A DNA stretch of 64,000 bases from Antedon mediterranea (lineage: Eukaryota > Animalia > Echinodermata), in the NCBI RefSeq assembly GCF_964355755.1, contig NC_092677.1, positions 23,547,175 to 23,611,174 of the forward strand. The letters run 5' to 3'. Made by a program: the position numbers and the translations under genes. A model generated the notes under the pieces. It was not told the DNA's origin and did no database searches. It saw only the letters and a program-made list of their open reading frames with translations. Shown here piece after piece: positions 1 to 64,000 of the stretch. The stretch's first letter is position 1. The number at the start of each line of letters is the position of its first letter.

Positions 1-2329
1 GTTCATTTTGTTTTGTTGCAGAGAGTGAGCTCAAAAATAAGCTTTCATCTAAATATAGAACTTAAACTGTTAATAACCCATAATTCAGTTTTAATAAATG
101 CCATGAATATGACTCTCTATATCGAATATTAATCTCTCAATTTTATAAAAAATTGGCTTTTCTATATAAAAAAAACAAATATTAACTTAGACTTCAATAT
201 ATAAATTATGCTTAATTCTGAAATAAGATTTTGTACAGATCTCCTCCTTGGATACCTACCCTATCTGTCTAATGTATTTTGTAACATTAGTGTTCACCAT
301 TACTATATTGTTTCCTACAGTATATCTCTCTTAGGAAGATATCATCAAGGGTTTTAAAACAAAATTTCTGATTTCATCGGTAGATTTTTAACCGTCACCG
401 TGGTAGAAGTAATTAGTCATCACTTTGCGTTTTCCGGTATTTTCTGCCCCCTCAATATTGACCATTGTTTATTTTCAGGGGCCGTAGCATGATTGCAAAG
501 TGGGCAAGTTAGTACTAGATACTGTATAATGAGGGGATCTCTTCATGTTGACTAGTCAAGAACAGGAAATTTATCCTGGAAACAACAATGCGTTTTCTTT
601 TGAGGTTTAATTATCAAAAAATGTTATTATATATTAAAAATGTTCATAAAAATATAGAAGGTTCATAATTAAGAAGTATGAAAATGAAAAGGTTGACATT
701 TGAAGCAATCTTATGGTATCATATGCAATTATCATGTCATTCATAAATGAATATATTTAGAACATTGATTGAGTAAAGCTTTGATGAAAACAAGCGTAAC
801 GAGTGCAATTATTGCCATGGAAATGGCTTCTCTAACGGAAGTAGGCACAAAAGGGCACGAATTGAAATATTTTAATAACAAAGTATGGTCTGTGTTTTGT
901 GATGTTAATAAATTTATTAAATCTATGTTTGATATTTTATGCTCTAAAATATGCTCATGAAATAACTAACATTTTGAAACAAATAGTTAACAAACGATTA
1001 TTAAAATCCCGTTTCCCATTTCCAGCATGTCGATGGTATCAACATGCGATTGGGGTGGGGGGGGGGGGGATTTGGACATGATCTGGGATCTGGAGATTTA
1101 ATTGTTTTCATTAGATCCGGCGTGTTTATGACGGCGTGTTTATGATTTGATTCATTTACGTCATTTCTCAAGCCATAGGTGACAGTTCAATGCATACATT
1201 CCATCCAAACATCAATCAATCAATCAAAATTAACATTTATTTCCAAAATGGTGGCATCACCAATAAGCAAATGCTTGTGTCAGGGACGCCAAAAATAAAA
1301 CAGGACATAAAGCAGTACATTTCAACTGCAGTATAAATCATATTAATGAATAAAAGCCACTCCTGAAAATACTTTCAGATGCAGGGCTAACATTGTGGAA
1401 TATATATTGATTGCCAATCAAGAGGCATCTCTGGGCTAATAGGTCATTCCAAGAAATCTCAAAGTTAAATACAGTCCTCTGGGAACACCTACATCAAGGA
1501 GACACTTTCAATTTTCATGCAAAACAAATAAGGGAGAATATATTTTCTAACACTATCAGGGGACATCCTATTAAAATGTTCCATAGGGTTAGTGTATATG
1601 GAAAGCACATTTTTGGCAATCAAGTCATAGCATACATCTAGAAATGTCTTTAGGAATGTCACTCTTAAATACTTACTTACATACAGGAAGGTGCCACATT
1701 AAGGGGTATATTTTTGTGGGCCTGGTAGCACAAGTGAGGAAAAAAGTGCAAAATTTTTGTTGTATATTTCTGAGGTGTGAAATGATGGGGTGAAATTAGT
1801 AGTTTACAGCTATTTTTTATCGCACAGTTTTAGCGGGGATTTTAGTTATTCTGGATGCTAAGCTCATCACTAAAGGGGTCCTACATTTGAATCATTGAAA
1901 CCTACCTGCAAACAAAACAGACATAAAATACTGTATGTGTTAGTTCTCCTTCTGTGTGGTATATTTGTATCTTTTTTTGTTTTCATTATATTTGTATATA
2001 AATGAAATGTAAAACCACTCAACCAAATTTCATATGTACGTAGTTGTAAAAATTATAACAAATACTATCGTAAGTATTGCATCGTCATCTACTATAGTAT
2101 ATTAGAAAAGGATGACTCTAAGTACTGAGAATACTTTAGAGACTAATAAAAGCTAAGAGGGCCGGTTTCTAATTACAAAACTCAAATGTTATTTTATTTC
2201 AAACTCATTGTGATTGACAGAGTAAATAAACAGAAAAACAATGGAGACAATTTGTAATTATTATAACAATTATAACAATTTGTATAGTCACCATTAATTT
2301 CTGTTCATGGCACTGTGTACTACTGTAGG

Positions 2330-2690
2330 CAATGCTTCACCCCTAAGGGTCATGCCATATCAGTGCTGCCAATTCAGGGGCTCTCTCCCCTGTCCACAAC
2401 AGTGGCTGTGTGTTAAATAGCATACTGGGGTAAACCTCCAACTCATCTTGAAAGATGTACTGTAGAATACTAGGTTCTTAATAAAATAATAGAGATATTA
2501 TAGTTCACTATAATATCTCTATGATAAAATGCACACCAGCATTTTGTGTACACTGGACCTGGCAGACTGGATGGCAGTACCTACATGAGAAAAATTGCCC
2601 TATATCCAAGTATCAAGTGAGCCTTGAACATTTGCTGGTATTATAGCTATGGATAATGGTTCCACTGTCTTCTTAACCAATCGGTCACTT
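2330..2690 (-). mobile_element. Degenerate copy of the Deu-domain-like tRNA-SINE (same family as 6250-6603)
   Basis: Shares blocks with 6250-6603 (cagtggctgtgtg, gaaagatgtact, taggttctt, tgtgtacactggacct, ggttccactgtct); boundaries approximate. Confidence 0.65.
2488..2523. mobile_element. 36-bp palindromic insertion (P-element-like footprint or micro-MITE) with 7-bp TSD
   Basis: aATAGAGATATTATAGT-tc-ACTATAATATCTCTATG flanked by ATAAAAT at 2481-2487 and 2524-2530. Confidence 0.75.
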
Positions 2691-4337
2691 GTAATATAAT
2701 ATCAATTACAACATATAACTGCTACTTATTTTTAGTTTTATGAATCAAACTACTTTCTAAGCAACGCTAGTCCCTTTCCCCTAAACGAACCTCTCTATAG
2801 TCTAGCCTTTACTGCAGCATAACAGTTCATGAATGAATATTAAGAATCACTGGTTATAATTGCCATTATGATAAGTTGTAGACATTTCATTTTAGAAATA
2901 TCATATAATTTGTGTTAATCTAAATATATTCATCCAAACGTCTGCTCATAATTTGTTTGTAAATTGGGCTTTTGTTATTGTTTTTTAGTGTTTTCTTTTA
3001 ATCTTTTAATCAATTGTTGTAAATTATAATTAAAAACTCAGTTTTACTGTGAAGATGATTTTTGTTCAATTAATATACAATTGTGAATGAATGCAATACA
3101 GACAAACACAATCACATAGCCAGACGGGTCAAATAAACACCACTTTTTGCTGAGAAGTGCAAACTTTTAAAACTAGAAATGTGTAGCAAATGTAAATAGA
3201 CTAGTCTATTTTTTTCAATTTTGTGGGAAAACAAATCTCTTTATAAACATTCTGGCTACCAACTTGAAACAAGCAAGACACAGAACCTTAAAGGGTAGCT
3301 CCAAATTGATCAAACAACTACATTGATATTGGCAACAATAAACAATAGATAGTTTTAACCCGGGAGCTACCTTTTACAACAAAATGAATAAGGATTCTCT
3401 GATCATGTGTGAAGACAATCTTGAAGCAGATCTGCAAACAGTACTGTAGTCTGAATCATTGCAATAAATTAAGAAAATAAAATTAGATAGGCAAATTAAT
3501 ATGGACATTTGCAATAACTCCCATGATGTTATTAGAGAGAAGGCACATCTGAAATGAACATAAAAATCTCAACAAGCTCGTTGGTGTGGGCTTGATGCGT
3601 GCTTTGCTCAGCATACCAATGTCCATTAATATCAGAAATTTAGATCACTATGACTAAAAGTGACTTTCATTTACTCATGATTTGCATTGCAATTTAAAAT
3701 GGCAACCGTAATTACTTAACATTTTGCAATAATAATAATATATTTTATGTGCTGCGAATATGACTAAGCATGGGAATAAATTCACTCATGGCAACAGTGA
3801 CACTGCCCCAGTGTCAATACAGAATTAATCCTAGGTATAGGATGAGTCATGTTTGCCTATTGTATATTTTAAAATAAATTTTTAAAAAAGAATATCTTAA
3901 ATAAAAATAAATTATCAGAATAATTGGTAAACCAAATGGGGACGGATGTTCCTATAATTCCAACATATTTTAAAATTTGACCGCTTTTATAATATCATCG
4001 CGTATATGTTGTTTGGTTCACGGTAGCCATTGGCCAAAGGCTACTGGGAAATCAATGTGGCAACAAATGTTGCCAAATGTATTTCGCTTCTGCTGGACGT
4101 TAAAGATACCTTGAATATATACGTAATACATTTTGGAATCAGTCAGTGTTCCGGATTAAGCAATTGTCAATTTATGACAATTGTTTTGAATAAACAGTGG
4201 TTGCAAGGCACATGTTTGATAGTTCAAGTACCATTAATAATCATTTAAAAAAAGCATAAATAACAAGAAATTATCAGAATAAATGGTAAACCAAATGGGG
4301 ACTATAATAAATTATAAATAAATATAAATTATTTTTA

Positions 4338-4391
4338 ATAAATTATAGGGGTGTTCACTATTTAAAAATAGTGAACACCCCTATAATTTAT
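4338..4391. repeat. Perfect 26-bp-arm hairpin
   Basis: ATAAATTATAGGGGTGTTCACTATTT-aa-AAATAGTGAACACCCCTATAATTTAT. Confidence 0.9.
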
Positions 4392-5074
4392 AAAATCCAC
4401 CAATTTGGTTTTTATCTCTACAAAAGTCTCTCCACACACATGAGGTAGGAAGCCATGTTTTTTTTTTTTTATTCTGTGAAAAACTCAAGTTCAAGAGATT
4501 GGGAAGATGGAATGATGAAAATACGTATAACTATAACCTGACGATTCACACGACGAACAAATTCGCCTAGTGGAAAACAGGTTTTACGTATCAGGATTTG
4601 GAGTAATGGAAATAAAGCAGACTATTTATCATTCTGCATTCATTTATTTGTTGCATTGCTGCTAATATTCACACTGTAGTAATATATTTCAAGATCAATA
4701 TAACAATGATGCAAAATTATTCCCAATGGTTGTAACAAAATTTGTTAAACATACAAATTTGAATCAAGATTTATCAAAGGTAAATTATAACCTAATTTAT
4801 TGTGGATTAAAATTTAGATTTGCATAAATAAATCATTACAAGGGTAATTGTGAAATAGTTTTATTGTAGTCGACAAAGTATGATAATTACATAAGAAACC
4901 AGAGTCCTGTGGGGACCGAGGTTTCTATGTGTAAGATGTCTATACGAGTTTAAGTTAATATCTATCTGAACATGTTATGTACTATTAATTATACACAATA
5001 CGTAAATCACAATGCAATTAGTCTGTAAGTAAGATGTCTTAATACGGTTTAAGTTAGTATCTGTTGTGAACATG

Positions 5075-5345
5075 TTATTTATTTATTTTTTTTTTTTATT
5101 TATTTTTTTTTAACCATATTTAATGAGGGTGATCCATCCAGCTATTGCTGATCATTAGAGCCCTCAGAGGTTCACAAGACAAACATATATAAACAAGATG
5201 CTCTACATAAACAAAGTCTTATTACAAGTCTTTGGGAGTGGAGTAATTTGGTCCTTAGAAAAAATCCTGACATGTGACGGGACTTGAACCCAGGACCCTT
5301 GGAGTGGTAGCCATGCATCATAACCACCAAGCCACAACTCCACTC
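5075..5345 (-). mobile_element. tRNA-derived SINE-like element
   Basis: Minus strand has A-box TGGCTTGGTGG and B-box GGTTCAAGTCC; its A-rich tail appears as T runs at 5075-5111. It interrupts a local ~100-bp tandem duplication. Confidence 0.6.
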
Positions 5346-6249
5346 AAAAATATAATATGTATACTATTGTAATTAAACACAGACGTCAACCACATTGTGA
5401 TTAGTCTGTAAAAATCAAATAACAGGTTACGCCCACAAAAATATTCTTACTACGCAATGTCCAGTAAACCATTGAACTAAGACGATCAATAATACAAAAA
5501 TCATCCTAGAATCAAACCCCACAAAATGTATAAGAAGAACAAATGATTGCCGTTGTTGTGCAGACAGGAAAATAATATTAAAACATTTTAAGAGGATTCT
5601 AACTTATCCGAGTGGTATCCTGGCAAAGTGGTGTAATTTTTGGAGATACAGTAGCAAGGAAAAGAAGAGGGCACATGATAAAGAAGAAAATAACAGTATT
5701 AAAAAAAAAAGTGGCATAACTAAAAAAAAAACCCTTGTAAAGAAAACAGATCAATGAAGATAACAATTGATTCAATTTATATCCTGACACTGACGGAGTG
5801 GTGTAATCGTACACAAATGCACAACAGAATTTAGTAATTTTTGGAGCTGGTGAAGACGGGGCATATCATGATAAAGTAAGAAAATAATAGTAATTCATAT
5901 TCATATTCATTTATTATCCAGAAAAAATAATACAAAAACAATACAAAAAGCATATATAACATAGAACAACAACAAGCAGAGAAAAAGCGCAGAACACTAT
6001 CCTGGCGGATTGTCAAAAAGCAAAAAATATCGCTATAAAAGACTCTCCTGATAGTGCTGGTGGCAAAATAACATTAACAAGGATAAACATTTAACAACCC
6101 GGTAACATAGAATTTATATAAAACAGAATAAAAATTGTTTATTTAATAATAGTAAACACAAAAAAAACACTTGTTGTAAAGATCAGTAAGGATAACAAAT
6201 GATTCAATATAAATATAGAGGAATAACATTGTCTTTGTATGATTAACAT

Positions 6250-6603
6250 TATTTATTATTTTTTTTTTATTTATTCGACTTCTCACTAACTCAGTTAGTG
6301 AAGGATCTGCACCAACAGGTGGTAAACACCTCTAAAACGGTCCAGTCCCAATTTGCACAGTGGCTGTGTGTGACAGTGGCTGTGTTTGTGTGGACTAGTA
6401 CACCGGGGTAACCCCCTACTTGTCTCGAAAGATGTACTAGGTTCTTTAAAGTGCGCATGAGCTATGTGTACACTGGACCTACGGTTTATAGTCCTTATCC
6501 GAGAAGACCACCAGAACCATGGAGCGAGTGAGCCTCGAACCCTTGCCGATGTTATGGCTACGTAATTACGGTTCCACTGTCTTAACCGCTCGGCCACTCA
6601 CTC
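6250..6603 (-). mobile_element. tRNA-headed SINE with Deu/Nin-like central domain
   Basis: Minus strand: A-box TGGCCGAGCGG, B-box GGTTCGAGGC, then TCGGATAAGGACTATAAACCGTAGGTCC...TTTAAAGAACC...TTCGAGACAAGTAGGGG resembling the DeuSINE domain; A-rich tail. Confidence 0.75.
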
Positions 6604-6916
6604 ACTCATTGCTATTCCGACTAGATTTTGAGAAAGTTGTATATTAATCCTATGTAATGCGTTGTGTGCAATCAGTCTAATGCCATGTTTATACATGACT
6701 ATACATCAAACAGAATCATGCAGACCTTCTTGAATAAAACTGTAACACTGGCAGGTCGATGACCAAAAACAAATTGATCAAAAATCTACTGGATGTAAGG
6801 AATAATTCTGACCAATTTTATTATCATACCATATAATTGAATAATATAATATTAATAAGTATATATTAAGTACCAAAACCAAGAAAGCAAAGCTTGTAGG
6901 TATGGATCCAGTCAAA

Positions 6917-7120
6917 ATTATTCTACTGCAGTTACTGCATGCAGTAGTTATTATAAAGATATTGCCTGCTTAGAGGTAAAATATAAGATTTGACATCCCT
7001 GAGGGAATGATATTTTGCTTGAGGGAATTATATTTCCCGAAGCGCCAGCTGAGGGAAATATAATTCTCAAGAGCAAAATCCTCCCTAATCTGTATTTGAT
7101 AACTACTGCAGTAGAATAAT
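6917..7120. mobile_element. MITE with ATTATTCTACTGCAGT terminal inverted repeats
   Basis: Inverted termini at 6917 and 7105-7120; internal TGAGGGAA repeats; a related end near 23540-23560. Confidence 0.6.
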
Positions 7121-7205
7121 GTTTGGCTTCTGGCAATTTCTATTTAACGTATCCTCCCTAATATTTTCATTTACAGGTGAGTGGATGAGAGAGTTGAACT
7201 CAGGA

Positions 7206-7300
7206 TTTTAGACTCTACAGCTCACTATGTCAGTCGGTTGGTGGGTAAACACTAACTCAAATTTGAGCAGGTGACTGCAGCCATGTTTATGGCCTTGTTC
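7206..7300 (-). mobile_element. Short Helentron/DINE-like non-autonomous element (inverted copy of 54655-54754)
   Basis: gactctacagctcactatgtcagtcggttgg...gactgcagccatgtttatggccttgtt is the reverse complement of the element at 54655. Confidence 0.6.
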
Positions 7301-7729
7301 TGTATGTCATAAACACTATGCTACCCCGACTTCTTATATAGATAAGTAAAACTCCAATATTATTTTATTCAATATGGTTGCACCAATTTTTTATGTGCCA
7401 TCAATGAAAAGGCAGCACATAAAAAATTGGTTGCTATATAAAGGCTTTAATAATTTATTTTCAAAAATGTATTACAAATAATCAACAACACATAAACTGA
7501 ATCAATATTGTTATTTGATGTTGAGTCTTTTAAGACATTTTATATTGTACAGTATGTAGTATTCCATTTAAAAATATCATGAATATAGATTTGAATATAT
7601 TTTATATAATGTAGATAAGTTAAATTGAATGACAATCTGTCAATTGGAATGTTCTTCGGCATAAAATTATTAAGAAAGTCAATAATCTTACATTTTGTAT
7701 GCATTTTTATATCAAGTTTTTATTTCAGG

Positions 7730-9710
7730 TAGAAAGATGGACTGTGTTGGGGTGGAAGATGGACTAAAGTGTGTTGTGGTGGAGGATGGACTCAAGTGTG
7801 TGGCGGTGGAGGATGAACTCAAGTGCGTTGGGGTGGAGGATGGACTCAAGTGCGTTGGGGTGGAGGATGGACTCAAGTGTGTGGCAGTGGAGGATAGATT
7901 CAAATGTAGGGCAGTGGAGGATGGACTCAAGTGTGATGTGGTGGAGAATGGATTCAAGTGTGTTGTGGTGGAGAATGAACTCAAGTGTGTTGGGATTGAG
8001 GATGGACTCAAGTGTGTTGGGTTGGAGGATGGACTCAAGTGTGTTGGGTTGGAGGATGGACTCAAGTGCGTTGGGGTGGAGGATGGACTCAAGTGTGTGG
8101 CAGTGGAGGATAGATTCAAATGTAGGGCAGTGGAGGATGGACTCAAGTGTGATGTGGTGGAGAATGGATTCAAGTGTTTTGTGGTGGAGAATGGACTCAA
8201 GTGTGTTGGGATTGAGGATGGACTCAACTGTGTGGCGGTGGAGGATGGACTCAAGTGTGTTGGGGTGGACTTTGGAATCAAGTATGTTGTGGTGGAGAAT
8301 GGACTCAAGTGTGATGTAGTGAAGGATAGACTCAAGTGTGTAGTGGTGGAGGATGGACTCAAGTGTGTAGTGGTGGAGGATGGACTCAAGTGTAATGTGG
8401 TGGAGGATGGACTCAAGTGTAATGTGGAGGAGGATGGACTCAAGTGTAATGTGGAGAGGATGGACTCAAGTGTAATGTGGAGAGGATGGACTCAAGTGTA
8501 TTGTGGAGAGGATGGACTCAAGTGTAATGTGGAGAGGATGAACTCAAGTGTATTGTGGTGAGGATGGACTCAAGTGTAATGTGGAGGAGGATGGACTCAA
8601 GTGTATTGTGGTGAGGATGGACTCAAGTGTATTGTGGTGGAGGATGGACTCAAGTGTAATGTGGAGGAGGATGGACTCAAGTGTATTGTGGTGGAGCATG
8701 GACTCAAGTGTAATGTGGTGGAGCATGGACTCAAGTGTAATGTGGAGGAGGATGGACTCAAGTGTAATGTGGAGAGGATGGACTCAAGTGTAATGTGGAG
8801 AGGATGGACTCAAGTGTAATGTGGAGAGGATGGACTCAAGTGTAATGTGGAGAGGATGGACTCAAGTGTAATGTGGAGAGGATGGACTCAAGTGTAATGT
8901 GGAGAGGATGGACTCAAGTGTAATGTGGAGAGGATGGACGCAAGTGTAATGTGGAGAGGATGGACTCAAGTGTATTGTGGTGAGGATGGACTCAAGTGTA
9001 ATGTGGAGAGGATGGACTCAAGTGTAATGTGGAGAGGATGGACTCAAGTGTATTGTGGTGGAGGATGGACTCAAGTGTAATATGGAGGAGGATGGACTCA
9101 AGTGTATTGTGGTGGAGGATGGACTCAAGTGTAATGTGGAGAGGATGGACTCAAGTGTAATGTGGAGAGGATGGACTCAAGTGTAATGTGGAGAGGATGG
9201 ACTCAAGTGTAATGTGGAGAGGATGGACTCAAGTGTAATGTGGAGAGGATGGACTCAAGTGTATTGTGGTGAGGATGGACTCAAGTGTAATGTGGAGGAG
9301 GATGGACTCAAGTGTAATGTGGAGAGGATGGACTCAAGTGTATTGTGGTGGAGGATGGACTCAAGTGTAATGTGGAGGATGGACTCAAGTGTAATGTGGA
9401 GAGGATGGACTCAAGTGTAATGTGGAGAGGATGGACTCAAGTGTAATGTGGAGAGGATGGACTCAAGTGTATTGTGGTGGAGGATGGACTCAAGTGTAAT
9501 GTGGAGAGGATGGACTCAAGTGTAATGTGGAGAGGATGGACTCAAGTGTAATGTGGAGAGGATGGACTCAAGTGTAATGTGGAAAGGATGGACTCAAGTG
9601 TAATGTGGAGAGGATGGACTCAAGTGTATTGTGGTGAGGATGGACTCAAGTGTAATGTGGAGAGGATGGACTCAAGTGTAATGGAATGAAGAAAGAGACT
9701 CAAGTGTATG
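7730..9710. repeat. Minisatellite of 27-bp units grading into 26-bp units (core GAGGATGGACTCAAGTGT)
   Basis: About 2 kb of tandem units; the 5' part has 27-bp period (VEDGLKCxx reading), the 3' part is mostly GTGGAGAGGATGGACTCAAGTGTAAT. Confidence 0.97.
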
Positions 9711-10574
9711 AGGGATAACACTAATGCCCATCTCTTCAACATTGTTGGTGCTTATGTAAAAATAAAAAAGTATGTTATGTATACCTGTATACTTAGCATA
9801 GGATGAGAAGGTATCTCTTGTGAAAAGGTTCAATGACATGTCTGATCCAACAATAGCAACCAGCGGCTCACCTCTTGAATACCCTCTATTAAAACAAAAT
9901 TATTTTAATTAATTATTTCATTTATTATCAAACACAATACATTGTAATGCATAGAATACACAACTTTCAAACAAAACTACAATAAATAATGTTTACTATT
10001 TGCAGTAAAATATATAGTTATAAATAGTGAATCTTTAAAAATTTTTAAAAATTTCTATCTTTTTTTCTTCTATAAACAAAGTTAATTATTTATTATAGAA
10101 GTATAGTAGTATGTTATTTGTATAGTTTGCTTTGCATAATATCCTGCTTTGCATAAATAGTTTGATTTGCATTTGAAATTTGCATAAACCACTTGCCTAC
10201 TACATGTTTTGCATATACACCCTGATTTGCATTCACTTCCTTTGAATATTCTTATATCCTATATTTCATCATTTGTAAACATTGCTTTGTATTAGTTTTT
10301 AATAAAATTCTAATAAAAATACTATATACCAGGCTTCAATAAACATTTACACAGACTATTAATAATCATTGATTTTCTATTGATAATAGTTCGATTCATA
10401 TTATTGAGCAATCTTAAGTGCAATGTACTTTACTTCCAATATTCATAATTTAACAAACCATATTTAAATTACATTTTATTATTACAAACGAACCAAATCT
10501 AATAGTCACGTACTCTTCTTAATAATCTTATGAGAAATTACAATATTAAATCGAGTTTCCAAGGATATTTTCTT

Positions 10575-11153
10575 TTAATACAATGAGCCTTAGTACACAT
10601 AGCTTATGCAAATGGTAAGGTAATCCAAGGTGTTCACACATACGTAAATTAATGGTCGAGGTTTATCGTTTACATTTAAAAGGTTGCTCAGGGTCCCTAG
10701 TTCAAATTTTAGAGTGATCATGGGTGTTTTTTGTCTTTTCGTGAAATTAGGCCATCTTAGTTATTGCCAATGCTTGTTTTCATTTCTCGAGTTCAATCCT
10801 TCCAGAAAGTCACTCTGCTTTTGTCAATTATTTACTTTTATTTGATTCTAAACAATTCATGCGCTTTCAGATCGAAATTCAAAAGTAAACATTTTTTAGG
10901 AATCGCTTGTGACTGACAGCTCTGCGTTATAAATGGGCGCATGTAGCTGTCGTACAAACGGCAAGGACGTGGATAAAGAGTGGAGTTAACCTACCATAGT
11001 TCACATAAGGCATTGGTTACGCGAAGCTGACACTAGCCTTATACCATGCATGTGAGCACACACCTTGGCATTTTAATCAGTGGATTACCTTACCATTTGC
11101 ATAAGCTGTGCCAGTCTTGCGCCATACATGTGTACTAAGGCTCATTGTATTAA
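10575..11153. mobile_element. MITE with perfect 26-bp inverted ends
   Basis: TTAATACAATGAGCCTTAGTACACAT at 10575-10600 and its exact reverse complement at 11128-11153. Confidence 0.85.
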
Positions 11154-11423
11154 GTACCCTTAGTACACTCTGTGTAATATATTGAATAAATAAAAAAAAA
11201 ATATACCCTTTGTATTTCAGAAATAAGAATAATTTATTACCTTGACTGGCCATCAATCTCGACCAAATATGTTTTGTTGCCAGGTGGCGTCACTTGCGTT
11301 TTCCTCCGCAAAGATATATTGGTTAATGGTCGAAACATGTTGGTTCTGAAAAGAAAAAGAAATGTTGGGTGATATTACAGGCAGTGTATCTTCTAGGCAG
11401 GTGTGATGGATTACCATGACTAA

Positions 11424-11538
11424 AGCTCTGTCTACACTATCAAAAACACTGACAAAAAAAGTGTGTTGTGCCCAAACATGGTAGTGATATGCCCAAATAT
11501 GGTACTGATATGACATCACATAAAGTGTAGACAGAGCT
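11424..11538. mobile_element. PIF/Harbinger-like MITE (AGCTCTGTCTACAC TIR)
   Basis: TIRs with TAA/TTA flanks; related copies at ~19002-19151, ~60120-60219 and a partial one near 58020. Confidence 0.75.
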
Positions 11539-12540
11539 TTACACTCAGTCGTCGTCGTTGTACTCTGGGTCCTCTAGATTGCTTTCAAAAAGAGCTGAGC
11601 AGTTCTATTATCATATAAATTAATATTATTTATAGAATAATGAATATATTTCTATCTAATAATGAATATGAAAATAAGCTGAGTGCTAGTATATGACACA
11701 TATATACATATTTATAGTGAATCTGATGTTAATGTATGCCAAATTGCATGATTTTAAATCTTTTCACTTGAATAATTGTACTCAGTTGCTTCACCAAAGG
11801 ACTGTGATTTATTTAAGACAAAACATAGCGCCAAAAATGATAGACGGATGTATTGTATACCGTATAACATGAGAGACGCTGTGAGAAATGCCATAGTTTC
11901 TGCACTGCTTAAGGCCAAATCAAGACAGCATTGTACGACTAGGCCCGAAAAAACGTCTTGACTCGCCGGGCCTCTTTGTATGACGAGTTGGCCTTTACAG
12001 TGAAGGAAAAAGATGATGCTAAAGATAAATGAACTGTATAAAGACACATACGTTGTTTTGGCCTTATTTTTAAAATGTCAACTACATGAAATACAAGACA
12101 AAACTCATACTGCCAATCAAAACAAGTTAAAATCTTTAGATAATGGTTATGCGCACGCTAAATAACAACGATCAATTAGCATCCTCAGTCAGAAAGTAAA
12201 TAATCGCTCGGAGCACCGCCTCCTACATTGACTATGTTTACCATTATTCTGTCTGATACAGTTGATCAATACCAGAACAATCAGGCAACATGCATAATGC
12301 AAACATAGTTGTGAATTACCTGGCCTCGCTAACGATTTGAGAATGAGAGCAGTGCTTTGAAAATATATTACTTTACTTAGGAATCTCACGATAAATGGAC
12401 CATCATGAAAACAAAATTTCATGTTGAAACAGACATTTTAAAGTAAAAAATCACTCATATATTAATCTTCTTTAAAACTTATATTGTGAAAAAGTCTAAA
12501 AAATCTATTCAGTCCAGAACAAAATTTTAAGGTTTAATAA

Positions 12541-13337
12541 AGCCCCTTTCTCACAGATGTGCCTGCAATATACCGGTATTATGTTGGCGTCGTGCCGGTA
12601 TCGTTACCGGCATATACCCATTCTCATCGGACTATCGTGCCGGACATATAACCGGTATATACCAGCTTTCTGTGAGAAAGGAGTCGGGCATATTCGGCCA
12701 ATAAAAGTCTCCGACTAAATAATTATTGAAGGCGTCCTTTATTGTTATTATTTTTGTCTAGCGATATATGGCGGCGAATTTTAAGTTACAGGTTATTATC
12801 TTCCTTAATAGCATAGTTATGCAATACATGCTGTGTACAGTATATTGCGCATATATTATACAGGTACAGCAATTAATTAGCCGTCATCGGCAATCTGTAA
12901 AACACCTTAGAAGGCTGTACAATTTACAAGGCGACGAAGGGTCAGGCACCAACAAAAGAGCTATGGCCTAGGCCTATAGATTAAGCTACAAATGTCTTTT
13001 TGTCCCCTTATTTAAGCAGCTCTCTTATCTCATTATCCCTCCAGTTCGACATTATTATTGTAAATTGAATCGGCACCAAAGTGATACACTTGACCGCGCA
13101 AGGTGTCAAAGCCTCGACGGGGAATTAAATATAACCCGGAATATAACGGCGTTACGTTGTCACAGAATGCCCGTCTGGCATTGCGGGGAATATCCCTAGA
13201 ATATTACTAGGTCTAAAGCAGGTCATGTCGATGCCGGCATGATGCCAAGACGACCCGTTCTCACAGAAAATCATACCGGCATGGTAATGGTATATTCCCG
13301 CAATATTCCTGGCACACAGCTCTGTGAGAAAGGGGCT
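12541..13337. mobile_element. Non-autonomous TIR element, Harbinger-like (AGCCCCTTTCTCACAGA TIR)
   Basis: 17-bp inverted termini; subterminal repeats of the TIR core near 12670 and 13260; CCGG-rich arms. Confidence 0.75.
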
Positions 13338-16224
13338 TATGTCGAACATTCATCATACTTAACCGATTTAATCATCAAGAATATTGCTAACAGCATTTTG
13401 TATTCGATAACCATATTTGACATTAACATTTTTTTTAAAAACCTTTTCCACTGCAGCACGATGGATGTAGAATTTAACCAATAGCTGATATTATTACTGG
13501 AATTTGGCAAATTTTGATGGGTAAATTCAAATATTAATTGTGTGGCACACTTTGACATGCATTTGTTTATTCATGTTTTTTACTTATCGTTAAGTAATAA
13601 ATCACCAACATATATTCTACAACTCAATTTCAGTAAACACTAAGAAATGGTATAAGAAAATATATAAACATGATAGAAATGCTATAAACATAGATTAAAA
13701 CGCAAGACAATTTTTAAGGAAAGTTTATATTAGGAAATGTTATTTTAAAGCATTTCTATATTAATTTTATCATTTTCTATGAATAAAATCCAGTAGTACG
13801 GTATATATATCTTTTTTGTACAGTAGTTGAATAATGACATAATGAATGTGTTGACTATGGTATACAGTATGTATGTCAATTCGTGGAGTGTATTACATTT
13901 ACTTGTCAGATTCTAAAAGCACTACTGCAGGTGTATTGTGCAAGAAATGCATTCAATGATGACATTTAGACTTTACTGATGGGAGATTTATGATTTAATA
14001 TTTAATATCTATGAATTACATATGTATACCATTATTGAATAATTAACTATATCATAAATTGTACGATAGAGATGTTCCACATTTAATAATTTTTAATTAC
14101 ATTCTGTAAATAAAAGATCATTACATTATATCTCTATAGTTTGTTGTCTCTATAGTGTTTTGTTGTTGTTAACATTTGTTATTACTAAACTGTATGATGT
14201 GTAAGCTGGATATATAAAAATTCACAAAGTTGTAGTGCAATTAGCCTAATCAATCAATCATCAGCACTAAAGACAAAAAAAAAAACACAAAATAAAATAT
14301 CAGGGGAAATGATATGTAGGGAAATTATACTTTAGACAGAGAGTGCCCTTCTATCAATGTCATTTGTTGTAGTTTCATCAACCCCACAATTTATAATAAA
14401 CTTCCCTATTGGCTTCCAATTGGCAAACTTTATTGGCTTAAAAAAACATATTTTACATGGATAATATTATTATTTGTTTTGATTTATTATATTATAGAAA
14501 AACATGATAAATGTGCACGCAATATTATTCAAATGTCCAAATATGGAAGTGAAATTTCTTTATTGTATATTTTTACTTGAGGAAAAGGAAACTATCTTAA
14601 ACTTGTCATTTGTTTTTCTTACTAATTGTTAAGTTGATGTATTTAGATGACATAGATACGTTGCCTTTAGATGCATCCAGTATAAATTGTGAAACTTTAT
14701 ATTCTGATACAGTGTTTAATACAAGTTCACATCCAGATATAAATCAATATTGTTTGGCATTAGGTATAATAATAGTTAATGGCGAAGTTGGGCGTGTTTC
14801 TCTACTGAACAAGATGCTATTAGAGTTTAATGTCAAAGATCATAATACAGGCCTGTTTCCTCTGCATACAGTATCTTCAGAATAAGTTATAAATAATAAA
14901 TTATAAAATATTGTATTACACAGTATGGTATATTTATACCGTATTGCTACAATTACTATCCTAGGTAGCCATGTTAATATTTTTAACGAAACAGCGTAAA
15001 TTTATAAATAAATACCATATTTTAACCATAAATTTGGTGGGAAAATGAAGTATATTTTATATGGTACATTTTTTCGAGCATCATTTATACTGTAAAATAT
15101 ACAGTGTTTATTAGGCAGCAGAAACAGGCCCTATGAAATAAGATGCCAGAAATAGTAGAATGAAAACCTGCAGTGGAAGACCAACCACACAGCCTCTTGT
15201 GTCTCCTTTCTACACAGCAAATGTGAGTTTAAGCGATTTTAAGCGATTTTCATTCAATTCGACGCATTTAATATTACTTGTACAGTAGATAATTATATTC
15301 TTTATATTCTGGTTCTGGCATGGCAGTGAAAACTGAATTGCAGAACAACATTTTTAGTTTTTAATTTAAATATATATAAAAAGACAAGAGGATTATTTAT
15401 AAAATAAAAGAATATGCTGTATTTATTAAAAGTACCAATGGTCTAACTGATTATTTTCACTTGAGTTGAGAGCCCTTGATCTACTTAGCTTGGCTAATCT
15501 GTCGGATCTTGATCTTAAAAGCTTAAAACATTAAACCATTCTTAATGAATCGGAATGGCCATCAAAATGAATACCTAAAGAAAAAACAAAAAAATACATA
15601 TTCTCAAACACAAATGTATGCAACTTTTCAACATACTCTCAAACAAAACAAAACATCTTGAAGGTACTAACATTTAAATCCTCTATGACAGAAAGGTACA
15701 AATGTGGCATGTCAATGTTACTGTATTATTATTTAGGTATATTATTACTATGTTTAAGTCATACTCATTACAATAGATGCACAACAGCCGTGTAATACAT
15801 TAAAACAATCATCTTTAATCATTATGAATTTATTTTGATAAAATTCATTGTCACAATATCATTTTGTTAAATTATACATTTATTTATTAAATATTATTAT
15901 CCGCATATATTATACAATTTTGTAATCTCAGTGAATACATTGCAACATAACGTTCTCTGCCATAATTAATACCCCTTGGGGCAAGAATTAAACTGGTAAA
16001 AATAATCTTTGAAACAGGATGTATTAGACACAAAATGGATGGATTTGATATTCTTTCAGTCTTACTGTATCCCTTACGGAGAAATAATTGGAAATATAGA
16101 ATTAAATAATCTTTCACATTGGCTGGCAAGGGATACATAAGACATAGATGAATGGCTTTGACATTCTATCCACCTTATACCTTAGGCAAATGAAGATTGT
16201 TGACTTTCATTTATCTTCCATTGC

Positions 16225-16475
16225 AAATAATAATAATAATACCACATTTATATAGCGCCCTTTTCATGAGTAATCATGCTCAAAGGCTCTTTACAAGCAT
16301 TATTACCCCAGTATTTTTTGGGATCAAACACGTATGGAAACATACTCCCATAATGCAGCCGGTAACCAGCGCAAAGTTGTGTCTAGATCTAACTGGGTAC
16401 CCATTTATACACCTGGGTGTAGTGTAGTGTACTGTAGTGGTAAACATGCTTTTCCAGAGCTCTGGGTTCAAACCT
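16225..16475 (-). mobile_element. SINE fragment with L2-type 3' tail
   Basis: (AAT)n followed by ATTTATATAGCGCC, the reverse of the L2-like GGCGCTATATAAAT tail also seen at ~31865 and ~44025. Confidence 0.55.
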
Positions 16476-18613
16476 TAGTTTAGGCTAACACTAATAATTT
16501 ATCTCTTCATTTAAACTGTTTCACAACCAAACCAGATAAAATTATTTATAAAATATTCTAATAATGGTGAAAATAGAACATTTCATCTTTCACTGAATGA
16601 ATATAAAAGCCATCTGCACTCAAATTGCGTCACTCAATCATTAAATCACAATGTAAAGCTGTACTAATCGCTGAAAATAATAAATACATTAAATGGATAT
16701 TGTTTTATTTAAGAAATTTGATAAAGTAACTTTTTAGTTTCATTTCTTGTCAATGAAATTGAAAGACGGTGATCGAAAACTATTCATTTTGTTGTTCTAA
16801 TAGTTAATACAATGGAACAATACCATTAACAGTAACGGATCTAGGGTACAATAGATATTCTTTTTAAAATAATTTATATATAATATGACTGTATATGAAA
16901 TCAAAATGTATATAAAGATTTATTTTTGCAAGTAAATATTCTTTTCATTCTCTGACACAGTGGTGGTGCCAGAATTTGCCCAACAGAGGGCCATATGCAC
17001 TAAGCTACAACTGAAGCGCTGACGATATTAGACATTTAAGAGTAGTTTTAGTCACTTTTTAAAAAATGAAAATCCTTATGGGAACACATTCGCCCCGACA
17101 ATCAAGGTCAATCCTCTTTGACGGGGTCAAACACCCTCCCCATCCCAAATGTTCTGGCCTAGAAGCTTTAAATAAAAAATCTTATCTATAATTTGATATC
17201 TGCTTTTGTCAATTTGATGAGTTTTAATTTTTTTAAATAGATAGATATAAAACATATCTGTCGACTTAAAAATTTTGACAATTTGTTAACATTTATTTAT
17301 AGAATTTATAAAAAAAATCAATCATAAATCTTTATTTAAAACAGTATTTGAATTTCAACAGTAGTATTTCATGTTGTTGTCTCCCTTAAGACTTACCTAG
17401 ATAAAGTTAATGATCCTAGATTATTAGTATCCAGGCAAGTCTCAACAACACTAGTCAAGTATCAAATATATCAAGCAGTGTTAAGCTGTGATTATGCAAC
17501 CAACAATAACAATTAAAGAAGTTAGTATTGTCCCCCTGAAAATAAAATGTCTGTTGAATATGCCATTTTAATGTCACATAATAGTTATCGTTGAACAAAA
17601 ATTAGATCGAAAAAAAATGTATTTGCCTGAAAAAACAGTAATCTAAAGCAAAAAATAGTCAAATTGACTGCCAGCCAATGGATTTTTGGTTGAATTTAAG
17701 TGAAAACATTTTTTTCGCTTTTTTTTCTACGAAAGTGATTAATTTGATTAAAATGATAAAATAATCTATTCAAAGTCTGATTTTATTAATCTTTATTTTT
17801 CATGATTTTGGGAACAATACATCTTTAAGCGACAATTAACCGATAAAGTTCCTGTTGAAACAGGTTTAACCGATTTTGCTCAAGAAAAATTAACCAATAA
17901 TGATGTCAATCAAATCTCATGAAAAGATTAAGCATCAGAAATTGCCTATAGTTGTTTAAATAGTTTTCATTTCAACTGGTTCCCAGTGAAGTTACGCTAA
18001 GATGTGTAAAGTTTAATTTTTTCCATTTTTTATTATACTTTTACCTTTAATTTTTATTCAATTTTTACATAAATATCCTGTAATTCAGCCCCGACTGCGA
18101 TGACAATATTTGTTTAAGAAAAAAAACTAGGATTCTAATTTCAAGCATAACTGCCTGTTAATTAATAACAACAGGGGTAAACACACTTATATTCATTTAT
18201 GACACTCAGACAGGAGTGCAAATGGTTACCTGAAGATTGATGTCAAAACTTCTGGGCATCTGCAGTACTTAATAATTAGTTGCATCTTTAAGATTTAGTC
18301 CCAAGGGAGGAAAGGTAATTCATATTTTGGCATTCCATATGATTGATTTTGGTAATCAATTTATTGTACAGCACTACTAGCCAAAATGGATGATATGAAA
18401 CTATAGCCTTAGATTGAAACTATAGCCTTTGATTGAAACTATAGCCTTTGATTAATCAATCAAAAATTAATTCAAATCAATATATCATTTCAAATTAAAT
18501 ACAATAACATTTACTGATAATCAAATTAAAAAAAAATAAACAAATATAAAAGCACTGTAAGTGTAACATGAAAAATCTATTCATCTGTATTAATACTATT
18601 ATCTATACATTTT

Positions 18614-18760
18614 ACAGTATCATATGCAGCTTCTGTGATACAGTGTTACATATGTATCACATCTGACACCTGTATCATAGGCCAAGCCTATTGTAACATA
18701 ATACAGGTGTCACATGTAATACGTGTGACACAGTATTATAGAATATGGATATGATACTGA
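18614..18760. mobile_element. Foldback/MITE-like imperfect palindrome
   Basis: cagtatcatat...tgacacctgtat | atacaggtgtca...atatgatactg. Confidence 0.6.
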
Positions 18761-19001
18761 TATTATTATGGCAGTGATGCCATTATATGTAGAGATACAG
18801 TACAGAAAATTTGGTGATATTAACACAAAAAAATTAAATTGTAAATTTTAAACATTTTTCAATTTATATTATGACAGCATGTTGAATGTTGAGGGAATTA
18901 ATTGATTTATAATTAATCAGCATCCAATCAATCACAAGTAGGTTTATAGATTGGTCACATAATGTGTTATTATCCTATAATAATAAATATTTTGCTCTAT
19001 T

Positions 19002-19151
19002 GCTCTGTCTAAACTATCAAACTTTATGTGTGATGTGCCCATGTATGGACATGATGATGTCATCACTACTATATTTGGGCATAGCACTCCCATATTTGGG
19101 TACATCACACATTTTGTCAAACTACAGTAGTTTAATAGTGTAGACAGAGCT
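19002..19151. mobile_element. Harbinger-like MITE, same family as 11424-11538
   Basis: gctctgtctaaactatcaaa ... tagtgtagacagagct; internal sequence inverted relative to the 11424 copy. Confidence 0.7.
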
Positions 19152-19519
19152 TAATAAGTGATTGTTCACTTTTCAAATTAAAATTGGAATGACGGTCAGA
19201 ATTGCTATTATACATGTAATGTTTTCTGTTACTATGGAGCTAAGGTTTCACTGATAGACTATGAGGCACCGTTTTGTCATACAAACACGGTCGGTCTGCT
19301 AGAAATCTGTGCATGCTCATTGGTGCTTAGCCTAAATTCAGCATTTTACTTTTTTGTAACCATGCAAATTTAGGTGTATCTCGACTATACCGAATAAGAC
19401 CGTGAAATATTAGGGCAAGAGAAGAGATCTAATTTGTTGTTGTGTTGTAGAATAGTAAAACAAAGCAAGGACTAATGAAAAAAATATGTGTATATTGCTG
19501 ATTGTACCTATGGCAATAC

Positions 19520-19705
19520 TATAAGTTAGGCTGGGATATTTGGGCCTACTACTACTAGTTAGGCTTAGGGCATTTTGGCCTACTACTACTAGTTACCGTA
19601 GGCTTAGGAAATTTGGGCCTACTACTAGTTAGGCTTAGGACATTGAAGCCTACTACTACTAGTTAGGCTTAGGAAATTTGGGCCTACTACTAGCTAGGCT
19701 TATGA
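19520..19705. repeat. Short tandem repeat, ~30-38 bp x5 (AGTTAGGCTTAGG...GGCCTACTACT)
   Basis: Visible directly in the sequence. Confidence 0.8.
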
Positions 19706-21092
19706 AAAAAAGGCACGGAATATCTTTAATACAAGTATACTCTGTCATATATAGTTTACTGCTGGAGTTTGTGAAAGACTTTAGCATTATTGTCACGATC
19801 CACTCATTTTCTTACTGGCTGTGTGTAGACATTACCATGCACTAACCTAAATAACCAAAAATCTTTCACACCCATCCAACGATCCTAGTGATGTCTAAAT
19901 TCCAGCAAACCAAGATCAACAGGTGTTTTAACATTTTAAAAATAGTATATCAATTAACAAAAGAAAATTGCTAAGAAATCATTTCAAACAAACACAGTAC
20001 AGTACGCCTAACCCCAACAATAGTCATATCCAAGAATAAGGATAAAAGCATGCACAACTTAAATACATACACTGCATCTACTATTAACTTTAGAGTTTCA
20101 ATGAGTATCTCGAATCTAATGCATGGAACTCTAATGATGAACTAACAATTTCATCTTTACCTTGTTTTTCCCTATGTACTATCAACAACAGGTAATTCAG
20201 TATACACAGAATTTGTGTTTATGTCAGGTACAATGAAATAGCCATACTAAGTACTGTATAATAATTAAATTAAATAGCTATTGAAGGTACTCACTGTGAT
20301 AATAAAATGATGCAAATAAAACAAGCGTCTTCACGTATTGTTGACTTGGTCGATAATTGAAATCGTTCAACGTTGTTGCGTGATGGTCACACAAGTATAT
20401 AGGCCTACTTCTTCTCGTAATCGACTGTATATTAATATTCCTGTGTTTGTGTGAAGAGAGATCATTTTATACAGAAACAGAGTAGCACATGCACAAAGCT
20501 ATGTAATCAAGACAAACCCATACAAGAGCACGTTCATCACTGCTTCATGCATTATTCATAAGCTTCTTTCTTAACCAATCACGCTATTCTAGTTTCTAGA
20601 TTTCTAATAACTTCTATCTGAATGTACGGTTCTAAAGCAAGACAGTTTAGTGTGTGTGACTCAACTTGTATAAATTTATATCTTATGAATAATGCATGCA
20701 TTTGCACATGGTTACACATGCATGAATTTGTTGGGTTAAGTTATGAAACGTGAAATTTATGCCAGACATATTAAAATGAAAGGTATTTCAAATTTCAAAA
20801 TGAGTTGTTTATATATTATTATTATCCATGGTTATATTATCATCTAGATATATTTTCTTCAAATGACAGCACCTGTATCTGCAGGCAAAAATATAACTAT
20901 ATAATATAATAATAATATAACATAATAATAATAATAAATTTACAGTACAGTATATTTTACAATATTTTTGGTAGCAGAAATGGGCCTCAGAAGGTAATAC
21001 AAACCAAAATATTCTTAACTTTCATTTTTTTTAGAAATTTTTATATTATTAATGTTTCTTGTCCAGCAAACATTAAAATAGGATTTTAAATG

Positions 21093-22651
21093 GGGTGTCT
21101 AGAAAACTCAGATATGTCTGAGTTTTCTAGATCTAGAAAACTCAGATATCAATATCTGGGTTTTCTAGTTCCAAAATGGAACTAGAAAACTCAGATTATC
21201 AAATGACATGGCATCACAAAACCAGCGTAGTGTTGGAAATAATTTTTTTTTAGATTTCTATATATTCGTAATCTATATCTTTAAAATGAACCGTTGTTTA
21301 TTAAAATTGGTTTATTAATGAAAACATACGAGTCACTTTCTAGTTCAGGAAATCTTCATTTTGAGAAAATCAACAATAGATAGATAGATAGATCTTTCTT
21401 TATTCTAGATATTCATTCAATATTTGTACATTGTTCTTCCTTGAAGTTTAGTTAACACTTACAAATATAAACAATAAAAATGGAAAATTATAAAAACGTT
21501 TTTAAAGACTACAATATCACAGAAGCAAGAGAAAAATACAGTTAGATCAAATATGAAGTAGCGACACCAATTAGCTTGGCTTGGCCTAGCCCGCAGATCA
21601 ACGCGACAAGACTCTTTGTCAAAACTCGCTATTTTCTTCTCCATAACAGCAAACTAGTCGAAAATATCACTGTGTGGTACATAATATTATATTTTTTAAA
21701 AATATATATGGATAAAAATAACTATTAACTTCCTCAATATTCACAAAATGTTGAAACGTGTATTCGAGAAACTACGGAAGAAATCATGCTGTTCATCGTA
21801 AACAAAAGCGTCAGCCAATCAGAGAGCGTAATATATCTCTATAGCCAATCACAGTCAAGGATTCACAAATTCTTGTCAGAAATTTCAGCAACCTAACACC
21901 TTAATAAAACCAATTTCCATTGGCTAGATTAAAAAAATCCCTTAGGTTGTTAACAATTATGGTAGCTGATATATTTTTGAACAGATAGGTACCAAACATG
22001 ACGTGATTCGGTTTAGCGGTTTGTTTACAAAATCGCCGTAAAGAAAGTTGATTTTTGAGTAAACAAAAATACAATTTCCTAATGATTTTCAATGGAAACG
22101 ACTTAAATAATTGCAAAATACACATACTTGTGATATTTTTTTATGAACAAGAGTTTGATATGTTAAAGATTAGTGCAATTTTGAAATGGAAAGGTTAGGC
22201 CGTTTTTCACATTCTGAACTTCAAGGCTAAATATCTCAGAAATTCGGGTTGCGACTCTGCGCCGCTTTTGTGATGCCAGGCTTTAAATGTTTGGTTGGTA
22301 GGTCATTTGGATCATTCCATTATTAATCAGAAGGTAGCTCATTTGAAATACTAGAGTATTATTAAAACTGATTACTGTGTACGTTTTCTTACTAATATTG
22401 TAACATGTAAAAGCGGCTTAAATCATAAAGAAAATACAGTGCATGTTACCGTTAAAATGTAGGCTTAAAAATGAGGTATGTACGAGTTGGTTGAGGTACG
22501 AGGTACTGTTTAGTATTTCAAATATGCTAACCTCTAATAAAAATGGAATGATTCAGATCTTGTCTGAGTTTTCTAGATCTAGAAAACTCAGATATCTGAC
22601 TTTTCTAGATCTAGAAAACTCATATCTGAGATCTGAGTTTTCTAGACACCC
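21093..22651. mobile_element. Non-autonomous Mutator(MULE)-like foldback element
   Basis: TIR GGGTGTCTAGAAAACTCAGAT at both ends with tandem palindromic subterminal repeats; 9-bp TSD TTTTAAATG at 21084-21092 and 22652-22660. Confidence 0.85.
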
Positions 22652-23020
22652 TTTTAAATGGGCTGTGTAAAGACCCCCTTCAAAAGAGGTCATTTAATAT
22701 CAATCATTTTATAGTTTTTGTACAGTATTTTATTTTACTTTGATAAAATAAATGTGGACTGGACCTAGGATTTAATGCAAATTATACATTGTCCAAGTCG
22801 TTAACCATCTGTAAAATTTTGTATCTGTTCACGACGATTATACACCAAAAAAGATCCATAATCCAATCCAAGGTCCAAATTAAAGTCAATGAATGCAGAT
22901 AGTACCTCAATATGATGTTACTAAATCAAATTCTCCCTATTATTTCAGTACAATATTATAACAGTTTGATGTAGTCAGCTCTCCCAAAAATGTCCAGAAG
23001 AATGGGAAATTCACCCAATA

Positions 23021-23413
23021 CAGTAGAGCCTCTGTTTTACGTACCCTGATTTTACATTCCCTTGATTTTACGTACACTTAAAAATGACCGATGACATCAT
23101 CATTTTCTTACATTGAGGGCGAAATTTAACAACAACGCACAAAGCCATGTCTATTAATTATGTGAGGAACTCTGCTGTGTGAGGCAAGCAAGCTTAACAC
23201 GTGCATTCTCTCTACAGCAGCAACTGTTTTTATTGATAGAGGCAAGGCCTAGATAGTGACCACCTGCATGCTGTACAGTAGGTAAACACGGCAGCCTTTT
23301 TAGCTATGATCTACGTATTTGGGGTCAAATTAAGGTCAACCTGGATTTTTTGGATCCCATGTTTTATGTATGCCTTTCGGTCACATACCGTACCTAAAAT
23401 GAAGGTTCTACTG
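23021..23413. mobile_element. Tc1/mariner (pogo/Tigger-like) MITE
   Basis: TA|CAGTAGAGCCT...AGGTTCTACTG|TA; subterminal TTTTACGTAC repeats. Confidence 0.7.
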
Positions 23414-24314
23414 TACTGGGTTGATGCCGGGCATTTAATCAATAATAATGTTTACCCTTTAACCTGTTTATGCAATTATTTACCATGTTTTTTTTAAAAA
23501 GGTAAATCCCACAGGCTGACCCTCATAAACCTATAGATACATTGAAACAAACCAATTCAAATCTACATTATTGCAGCAATAAAATATAGGTAATGCTGCA
23601 GTAGCTGCAGTAGAATAATTTTGGATAATAATGTTTACTACACATTGATGGCTAATTAATTACTCAACATTAGTATTAGTGATCTGCATTCAAACTCACT
23701 TCCTTATATTTGATTGAAAAGCTCATAAAGAAATGATTATTAGTAATAACACTTTATGACCTACCTAAATCCTTACTGCCACTAGCGTCTCTTTCGCTCA
23801 TCAAAAAGATTCACAATTGACCTTATGAATTGCAATCGGTTCTACTAATTCTATGAGAAGGATTTGATTTAAGAAATAATAACGATAACGTCATAGGATG
23901 ACGTAACAAAGGCCACTGGAATAAACAAAGAGAATGACGTAACAATCATTGAAAAGAATCAAACCTTACTGTATTACACCAACATCGACATTCACAATGT
24001 AAGACATGTGATTTATCTACATTTATCAAAACCCAGCAACGAAATTATGCTGCACATCTGATTAGATCCGATAATGATCGGATGACGAAAAAGCTATTCT
24101 TCCAAGATGAAAAATGCTCGAAGCATGGTAGAAATACGAACACGTTATTCAAACAAGTTCTAGATAATGTTGGAATGGTCAAACAAGCCTTCATTAACAA
24201 CTCGAAGGCCCGCTTATTTTGAATCAGCATTTATTTATCATATGCCATCTAGAACACTCTGTCAGAGTTAGAGATTAAATTTTTATACAATATATATATA
24301 TATATATATATATT

Positions 24315-25484
24315 ACCAAGCGTGAAGCCGATCTTTTTTAAAGACGACGACGTGTGTAAGGACAGAGAAAGCTTTTTAACAGAGGAAAAAATCTACTTCG
24401 CACTGTGTGAACTAATTAACGGCGGAAACCTTATTAATATTGGAATACAACGAATAAGAAACCTCTGAAGGATTTACCTAAATAGACATGAAGACAGGGT
24501 AACTCTAAACACGTAATTGTATACGATACAAATCCATATCTCCAATCGAACAACAGTGTTATAGTATTAATAAAAGACGTCTCGATCTCTGTTCATATTG
24601 ATGAATTTAAGGTTTGTTTAAACAAACTTGGATGCAAGATAATAGGAGACATTCAGTATGTGAAATTTAGAATTAACGGGAAGCTATCCCAGTTCGTTAA
24701 TGGTGACAGAGCTGTCATAGTAGCACCATTCAAAGACAGTCTACCACGATTCACAAAATCAATGGATTTAATGCGAGGCTGTTCCATAAAGACAGGCTTG
24801 ACAGAAGTAACAAATGTTTCAACTGTAATGAAGATGGTCACAAAGCCAACCAATGCCCAAAAAAGTTTCAACTTACGTGCAAAAAAATGCGGAAATGATG
24901 GGCAAAATGAAAAAGTCTGTACCTCAAAAAATAGACTTACCACTGATCATCATGACACATAAGTTAACAAAAATAGTGAACAGAATAAGACAGCAAAATG
25001 TACTGCATCAATGGAATCACTATCACCCCAACGAGAAACTTTTAAAACCAACCACAGGGGAAAAGTTTACCCAAGAAATGTTCGACAAAATTGTGAAAGA
25101 AAAAACTTCTACAACAAAGGAAACGTCGAGCAATCATATTCATAGTAACAATAACGAATCAATCATCAAAGAAAGTGAAGAAGAAGAAACAAATGAAAAC
25201 AAAGAAATTCCTGGTCTCAGGCTTGCAACTACAGTAACAATATTCAAAGTAAAATTACATCATCCATCGTGGCACCAACTCAACCCAAAGCAAAGAACAA
25301 TAGTCAAGAACACAATCAAGAACAAGAACAGACACCTTCAAAGACTTCCGACGAACAAGTAAATCAGAAATCAAACAACAGCTCATCATCTAGTGCTGTG
25401 AAAAAACCCAAAAAGAAAAGAAAATGTCGTGCAAGCAGCAAGTCTCCTTACGGCCAATTTACACAGACGAGCGGTAAGTTTTAG
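24315..25484 (+). pseudogene. Degraded Tx1/L1-type LINE ORF1 with CCHC zinc knuckles
   Basis: Across frameshifts: VKPIFFKD...IGIQRIRNL*RIYL...NGDRAV...CFNCNEDGHKANQC (24815-24856)...CKKCGNDGQNEKVC, then a low-complexity basic tail. It begins right after a (TA)n run. Confidence 0.7.
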
Positions 25485-28400
25485 AGGGACTAAATAATAA
25501 TGCCTAATAACGTACTAATAAAATGTATATTTTCTTTTCACTATCTTTATACGAACAAGTCACGTCGTAGGAGTTTGTATTTCTGAATAAAGTTGCAAAA
25601 CTAGGCTAGGCCTACTACGGCACTCGTATTTATTGTCATCTTTGACTCGACGGAAGCAAAAAAAAAAGTTGTTGATAGATGACGTTATTTCAATCATGTC
25701 GTTGGTTGGCCAGAATCCATTATCGCGCGGTATTTTCACAAAATCAAATCTGTTTCGATCCTGAGCGGATTTCCACTCAACCGCTCCGCGTTCTGTGTAA
25801 ATGGTCATAAGAAATAACATAGATTCTATTTTTGCGTTTTCCGCTCAACTTTACCGCTTTAAATGGATTCGGATAGTCGGGATTTTTACAGGTGTAGTGA
25901 AGGGGGGGGGGGGGGAAAGATCTTTTTTATGCAAAATGAAATGGGGAGGGAAGATGGAACACTTGGGGAGAGGGGTTTGGATGGTGTTTTAGTCCTACTA
26001 GCCTATGCTGTTAGATGTAATGTGCCTGTTGGCTACTGTAGGTATCAATGGTTAATCAGTTGTCATACAAAAAGTTAAGCACTGCTGATCACTAGTTTGA
26101 AAATGGCCACCCCATGGTTCACAATCCCACATCATTGCTAGGCCAAAACTAACATTTTAAAGGATATTTGTTAGAGGGTTTATGGTCAACAGTTTTTTTC
26201 ATCATATAGCCAATGAATTGAATGTATGGGTACCAAAACTGAAAACTTTCAATTTTGGCAAAGGAAGTACTGTAGGAATACCTTGGGTGTCATTCAAATG
26301 CTGGAGCAATAAACATCACTGCCTTGACTGAAACATTGTACTACAATTTTAATATGACACTTTAATAGTTTTCACATCACCATATTTTAAATAGGCAATA
26401 ATAATAAAATCCCAAAGGTGGCATTGATCATTTTTGAATGAATATAAATGATGTATTAAATGCAAATGTAGCATACTAATAATGTAATATTCACATAAAG
26501 CATCTAGGCTGAAGGTGAAAATAACATGCCTCCTTTTATTAGTTGCACCAGCTACAATAGGAGGGAAGGAGAGTACTTAGCAAGTCTAAATAAAGCCAGC
26601 AAATTGAATTTCGGCCTGTAAATTGTTGACACCTAGGTATTACTGAAGCCACAAGAACATTAATTTTACCAGTAGGCCTAATCTAATGTTTTTCTATTTT
26701 ATTAATGGTAGCCTTCACCTAAAGTTTATTTCTTTAGAGTTATTGTGATCACCATCCACATTTATAAATAATAAAAGATTTATTAAGAAAATGTATGTAT
26801 TATTTGTGGAAAAATAATAAACAAACAAAACTGTGTAAGGTTTTTCTCTTATTTTACCAACATAGGCCTTTCTGTTATTACCCATAAGACCTTTCTTTTA
26901 TTTTACCCACAAGGCCTTTCTTTCATTTTTTTTACCCACAAGGCCTTTCTCTTATTTTACTGATCATAACTGGAAAATGGTCCAGAATGTATCATGAAAC
27001 ACAGTTGATTGAAAGAACAGGCAACGAACATGCAAGGAAACCTAACCAAATGTAGTACGATACAAATACATAAAAATTAATTATTGTGTATGATTTTATG
27101 ATTTTGATACATTATTTTAAGCAAAAGGATACAAGATACAAAGCCACCTACAATTCCATTTAGTGGGAAGTGGGAAGATAAAAATACAAAATTAAATTTT
27201 AAATTAAAACGAATTAAGAAATTGTATTTATTCAATACATGACATGCCGGGAAAGCCTTTAGGGCACAACTTGGTTGACACCTGTGCATTAAAATATAAT
27301 AAGACTCACCTTTTAAGCAGTCATTAACAGTAGCAGTAGAAGATGGAATAGCGTTCAAGATGAGTGCAAGGTCTGTAAAACAATATTAAAATAAGAGTAC
27401 TTAACCTTTTGTTCAAAACCCAAATTAGATTCTTTTACACATACAGAAAACTCACACTTATGACGAAGAAACAATAAAGACAAATCAGTGAGCCACGACG
27501 AATAACAGAATTAGCTCATCACGTCATTTGCGTGACCAAAGGATATTGAAAATAGCCCAAACATAGCTCAAGTGAGTACTTGATAATTCAGGCCTTGTCT
27601 TTTAAGGAGAGTGAGTGCGATCACTCACCTGACACACTCCTAAACTGCACTTGAGGAGTGTGCGATTTACAACATGCCTAAATTTGGTAAACTTCTACAC
27701 ACCAAAATACAAACAGCACACCTACAACAGGAGTGCAATTTGTAGCACACCTATGATTTTCAAAAGACAAGCCTGATAATTAGTTTTATCGGAAGTTAAA
27801 TTTATTATACAATAAAGACAATGTTTGCAATTAGGCTTATGAAAGAGGAAAAATATCTAAATTTGAAAAAATAAAATGCAAAGATAAAAGACTAAGTTTT
27901 CTTCATTTTATACGTTTTTTAAAAGTATGGATTCACTAATTGGTTAATATATAAATGGGAGAATATTTTCATTGGTTAAGAAGTTGACCGCTATTGAATG
28001 AGGCCAGCTTGAATAGTTAGGCTCATCAATTTGATTTTTACCTACTGCCACAAGGAGGTTATGTAGAAAAGCCTATATTATATTTATATTGGGAAGTTAT
28101 ACTTAGGCACTATACATTTACTCGGAGTTCCGTTTTTTCTAGTTATCATTTTGTTTGCTATAGCTTTTGTCTCAAGTACGACTACAATACGTATTACTTA
28201 TCGTTAAAGACAACCAATTGAACAAGTTTTATTATAAATAATGTTATTATTTGACGGTTGCAGAAAAGACATATAATGGCCGAAATCAATATGTTATTAA
28301 CTGGTAATCATGTACAATTCAAAAATAAAAATATTTACATGTCTACAGTATACAAAATTGCAATTTAACACTGCATGTAATAATGTGTAAAGATGATCTT

Positions 28401-29194
28401 TAATATGTTACAATCTATATATAAATTATGGTTAATTCTGACATAGGCAAGCACAATGGCAGAATTTTACATTACTATAATATAATTGAGATTGATGATA
28501 CATATACATTTCATATTCAAAATAGTGTATAACATAATACAGTATTTTGCTTTCCATTCATCTAATAAATTTATACCAAATCAAACTTTGTAATTAATAG
28601 AGGGCTCACTACTGAACATAAACTGCATGGAGGAAATAATAATATGCTTTAACAGTACTCGCATACTTTCCCTACATGTTTCAGTCTATTTTAAGCTCAT
28701 AAATTATATTTTACAAAAATAAATCCTATTGCGATAATTTTGTTTGTTTTTAAATGGTTATGTGAAAAAATATGTATACGATACGATAAATAAACAAACA
28801 AAAACAAAAAAATATTACTATAATTATAATTAGAAAAATAGAAACATTAAGCGGATGGATGATATGAAATATCTATGTTAAAATATTGTATTTCTTTGCT
28901 ATGTATATTGATACTTTATCTGCTGAGGGGAAAAATTTAATTCACATATGAAAAATTTTAATTGGCAAACACTAGAGAGAGAATTGATTATTCTGACAAT
29001 AAACGTGTTTCTCGCACATTGTTCGCGAATTTTGCATACTCCATGATGTTCAATATTTTCGTTCCCAAATGGAACTATCGCTGGTCTATGATGTTATGTT
29101 TTATATTATTATGCCTATCCCCACCGGCATACAGTATGACCGGTTGGGCCGCCGACCAGTGCGTCTTTTATGACATTTCACATAGTCTAGTGTA

Positions 29195-29768
29195 CTGTAT
29201 TATTCCTAATAAACGCCCCACCCCTAATAATAAACGCCCCCCCCCCCCCCTTTATTTATTTTTTCTAATTAACACACCTAAGTGCCCAATCTATATAAAC
29301 AGAGGATTCCCACGTTTAGAATTGGTTTCAGCTCGGAAAGTCACATTTTTCAGCGACTGTGATAACGATGTACGATAAAAGCGTGACAAAACATGTACGA
29401 AAAACACGCTGTTTCTGTTGTGAAGGACAACGAAGAACGGTGCATCGTTGGCCATTTGCCACAAGAGCAATCCAAGATTTTAATTTTTTTTTTAAACATA
29501 AAGGCGAAGTAAAAGTAAAAATTACAGCTAAACGCAGGCACAGTAGCATAGCAGGGGGTTTGGAGGTACCCTGTGAACTTATTTGTTGCACACCCAAAAA
29601 AACATTGATTGACCGTCTGAAGCAACCTGTTTAGGGTAGCCTAGGTAGGCCTCGTATAGGCCTAGGCTCTATTTATGATTTTTACATTTCACCCCTAACA
29701 AACACCCCCCCCCCCCCACCTTTTTAAAAAATGCAACGCCCCGGGGGCGTTTATTAGGAACAATACGG
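29195..29768 (+). mobile_element. TA-flanked TIR element carrying a frameshifted HIRAN-like domain
   Basis: TIRs C(T/C)GTATT(A/G)TTCCTAATAAACGCCCC with TA TSD; internal YEKHAVSVVK...IVGHLPQEQSKIL / FKHKGEVKVKITAKRR...GGLEVPC. Confidence 0.75.
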
Positions 29769-30344
29769 TATGTAGTACACAAGTTCATCATGGTCTTTAG
29801 GTTTATTGTATTATAAAAATAAATAATATATAATACTACAATTTTGTTGGCTTAAACCTCTATAACAACACAAAGGAAAGTAGTTTATTGTAATTTTAAT
29901 AATTTAATTGTTTTTAATCTTTCAAGTTAAAAATTCAGTGCACTCCATATGATAATATTTTTCTCGTGTATACCACGTGAAGTCATGTCTTTCATTCAGG
30001 CTAATAAAGTATTGACATTCTTCAAATGAGGTTTATAAATATTATTTTGTATTTACTAATCATTTAAAATCATATTTTATTGAATTTACTTAACTACACC
30101 GTCGTGACACACACAATTTATCATGTCCAAAAAACAGAAGGTGCAATTCATTCAGTCAGTCTTTGGGAAAAATACTTTTGCCACCCGGAAGTTTGGAACA
30201 GGTGTGCAAGACACTTTACATATGATCGAATGTGAACACCATAAAATGCATTTTTTTTCTGGGCTTCCCCCCGTGTATTTGCTCTTTACGATCATATGTG
30301 CCCCCGCAAAAATAATCCTGGATCTGCCCCTGCCTATACCCATT

Positions 30345-30645
30345 AGGGCCTAACTAGGCCTACCTTCTACTTATTTAGACTACCTGTAACCTAGCTAGGC
30401 CTAGTACTAGGCTAGTTTAAGTTAGTTACTAGTAGTAGTAGGCTAGTAGTACTACACTAGATAGAGGCCTAGGCCGGCCATTCTAGTCTAGCTAGCTCCT
30501 CTAAGTAGTAGGTCAGGCAGAGTAGGCCTAGGCCCTAGCCTATAGGTAGGGCCAGGCTAGTTAGTTAGTAATAGCTAGACTAGTAGGCCGCCGGCCGGGC
30601 TAGGCCTAGGCCTAGGCCTAGTTTAGGCCCTAGCTAGGCCTAGTA
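30345..30645. repeat. Low-complexity CTAG/AGGCCT palindrome-rich tract
   Basis: Dense TAGGCCTA and CTAG motifs. Confidence 0.8.
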
Positions 30646-31619
30646 AATATCATGCTATATTAAACAACTATAAATTAGGTTGCATCACTTCACAATATAC
30701 CTTTCCAAGCTTACAATAACCATAAAGAGGAATTAGTTTAGTGCATTTAGCTGATAAATAATAATACAAATCAATGCAACAAAAACTAAAGAAAGGCAGA
30801 CGATCTCCCATGCACACGTGCACGCTCAGCTCCAATCTCAGTTTTGTTTACCAAAATAGAACCGTCCAAAATACTTAATTTCTCAAAAAGAAGATTGTAC
30901 TTTTAAATAATTTTAGTATACGTACAAAAAGAAACATAACTCACTATTAAAAACTAGACTATGCATAGGCCTAGGCCCAGTTGTTTAAAAAACATAAAAT
31001 CGGTATTTTAAATTCCTTACATTACATATAGTAAAATGGAATATTCTTAAGCGCAAACATTATAGAGGGCGTCAAATCATTTAAGCATATTTAGCCGAAA
31101 ATCATAATCAGAAAGGTCATTCCACAAACTTCTATAACTTATATAAATTCTACAATTCTCTAAAGAAAAAGAATTTCCTCTTACATTTATCCGATCCTTA
31201 GGCCTACATGATGAAATTTTAATCTATAAGCCTATATATGCCTACATATATAACTCGTTACAGACTCCATACCTTATATATTATTATTTTGCAAAACTAC
31301 ACCATATCAACACCAGCTCTATGACGACTATGCATTAATGTTGGTAATCTAATAAATTCAAACAAACTTTATATTATAATTTTTACGTAATCCTGGATTT
31401 AACCTAGTAGGTCTTTCTCAAGCAGATCCTGATCTTTCATAGGATAGGATTTTTAAGTGTACTGTATTACAATATTCACATTACACCAATAACATTACAT
31501 AAACTTCACTGGCTTAAATTAAACAATGAATTATATTCAAACTAATGTTAATTACATATAAATCATTTCATGACACATCACAACCATATTTCCACTTTAA
31601 TTATACGAAGATCCTAAAT

Positions 31620-31878
31620 GAAAGATCTCTTACGGTACTAGTACATCTGTTCACTGTTTATTCCACGTAGTCGCCGATTATCGAGCCTTTGCAGTTACAG
31701 CTCGTCAACTGTGGAACAATCTTCCTAATCCAATTTAAAATGCACCTTCTTTGAATTTTTCAAAAGCCTTTTAATAACCCATCTTTTTTGTTCTTTGTAG
31801 TTTCAGTCTGTTTTTCTCTCATCTTTATTTTTAAGCGTTTGGAACCATCTGTTGATTGTAAAAGCGCTATATAAATTT
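31620..31878 (+). mobile_element. 3' end of L2/CR1-group LINE (degenerate)
   Basis: RAFAVTARQLWNNLP...FKSLLITHLF with stop and frameshift, then an AAGCGCTATATAAAT tail. Confidence 0.7.
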
Positions 31879-33438
31879 GACAACATTAACAATATTCAAC
31901 ATAGGCTGAATCATGGCCTTTATACATTAAAAAACTATCTGCTTTATAGAATTTAAAGGACCGATTTATCATTACGCATTTATTAGGACTTTATTGTTCC
32001 TAGAAGAGTATAACTGTATCTACGATGATTGTGTCTCACAAACAGAAATGTTGAAACGACGCTGAAAAACATTAATTTAATATTAATAATAATATTTATT
32101 CGGCAAAAGTACGTTTTACATTTCATCTTGCCAGGAGCAAGTAATAGGCATGCGCCCAAACAGAAAACTGCTCTTACTCCATCATTATTATAAAATACAA
32201 AAATAACAAAAACCAAGTAGTACAAAATTAAAAACAAAACAAAGTTATAATGAAATACACCAATTAGGAATAAGCTGCATTGAATAAACAATATAAATAA
32301 TTTAATATTTTAAAATAAGAAATTTTTGGTGAGTTGGGCTTTAACGTCTGAAATTGTAGCACATTGTTTAATATCATTGGAAAGTTGCTTCCATAATCTA
32401 GGGAAAATTACTTCACAGCCAAAGAAAGCACAGTTGAATTTAAGGAATAGTTTTTATTGATGCCTTCTAATCTTACCATACTTCAAACTTTCGACAAAAT
32501 TGGGGGAAAGATATATTACAATTATTTCCATGAACAGTTGTACAGTAATTTTAGACTAGGGTTAAAAAAAAACTTGTTAAGACCAGGGAAAAGGAATTAT
32601 TAATTATTATCTAATTAATTCCTCCATGTTAAGACATCAGTCTGTAGTGTCTTATCTAAATCCTATATCTAAATACAATCATCGGTATAATAAAGCTTCC
32701 TCCGACATTAAACAAACGGATTCTATCAAAGTAAAATTGTTTATTATTAATTCCATCGGTTTTAGGAATAGTTTATGCTATAATTTTTGCGGCATTTCCT
32801 GTTAACAGTCGGATACAACTGCTTTATCAGTGAGATAGCAATACTGTAATTAACAACTCTATATGTTTATTTTCTTTTTGATTAAAATGTTTATATTTCA
32901 TTATTACTTAATGCAAAAGCCTACATTTTAATTCCAAAAAGCATTGATTTCTACATAATATTTTCAAGTGGTCATTATTGTTTAACTAATTTTAATTATT
33001 GATTTAAAAAAACTTACAATTAAAAGTTAATAATTCGGGTAGACACTAAAGAAAACACATCAGTAGTATTATTGAATGTCGATCGATAAAAATAAATATT
33101 TCTTTAAAAAAATGTAATTAATGTAACATTATAATTTTTCTAGAAATCAATAGAAAGATTGTGAACTGAACATTTTATTCCAATCCGTGCAGAGAGTATT
33201 AAGGAATAAAAATGTTAATTGTACTCACATTTAATGGGAGTCAATAATAAGTACAATTATACATTTAAAACACTGAGTAAAAAAGAAACAAACAAATGGA
33301 TTATGATACTGTACCTACAAAAATAAATTTATTTAATAAAAAGAACTTGTTAAAAATATACTATTATTTACATGACGTCATTCAGGCAGGTTGTACAATG
33401 TTTACGTTAGACTATGAACAATAAAACGTTCTCAATGT

Positions 33439-34199
33439 TTAATCAGCAAGTTCATGAGTATGTAAAAATAAGTTGTTATTATAAGACACGTGATTAGATG
33501 CTGACTGGAGTTCGATAGTCGTTTGATAACTGGTGACGTCTGTCCAGTAGTCTGGTGAGATGCTTAAGAAGTTGTAGTTGAAGACCTCACTCAATTCTTC
33601 AACATTTTTGTCGGAATGTTCTACATCTTCGTGTGTTTCTGATTCGTGTATCATGGCTGTAAAACAAAATAGGTTAAAATAACTTAAAGATGGCTCGTAC
33701 AAGTAAGCGTTGTTCTTAATATAAAAATGAAGAGATTCTAATTAATTATTAAAGAAACAAAGAGGATATATATTTGTTTATAAATGTTTTTCTTAATTTT
33801 AAAATACATAAGTATATTTGATATTTAATTTATACTTATGAGAAACAAGCAACAGTACTTACATGGACATTCCATTTGAAGCTCACGTAATAAATCGACA
33901 TCACTGTCGTCATTGGTCTCACAGTCGCTATCACTGGTATAGTCGTCATCGCTGACCTCACATTCGTCACATGTCATCAGCACATCGGGAGACTCACACA
34001 CTGACGTTATTGAATCACTTGGTAGATGTGGAAAGTATATTCTGAGATCGGAATCCATCTCAGTTTGTAGAAGATCTTCTCTTGATAAATACGGTAGTGG
34101 ACTGTCATCTTCTTCGATGTCATCATGGAAGGTTGTAGAATACATTTCATACCACGGGAGTCTGTTATAGTCACCAATTGAAGATGTTCCAGGATTCAT
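33439..34199 (-). CDS. Two-exon acidic orphan protein, copy 1 (184 aa); exons 34199-33863 and 33656-33439
   Basis: GTAAGT donor and ttttacAG acceptor join the two ORFs in frame (T|CC); the same phase is kept in all copies. Confidence 0.8.
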
Positions 34200-34269
34200 T
34201 GTAGTATTACGGATTAATTGCAGAATACGTAAAACTTGATGTAATTAAGCAGATCGTTGGTTCAGATAT

Positions 34270-34495
34270 TTAGGTTATAGCAGTTGAATGTCTATTGAGA
34301 AATTGATGATAATTCCACAAATCACTTGTTTTTATCACGTGGGTTTACTTTTCCTATTGTTTTAATTATTATTTGTTAGCCAATCAAAATGTGTGAAAAT
34401 TCGCGGTTCCGTCGTAAATCGGTGGCGGAATGACGTTTGATGATTGATAACGCCGCTTTAACAATAGAGACATTATTTAAAACTATAAATACGAG
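34270..34495. promoter_or_regulatory. Conserved promoter block of the array gene (repeated in each unit)
   Basis: Minus-strand TATAA 34275-34279, E-box CACGTG 34336-34341, CCAAT 34380-34384, TTCGCGG 34400-34406, TGACGT 34431-34436, plus-strand TATAAATA 34484-34491. Confidence 0.6.
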
Positions 34496-35053
34496 CTAAT
34501 TATTATATCAAAAAATTAAGATTAAAATAATTAGAAACGTCATAATATTTTAATCCTATACAATATGATGGAATAAGTAAAAACTGTTGAATATATTTAG
34601 GTATATTTTTAAAATAAAATTTGATAAAATAATTTTTGTTCTTCCATTACTTGAAATCAGTTTAAATGAAATATTTTGAATACATTAACTTTATATCTTC
34701 GATTAAATCTTAAAAATTTGCGAAATTATAGGCCTACAATGTTATTATTAAGAAGCTATATCTGATGCAGCCCATATCAGTTATAAGTTAAATTATCTTT
34801 TAAAAAATGCAATTAATTTAAAACTATTATATTTAAAAAAAAATAATAGTGAAGATTGAACTAGTTTAGTGTTTATTCACCCTAAGTTCTTATAGAACTA
34901 AAATAAATGTACAAGCTCTTAATTTGAGTTCATTTAAGTAGCAAGAATATACAGTATAATAGGTTCACAGTAACTAAAGTAATTGTTTGAACCGTTTAAG
35001 CCTATTAAAATTGAAAAAAACTTTGGGCAATTAAAACATTCGTAGTTCGTGAA

Positions 35054-35126
35054 GCCCGGTTAGCTCAGTTGGTAGAGCATCAGACTTTTAATCTGAGGGT
35101 CAAGGGTTCAAGTCCCTTATTGGGCG
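35054..35126 (+). tRNA. tRNA-Lys(UUU)
   Basis: 73-nt cloverleaf, anticodon TTT, intact A and B boxes, downstream T5 terminator; close to the canonical metazoan Lys-TTT sequence. Confidence 0.93.
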
Positions 35127-36448
35127 TAATGTTTTTGACATTTTATTATCTTTTTTAGTACTTAAAAACAACTTATGAATCACAGAACTTTCTGTTATGT
35201 CGCTCAGTTAGAGGATCAAACCTTTGTCTTCTATTAATCTAAATAAGTACATCGATTTAAATATTTTTTGAAACATTATAATTATGTCTTTAGGTTAAAA
35301 TATTTGGAAAATCATACAATGTTACACGCAGCCCGTTTGTTTAAGTTGATATAACCTGTTTACTATCCTATAATATTAGAAATACTCTGAAATATAATCT
35401 TTTAAGTACATTCATGATTACTTGTACATTCATTTAAAACTCTATATATGTTTGTTTTTTTTTAAATTTTACCCATTGTATTTTTTAACTACATGTTCTT
35501 TCCACTTTTATTTCCTTTCTTGCAGTATAAAAATATGTTAATTATTGGTTGTATGTTCGTTGCTACTCTGTATTTCTCTATAACTTGTAGAAATAACTGT
35601 TTAATATTTGTTTTTTAATTTGGTTACCCTACTAAATATAATGTGTTACCAGGAAAGAGTGTTCACTCATCCCTGGTGTTACTATGTCAGTACCAATAAA
35701 TGAAATCAATTCGTTTCTTTCTTGCCGTCGTACTTTGAAAAGTATACTGTATTTTTCTATTGCTGTATTTAGAATTAAAAACCAATGGGCAATTTAAAAC
35801 GAATGGCTTATGTAGTCAACGGGAACCACGGCCGGTTACACACCCACAGTATTATTGTGTTCACATCACAATATCAATACAATTCAATCGGAAACGCCTT
35901 TCTTTTATGAAATATACAACTGGAATATCTATGCTATTACTGTTATTTTGGGCGTTATAAGTAACAAATGATTGATAGAAGTTATTGCTGTACATTATAA
36001 ATTACGCAATTTAAAAAAAAATGTAGGCCTATTTGGTACAAATGTTTCTTTTTCAAAATGCAGTTAATTTAACATTATAATTGTTCTAGAAATCATTAGA
36101 AAGATTGTGATTGAAAATTTTATTCCAATCCATGCAGAGTGTATTAAAGAATATATATGGTAATTGTACTCACATTTAATGGGAGTCAAAATAATATGCG
36201 AAAATACATGACACGAACGAATCTACCATTTATTCTCCCTAAGAGTTATCTAAGTACAATTATACCTTTAAAACGCAGAGTAAAAAAGAAACCAAACAAA
36301 CGAATTATGATAGGTAATAACATAAATTTATTAAATATAAATCACTGGTTAAAACTATAATTTATATACTATTATTTACATGACGTCATTCAGGTCGTAC
36401 AATGTTTACGTTAGCCTATGAACTATTAAAAACGTTCTCAAAGTTTAA

Positions 36449-37181
36449 TCAGCAAGTTCTGTGAGTATGTAAAAATAAGTTGTTATTATAAGACACGTGA
36501 TTAGATGCTGGCTGGAGTTTGGTAGTCAGTTGATAGCTGGTGACGACGTCTGTCCAGTAGTCTGGTGAGATGCTTGAGAAGTTGTAGTTGAAGACCTCAC
36601 TCCATTCCATTTCTTTATCATTGTTCTTTGTACCTTCTTCGTTTTGTGTGATGGATTCAGATTCGTCTAACATGGCTGTAAAAGATAATCAAATTATTTA
36701 ATATAAATATATAAAAATGTAACGACAACGTGATTAAAAGAATTTTATGAAAGACATTATTACATTATAATAATGTTCGTCCTTCTATTAGTATTTTAAA
36801 CTTTAGAGAAACTTTTAGTATGATAAATACACAACAGTACTTACAAGGACATCCCATTTGAAGCTCACGTAATAAATCGGCATCACTGTCGTCACTGGTC
36901 TCACAGTCGCTATCACTGGCATAGTCGTCATCGCTGACCTCACATTCGTCACATGTCATTAACACATCGGGAGACTCACACACTGGCGTTGTAGAATCAC
37001 TTGGTAGATGTGGAAAGTAGATTCTGAGATTTGAATCCATTTCAGTTTGTAGAAGATCTTCTCTTGACAAATACGGTAGTGGACTGTCATCTTCTTCGAT
37101 GTCATCATGGAAGGTTGTAGAATACATTTCATACCACGGGAGTCTGTTATAGTCACCAATTGAAGATGTTCCAGGATTCAT
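36449..37181 (-). CDS. Acidic orphan protein, copy 2 (187 aa); exons 37181-36845 and 36675-36449
   Basis: Canonical GT-AG intron, in-frame join. Confidence 0.8.
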
Positions 37182-37731
37182 TGTAGTATTACGGATTAAT
37201 CGCAGAATACGTAAAACTTGACGTAATTAAGCAGATCGTTGGTTCAGATATTTACGTTATAGCAGTTGAATGTCTATTGAGAAATTGATGACAATTCTAC
37301 AAATCACTTGTTTTTATCACGTGGGTTTACTTTCCCTATTGTTTTAATTATTATACGTTAGCCAATCAAAATGTGTGAAAATTCGCGGTTCCGTCGTAAA
37401 TCGTTTGATGATTGATAACGCCGCTTTAACAATAGAGACATTATTTAAAACTATAAATACGAGCTAATTATTATATCAAAAAATTAAGATTAAAATAATT
37501 AGAAACGTCATAATATTTTAATCCTATACAATATGATGGAATAAGTAAAAACTGTTGAATATATTTAGGCCTATTTTTAAAATAAAATTTTATAAAATAA
37601 TTTTTGTTCTTGCATTACTTGAAATCAGTTTAAATGAAATATTTTGAATACATTAACTTTATATCTTAGGTTAAATCTTGAAAATTTGCGAAATTATAGG
37701 CCCACAATGTTATTATGAAGCTATATCTGAT

Positions 37732-37762
37732 CATATAGAGATATTACTATAATATCTCTATG
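37732..37762. mobile_element. 31-bp palindromic insertion with 7-bp TSD (ATCTGAT); duplicated at 41036-41066
   Basis: Absent from units 1, 4 and 5, which have a single ATCTGAT (empty site). Confidence 0.85.
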
Positions 37763-38054
37763 ATCTGATGCAGCCCATATCAGTTATAAGTTAAATTATC
37801 TTTTAAAAAATGCAATTAATTTAACACTATTATATTTTCTAAAAAAATAATAGTAAAGATTGAACTAGTTTAGTGTTTATTCACCCTAAGTTCTTATAGA
37901 ACTAAAATAAATGTACAAGCTCTTAATTTGAGTACATTTAAGTAGCAAGAATATACAATATAATAGGTTCACAGTAACTAAAGTAATTGTTTGAACCATT
38001 TAAGCCTATTAAAATTTAAAAAAACTTTGGGCAATGAAAACATTCGTAGTTCAT

Positions 38055-38106
38055 GAGCATCAGACTTTTAATCTGAGGGTCAAGGGTTCAAGTCCCTTAT
38101 TGGTCG
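38055..38106 (+). pseudogene. 5'-truncated tRNA-Lys(UUU)
   Basis: Lacks the first ~21 nt including the A box; also has an acceptor-stem mutation. Confidence 0.85.
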
Positions 38107-38208
38107 TATTCGTTTTTTGCTTCCAGTATCTTTCATGTCAATTTTATACTTTAGGCCAATTGAGATAAAAAACAACTTCTAAGAATGAGAACAAGGTATT
38201 TTTATGAA

Positions 38209-38281
38209 GCCCGGTTAGCTCAGTTGGTAGAGCATCAGACTTTTAATCTGAGGGACAAGGGTTTAAGTCCCGTATTGGGCG
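38209..38281 (+). pseudogene. tRNA-Lys(UUU) with mutated B box and T stem (probable pseudogene)
   Basis: GTTTAAG replaces GTTCAAG; T-stem mismatch. Confidence 0.75.
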
Positions 38282-38385
38282 TATTTGTTTTTTGCTTCCA
38301 TTATCTTTGAAGTCAATTTTATACTTTAGGCCAATTGAAATTTAAAAAAAAACGTCTAAGAATGAGAACAAGGTATTTATATGAA

Positions 38386-38457
38386 GCCCGGTTAGCTCAG
38401 TTGGTAGAGCATCAGACTTTAATCTGAGGGTCAAGGGTTCAAGTCCCTTATTGGGCG
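38386..38457 (+). tRNA. tRNA-Lys with a 1-nt deletion in the anticodon loop (pseudogene or homopolymer error)
   Basis: 72 nt, loop CTTTAA; the sister copy at 41691 is intact. Confidence 0.6.
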
Positions 38458-39752
38458 TAATATTTTTTTCCATTTTATTATCTTTTTTAGTACTTAAAAA
38501 CAACTTATGAATCACAGAACTTTCTGTTATGTCTCTCAGTTAGAGGATCACACCTTTATCTTCTATTAATCTAAATAAGTACATCGATTTAAATATTTTT
38601 TGAAACATTATAATTATGTCTTTAGGTTACAATATTTGGGAAATCATACAATGTTACACGCAGCCCGTTTGTTTAAGTTGATATAACCTGTTTACTATCC
38701 TATAATATTAGAAATACTCTGAAATATAATCTTAATCTTCATTTAAAACTCTATATATGTTTGTTTTTTTTAATTTTACCCATTATATTTTTTAACTACA
38801 TGTGTTTCTTTCCTCTTTTATTTCCTTTCTTGCAGTATAAAAATATGTTAATTATTGGTTGTATGTTCGTTGCTACTCTGTATTTCTCTATAACTTGTAG
38901 AAATAACTGTTTAATATTTGTTTTTTATTTGGTTACCCTACTAAATATAATGTGTTACCAGGAAAGAGAGTTCACTCATCCCTGGTGTAACTATGTGAGT
39001 ACCAATAAATTAAATCAATTCGTTTCTTTCTTGCCGTGGTACTTTGAAAAGTATACTGTATTTTTCTATTGCTGTATTTAGAATTAAAAACCAATGGGCA
39101 ATTTAAAACGAATGGCTTATATAGTCAACGGGAACCACGGCCGGTTACACACCCACAGTATTATTGTGTTCACATCACAATATCAATTCAATCGGAAACG
39201 CCTTTCTTTTATGAAATATACAACTGGAATATCTTTGCTATTACTGGTATTTTGGGCGTTATAAGTAACAAATGATTGATAGAAGTTATTGCTGTACATT
39301 ATAAATTACGCAATTTAAAAAAAAATGTAGGCCTATTTGGTACAAATGTTTCTTTTTCAAAATGCAGTTAATTTAACATTATAATTGTTCTAGAAATCAT
39401 TAGAAAGATTGTGATTGAAAATTTTATTCCAATCCATGCAGAGTGTATTAAAGAATATATATGGTAATTGTACTCACATTTAATGGGAGTCAAAATAATA
39501 TGCGAAAATACATGACACGAACGAATCTACCATTTATTCTCCCTAAGAGTTATCTAAGTACAATTATACCTTTAAAACGCAGAGTAAAAAAGAAACAAAA
39601 CAAACGAATTATGATAGGTAATAACATAAATTTATTAAATAAAAATCACTGGTTAAAACTATAATTTATATACTATTATTTACATGACGTCATTCAGGTC
39701 GTACAATGTTTACGTTAGCCTATGAACTATTAAAAACGTTCTCAAAGTTTAA

Positions 39753-40485
39753 TCAGCAAGTTCTGTGAGTATGTAAAAATAAGTTGTTATTATAAGACAC
39801 GTGATTAGATGCTGGCTGGAGTTTGGTAGTCAGTTGATAGCTGGTGACGACGTCTGTCCAGTAGTCTGGTGAGATGCTTGAGAAGTTGTAGTTGAAGACC
39901 TCACTCCATTCCATTTCTTTATCATTGTTCTTTGTACCTTCTTCGTTTTGTGTGATGGATTCAGATTCGTCTAACATGGCTGTAAAAGATAATCAAATTA
40001 TTTAATATAAATATATAAAAATGTAACGACAACGTGATTAAAAGAATTTTATGAAAGACATTATTACATTATAATAATGTTCGTCCTTCTATTAGTATTT
40101 TAAACTTTAGAGAAACTTTTAGTATGATAAATACACAACAGTACTTACAAGGACATCCCATTTGAAGCTCACGTAATAAATCGGCATCACTGTCGTCACT
40201 GGTCTCACAGTCGCTATCACTGGCATAGTCGTCATCGCTGACCTCACATTCGTCACATGTCATTAACACATCGGGAGACTCACACACTGGCGTTGTAGAA
40301 TCACTTGGTAGATGTGGAAAGTAGATTCTGAGATTTGAATCCATTTCAGTTTGTAGAAGATCTTCTCTTGACAAATACGGTAGTGGACTGTCATCTTCTT
40401 CGATGTCATCATGGAAGGTTGTAGAATACATTTCATACCACGGGAGTCTGTTATAGTCACCAATTGAAGATGTTCCAGGATTCAT
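39753..40485 (-). CDS. Acidic orphan protein, copy 3 (187 aa); exons 40485-40149 and 39979-39753
   Basis: Protein identical to copy 2. Confidence 0.8.
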
Positions 40486-41358
40486 TGTAGTATTACGGAT
40501 TAATCGCAGAATACGTAAAACTTGACATAATTAAGCAGATCGTTGGTTCAGATATTTACGTTATAGCAGTTGAATGTCTATTGAGAAATTGATGACAATT
40601 CTACAAATCACTTGTTTTTATCACGTGGGTTTACTTTCCCTATTGTTTTAATTATTATACGTTAGCCAATCAAAATGTGTGAAAATTCGCGGTTCCGTCG
40701 TAAATCGTTTGATGATTGATAACGCCGCTTTAACAATAGAGACATTATTTAAAACTATAAATACGAGCTAATTATTATATCAAAAAATTAAGATTAAAAT
40801 AATTAGAAACGTCATAATATTTTAATCCTATACAATATGATGGAATAAGTAAAAACTGTTGAATATATTTAGGCCTATTTTTAAAATAAAATTTTATAAA
40901 ATAATTTTTGTTCTTGCATTACTTGAAATCAGTTTAAATGAAATATTTTGAATACATTAACTTTATATCTTAGGTTAAATCTTGAAAATTTGCGAAATTA
41001 TAGGCCCACAATGTTATTATGAAGCTATATCTGATCATATAGAGATATTACTATAATATCTCTATGATCTGATGCAGCCCATATCAGTTATAAGTTAAAT
41101 TATCTTTTAAAAAATGCAATTAATTTAACACTATTATATTTTCTAAAAAAATAATAGTAAAGATTGAACTAGTTTAGTGTTTATTCACCCTAAGTTCTTA
41201 TAGAACTAAAATAAATGTACAAGCTCTTAATTTGAGTACATTTAAGTAGCAAGAATATACAATATAATAGGTTCACAGTAACTAAAGTAATTGTTTGAAC
41301 CATTTAAGCCTATTAAAATTTAAAAAAACTTTGGGCAATGAAAACATTCGTAGTTCAT

Positions 41359-41410
41359 GAGCATCAGACTTTTAATCTGAGGGTCAAGGGTTCAAGTCCC
41401 TTATTGGTCG
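41359..41410 (+). pseudogene. 5'-truncated tRNA-Lys(UUU)
   Basis: Same lesion as 38055. Confidence 0.85.
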
Positions 41411-41512
41411 TATTCGTTTTTTGCTTCCAGTATCTTTCATGTCAATTTTATACTTTAGGCCAATTGAGATAAAAAACAACTTCTAAGAATGAGAACAAGG
41501 TATTTTTATGAA

Positions 41513-41585
41513 GCCCGGTTAGCTCAGTTGGTAGAGCATCAGACTTTTAATCTGAGGGACAAGGGTTTAAGTCCCGTATTGGGCG
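41513..41585 (+). pseudogene. tRNA-Lys(UUU) with mutated B box
   Basis: Same as 38209. Confidence 0.75.
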
Positions 41586-41690
41586 TATTTGTTTTTTGCT
41601 TCCATTATCTTTGAAGTCAATTTTATACTTTAGGCCAATTGAAATTTAAAAAAAAAACGTCTAAGAATGAGAACAAGGTATTTATATGAA

Positions 41691-41763
41691 GCCCGGTTAG
41701 CTCAGTTGGTAGAGCATCAGACTTTTAATCTGAGGGTCAAGGGTTCAAGTCCCTTATTGGGCG
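41691..41763 (+). tRNA. tRNA-Lys(UUU)
   Basis: Intact 73-nt copy with T-run terminator. Confidence 0.93.
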
Positions 41764-43055
41764 TAATATTTTTTTCCATTTTATTATCTTTTTTAGTACT
41801 TAAAAACAACTTATGAATCACAGAACTTTCTGTTATGTCTCTCAGTTAGAGGATCACACCTTTATCTTCTATTAATCTAAATAAGTACATCGATTTAAAT
41901 ATTTTTTGAAACATTATAATTATGTCTTTAGGTTACAATATTTGGGAAATCATACAATGTTACACGCAGCCCGTTTGTTTAAGTTGATATAACCTGTTTA
42001 CTATCCTATAATATTAGAAATACTCTGAAATATAATCTTAATCTTCATTTAAAACTCTATATATGTTTGTTTTTTTTAATTTTACCCATTATATTTTTTA
42101 ACTACATGTGTTTCTTTCCTCTTTTATTTCCTTTCTTGCAGTATAAAAATATGTTAATTATTGGTTGTATGTTCGTTGCTACTCTGTATTTCTCTATAAC
42201 TTGTAGAAATAACTGTTTAATATTTGTTTTTTATTTGGTTACCCTACTAAATATAATGTGTTACCAGGAAAGAGAGTTCACTCATCCCTGGTGTAACTAT
42301 GTGAGTACCAATAAATTAAATCAATTCGTTTCTTTCTTGCCGTGGTACTTTGAAAAGTATACTGTATTTTTCTATTGCTGTATTTAGAATTAAAAACCAA
42401 TGGGCAATTTAAAACGAATGGCTTATATAGTCAACGGGAACCACGGCCGGTTACACACCCACAGTATTATTGTGTTCACATCACAATATCAATTCAATCG
42501 GAAACGCCTTTCTTTTATGAAATATACAACTGGAATATCTTTGCTATTACTGGTATTTTGGGCGTTATAAGTAACAAATGATTGATAGAAGTTATTGCTG
42601 TACATTATAAATTACGCAATTAAAAAAAAATGTAGGCCTATTCGGTACAAATGTTTCTTTTTCAAAATGCAGTTAATTTAACATTAATTGTTCTAGAAAT
42701 CATTAGAAAGATTGTGATTGAAAATTTTATTCCAATCCGTGCAGAGTGTATTAAAGAATAAATATGGTAATTGTACTCACATTTAATGGGAGTCAAAATA
42801 ATATGCGAAAATACATGACACGAACGAATCTACAATTTATTCTCCCTAAGAGTTATCTAAGTACAATTATACCTTTAAAACGCAGAGTAAAAAAGAAACA
42901 AAACAAACGAATTATGATAGGTAATAACATAAATTTATTAAATAAAAATCACTGGTTAAAACTATAATTTATATACTATTATTTACATGACGTCATTCAG
43001 GTCGTACAATGTTTACGTTAGCCTATGAACTATTAAAAACGTTCTCAAAGTTTAA

Positions 43056-43767
43056 TCAGCAAGTTCTATGAGTATGTAAAAATAAGTTGTTATTATAAGA
43101 CACGTGATTAGATGCTGGCTGGAGTTTGGTAGTCAGTTGATAGCTGGTGACGACGTCTGTCCAGTAGTCTGGTGAGATGCTTGAGAAGTTGTAGTTGAAG
43201 ACCTCACTCCATTCCATTTCTTTATCATTGTTCTTTGTACCTTCTTCGTTTTGTGTGATGGATTCAGATTCGTCTAACATGGCTGTAAAAGATAATCAAA
43301 TTATTTAATATAAATATATAAAAATGTAACGACAACGTGATTAAAAGAATTTTATGAAAGACATTATTACATTATAATAATGTTCGTCCTTCTATTAGTA
43401 TTTTAAACTTTAGAAAATCTTTTAGTATGATAAACACACAACAGTACTTACAAGGACATCCCATTTGAAGCTCACGTAATAAATCGGCATCACTGTCGTC
43501 ACTGGTCTCACGGTCGCTATCACTGGTATAGTCGTCATCGCTGACCTCACATTCGGGAGACTCACACACTGGCGTTGTAGAATCACTTGGTAGATGTGGA
43601 AAGTAGATTCTGAGATTTGAATCCATTTCAGTTTGTAGAAGATCTTCTCTTGACAAATACGGTAGTGGACTGTCATCTTCTTCGATGTCATCATGGAAGG
43701 TTGTAGAATACATTTCATACCACGGGAGTCTGTTATAGTCACCAATTGAAGATGTTCCAGGATTCAT
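43056..43767 (-). CDS. Acidic orphan protein, copy 4 (180 aa, lacks DVLMTCD); exons 43767-43452 and 43282-43056
   Basis: In-frame 21-bp deletion; splice sites intact. Confidence 0.8.
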
Positions 43768-43999
43768 TGTGGTATTACGGATTAATTGCAGAATACGTAA
43801 AACTTGACGTAATTAAGCAGATCGTTGGTTCAGATATTTACGTTATAGCAGTTGAATGTCTATTGAGAAATTGATGACAATTCTACAAATCACTTGTTTT
43901 TATCACGTGGGTTTACTTTCCCTATTGTTTTAATTATTATTTGTTAGCCAATCAAAATGTGTTAAAATTCGCGGTTCCGTCGTAAATCGGTGGCGGCAT

Positions 44000-44305
44000 C
44001 AATCAATCAATCAATCGTTCGATTTATATAGCGCCATTCCAACATTCATTGCTCATGGCGCTGTAGACAAAATCAGAAAAGGTGAGTTTTGAGTAGTGAC
44101 TTAAAGTGACTCAATAACGATGTGTGTTTAATGTTCAAGGGTAGGTGGTTCCAGAGCCTAGGTCCAGCAACACTGAAAGTCCGATCTCTCCAACTATGTT
44201 TGCTCCTTGGAATGTCCAGTAGCACCTGATGACTAGATCTTAGTTCTCGCTTTCCCTTCTTGACTGTCAACAATTCTGAGACATATTTTGGAGCGTAACT
44301 ATTTA
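44000..44305 (-). mobile_element. 5'-truncated L2/CR1-group LINE with (TTGA)n tail
   Basis: ORF2 C-terminus ...RTFSVAGPRLWNHLP...FKSLLKTHLF*; GGCAT TSD at 43995-43999 and 44306-44310; absent from other units. Confidence 0.9.
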
Positions 44306-44932
44306 GGCATGACGTTTGATGATTGATAACGCTGCTTTAACAATAGAGACATTATTTAAAACTATAAATACGAGCTAATTATTATATCAAAAAATTAAGA
44401 TTAAAATAATTAGAAACGTCATAATATTTTAATCCTATACAATATGATGGAATAAGTAAAAACTGTTGAATATATTTAGGTATATTTTTAAAATAAAATT
44501 TGATAAAATAATTTTTGTTCTTCCATTACTTGAAATCAGTTTAAATGAAATATTTTGAATACATTAACTTTATATTTTCGATTAAATCTTAAAAATTTGT
44601 GAAATTATAGGCCTACAATGTTATTATTAAGAAGCTATATCTGATGCAGCCCATATCAGTTATAAGTTAAATTATCTTTTAAAAAATGCAATTAATTTAA
44701 CACTATCATATTTTCTAAAAAAATAATAGTGAAGATTGAACTAGTTTAGTTTTTATTCACCCTAAGTTCTTATAGAACTAAAATAAATGTACAAGCTCTT
44801 AATTTGAGTGCATTTAAGTAGCAAGAAGATACAATATAATAGGTTCACTTAACTAAAGTAATTGTTTGAACCATTTAAGCCTATTAAAATTGAAAAAAAC
44901 TTTGGGCAATTAAAACATTCGTAGTTTGTGAA

Positions 44933-45005
44933 GCCCGGTTAGCTCAGTTGGTAGAGCATCAGACTTTTAATCTGAGGGTCAAGGGTTCAAGTCCCTTATT
45001 GGGCG
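44933..45005 (+). tRNA. tRNA-Lys(UUU)
   Basis: Intact 73-nt copy. Confidence 0.93.
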
Positions 45006-46334
45006 TAATGTTTTTTACATTTTATTATCTTTTTTAGTACTTAAAAACAACTTATGAATCACAGAACTTTCTGTTATGTCTCTCAGTTAGAGGATCAAAC
45101 CTTTGTCTTCTATTAATCTAAATAAGTACATCGATTTAAATATTTTTTGAAACATTATAATTATGTCTTTAGGTTAAAATATTTGGAAAATCATACAATG
45201 TTACACGCAGCCCGTTTGTTTAAGTTGATATAACCTGTTTACTATCCTATAATATTAGAAATACTCTGAAATATAATCTTTTAAGTACATTCATGATTAC
45301 TTGTACATTCATTTAAAACTTTATATATGTTTGTTTTTTTTTAATTTTACCCATTGTATTTTTTAACTACATGTGTTTCTTTCCACTTTTATTTCCTTTC
45401 TTGCAGTATAAAAATATGTTAATTATTGGTTGTATGTTCGTTGCTACTCTGTATTTCTCTATAACTTGTAGAAATAACTGTTTAATATTTGTTTTTTAAT
45501 TTGGTTACCCTACTAAATAAAATGTGTTACCAGGAAAGAGTGTTCACTCATCCCTGGTGTTACTATGTCAGTACCAATAAATGAAATCAATTCGTTTCTT
45601 TCTTGCCGTGGTACTTTGAAAAGTATACTGTATTTTTCTATTGCTGTATTTAGAATTAAAAACCAATGGGCAATTTAAAACGAATGGCTTATGTAGTCAA
45701 CGGGAACCACGGCCGGTTACACACCCACAGTATTATTGTGTTCACATCACAATATCAATACAATTCAATCGGAAACGCCTTTCTTTTATGAAATATACAA
45801 CTGGAATATCTATGCTATTACTGTTATTTTGGGCCTTATAAGTAACAAATGATTGGTAGAAGTTATTGCTGTACATTATAAATTAAGCAATTTAAAAAAA
45901 AATGTAGGCCTATTTGGTACAAATGTTTCTTTTTCAAAATGCAGTTAATTTAACATTATAATTGTTCTAGAAATCATTAGAAAGATTGTGATTGAAAATT
46001 TTATTCCAATCCGTGCAGAGTGTATTAAAGAATAAATATGGTAATTGTACTCACATTTAATGAGAGTCAAAATAATATGCGAAAATACATGACACGAACG
46101 AATCTACAATTTATTCTCCCTAAGAGTTATCTAAGTACAATTATACCTTTAAAACGCAGAGTAAAAAAGAAACAAAACAAACGAATTATGATAGGTAATA
46201 ACATAAATTTATTAAATAAAAATCACTGGTTAAAACTATAATTTATATACTGTACTATTATTTACATGACGTCATTCAGGTCGTACAATGTTTACGTTAG
46301 CCTATGAACTATTAAAAACGTTCTCAAAGTTTAA

Positions 46335-47046
46335 TCAGCAAGTTCTATGAGTATGTAAAAATAAGTTGTTATTATAAGACACGTGATTAGATGCTGGCTG
46401 GAGTTTGGTAGTCAGTTGATAGCTGGTGACGACGTCTGTCCAGTAGTCTGGTGAGATGCTTGAGAAGTTGTAGTTGAAGACCTCACTCCATTCCATTTCT
46501 TGATCATTGTTCTTTGTACCTTCTTCGTTTTGTGTGATGGATTCAGATTCGTCTAACATGGCTGTAAAAGATAATCAAATTATTTAATATAAATATATAA
46601 AAATGTAACGACAACGTGATTAAAAGAATTTTATGAAAGACATTATTACATTATAATAATGTTCGTCCTTCTATTAGTATTTTAAACTTTAGAGAAACTT
46701 TTAGTATGATAAACACACAACAGTACTTACATGGACATCCCATTTGAAGCTCACGTAATAAATCGGCATCACTGTCGTCACTGGTCTCACGGTCGCTATC
46801 ACTGGTATAGTCGTCATCGCTGACCTCACATTCGGGAGACTCACACACTGGCGTTGTAGAATCACTTGGTAGATGTGGAAAGTAGATTCTGAGATTTGAA
46901 TCCATTTCAGTTTGTAGAAGATCTTCTCTTGACAAATACGGTAGTGGACTGTCATCTTCTTCGATGTCATCATGGAAGGTTGTAGAATACATTTCATACC
47001 ACGGGAGTCTGTTATAGTCACCAATTGAAGATGTTTCAGGATTCAT
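46335..47046 (-). CDS. Acidic orphan protein, copy 5 (180 aa); exons 47046-46731 and 46561-46335
   Basis: Same structure as copy 4. Confidence 0.8.
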
Positions 47047-47278
47047 TGTGGTATTACGGATTAATTGCAGAATACGTAAAACTTGACGTAATTAAGCAGA
47101 TCGTTGGTTCAGATATTTACGTTATAGCAGTTGAATGTCTATTGAGAAATTGATGACAATTCTACAAATCACTTGTTTTTATCACGTGGGTTTACTTTCC
47201 CTATTGTTTTAATTATTATTTGTTAGCCAATCAAAATGTGTGAAAATTCGCGTTTCCGTCGTAAATCGGTGGCGGCAT

Positions 47279-47584
47279 CAATCAATCAATCAATCGTTCG
47301 ATTTATATAGCGCCATTCCAACATTCATTGCTCATGGCACTGTAGACAAAATCAGAAAAGGTGAGTTTTGAGTAGTGACTTAAAGTGACTCAATAACGAT
47401 GTGTGTTTAATGTTCAAAGATAGGTGGTTCCAGAGCCTAGGTCCAGCAACACTGAAAGTCCGATCTCCCCAACTATGTTTGCTCCTTGGAATGTCCAGTA
47501 GCACCTGATGACTAGATCTTAGTTCTCGCTTTTCCTTCTTGACTGTCAACAATTCTGAGAGATATTTTGGAGCGCAACTATTTA
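47279..47584 (-). mobile_element. Duplicate of the 306-bp L2-like LINE insertion
   Basis: Same breakpoints and GGCAT TSD as 44000-44305. Confidence 0.9.
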
Positions 47585-48170
47585 GGCATGACGTTTGATG
47601 ATTGATAACGCCGCTTTAACAATAGAGACATTATTTAAAACTATAAATACGAGCTAAATATTATATCAAAAAATTAAGATTAAAATAATTAGAAACGTCA
47701 TAATATTTTAATCCTATACAATATGATGGAATAAGTAAAAACTGTTGAATATATTTAGGCCTATTTGTAAAATAAAATTTGATAAAATAATTTTTGTTCT
47801 TCCATTACTTGAAATCAGTTTAAATGAAATATTTTGAATACATTAACTTTATATCTTCGATTAAATCTTAAAAATTTGCGAAATTATAGGCCTACAATGT
47901 TATTATTATGAAGCTATATCTGATGCAGCCCATATCAGTTATAAGTTAAATTATCTTTTAAAAAATGCAATTAATTTAAAACTTTTATATTTTCTAAAAA
48001 AATAATAGTGAAGATTGAACTAGTTTAGTGTTTATTCACCCTAAGTTCTTATAGAACTAAAATAAATGTACAAGCTCTTAATTTGAGTACCTTTAAGTAG
48101 CAAGAATATACAGTATAATAGGTTCACAGTAACCTAACTTTTGGAAATGAAACAATTGTAAGCACATGAA

Positions 48171-48243
48171 GCCCGGTTAGCTCAGTTGGTAGAGCATCAG
48201 ACTTATAATCTGAGGGTCATGGGTTCGAATCCCTTATTGGGCG
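48171..48243 (+). tRNA. tRNA-Lys-derived gene with TAT (Ile-type, UAU) anticodon
   Basis: Loop CT-TAT-AA (anticodon 48204-48206), B box GGTTCGAATCC, one T-stem mismatch. Confidence 0.75.
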
Positions 48244-49528
48244 TAATAATTTTTTCCATTTTATTATCTTTTTTAGTACTTAAAAACAACTTATGAATAA
48301 GAGAACATTCTGTTATGCTGCTCAGTTAGAGGATGAAACCTTTGTCTTCTATTAATCTAAATAAGTACATCGATTTAAATATTTTTAGAAACATTATAAT
48401 TATGTCTTTAGGTTAAAATATTTGGAAAATCATACAATGTTTGTTTAAGTTGATATAACCTGTTTACTATTCTATAATATTAGAAATCTAAAATATAATC
48501 TTTTAAGTACATTCATGATTACTTGTACATTCATTTAAAACTTTATATATGTTTGTTTTTTAATTTTACCCATTTTTAACTACATGTGTTTCTTTCCACT
48601 TTTATTTCCTTTCTTGCAGTATAAAAATATGTTAATTATTGGTTGTATGTTTGTTGATACTCTGTATTTCTTTATAATTTTCTAGAAATAGGCCTAAATG
48701 TTTAATATTTGTTTTTTAATTTGGTTATCACACTAAATATAGTGTGTTACCAGGAAAGAGTGTTCACTCATCCCTGGTGTTACTATGTCAGTACCAATAA
48801 ATGAAATCAATTCGTTTCTTTCTTGCCGTGCTACTTTGAAAAGTATACTGTATTTTACTATTGCTGTATTTAGAATTAAAAACCAATTAAAACGAATGGC
48901 TTATGTAGTCAACGGGAACCACGGCCGGTTACACACCCACAGTATTATTGTGTTCACATCACAATATCAAAACAATTCAATCGGAAACGCCTTGCTTTTA
49001 TAAAATATACAACTGGAATATCTATGCTATTACTGTTATTTTGGGCGTTTTAGTATCAAATGATTGATAGAAGTTATTGCTGTACATTATAAATTACGCA
49101 ATTTAAAAAAAAAGTAGGCCTTTTTGGTACAAATGTTTCTTTTTCAAAATGCAGTTAATTTAACATTATAATTTTTCTAGAAATCAATAAAAGGATTGTG
49201 ATTGAACATTTTATTCCTATCCGTGCAGAGTGTATTTAAGAATAAACATGGTGATTGTGCCCACATTTAATGGGAGTCAAGATAATATGCGACAATACAG
49301 GACACGAACAAATCTACAATTTAATGTCCCTAAGAGTTATTTAAGTACAATTATACATTTAAAACGCAGAGTAAAAAAGAAACAAAACAAACGAATTATG
49401 ATAGGTAATAAAATAAATTTATTAAATAAAAATCACTGGTCTTATATACTTTATAATTTTACTATTATTTACATGACTTCATTCAGGTACTTCAATGTTA
49501 CGTTAGCTATGAACAAATAAAAGTTTAA

Positions 49529-50214
49529 TCAGCAAGTTCTATGAATATGTAAATATAAATTGTTATTATAAGACACGTGATTAGATGCTGACTGGAATTT
49601 GGTAGTCGTTTGATAACTGGTGACGTCTGTCCAGTAGTCTGGTGAGATGCTTAAGAACTTGAAGACCTCATTGCATTCCATTTCTTGATCAATAGCACCT
49701 TCTTCGTTTTGTGTAATGAGAATTTGAGAATCATCTAACATGGCTGAAAAAGAAAAACAAATACTGTATTATAAATAAAAACAAAGTATCTTTCAGTAAT
49801 TTCTGATTAAAAATGAATACATTCTAACATTTTAAGATAAATTTCAAAAAATATCTAAACACTAGAAAAGTACTTACAAGGACATCCCATTTGAAGCTCG
49901 CGTAATAAATCGGCATCACTGTCGTCACTGGTCTCACGGTCGCTATCACTGGTATAGTCGTCATCGCTGACCTCACATTCGTCACATGTCATTAACACAT
50001 CGGGAGACTCACACACTGACGTTATTGAATCACTTGGTAGATGTGGAAAGTAGATTCTAAGATCTGAATCCATCTCAGTTTGTAGAAGATCTTCTCTTGA
50101 CAAATACGGTAGTGGACTGTCATCTTCTTCGATGTCATCTTGGAAGGTTGTAGAATACATTTCATACCACTGGAGTCTTTCATGGCAACCAATTGAAGAT
50201 GTTCCTGTATTCAT
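49529..50214 (-). CDS. Acidic orphan protein, copy 6 (183 aa, divergent); exons 50214-49878 and 49743-49529
   Basis: Different intron sequence but the same splice phase; internal indels relative to copy 2 are in frame. Confidence 0.8.
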
Positions 50215-50936
50215 TGTAGTATTTACTGGTTAATTGCACAATACGTAAAACCTATCGTAATTATGCAGATCGTTGAGATTTTTACGTTATAGCAGTTGAA
50301 GGTCTAATGACAAATTGATAAAAGCTCCACATAACACTTGTTTTTATCACGTGGAGGTCCTTTACGCTTGTGTTTTATCCTAATGTGTTAGCCAATCAAA
50401 ATGTGTGAAAATGCGCGGTTTCCTAAATCGGCCGCGGCATGACGTTTGATGATTGATAACGCCGCTTTAACAATAGAGATATTATTTTACTATAAATACG
50501 AGATAATTATTATATCAAAGAATGAAAAGTTTAAAATAAATAATAATAATAATATTTTAATCCTATACAATGATGGAATAAGTAAAAACTTTTGAATATA
50601 TAGGCCTATTTTTAAAATATAATAAAATAAATGTTTTTCTTTCATTACTTGAAATAAGCGCATCAATTTAAATGAAACATTTTGACTACATGTCTTGACG
50701 TTAAATCTTGAAATTTAAAAAAATAATAGTGAAGATTGAACTAGTTTAGTGTTTATTCATTTTAAGTTCTTATAGAACTAAAATAAATGTACAAGCTCTT
50801 AATTTGAGTGCATTTAAGTAGCAAGAATATACAATAATATAATAGGTTCACAGTAACTAAAGTAATTGTTTGAACCATTTAAGCCTATTAAAATTTAAAA
50901 AAACTTTGGGCAATGAAAACATTGGTAGTTCATGAA

Positions 50937-51009
50937 GCCCGGTTAGCTCAGTTGGTAGAGCATCAGACTTTTAATCTGAGGGTCAAGGGTTCAAGTCCCT
51001 TATTGGGCG
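50937..51009 (+). tRNA. tRNA-Lys(UUU)
   Basis: Intact 73-nt copy. Confidence 0.93.
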
Positions 51010-51111
51010 TATTCGTTTTTTGCTTCCAGTATCTTTCATGTCAATTTTATACTTTAGGCCAATTGAAATAAAAAACAACTTCTAAGAATGAGAACAAGGT
51101 ATTTTTATGAA

Positions 51112-51184
51112 GCCCGGTTAGCTCAGTTGGTAGAGCATCAGACTTTTAATCTGAGGGTCAAGGGTTCAATTCCCTTATTGGGCG
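51112..51184 (+). tRNA. tRNA-Lys(UUU), T-loop variant TTCAATT
   Basis: 73-nt cloverleaf with T-run terminator. Confidence 0.9.
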
Positions 51185-51377
51185 TAATGTTTTTTACATT
51201 TTATTATCTCTTTTTTAGTACTTAAAAAAAACTTATGCGTCACAGAACTTTCTGTTATGTCGCTCAGTTTGTAGAGGATCAAACCCTTTTCTTCTATTAA
51301 TCTAAATACGTACGGATTTAAATATTTTTTAATACATTATATATATATATATATATTTAATATATTATATATTATTA

Positions 51378-51478
51378 TTGTCATCTTCTTCGATATCATC
51401 TTGGAACGTTGTAGAAGAATACATTTCATACCACTGGAGTCTTTCATGGTAACCAATTGAAGATGTTCCAGGATTCAT
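51378..51478 (-). pseudogene. Truncated copy 7 of the acidic orphan gene
   Basis: MNPGTSSIGYHERLQWYEMYSSTTFQDDIEEDD breaks off at an (AT)n tract; the promoter block is retained to ~51745. Confidence 0.85.
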
Positions 51479-54400
51479 TGTAGTATGACGGATTAATTGC
51501 AGAATACGTAAAACTTGACGTAATTAAGCAGATCGTTGGTTCAGATATTTACGTTATAGCAGTTGAATGTATATTGACAAATTGATGACAACTCCACAAA
51601 TAATTTGTTTTTATCACGTGGGTTTACTTTTCCTATTGTTTTAATCATTATTTGTTAGCCAATCAAAATGTGTGAAAATTCGCGGTTCCAAAATCGGTCG
51701 CGGTATGACATTTGATGATTGATAACGCCGCTTTAACAATAGAAATATAAAACAATAGGCCTTTGTTGTATTGCGTGAAAAACACATTATGCAATAAAAA
51801 TTAAAATATTATAGGCCTATATAATTATAAAAAGGTATTTAAGGTAAGTCTATTAGGTTTTTGTTATTTTAAAAATAGAATACTTAATATAAAAATACCA
51901 TTGTTGATAAATATAAAGTAATCCTTATTACGTCCACATGTAAGTCAGTAAATAATAGTAAGTAATTAAATGAATACATTTGCTACTAACAAATACCTAC
52001 TATTTGAAGTTACTATACAGATACTTATGGAAACTTATCTTCTAATTTTAGATATAAGTCTAATAAGTATTAATCTAAAAAAATCGCATCAGTTTAAATG
52101 AAACATTTTGAATACATTATATTTATGTCTTGATGTTAAATCTTGAAACTTATCATAGGCAATCAATGTTATTATGAAAGATATCTGTGATGCAGCCTAT
52201 ATCGGTTATCAGTTAAATTATTATTATTATTTTAAAAAAGGCAATTAATTTAACATTATTGTTTTTTTCTAAAAACGATTCAACTAGTAGTTCATGTTTT
52301 TTTCACTTTAAGAACTAAAAATATATGTAGGCCTACTTAGCTCTTATTTTGAGTGCATTTAAGTAGCAAGAATAATATATACAGTATCATATAGGTTAAA
52401 GTAATTGTTTGTACCATTTAGGCTAATTAAGATAAAAAAAGCTTTAGGAAATGAGAACATTAATTTCAATTCAACTTTAGCTGCAAAATGCCACATTCAA
52501 CAAACCTAACTCCTGCCCTGGACAGTTCAAATGTAGTAACTTTTCCTAGTACAATTCCAATCATGTTATACTTCATTACGCCAGTATTTCCGCCCCTCTT
52601 CCTCCCTCCCAACACATCCCAGATACTGGGTGATGTGGTTAAGACGTTTCTAGTACAAATTATGTTAGCCATCACTCCCAACCCATAATTCCTCAGTAGC
52701 AGTTTTCAAATGTAGTTTAAAACATTCCCAGTACAGTTTCGGCCATGGTGATAGGCCTACATCCCCATCCCCATCCACAAACTCTCAAATACTTTAACAA
52801 TTTCCTACCACATAATTCTGGTCAATTTGATACTACCCCTAACCTCTAAGCAAAATCCCCACTATCCCCTCAACCCCAACTCCCCCACCCTATCTCCCCA
52901 CCCGCTCTTCTACCAAATTTGGATCCAAGATGGCGGATGATGTTGAAATACAGTTTAGAACTTCCAGGTAAAATCAAACAACAGTCAATAATATGCTGCA
53001 ATACATGATACAACAAATCTACAATTTAATCTCCTAAGAGTTATTTAAGTACAATTATACCTTTAAAACACAGAGTAAAAATTAAACAAAACAAACGAAT
53101 TATTATAGTTAATAACATAAATTTATTAAATAAAAATCACTGGTCTTATATACTTTATAATTATACTATCAATACATGACGTCATTCAGGTACTTCAATG
53201 TTTACGGCTATGAACAATTTAAAACGTTCTCAAAGTTTAATCAGCAAAACCTAAAAGACATAGAGCTAACTTATTGATCTGTTATTTGATAACTAGGCCT
53301 AGTACTGTATAATCGTGAATGATGATATACGCGCCCGACGTTTCACTGGTTGAATTATCCATTTCTTTCTTTTTTGGGTAAAGGGCACGAGAACAGATAG
53401 CGACCGTTAGAACAGCTGTAAATAAAATGTTTTTTTAACACATTTTAGTTTGTATTTGCCCCAAGTCTCGCATCACAAGCAGTAATCAAGATACATCCTA
53501 TAAATATCATATTAACTGCTGCACTACAGATCAATATGTCGGTCGGTTCGTCGGTCGGTAAAAGTCGGAAAATCAAACGATGACTATTACAGCACAATAG
53601 ATGTCGCCTATATAGTGAAACGGTAGAACCTGAGTGTGTGACGTCACATGATAATCATAGCAGAAGGTATGTCGAGCTAAATGTTGAAGTTATGGGTGAT
53701 CAAACATTTGAACGTCGTATTAATAATGGATAATCAAAATACTCATAACATACCTATTAATTGTCTTCTTTATACCGGTCATAAGCGTAGCCGGATGAAA
53801 GGGTAAGGGGTGATGAGGGAGTAAATTTGTAAAATCAAGGTACATGCATGGTAAACTTTAAAAAGGTGCCAAGACAACTGTTACAGACTCGTATCAGATG
53901 ACTGTCAATAGTCTGTTATGATCTACAATGAGACACCTCCATAATCTTGTGGAAAGTTGATAATTATATAAAAATAGATTATTTTTAATGTTTGTTTCCA
54001 AGAATCTCGATATCCTTTCTCCTCCTGTAAAAGTAGATTGTAGGAGAAATGTGTAGCTGAGTTAATTCAGAATAGACAACTTTTGATTATTAAAAAGCAG
54101 CTACATACATTTTTTTTAGCTTACTTCATGTATGTAGATTTAACGAAAGATTAAGAATAATGAAATAAAAGATTCGCCAGAAACTTTGCCTATAATGTGT
54201 TTTAAAGTTCTTTTGTCTTTTTATAAATACTTGCTTTAACAAATTTATCGGTAGGCTTCTCTACTATTCTATTTTTTAATAGACCTATACGGGTATTTTG
54301 TAAATATAAAAAACTTTATCATTTTGTCTTAGGCCTTATGTGTTTTGAAGTTATTTTTACTATTTATAAATATTAATAAAATATAATACCAATAAATATT

Positions 54401-54654
54401 TGCTTTACCCTAGATACTACCTTTTTAAAGTACAGTAGCCTTATACGGATATTTTGTTAACATAAAAAATCTGTATCATTTTGTCCGTATTAGGACTTTA
54501 TCAAAACGAAAAAGAAAACAAAACTAATAATACTAATACAATGAAAAAGAGAAAGTTTCAAGCGAAAATTGACCTATTACGTATTGGCATTTCTGATGGA
54601 AACCATCATTAATCATCAAGTGACGTAATCTTTTCAAATACCGTATTCTAATAA

Positions 54655-54754
54655 ACAAGGCCATATACATGGCTGCAGTCGCGTGCTCAATTTAGTGTTT
54701 ACCGACCGACCAACCGACCGACATAGTGAGCTGTAGAGTCGGGTGACAAAAAAC
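54655..54754 (+). mobile_element. Helentron/DINE-like short element with (ACCG)n microsatellite
   Basis: AACAAGGCC...(accg)n...ATAGTGAGCTGTAGAGTCG...AAAAAA; second copy at 7206. Confidence 0.6.
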
Positions 54755-54789
54755 GAAAAACGTTTTTGAGGAGGCCTACAGAATAAACA

Positions 54790-57700
54790 ATGGCAGGTAG
54801 ACTGGACAGTCTTTGGACACATTACACGTCTTTCGAACGTCTACCAGACGATGAAGATAACGAAATACCTACAGCTAATAAATGGTAAGTAACTGCAGTA
54901 TTATACATACAGTTAATACAACAATGTCTGTTTGAAGTTTTTTAAAGTTTTAAGTTTAAAAAAGGTAACCATTTTAAAAGATTGACAAATGCAAAACATG
55001 GCAAGTAAATGGTATGAGAAAGCACACTATTGTATTTGCAATTAATCAATCGTATTATGAATGTTAATAGGGAACACCTAAACCCATTTTTAAATTATAC
55101 TTTTTTAAATAATAAGTTTCTAAGACTTGTTAATTTATAACATATTATGAATACCACCTCACAATTTCTTCCAAAAAGGTTACCAAGGGACCGTATTTTA
55201 CTAATGTGTTTACAAAAATATAACTTGATTGTTATTATGTATTTCCTTTTAGGTTTGAAATTAATTCATTCTTATGTGTTACTTATGGCTTGGCTGAATT
55301 CTTTCTTACGTTGACTGTAGTGTCATCGATAATGAAGGATGTTTTTGATAAATCGGATGAATGTGGAAGTATGTCAATATTCGTTGGTTATAACTACGTT
55401 TCTGTCCTCTTTGTTTTGAGTTGTGCATTGATGATTGTAACTTTTGTATTGGATATATACTGCCGCCGAAATGGACAGGTTCAGCCCGTAACGAGTCAGT
55501 TGGAAATCAATGCTTATGTTAAATGTAATTATCAAAATCAAGTTATTATTAATTAATATTATTTTAAACATTTAAACTCTTATAATATATTTAAGCTGGT
55601 CTTAAAGAATAAGAATAGCATTATATAATATTATCCAAATATTTGTATTATGTTTATAATTTCAGAAACACTTTTTTTTAGAGAATTACATCAATTGATT
55701 GTTTGTCTCTTTACCATAATATTATTACAAATGTACCAATTTGATCAGCTTTAACTATAGGGACCTAAAGTTATTTCATAAAGTTAGCCAAAGCGCCTGA
55801 GTGAAAGAAAGAATACAAATGGGTGTGTAATATTTTATACCTCCATGGTAATATTATGAAACTCCAATGTTATTAAACTTTTCTAACACAAAAAACAGTA
55901 CTATTAATTTCTTCAGCAGATAAGTTACTTTATTACTTGTGTTATACTTTATCTACTCGTAATGAATCGTGGGCAATGACATTCTTTTGTTGAAGGACAC
56001 ACACCCTTAGATTTACCACAAAGCTACAGTTCCACTAACAGGCTTGCCTTTTTATTTTCAGTTGGTTTATATATTTTTGCAGCGGTGGCCGTTGCTGTAA
56101 ATCTATTGGTACTAAGTGAACATCCGGTGACGGTGAATTACCAGATCAATGCTACCTTGTTTATAATCTTGCAGTCCATCTATCTGAAACGTTTCTCCAA
56201 AACCTGTTTTCAACGGTTTACTATTATCAACAGGTAATGGCTATTTAAAAAAAATTAAAATAAACAACCTGATTCTGTAGCTGTCACTAGATAACATCTA
56301 ACTGACTATTGACAGTCATTTAAACTACATCTGGACTGGCTATCAATAGTCAGTTAGATATTATCTAGTGATCCCAGCTGCAGAACCGAGTGCAATAAAT
56401 AATAATTATGACACGAGCAAATATGTCACCTATGCTTATTATGCATATTCATAAATTGTATCTCTTTTATTTTCTTTTTTTTCTCATGAATTCTTTAAGC
56501 CAGCGCGAAAAATCTAAATGTCCAAAAATGTTCCATTAGCCCAAAAAAGCACAATTCATGTCTTCTTCATAATTATATTGTAAACATATAAATATTTGTT
56601 TTGTTTTATTTAGATTTGCAATCACACAGATTCTAGTGACAAACCTATCTCATTGGGTGCTTCTGATTTCATATGAAACATATGTTGACTACAAAGGAAA
56701 CATTAGTAAGTTTTGATAAAGTGATGACAGTTATGGTTTCCTTTTTCTAATAATGTTTTAGAACATAAATTCCGATTCTGCTGATAACACCACTCTTGTA
56801 GTTTCCAATTCATGGATATCTATATAGACATTACAATTTATACATTTCACGAACCTAGTGACAAGGCTCGTACGTAGATGACTGTCAATAGTCAGTTAAT
56901 ATCTACCAGCAAAATCAGGTGAACTATAGGCTACTATAGAAAAATATTGCTGTTTAAAATTAACTATAGCCTAAGTGTTAATGAGGCAATCACAAATGAT
57001 GATGAATATTTAATAAGTTCTCAGAAAAAAAAGCATGCATACAACAAAATTCTTCTAGTTTCTATCAATATGTTTGTTAATACAAGCACTGGTTGTCTTT
57101 CTATTTTAGCTGGCGGTGGCGAGAATTACGAGCAAGCCTTGCCGTACTTGATGGATTGTACCATTGAGTACTGCTTAATTGCTGCTGTTCTGCTTGCTAA
57201 TATGTGGCGGAATGTTGGACTAGTTCCCAAAGAAGAAATTGCACTTTCCAGACCATGGAAATACAGTATCATGTCATCAATATACGGTATAGCCGCCGGT
57301 GTAGTGGTCGCTATAGCCGTTTCCGTGATTGGATCATTTCTTGTACAGATTCCATTAGGTGATGATGCGCACAGAGATGGCAACGCGATTGAGACTTCGG
57401 TTTATCTCCGTATCATTCTCGCGACGGCTGCTGCTATGTGTTCAACGTTTTGCGCGTTCTGTTTGCAATTCTCTTCAGTTGAAGAAAGCAAATCCAATGG
57501 TATAACTCAAGACACAATTCTTCTCTTCTGCTGCTGTGGGTTTCATGCATTGCTTAATATGTACAGCTTACTGGCCTCTTTGGTCTTTAACCACAAAAAA
57601 TATAGAATCTCCTTGTGGGATTCTATCATGTGCCTCATCGGTACACTTTCACAATCGACATTCGTCATATTCGGTCTTATAAGTAAATCGGTTAAACATA

Positions 57701-57942
57701 ATCGAAAAAGAATCGTTCAAAATATACTGATATTTTTGTCGATAACCAATTTGTCCCAATGGATGTTGAGCCATTACGAGTTAAGAATTGACGCATTGTT
57801 TTATCCGCTCGAACGGACAGTTTACGGTAAAATGTCCTGGTACCTTCTTCATCACGTGACAGGCCCAATTGTTTCGTTTTACTATTTTCATTCAGCAACT
57901 TGTCTTTTTGAAATTTGGATAGCAGTATCCTTAATTATTTGA
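54790..57942 (+). CDS. Otopetrin-like proton channel, 5 exons (54790-54884, 55253-55524, 56062-56233, 56614-56705, 57110-57942), 487 aa
   Basis: All introns GT-AG with consistent phases. Otopetrin motifs: RFAITQILVTNLSHW...E, PYLMDCTIEYCLIAA...MW, FLSITNLSQW, YG...W, P..FYYFHSATCLFEIW. Confidence 0.88.
56270..56390. mobile_element. Intronic foldback MITE
   Basis: tcactagataacatctaactgactattga / tcaatagtcagttagatattatctagtga; related pieces near 53890 and 56875. Confidence 0.65.
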
Positions 57943-59216
57943 TTGAAAGATTGATTGTGTAAACAAATCGTCCTCTCATTATCATATCTAGGCACATTAC
58001 ACTTTGTTGTTACACTAGTTTGATAGTGTAGAAAAGCTTTACAGTTTCATTGAATCATATTTAAATTAATCATCTTTAAACATATACATTGAATTAGCCT
58101 AATTATTATTATATCAACATCTAAGTTCTGAGATTATACCAAGTGCTTTAGTCAAAATACGTCATATTATACTAAAATCAATGGTACTGTAAACAAGTAC
58201 ATTAAGTGACTTAATCTTATTGAAAACGAAAGTTTATAAAGCTATCTACAGTAAATTATGAGTTTCAGAAGATATAAAATTACTTTTTTATCTGTTGGTT
58301 TCTGTTTTAGTTTCCCGATGATTAGGGTTAATTACTTAAAATAGCTTTAACAAAAAGTTGATTGATACACATTGATAATTCTCTGGAAATCGTTAAATAT
58401 TAAACGTTAAACAAATAATGGATATGTATTTCATAAACGCCATAGTTTCAAACACAACATGCATTGCGCATGTCTAAAATGGTGTCGAAAAGAAATTAAT
58501 TTGAACGTCGTGGAAATGATTTCCTCATTTCTAAGCAGACACCAGCGTTTAGGTACCGTAAGTAGTCTAAAACCTATAGTATAAAACAGTACAATTTTAA
58601 AATACAGTAGTTTAAATGTAATCATTTTCTACATGCATAGGCTTCTCCTACTGTATAAAATGAAACATTGTACAACCAATGTATATACATGTATACACTA
58701 ATACAAAGATGTTTACCTCTAGGGCTGTAATGAGCTGTACTGTAATTACAATTATAGTTTATTAATAAGATGGCAAATGTGTATAATGTATGCAAGAATT
58801 AAGTGTTAGAAAACATTTATTAAATAAATAAACCTTGTGTAGCATCCGCTAATGTGTTCGATAATATTAGGAACTCGCATTTTGAATAAAATACCTTATA
58901 TAAGAAAAACAAAAGGGTGGAGGAATTGTATGATTGCGTCAAGAAATTATAGTATTCCATTATGTTGGTGGTGCCTGTATAAATACCGTATTAAGTATAT
59001 CGTATATCTTATATCATAATCTATATACTCTTTCAGCTCTACTAATACAAATTTAGATGTTTCTCACTTGGAACAGCCCATTTTAAAGTATAAATAAAAT
59101 ACAAAAATCTTAGAATAAAAACTTGAAAAACTATATTTTTTTTATATTTTACTAATGTACGTGTGTCGTACGTGCAATATACGAGAGAAAAAATGGAATT
59201 GACTTCAATGGTCAGC

Positions 59217-59552
59217 AACATAGAGCAGAACATAGAGAGGAACATAGAGAGGAACATAGAGAGGAACATAGAGAGGAACATAGAGAGGAACATAGAGAGG
59301 AACATAGAGAGGAACATAGAGAGGAACATAGAGAAGAACATAGAGAGGAACATAGAGAGGAACATAGAGAGGAACATAGAGAGGAACATATAGAGGAACA
59401 TAGAGAGGAACATAGAGAGGAACATAGAGAGGAACATAGAGAGGAACATAGAGAGGAACATAGAGAGGAACATAGAGAGGAGCATAGAGAGGAACATAGA
59501 GAGGAACATAGAGAGGAACATATAGAGGAACATAGAGAGGAACATAGAGCAG
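59217..59552. repeat. 12-bp minisatellite (AACATAGAGAGG) x28
   Basis: 336 bp, bounded by AACATAGAGCAG units; TAG variants at 59391 and 59523. Confidence 0.97.
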
Positions 59553-61148
59553 ACTGAATCCACTCCGTTGGTGCTTACAAGAAGACCAGAGAGGTATGAT
59601 ATTCACGTTTTTAACAAATATTTAACAATATTAGAGATATTTCAATTTTCGACCACCGACGGTATATATGAGTTGTCTAGTTGGGCGAAATTTAAAAATG
59701 TTTAATAGTCTACCGATGACCTATAACTACGCCCGGAGCTATCTCAAGACGACTCGTTGATTGTGTGTAGGCCTAAGCGAGTAAGTTCGGACGTCCTTCG
59801 GTGACTTCTATTATATAGGCCCAGGTGAAGACACATCCATCACGTTATAAGTTGAAAGTTCCATGAATAGATATGTTATAGACGGCATCCATATTCAGCA
59901 ATCATTCACCTTATCTAAAATCAGTATTGCTAGTATCTTTTCATGCGTAAATCAATTCATAGGTTTAAGCAACATATGTTGAGTCATGGTGGCAAAGTAT
60001 CGTTTTAATTTGTATTCTCCTAGACTCCAAAATGTATTTTGCAGCGGTAGGTTTAGGTCTAATATGTTGGATTAATTATTTGTGTGATATGATGTAGTTT
60101 ATTTTTTAATCTCCACTAAAGCTATGTCTATCAAACTAGTTTGAAACAAAAAAGTTGTTCCCAAATATGGTAGTGATAAGCCCAAATATAGTAGTGATAT
60201 TGATAGTGTAGAGAGGGCTTAATACAATACGCTTGATTTAAGTTTAGAAACTTCTTAAAGTGCTGGTTTGAAGAAAGTGTATAATGATTTTTCACTTTAG
60301 ATTTCACGCGTGTTCACTGCTGAGTGTTATGTATGGTATGGTATGGTGATCTATCTCTTAGCAATTGTCATAATGACGGCATTTCTGTCTAGCTTAAGGG
60401 AGAATACTAATCCCGTGACTGTTGATGCATTTAACAACTATACCATCGCACTCTACGTTGTCGCTATTTCTTTTGTTATCGGGGATATTGTGTACCTTAG
60501 AGATAATGCACTGGCACCCACTGATACAGAGATGAGCATGGCAAGTAGTCTTCATGTTAAAGGTCGGTCAGCTGTACGATAATATTTGAATAAAATCGAA
60601 AAGAACAGTGAGGCAAAGAGTCGATCCAATCGGAATCGGACCGGTAGGATGTCAGCATTCAGCATTCATTCATCAGTGGAGAATTATTTCCATTTATTGT
60701 CATTTGTATATAAAATATGCATAAAAATTATCTTTGCATACATACATACATGTTGTATAGAAAACAGATAAATAAAACAAACTATTAAAAGTGTCACATC
60801 ACTCTCGTACGTTATAAGTGACAAGCATTCACTGCCGACTTTAAAACCGCGTAAACTTTCCAATTCTTGTGAGTTATTGCGAGGGTGAGTTTCTCTCTTA
60901 TGTATGGTTGCGGTACAATCGTCGTATTTCACAGGGACTAAAAACACCAGAATATTGTAACGTGTGACTCCATTCAATTTTGAAGGCAATTCGGACAATG
61001 ATTCCAGTTATAGACCACTTTTTATTATTTTATTACCGTAAGCTAAGCAGATCTTGATTACGATCCTTTATCCTTTTTCTCTTGTTACTTCCGGCGGAGG
61101 TTGCAACTCTGACTTGCTCTTGTTTCTTTATATCTTCTTTGGTTAAGG

Positions 61149-61190
61149 CATAGAGATATTATAGTGAACTATATATATAATATCTCTATG
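61149..61190. mobile_element. 42-bp palindromic insertion with 7-bp TSD (GTTAAGG)
   Basis: CATAGAGATATTATAGTGAACTATATATATAATATCTCTATG between 61142-61148 and 61191-61197. Confidence 0.85.
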
Positions 61191-61470
61191 GTTAAGGTAA
61201 CACGTCGCTGGCAGTAAGATGGAAGTCAATTGAGCCTTATCTAGATGCATGTAGAATACAGTACTACTTTATAGCTACTGCCATGCTGGCCATTATGTGG
61301 CATAGTATTGGAAAAGAACAGTTACTTCGACAAGTTAAGAAAAAGGACAACAATGTTAATTATTCGACTTGGAATACGAGCATTGCTGTTGTTCTGGGGT
61401 TTTGTGTCATAATATTAGCAATTGCTTCTATCTTTATATCGTCGGGAACTGATATCCAGAATTATTATTA

Positions 61471-63144
61471 CTAGATGGCACGCTCGCTTCGCTCGCGTAC
61501 CATCTAGGTCGTGCCCACAGATGGTTCTCGAATACACAGTATTTCCAGCGAGAAAAAAATGGAGATATCAAATGTACGTACCGCAGGACTATAATACATT
61601 GTCGTTTACAGAAACGAATAAATATACACAATGATTTATGTAGTCAACCAAAATTAGCACCCTGGGAATTACTTCCGAGAGAGAAACAAAATGAGTCAAA
61701 TTTTTTTATTTGGACTCATTTAAACAAACCCAATTTGTGTTTTGTATGTAACATTAAGGGTTGAGGGATGGGGGAAGAATATAGGTACAAAGAGGAAACA
61801 TTTTAAAATATATTCTTAACCACTCAGTAACGAAATATTGTTTTTAATGTTTTATAGGCCTATAAATAATATACCACTAAATACAGTAAAACATTTACGA
61901 TTTAATACGGTACTTTGTTAAAACTCTCACTGTCATAGTCGATTGAAATAGTAAAATACATGTAACGATACACCACTACGACGTTTATATATTTTTAAAT
62001 TATTAATTAATACAAACGTTGAGAAGCAACTGTCAGTAATAACGTTTATTTATTTGTATATTATATGTTTATAATCTAACAGCAGGGCCTACCCACACTC
62101 ACAGTAATAAAGATTATTTGTATATATTTTTATATTACATCTAACAGTACCAACACTCACAGTAAGAAATTTGCGATTCAAATTGCGATCAAAAGTGGTT
62201 AATACCTTAACAGTATTGTACAGCATTGCAATACTATTTATGTTTATTCTCCAAGGGGGCCCATAAATCTAAATCTATACCTCTATGGTTAAACCAAATA
62301 ATTTGGAATGTTTATTTGTATATTATATGTTTATAATCTAACAGTAGGGCCTACCCACACTCACAGTAATAAAGTTTATTTGTATATATTTTTATATTAC
62401 ATCTAACAGTACCAACACTCACAGTAAGAAATTTGCGATTCAAATTGCGATCAAAAGTGGTTAATACCTTAACAGTATTGTACAGCATTGCAATACTATT
62501 TATTTTTGTGGATTTTTACTTTTATGTTAAACCAAGACAACGAAAAGGAATAAAATTACCTTCGTGACGTTTCGCCGACAATCTGTCAGCTGCTTCAGAC
62601 TAATGCCTGGGTTGGAATACTATTTATGTTTATTCTCCAAGGGGGCCCATAAATCTAAATCTATACCTGTATGGTTAAACCAAATAATTTGGAATGTTCC
62701 ATTCATCACAAATCAATACATTTGTAAAAACGTATATTAAATGTATCAAAATAGTATTTTTTTAAAGAAAATCGGCCTGTCTTCAACATTATGATGCTGT
62801 ACTCGAACTGTTCAACCGGTTTTCAGCCATTAAAAACAATTATCGTAGGAGGAGATAGGAAAATGCGAAGCCTCCTCGCATTTTTGTGGCGGGTATTTTT
62901 CAAGATGGACATCCATTAGACAGTGTATACCACGATCGGAAAACACCCCTATTTGGGGCAAATCGTTGAACCTAAATTCGTCAATAACTAATTATCTAAC
63001 TTATTTTAATTAGTAAACAGGGTTACATCAGGTGGTTAAAATCAGTACCGAAAGTACGAACCAACTTTATATACCATCGAGTAAAAATTCTAGAAGTAAG
63101 GCGCGATTTACCGAATTTTGCCCTTACGTAAATTTATATATAGA
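61471..63144 (-). mobile_element. Non-autonomous Helitron
   Basis: Minus strand A|TC...GTACGCGAGCGAAGCGAGCGTGC hairpin...CTAG|T; removing it restores the otopetrin frame; internal 262-bp tandem duplication (62049/62311). Confidence 0.85.
62504..62615 (-). mobile_element. Penelope-like pLTR fragment with a degenerate minimal hammerhead ribozyme (62566-62598)
   Basis: 12-bp TSD AATACTATTTAT; minus strand CTGAAGCA-GCTGACA-GAT-TGTCGGC-GAAA-CGTC. Confidence 0.65.
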
Positions 63145-64000
63145 TTATTATTGGATATATTGGATTATATTGAATATCATAACACTGTTTTCAGTCACCG
63201 TGCTGTTCGTCGTCTCTAGACGTCGCTATGGAGTTTTTCAACAGTATACTTTCCCATGTCACCTGGATGAACTTATAATCGGGCTTTGCCTTGTGTTTTG
63301 GATTTTGCAAGAGATGTACTCAGTTCTCAGTGTGATTGTAGAGCTATGGTGCTCCAATATGCAGTATATAGCATTGGCAGCCAAAGTGGTTATACAAAGC
63401 TTACTAATAATTCAGAGCTTACGATTTAAAGTAACTGTTCCAACTGCCCACTGGTACAAATCCATGTTGCTTTTCCTGTCGATGTCCAACCTAGCCTGGT
63501 GGATCATCACAATGACGGAACTGAAGAACGACCCGGAACACATCTACATACAGGATACAGAAACAGTTTTATGGCAAAAATACGTATGACCTGATTCATG
63601 GTATCACAGGCCCATTCGTTGTGTTCTATTACTACCAATCGAGTGTTTGCTTCTTTGAAATGTGGATGACACATAACCGTCGGATAATTACTGTAAAAGT
63701 ATCAACCGATTAAAATAATTACTTTGAAACTCATTACACACATTTACACGCGCGGTAGGCTACACAATTCAATACATTAGTCTAGTCAGGATAATAGCAA
63801 ACTTTACCAAAGCTTTTTTTTCGCAAACTCCGAGTTTGAACAAAACAAAAATGTTCTTAAAACTAGTCTCTGTTACTGGGGGTGTTTGCTCACCAGAAAA
63901 ACATTACAAAGACTTTGATATGATTCACAATCTCAAATTGAGAAAATTCATTTTCTTCTAAAAAAATAATAGGGAAGATTGGATTATTATGTTTATTTAC

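What the first reader, a model, noticed from the sequence alone, without database searches (positions are those of the whole stretch)
33100..53247. Amplified cassette pairing an orphan acidic two-exon gene with divergent tRNA-Lys(UUU) genes
Seen: six ~3.3-kb units each hold a spliced 180-187 aa gene back-to-back with 1-3 tRNA-Lys genes. The six-frame ORF track splits the gene in two, but GT-AG splicing joins it in frame in every copy. Introns of copies 1, 2-5 and 6 differ strongly, while splice phase and the internal reading frame are preserved, which suggests selection on the protein. Established: tRNA genes can act as chromatin barriers, and some embryonic or germline genes are amplified as macrosatellites. 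Inference: this is an undescribed multicopy Pol II + Pol III cassette, possibly a dosage-amplified embryonic/germline factor or a selfish or virus-derived unit. I do not recognise the protein.
Basis: partly seen in the sequence, partly recalled or inferred. Interest (0 to 1): 0.85.

Follow-up and report, generated by a model that had tools for sequence, protein, structure and literature searches.

The report
Feather-star acidic-gene and tRNA tandem array
A feather-star genome carries six side-by-side copies of a small acidic-protein gene, with relatives found only in another feather star, each next to lysine tRNA genes; the block was likely multiplied and reshuffled by ordinary unequal recombination, with the tRNA likely a passenger and the protein's job still untested.

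Summary
Observation confirmed: six tandem units (33094-51340, plus decayed pieces to 53247), each with a minus-strand two-exon ORF of 180-187 aa and divergent tRNA-Lys genes. The gene is real but not a strict orphan: four paralogues lie on one contig of the crinoid Anneissia japonica (39-44% identical); no other convincing relative was found, and none in viral contigs. A profile built from Anneissia alone favours the spliced form, and 7 of 8 coding indels keep frame against 11 of 51 non-coding ones. dN/dS is below 1 only in exon 1. Six of 11 tRNA copies are truncated or altered and the protein has 1-3 lysines, so a functional Pol II + Pol III cassette is unsupported, though linkage in Anneissia could not be tested. 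The protein is predicted disordered with short conserved motifs, likely an intracellular adaptor. Expression was not shown. The scan had not noted this on other DNA. Verdict: an undescribed crinoid gene family in an ordinary kind of array.

The parts
33094..53247 (.). Whole array: five full units of 2.9-3.3 kb, a shortened sixth (to about 51340) and relics of further units
   Evidence: self-BLAST, unit alignment, relic BLAST
33439..34199 (-). Gene copy 1: exon 1 33863-34199, intron 33657-33862, exon 2 33439-33656; 184 aa; a 1-nt deletion near the stop changes the last residues
36449..37181 (-). Gene copy 2: exon 1 36845-37181, intron 36676-36844, exon 2 36449-36675; 187 aa
39753..40485 (-). 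Gene copy 3: exon 1 40149-40485, intron 39980-40148, exon 2 39753-39979; 187 aa, same protein as copy 2
43056..43767 (-). Gene copy 4: exon 1 43452-43767 (21-nt in-frame deletion), intron 43283-43451, exon 2 43056-43282; 180 aa
46335..47046 (-). Gene copy 5: exon 1 46731-47046 (same deletion), intron 46562-46730, exon 2 46335-46561; 180 aa
49529..50214 (-). Gene copy 6: exon 1 49878-50214, intron 49744-49877, exon 2 49529-49743; 183 aa; N-terminus closest to the Anneissia proteins
34336..34386 (-). Likely proximal promoter of copy 1: E-box-type CACGTG at 34336 and CCAAT box at 34378, both kept in all six units and in the relic although the copy-6 promoter differs by 17-18% (motif names recalled)
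35054..35126 (+). tRNA-Lys(UUU), unit 1, intact, T5 run just downstream
   Evidence: (72.2 bits)
38047..38457 (+). Unit 2 tRNA triplet (175-bp sub-repeat): 5'-truncated copy, three-substitution copy (38209-38281), copy lacking one base in the anticodon loop (38386-38457)
41351..41763 (+). Unit 3 tRNA triplet: truncated copy, three-substitution copy (41513-41585), intact copy (41691-41763)
44933..45005 (+). tRNA-Lys(UUU), unit 4, intact
48171..48243 (+). Unit 5 tRNA: Lys body with anticodon TAT and three further changes, one breaking a T-stem pair; likely decaying
   Evidence: (70.1 bits)
50937..51184 (+). Unit 6 tRNA pair: intact copy (50937-51009) and copy with one T-loop change (51112-51184)
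43995..44310 (-). Inserted 3' end of a LINE-like retroelement with a 5-bp target-site duplication, upstream of copy 4 (L2/CR1-type assignment recalled; no Pfam match)
47274..47589 (-). The same insertion upstream of copy 5
51379..51743 (-). Relic: first third of exon 1 plus promoter, cut at a TA microsatellite
52088..52461 (+). Relic of the spacer before the tRNA (69-73% identical to live units); it stops at the tRNA 5' flank and no tRNA follows
52983..53247 (-). Relic of the 3' untranslated region of a further copy

Best explanation
This is a tandem array of six copies of a two-exon gene for a small acidic protein shared with another feather star, each beside tRNA-Lys genes, likely expanded and homogenised piecewise by unequal crossing-over and gene conversion, with the tRNA likely carried along as a neighbour rather than as a working partner. 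Shown: the units, the spliceable ORFs, the Anneissia homologues, the mosaic pattern and the decay of several tRNA copies and of the last units. Inferred: three old gene lineages (copy 1, copies 2-5, copy 6) survive as intron types; exchange later replaced promoter, spacer or tRNA segments between them; the middle type multiplied most recently (copies 4 and 5 share an insertion and a deletion, copies 2 and 3 are 99.8% identical). For the protein I commit, at about 0.35, to an intracellular disordered adaptor whose conserved acidic-aromatic N-terminal block (about residues 13-58) folds on binding a partner, most likely as a transcriptional cofactor without a DNA-binding domain of its own. Copy number of this gene may be favoured, since Anneissia also keeps four paralogues.
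For: Gene is real: Anneissia japonica LOC117108445, 446, 473 and 496, all listed with one contig of 625,361 bp; 39-44% identity over the spliced length, 74% over 51-54 aa of the N-terminal block, 45 columns invariant in 9 of 9 proteins. An HMM built from the four Anneissia proteins scores the spliced form above the unspliced one in 4 of 4 copies tested (79.0 vs 73.3, 88.6 vs 75.4, 85.6 vs 72.6, 90.1 vs 79.9 bits), and of three exon-2 frames the spliced one scores best (5.7-11.3 bits vs at most 1.6). Coding indels: 7 of 8 are multiples of three against 11 of 51 non-coding, Fisher p 0.0006. Exon 1 dN/dS is 0.22 for copies 1-2 (8 synonymous, 7 replacement; p 0.006) and 0.34 for copies 1-6 (p 0.02). 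Mosaic: the odd unit changes along the repeat, unit 1 in exon 2 head and intron (41 private sites), unit 6 in the promoter (71), unit 5 around the tRNA (21); neighbouring informative sites are more compatible than shuffled ones (0.30 vs 0.47, p 0.0002, 41 sites, 5 of 6 units used). Window and Anneissia copies form separate groups (100/100). Passenger tRNA: 6 of 11 copies degenerate or altered, relic spacer without tRNA, only 1-3 Lys codons per gene. Protein: AlphaFold2 mean pLDDT 37.8 with three short helices (Anneissia protein, 7-row alignment); all five window proteins tested fall on the disordered side of the charge-hydropathy line, with no hydrophobic leader; published activation-domain rule (PMC10550315, passages) met at residues 9-64 in 5 of 5 window proteins tested.
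Against: dN/dS for the whole gene is 0.61-0.77 between the old lineages and not significant; exon 2 gives 0.6-1.1; exon 1 of copies 2-6 gives 0.69 (p 0.33); with transition bias allowed, the copy 1-6 signal weakens to p 0.05-0.07. Splicing and expression rest on homology, not on reads. The activation-domain rule is met by 60-96% of shuffles of the same proteins, falls in a different region in two Anneissia proteins and is missed by one, so it shows composition only; low pLDDT from a 7-row alignment is also expected without disorder. For a real role of the tRNA: copies with 14-18 of 40 differences in the 5' flank keep 0-1 differences in the tRNA body; unit 6 matches the other units near the tRNA (1-9%) but not in its promoter (up to 27%); the gene-tRNA layout outlasted intron divergence to near randomness. 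Clustering of compatible sites can also arise from uneven rates.
Confidence: 0.62

Rival explanations
1. The tRNA gene is a working part of the unit: a Pol III/TFIIIC-bound site that would insulate or open the back-to-back promoter, or would stall replication forks and so seed the exchanges that amplify the protein gene.
For: All six units keep the layout. Duplication recurred around the tRNA at three scales: 175 bp, a relic of about 0.58 kb (relic spacer vs post-tRNA DNA, score 112 against 58.6 +/- 7.8, 0 of 150 shuffles reach it; direct comparison 79 against 50, 1 of 300) and 3.3 kb. The tRNA neighbourhood of unit 6 is homogenised while its promoter is not. Fork stalling at tRNA genes is named as a possible stimulus of copy-number change in yeast (PMC11790251, passage in Discussion); a human tDNA repeat is implicated as a boundary element (PMC4041453, abstract).
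Against: Units 2 and 5 have no intact Lys gene as assembled, yet their ORFs and promoter motifs are intact; the tRNA is 0.7-1.2 kb from the start codon and that spacing tolerates a 316-bp insertion; any tandem unit keeps whatever it contains.
Confidence: 0.17
2. The array is at heart an old tRNA-Lys dosage array, and the protein gene is the hitch-hiker whose extra copies are nearly neutral.
For: Nested tRNA duplications; tRNA bodies conserved across diverged flanks; whole-gene dN/dS not significantly below 1; neutral drift of tRNA array size is argued for Arabidopsis (PMC2886086, abstract).
Against: 6 of 11 tRNA copies are damaged but 6 of 6 full gene copies are open; Anneissia keeps four paralogues of the protein gene.
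Confidence: 0.1
3. The protein is a fast-diversifying defence or recognition factor in the manner of sea-urchin SpTransformer genes.
For: Two exons, tight cluster, distinct intron types, conserved exon 1 and variable exon 2 recall SpTrf (PMC8634487, passages); the first 75 nt of exon 2 differ by 16-40% between lineages.
Against: No hydrophobic leader, no GA or GAT microsatellite in 32001-54000, no SpTrf among the 6 hits of the exhaustive profile search, exon-2 dN/dS near 1 rather than above it at equal rates, copies 2-5 almost identical.
Confidence: 0.06
4. The unit is a selfish or virus-derived element, or part of the copy number is an assembly artefact.
For: No relatives outside crinoids. 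Units 2 and 3 differ by only 4 substitutions and 3 one-base indels in 3.3 kb, and several letters private to units 2 and 3 are replaced in all listed contigs of three runs of one sample.
Against: 0 of 48 viral and 0 of 67 metagenome pattern matches are relatives; no terminal repeats among 8 weak inverted pairs; ragged ends. Contigs of runs X2-X4 hold unit-1, unit-2/3, unit-4/5 and other intron variants side by side, so several copy types exist as DNA.
Confidence: 0.05

Closest known systems
Anneissia japonica uncharacterised proteins LOC117108445, LOC117108446, LOC117108473, LOC117108496
   Same: Same length (182-192 aa), same order of conserved motifs from start to stop, acidic, several paralogues on one contig.
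   Different: 39-44% identity; they group apart from the window copies; their exon structure and tRNA neighbours could not be seen; no function assigned.
Arabidopsis chromosome 1 tRNA t-unit array (PMC2886086; abstract and outline read)
   Same: Tandem units with tRNA genes, unequal crossing-over, concerted evolution within each species.
   Different: Its units hold three tRNA genes and, by the abstract, no protein gene; 27 units.
Human 1q23.3 tDNA variable tandem repeat (PMC4041453; abstract and outline read)
   Same: Kilobase-sized tandem units containing tRNA genes, unstable copy number.
   Different: GC-rich 7.3-kb units with a conserved CTCF site; here AT-rich 3.3-kb units built round a protein gene; boundary function untested here.
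Sea-urchin SpTransformer (Sp185/333) clusters (PMC8634487; passages read)
   Same: Echinoderm, small two-exon genes in tandem segmental duplications, intron types, conserved exon 1 and variable exon 2.
   Different: No leader peptide, no element mosaic, no GA microsatellite edges, no sequence similarity, and tRNA genes in the unit.
Acidic activation domains (PMC10550315; passages read)
   Same: Acidic, predicted disordered, with clustered W/F/Y/L residues; published rule met at residues 9-64.
   Different: No DNA-binding domain or basic stretch; the rule is met as often by shuffles; activity untested.

Membership tests
Tandem array under unequal crossing-over and gene conversion | Head-to-tail units of similar length | tested here: met
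Tandem array under unequal crossing-over and gene conversion | Relationship between units changes along the unit (mosaic) | tested here: met
   p 0.0002 on 41 informative sites; sliding windows
Tandem array under unequal crossing-over and gene conversion | Copies group by species | tested here: met
   100/100; only two species available
Tandem array under unequal crossing-over and gene conversion | Decayed units beside intact ones | tested here: met
Tandem array under unequal crossing-over and gene conversion | Copy number varies between individuals | tested here: inconclusive
   contigs show other combinations of variants but give no copy number
Functional Pol II + Pol III cassette | Intact tRNA gene in every unit with an intact ORF | tested here: not met
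   units 2 and 5; the unit-2 defect is one base in a T run and may be an assembly error
Functional Pol II + Pol III cassette | Linkage conserved in another species | not testable with these tools
   no crinoid genome DNA available
Functional Pol II + Pol III cassette | Protein rich in the codon that the tRNA reads | tested here: not met
   1-2 AAA codons in 181-188
SpTransformer | Hydrophobic leader encoded by exon 1 | tested here: not met
   best 10-residue hydropathy in the first 35 aa is -0.45 to 0.16
SpTransformer | GA/GAT microsatellites at duplication edges | tested here: not met
Viral or mobile cargo | Relatives in viral contigs | tested here: not met
   (a pattern-based scan; misses distant relatives)
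Viral or mobile cargo | Terminal repeats or defined element ends | tested here: not met
Acidic activation domain protein | 39-aa tile rule for charge and W/F/Y/L | tested here: inconclusive
   met in 8 of 9 proteins, but also in 20-96% of their shuffles
Acidic activation domain protein | Activates a reporter when tethered to DNA | not testable with these tools
   needs a bench assay

The most novel reading that the evidence does not exclude
A crinoid-specific acidic transcriptional regulator is kept at high and changing copy number by a built-in tRNA-Lys gene that both insulates its promoter and seeds recombination, making a self-amplifying two-polymerase cassette conserved across feather stars.
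Probability: 0.12. Interest if true: 0.7.

Novelty: new member of a known kind. Interest (0 to 1): 0.3.

Why it matters
It supplies an undescribed, crinoid-restricted gene family that is multi-copy in both species where it is seen, with a conserved 45-residue block that can be tested directly, and a compact record of how a tandem array turns over (old intron types, converted spacers, dying tRNA copies, an anticodon-shifted copy). It would matter more widely only if the tRNA linkage proved conserved or causal, which would link Pol III genes to amplification of a neighbouring protein gene in an animal.

Tried and rejected
No whole genome was held, so other copies and other tRNA-Lys genes in this genome are unknown. 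Run search: no RNA holder listed; 5 rows from 2 studies, one only guessed to be RNA. Contigs of four runs laid on unit 2 (24, 67, 43 and 66 laid): none of the 8 joints listed matches the splice junction; the guessed-RNA run X1 holds intron and upstream promoter sequence, so it contains genomic DNA or unspliced RNA and tells nothing about splicing; it covers 17 of 30 bins, mainly the gene body, which I do not count as expression. Contig depth was not used as copy number. No reads lie over the tRNA genes, so their expression and the one-base anticodon-loop loss in unit 2 stay open. Pfam: nothing for exon 1 or exon 2; best E 0.23 for 2 of 7 aligned members. PDB sequences: 3 hits, E 0.38-0.95, taken as chance. 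Exhaustive profile search: 6 hits, 2 from Anneissia; the other 4 are long proteins with 4-7 short matched stretches (two read and seen to be repetitive, two not read) and were dropped as likely noise. Longer proteins: none among 7994 scored, weak evidence. ESM Atlas: one cluster named C2TA fragment at 0.76, below its noise level; the window protein itself could not be searched there. The fold was too poor for a structure search. Rfam below threshold in 33000-36500: four weak matches, best a snoRNA at 23.6 bits against a cut-off of 40, inside exon 1; rejected. A weak hairpin at 35648-35675 (-6.7 kcal/mol) lacks the end motif I recall for Helitrons; rejected. LIR-, PIP- and LxCxE-like motifs (definitions recalled) are not kept across all copies; only LIR and LxxLL patterns were scanned. 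Literature: 0 papers name the Anneissia locus or protein ids; 0 hold all terms for a co-duplicated tRNA and protein gene array or for the recalled NBPF/tRNA duplications; some searches gave only analogues in their listings. No supplements were read; those of the Anneissia genome paper (PMC7351957, passages read) may hold expression data. A tRNA-derived SINE reading was rejected because the copies are full cloverleaves followed at once by a T run.


Full report
What is there. The window is AT-rich animal DNA; otopetrin fragments lie to the right of the array. From 33094 it holds five units of 2946-3305 bp and a sixth cut at about 51340. Each has a minus-strand ORF split by a phase-1 GT-AG intron, giving 180-187 aa with 38-45 acidic and 5-9 basic residues, and plus-strand tRNA-Lys sequences 723-1166 bp from the start codon. 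Beyond 51340 lie relics: the first third of exon 1 with its promoter, an old spacer that stops where a tRNA should begin, and a 3' untranslated region.

The gene is real and has crinoid relatives. Exon 1 found one protein among 5 candidates, Anneissia japonica LOC117108445. Cluster look-ups and profile searches added LOC117108446, 473 (two isoforms) and 496, all listed with a contig of 625,361 bp. An exhaustive profile search of 1.84 billion representatives gave 6 hits, 2 of them these proteins and 4 likely noise; longer proteins, viral contigs and metagenome contigs gave none. The spliced window proteins align with the Anneissia ones from start to stop at 39-44% identity, with 45 invariant columns, mostly in an N-terminal block. 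An HMM made only from Anneissia prefers the spliced to the unspliced form in 4 of 4 copies tested and picks the same exon-2 frame. Seven of 8 coding indels keep frame against 11 of 51 non-coding ones (p 0.0006); the exception lies a few codons from the stop of copy 1. Substitution tests are weaker: dN/dS is 0.22-0.34 in exon 1 for copy 1 against copies 2, 4 and 6, but 0.69 for copies 2-6, near 1 in exon 2, and not significantly below 1 for the whole gene. An E-box-type and a CCAAT motif are kept in all seven promoter copies, in blocks longer than chance between units 2 and 6 (p 0.0015 and 0.0003). No read evidence for splicing was obtained.

The array is a mosaic. But units 1 and 2 differ by 2-4% in promoter and spacers and 4% in exon 1, against 36% in the intron, 32% in the head of exon 2 and 10-12% in the 3' region. 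Unit 6 differs by 12-18% in its promoter regions but 3-5% just before the tRNA; unit 5 is close to units 2-4 in the gene and is the outlier round the tRNA. Private sites shift accordingly, and a compatibility test on 41 informative sites from five units gives p 0.0002. I infer three old lineages, visible as intron types, whose flanks were exchanged later. The middle type multiplied last: copies 4 and 5 share a 21-nt deletion and a 316-bp LINE-like insertion with a 5-bp target duplication (the LINE class is recalled, Pfam gave nothing), and units 2 and 3 differ at 7 places in 3.3 kb. Window and Anneissia copies group by species. Contigs of three runs of one sample carry several of these variants, so multiple copy types exist as DNA, but some letters private to units 2 and 3 are absent from the listed contigs, so the exact count of six is not independently confirmed.

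The tRNA. Four copies are identical full cloverleaves with a T run just behind, and a fifth has one T-loop change (72.2-72.7 bits). Bodies stay the same across 5' flanks that differ at 14-18 of 40 places, so at least some are likely working genes. The other six are truncated, mutated, short of one anticodon-loop base or shifted to anticodon TAT. As assembled, units 2 and 5 have an intact ORF and no intact Lys gene. The protein uses 1-3 Lys codons, so codon supply is not the link. In favour of an active role, duplication recurred round the tRNA at 175 bp, about 0.58 kb and 3.3 kb, and fork stalling at tRNA genes is a proposed stimulus of copy-number change in yeast (PMC11790251, passage). That stays a minority reading until linkage in another crinoid can be checked.

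What the protein likely does. No Pfam or PDB match. AlphaFold2 gives pLDDT 37.8 and three short helices, two on conserved motifs. It has no leader or membrane segment and no basic stretch. Conserved islands of acidic and aromatic residues in a variable acidic chain suggest binding motifs that fold on a partner. The published activation-domain rule (PMC10550315, passages) is met by the conserved block in all five window proteins tested, but also by 60-96% of their shuffles, so it is only compatible. I put a transcriptional cofactor at about 0.35; a histone- or polycation-binding acidic protein, or another adaptor, share most of the rest (inference).

Comparison and verdict. The array behaves like the Arabidopsis tRNA array (PMC2886086, abstract) and shares architecture with SpTransformer clusters (PMC8634487, passages) but fails SpTrf membership; it is not shown to be a boundary repeat like human 1q23.3 (PMC4041453, abstract). 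Searches for the Anneissia ids and for a co-duplicated tRNA and protein gene array found no paper; supplements were not read. Earlier notes of this scan call this genome a feather star and show nothing like this stretch elsewhere. Verdict: an undescribed crinoid gene family in a known kind of array; interest 0.3, with a 0.12 chance of a functional cassette worth 0.7.

Noticed in passing
window 48171-48243: tRNA copy with a Lys body and an Ile(TAT) anticodon; if it were charged with lysine it would misread AUA codons, but from recalled identity rules loss of the middle U makes charging unlikely, and it has drifted as much as its flanks.
   Followed up: partly
window 56923-57939 and 61196-61471 (possibly also 55224-55553, 60301-60579, 63017-63586): Otopetrin proton-channel ORFs (Pfam PF03189, E 2e-23 and 2e-6); the first is a single 339-aa stretch; likely a local otopetrin cluster. 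The last three gave no otopetrin match.
   Followed up: partly
window 7751-9683: A 27-bp minisatellite of about 73 copies with long open frames on both strands.
   Followed up: no
window 59217-59549: A 12-bp repeat of about 28 copies between otopetrin-like ORFs.
   Followed up: no
window 24492-25844: Broken ORFs that look like the remains of a non-LTR retrotransposon (recalled resemblance; no Pfam match above cut-off).
   Followed up: partly
window 29320-29631: Short ORF resembling a HIRAN-like transposon-associated domain (recalled); Pfam gave only a sub-threshold SPMIP8 hit.
   Followed up: partly
window 52470-52985: C-rich insert with strong GC skew that replaces the tRNA of the relic unit; it has no match elsewhere in the window.
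   Followed up: partly
P0004 and P0008 (Anneissia LOC117108473): The two isoforms differ by 13 residues inside the conserved block, where the window genes have no intron; the Anneissia gene may have a different exon structure.
   Followed up: no
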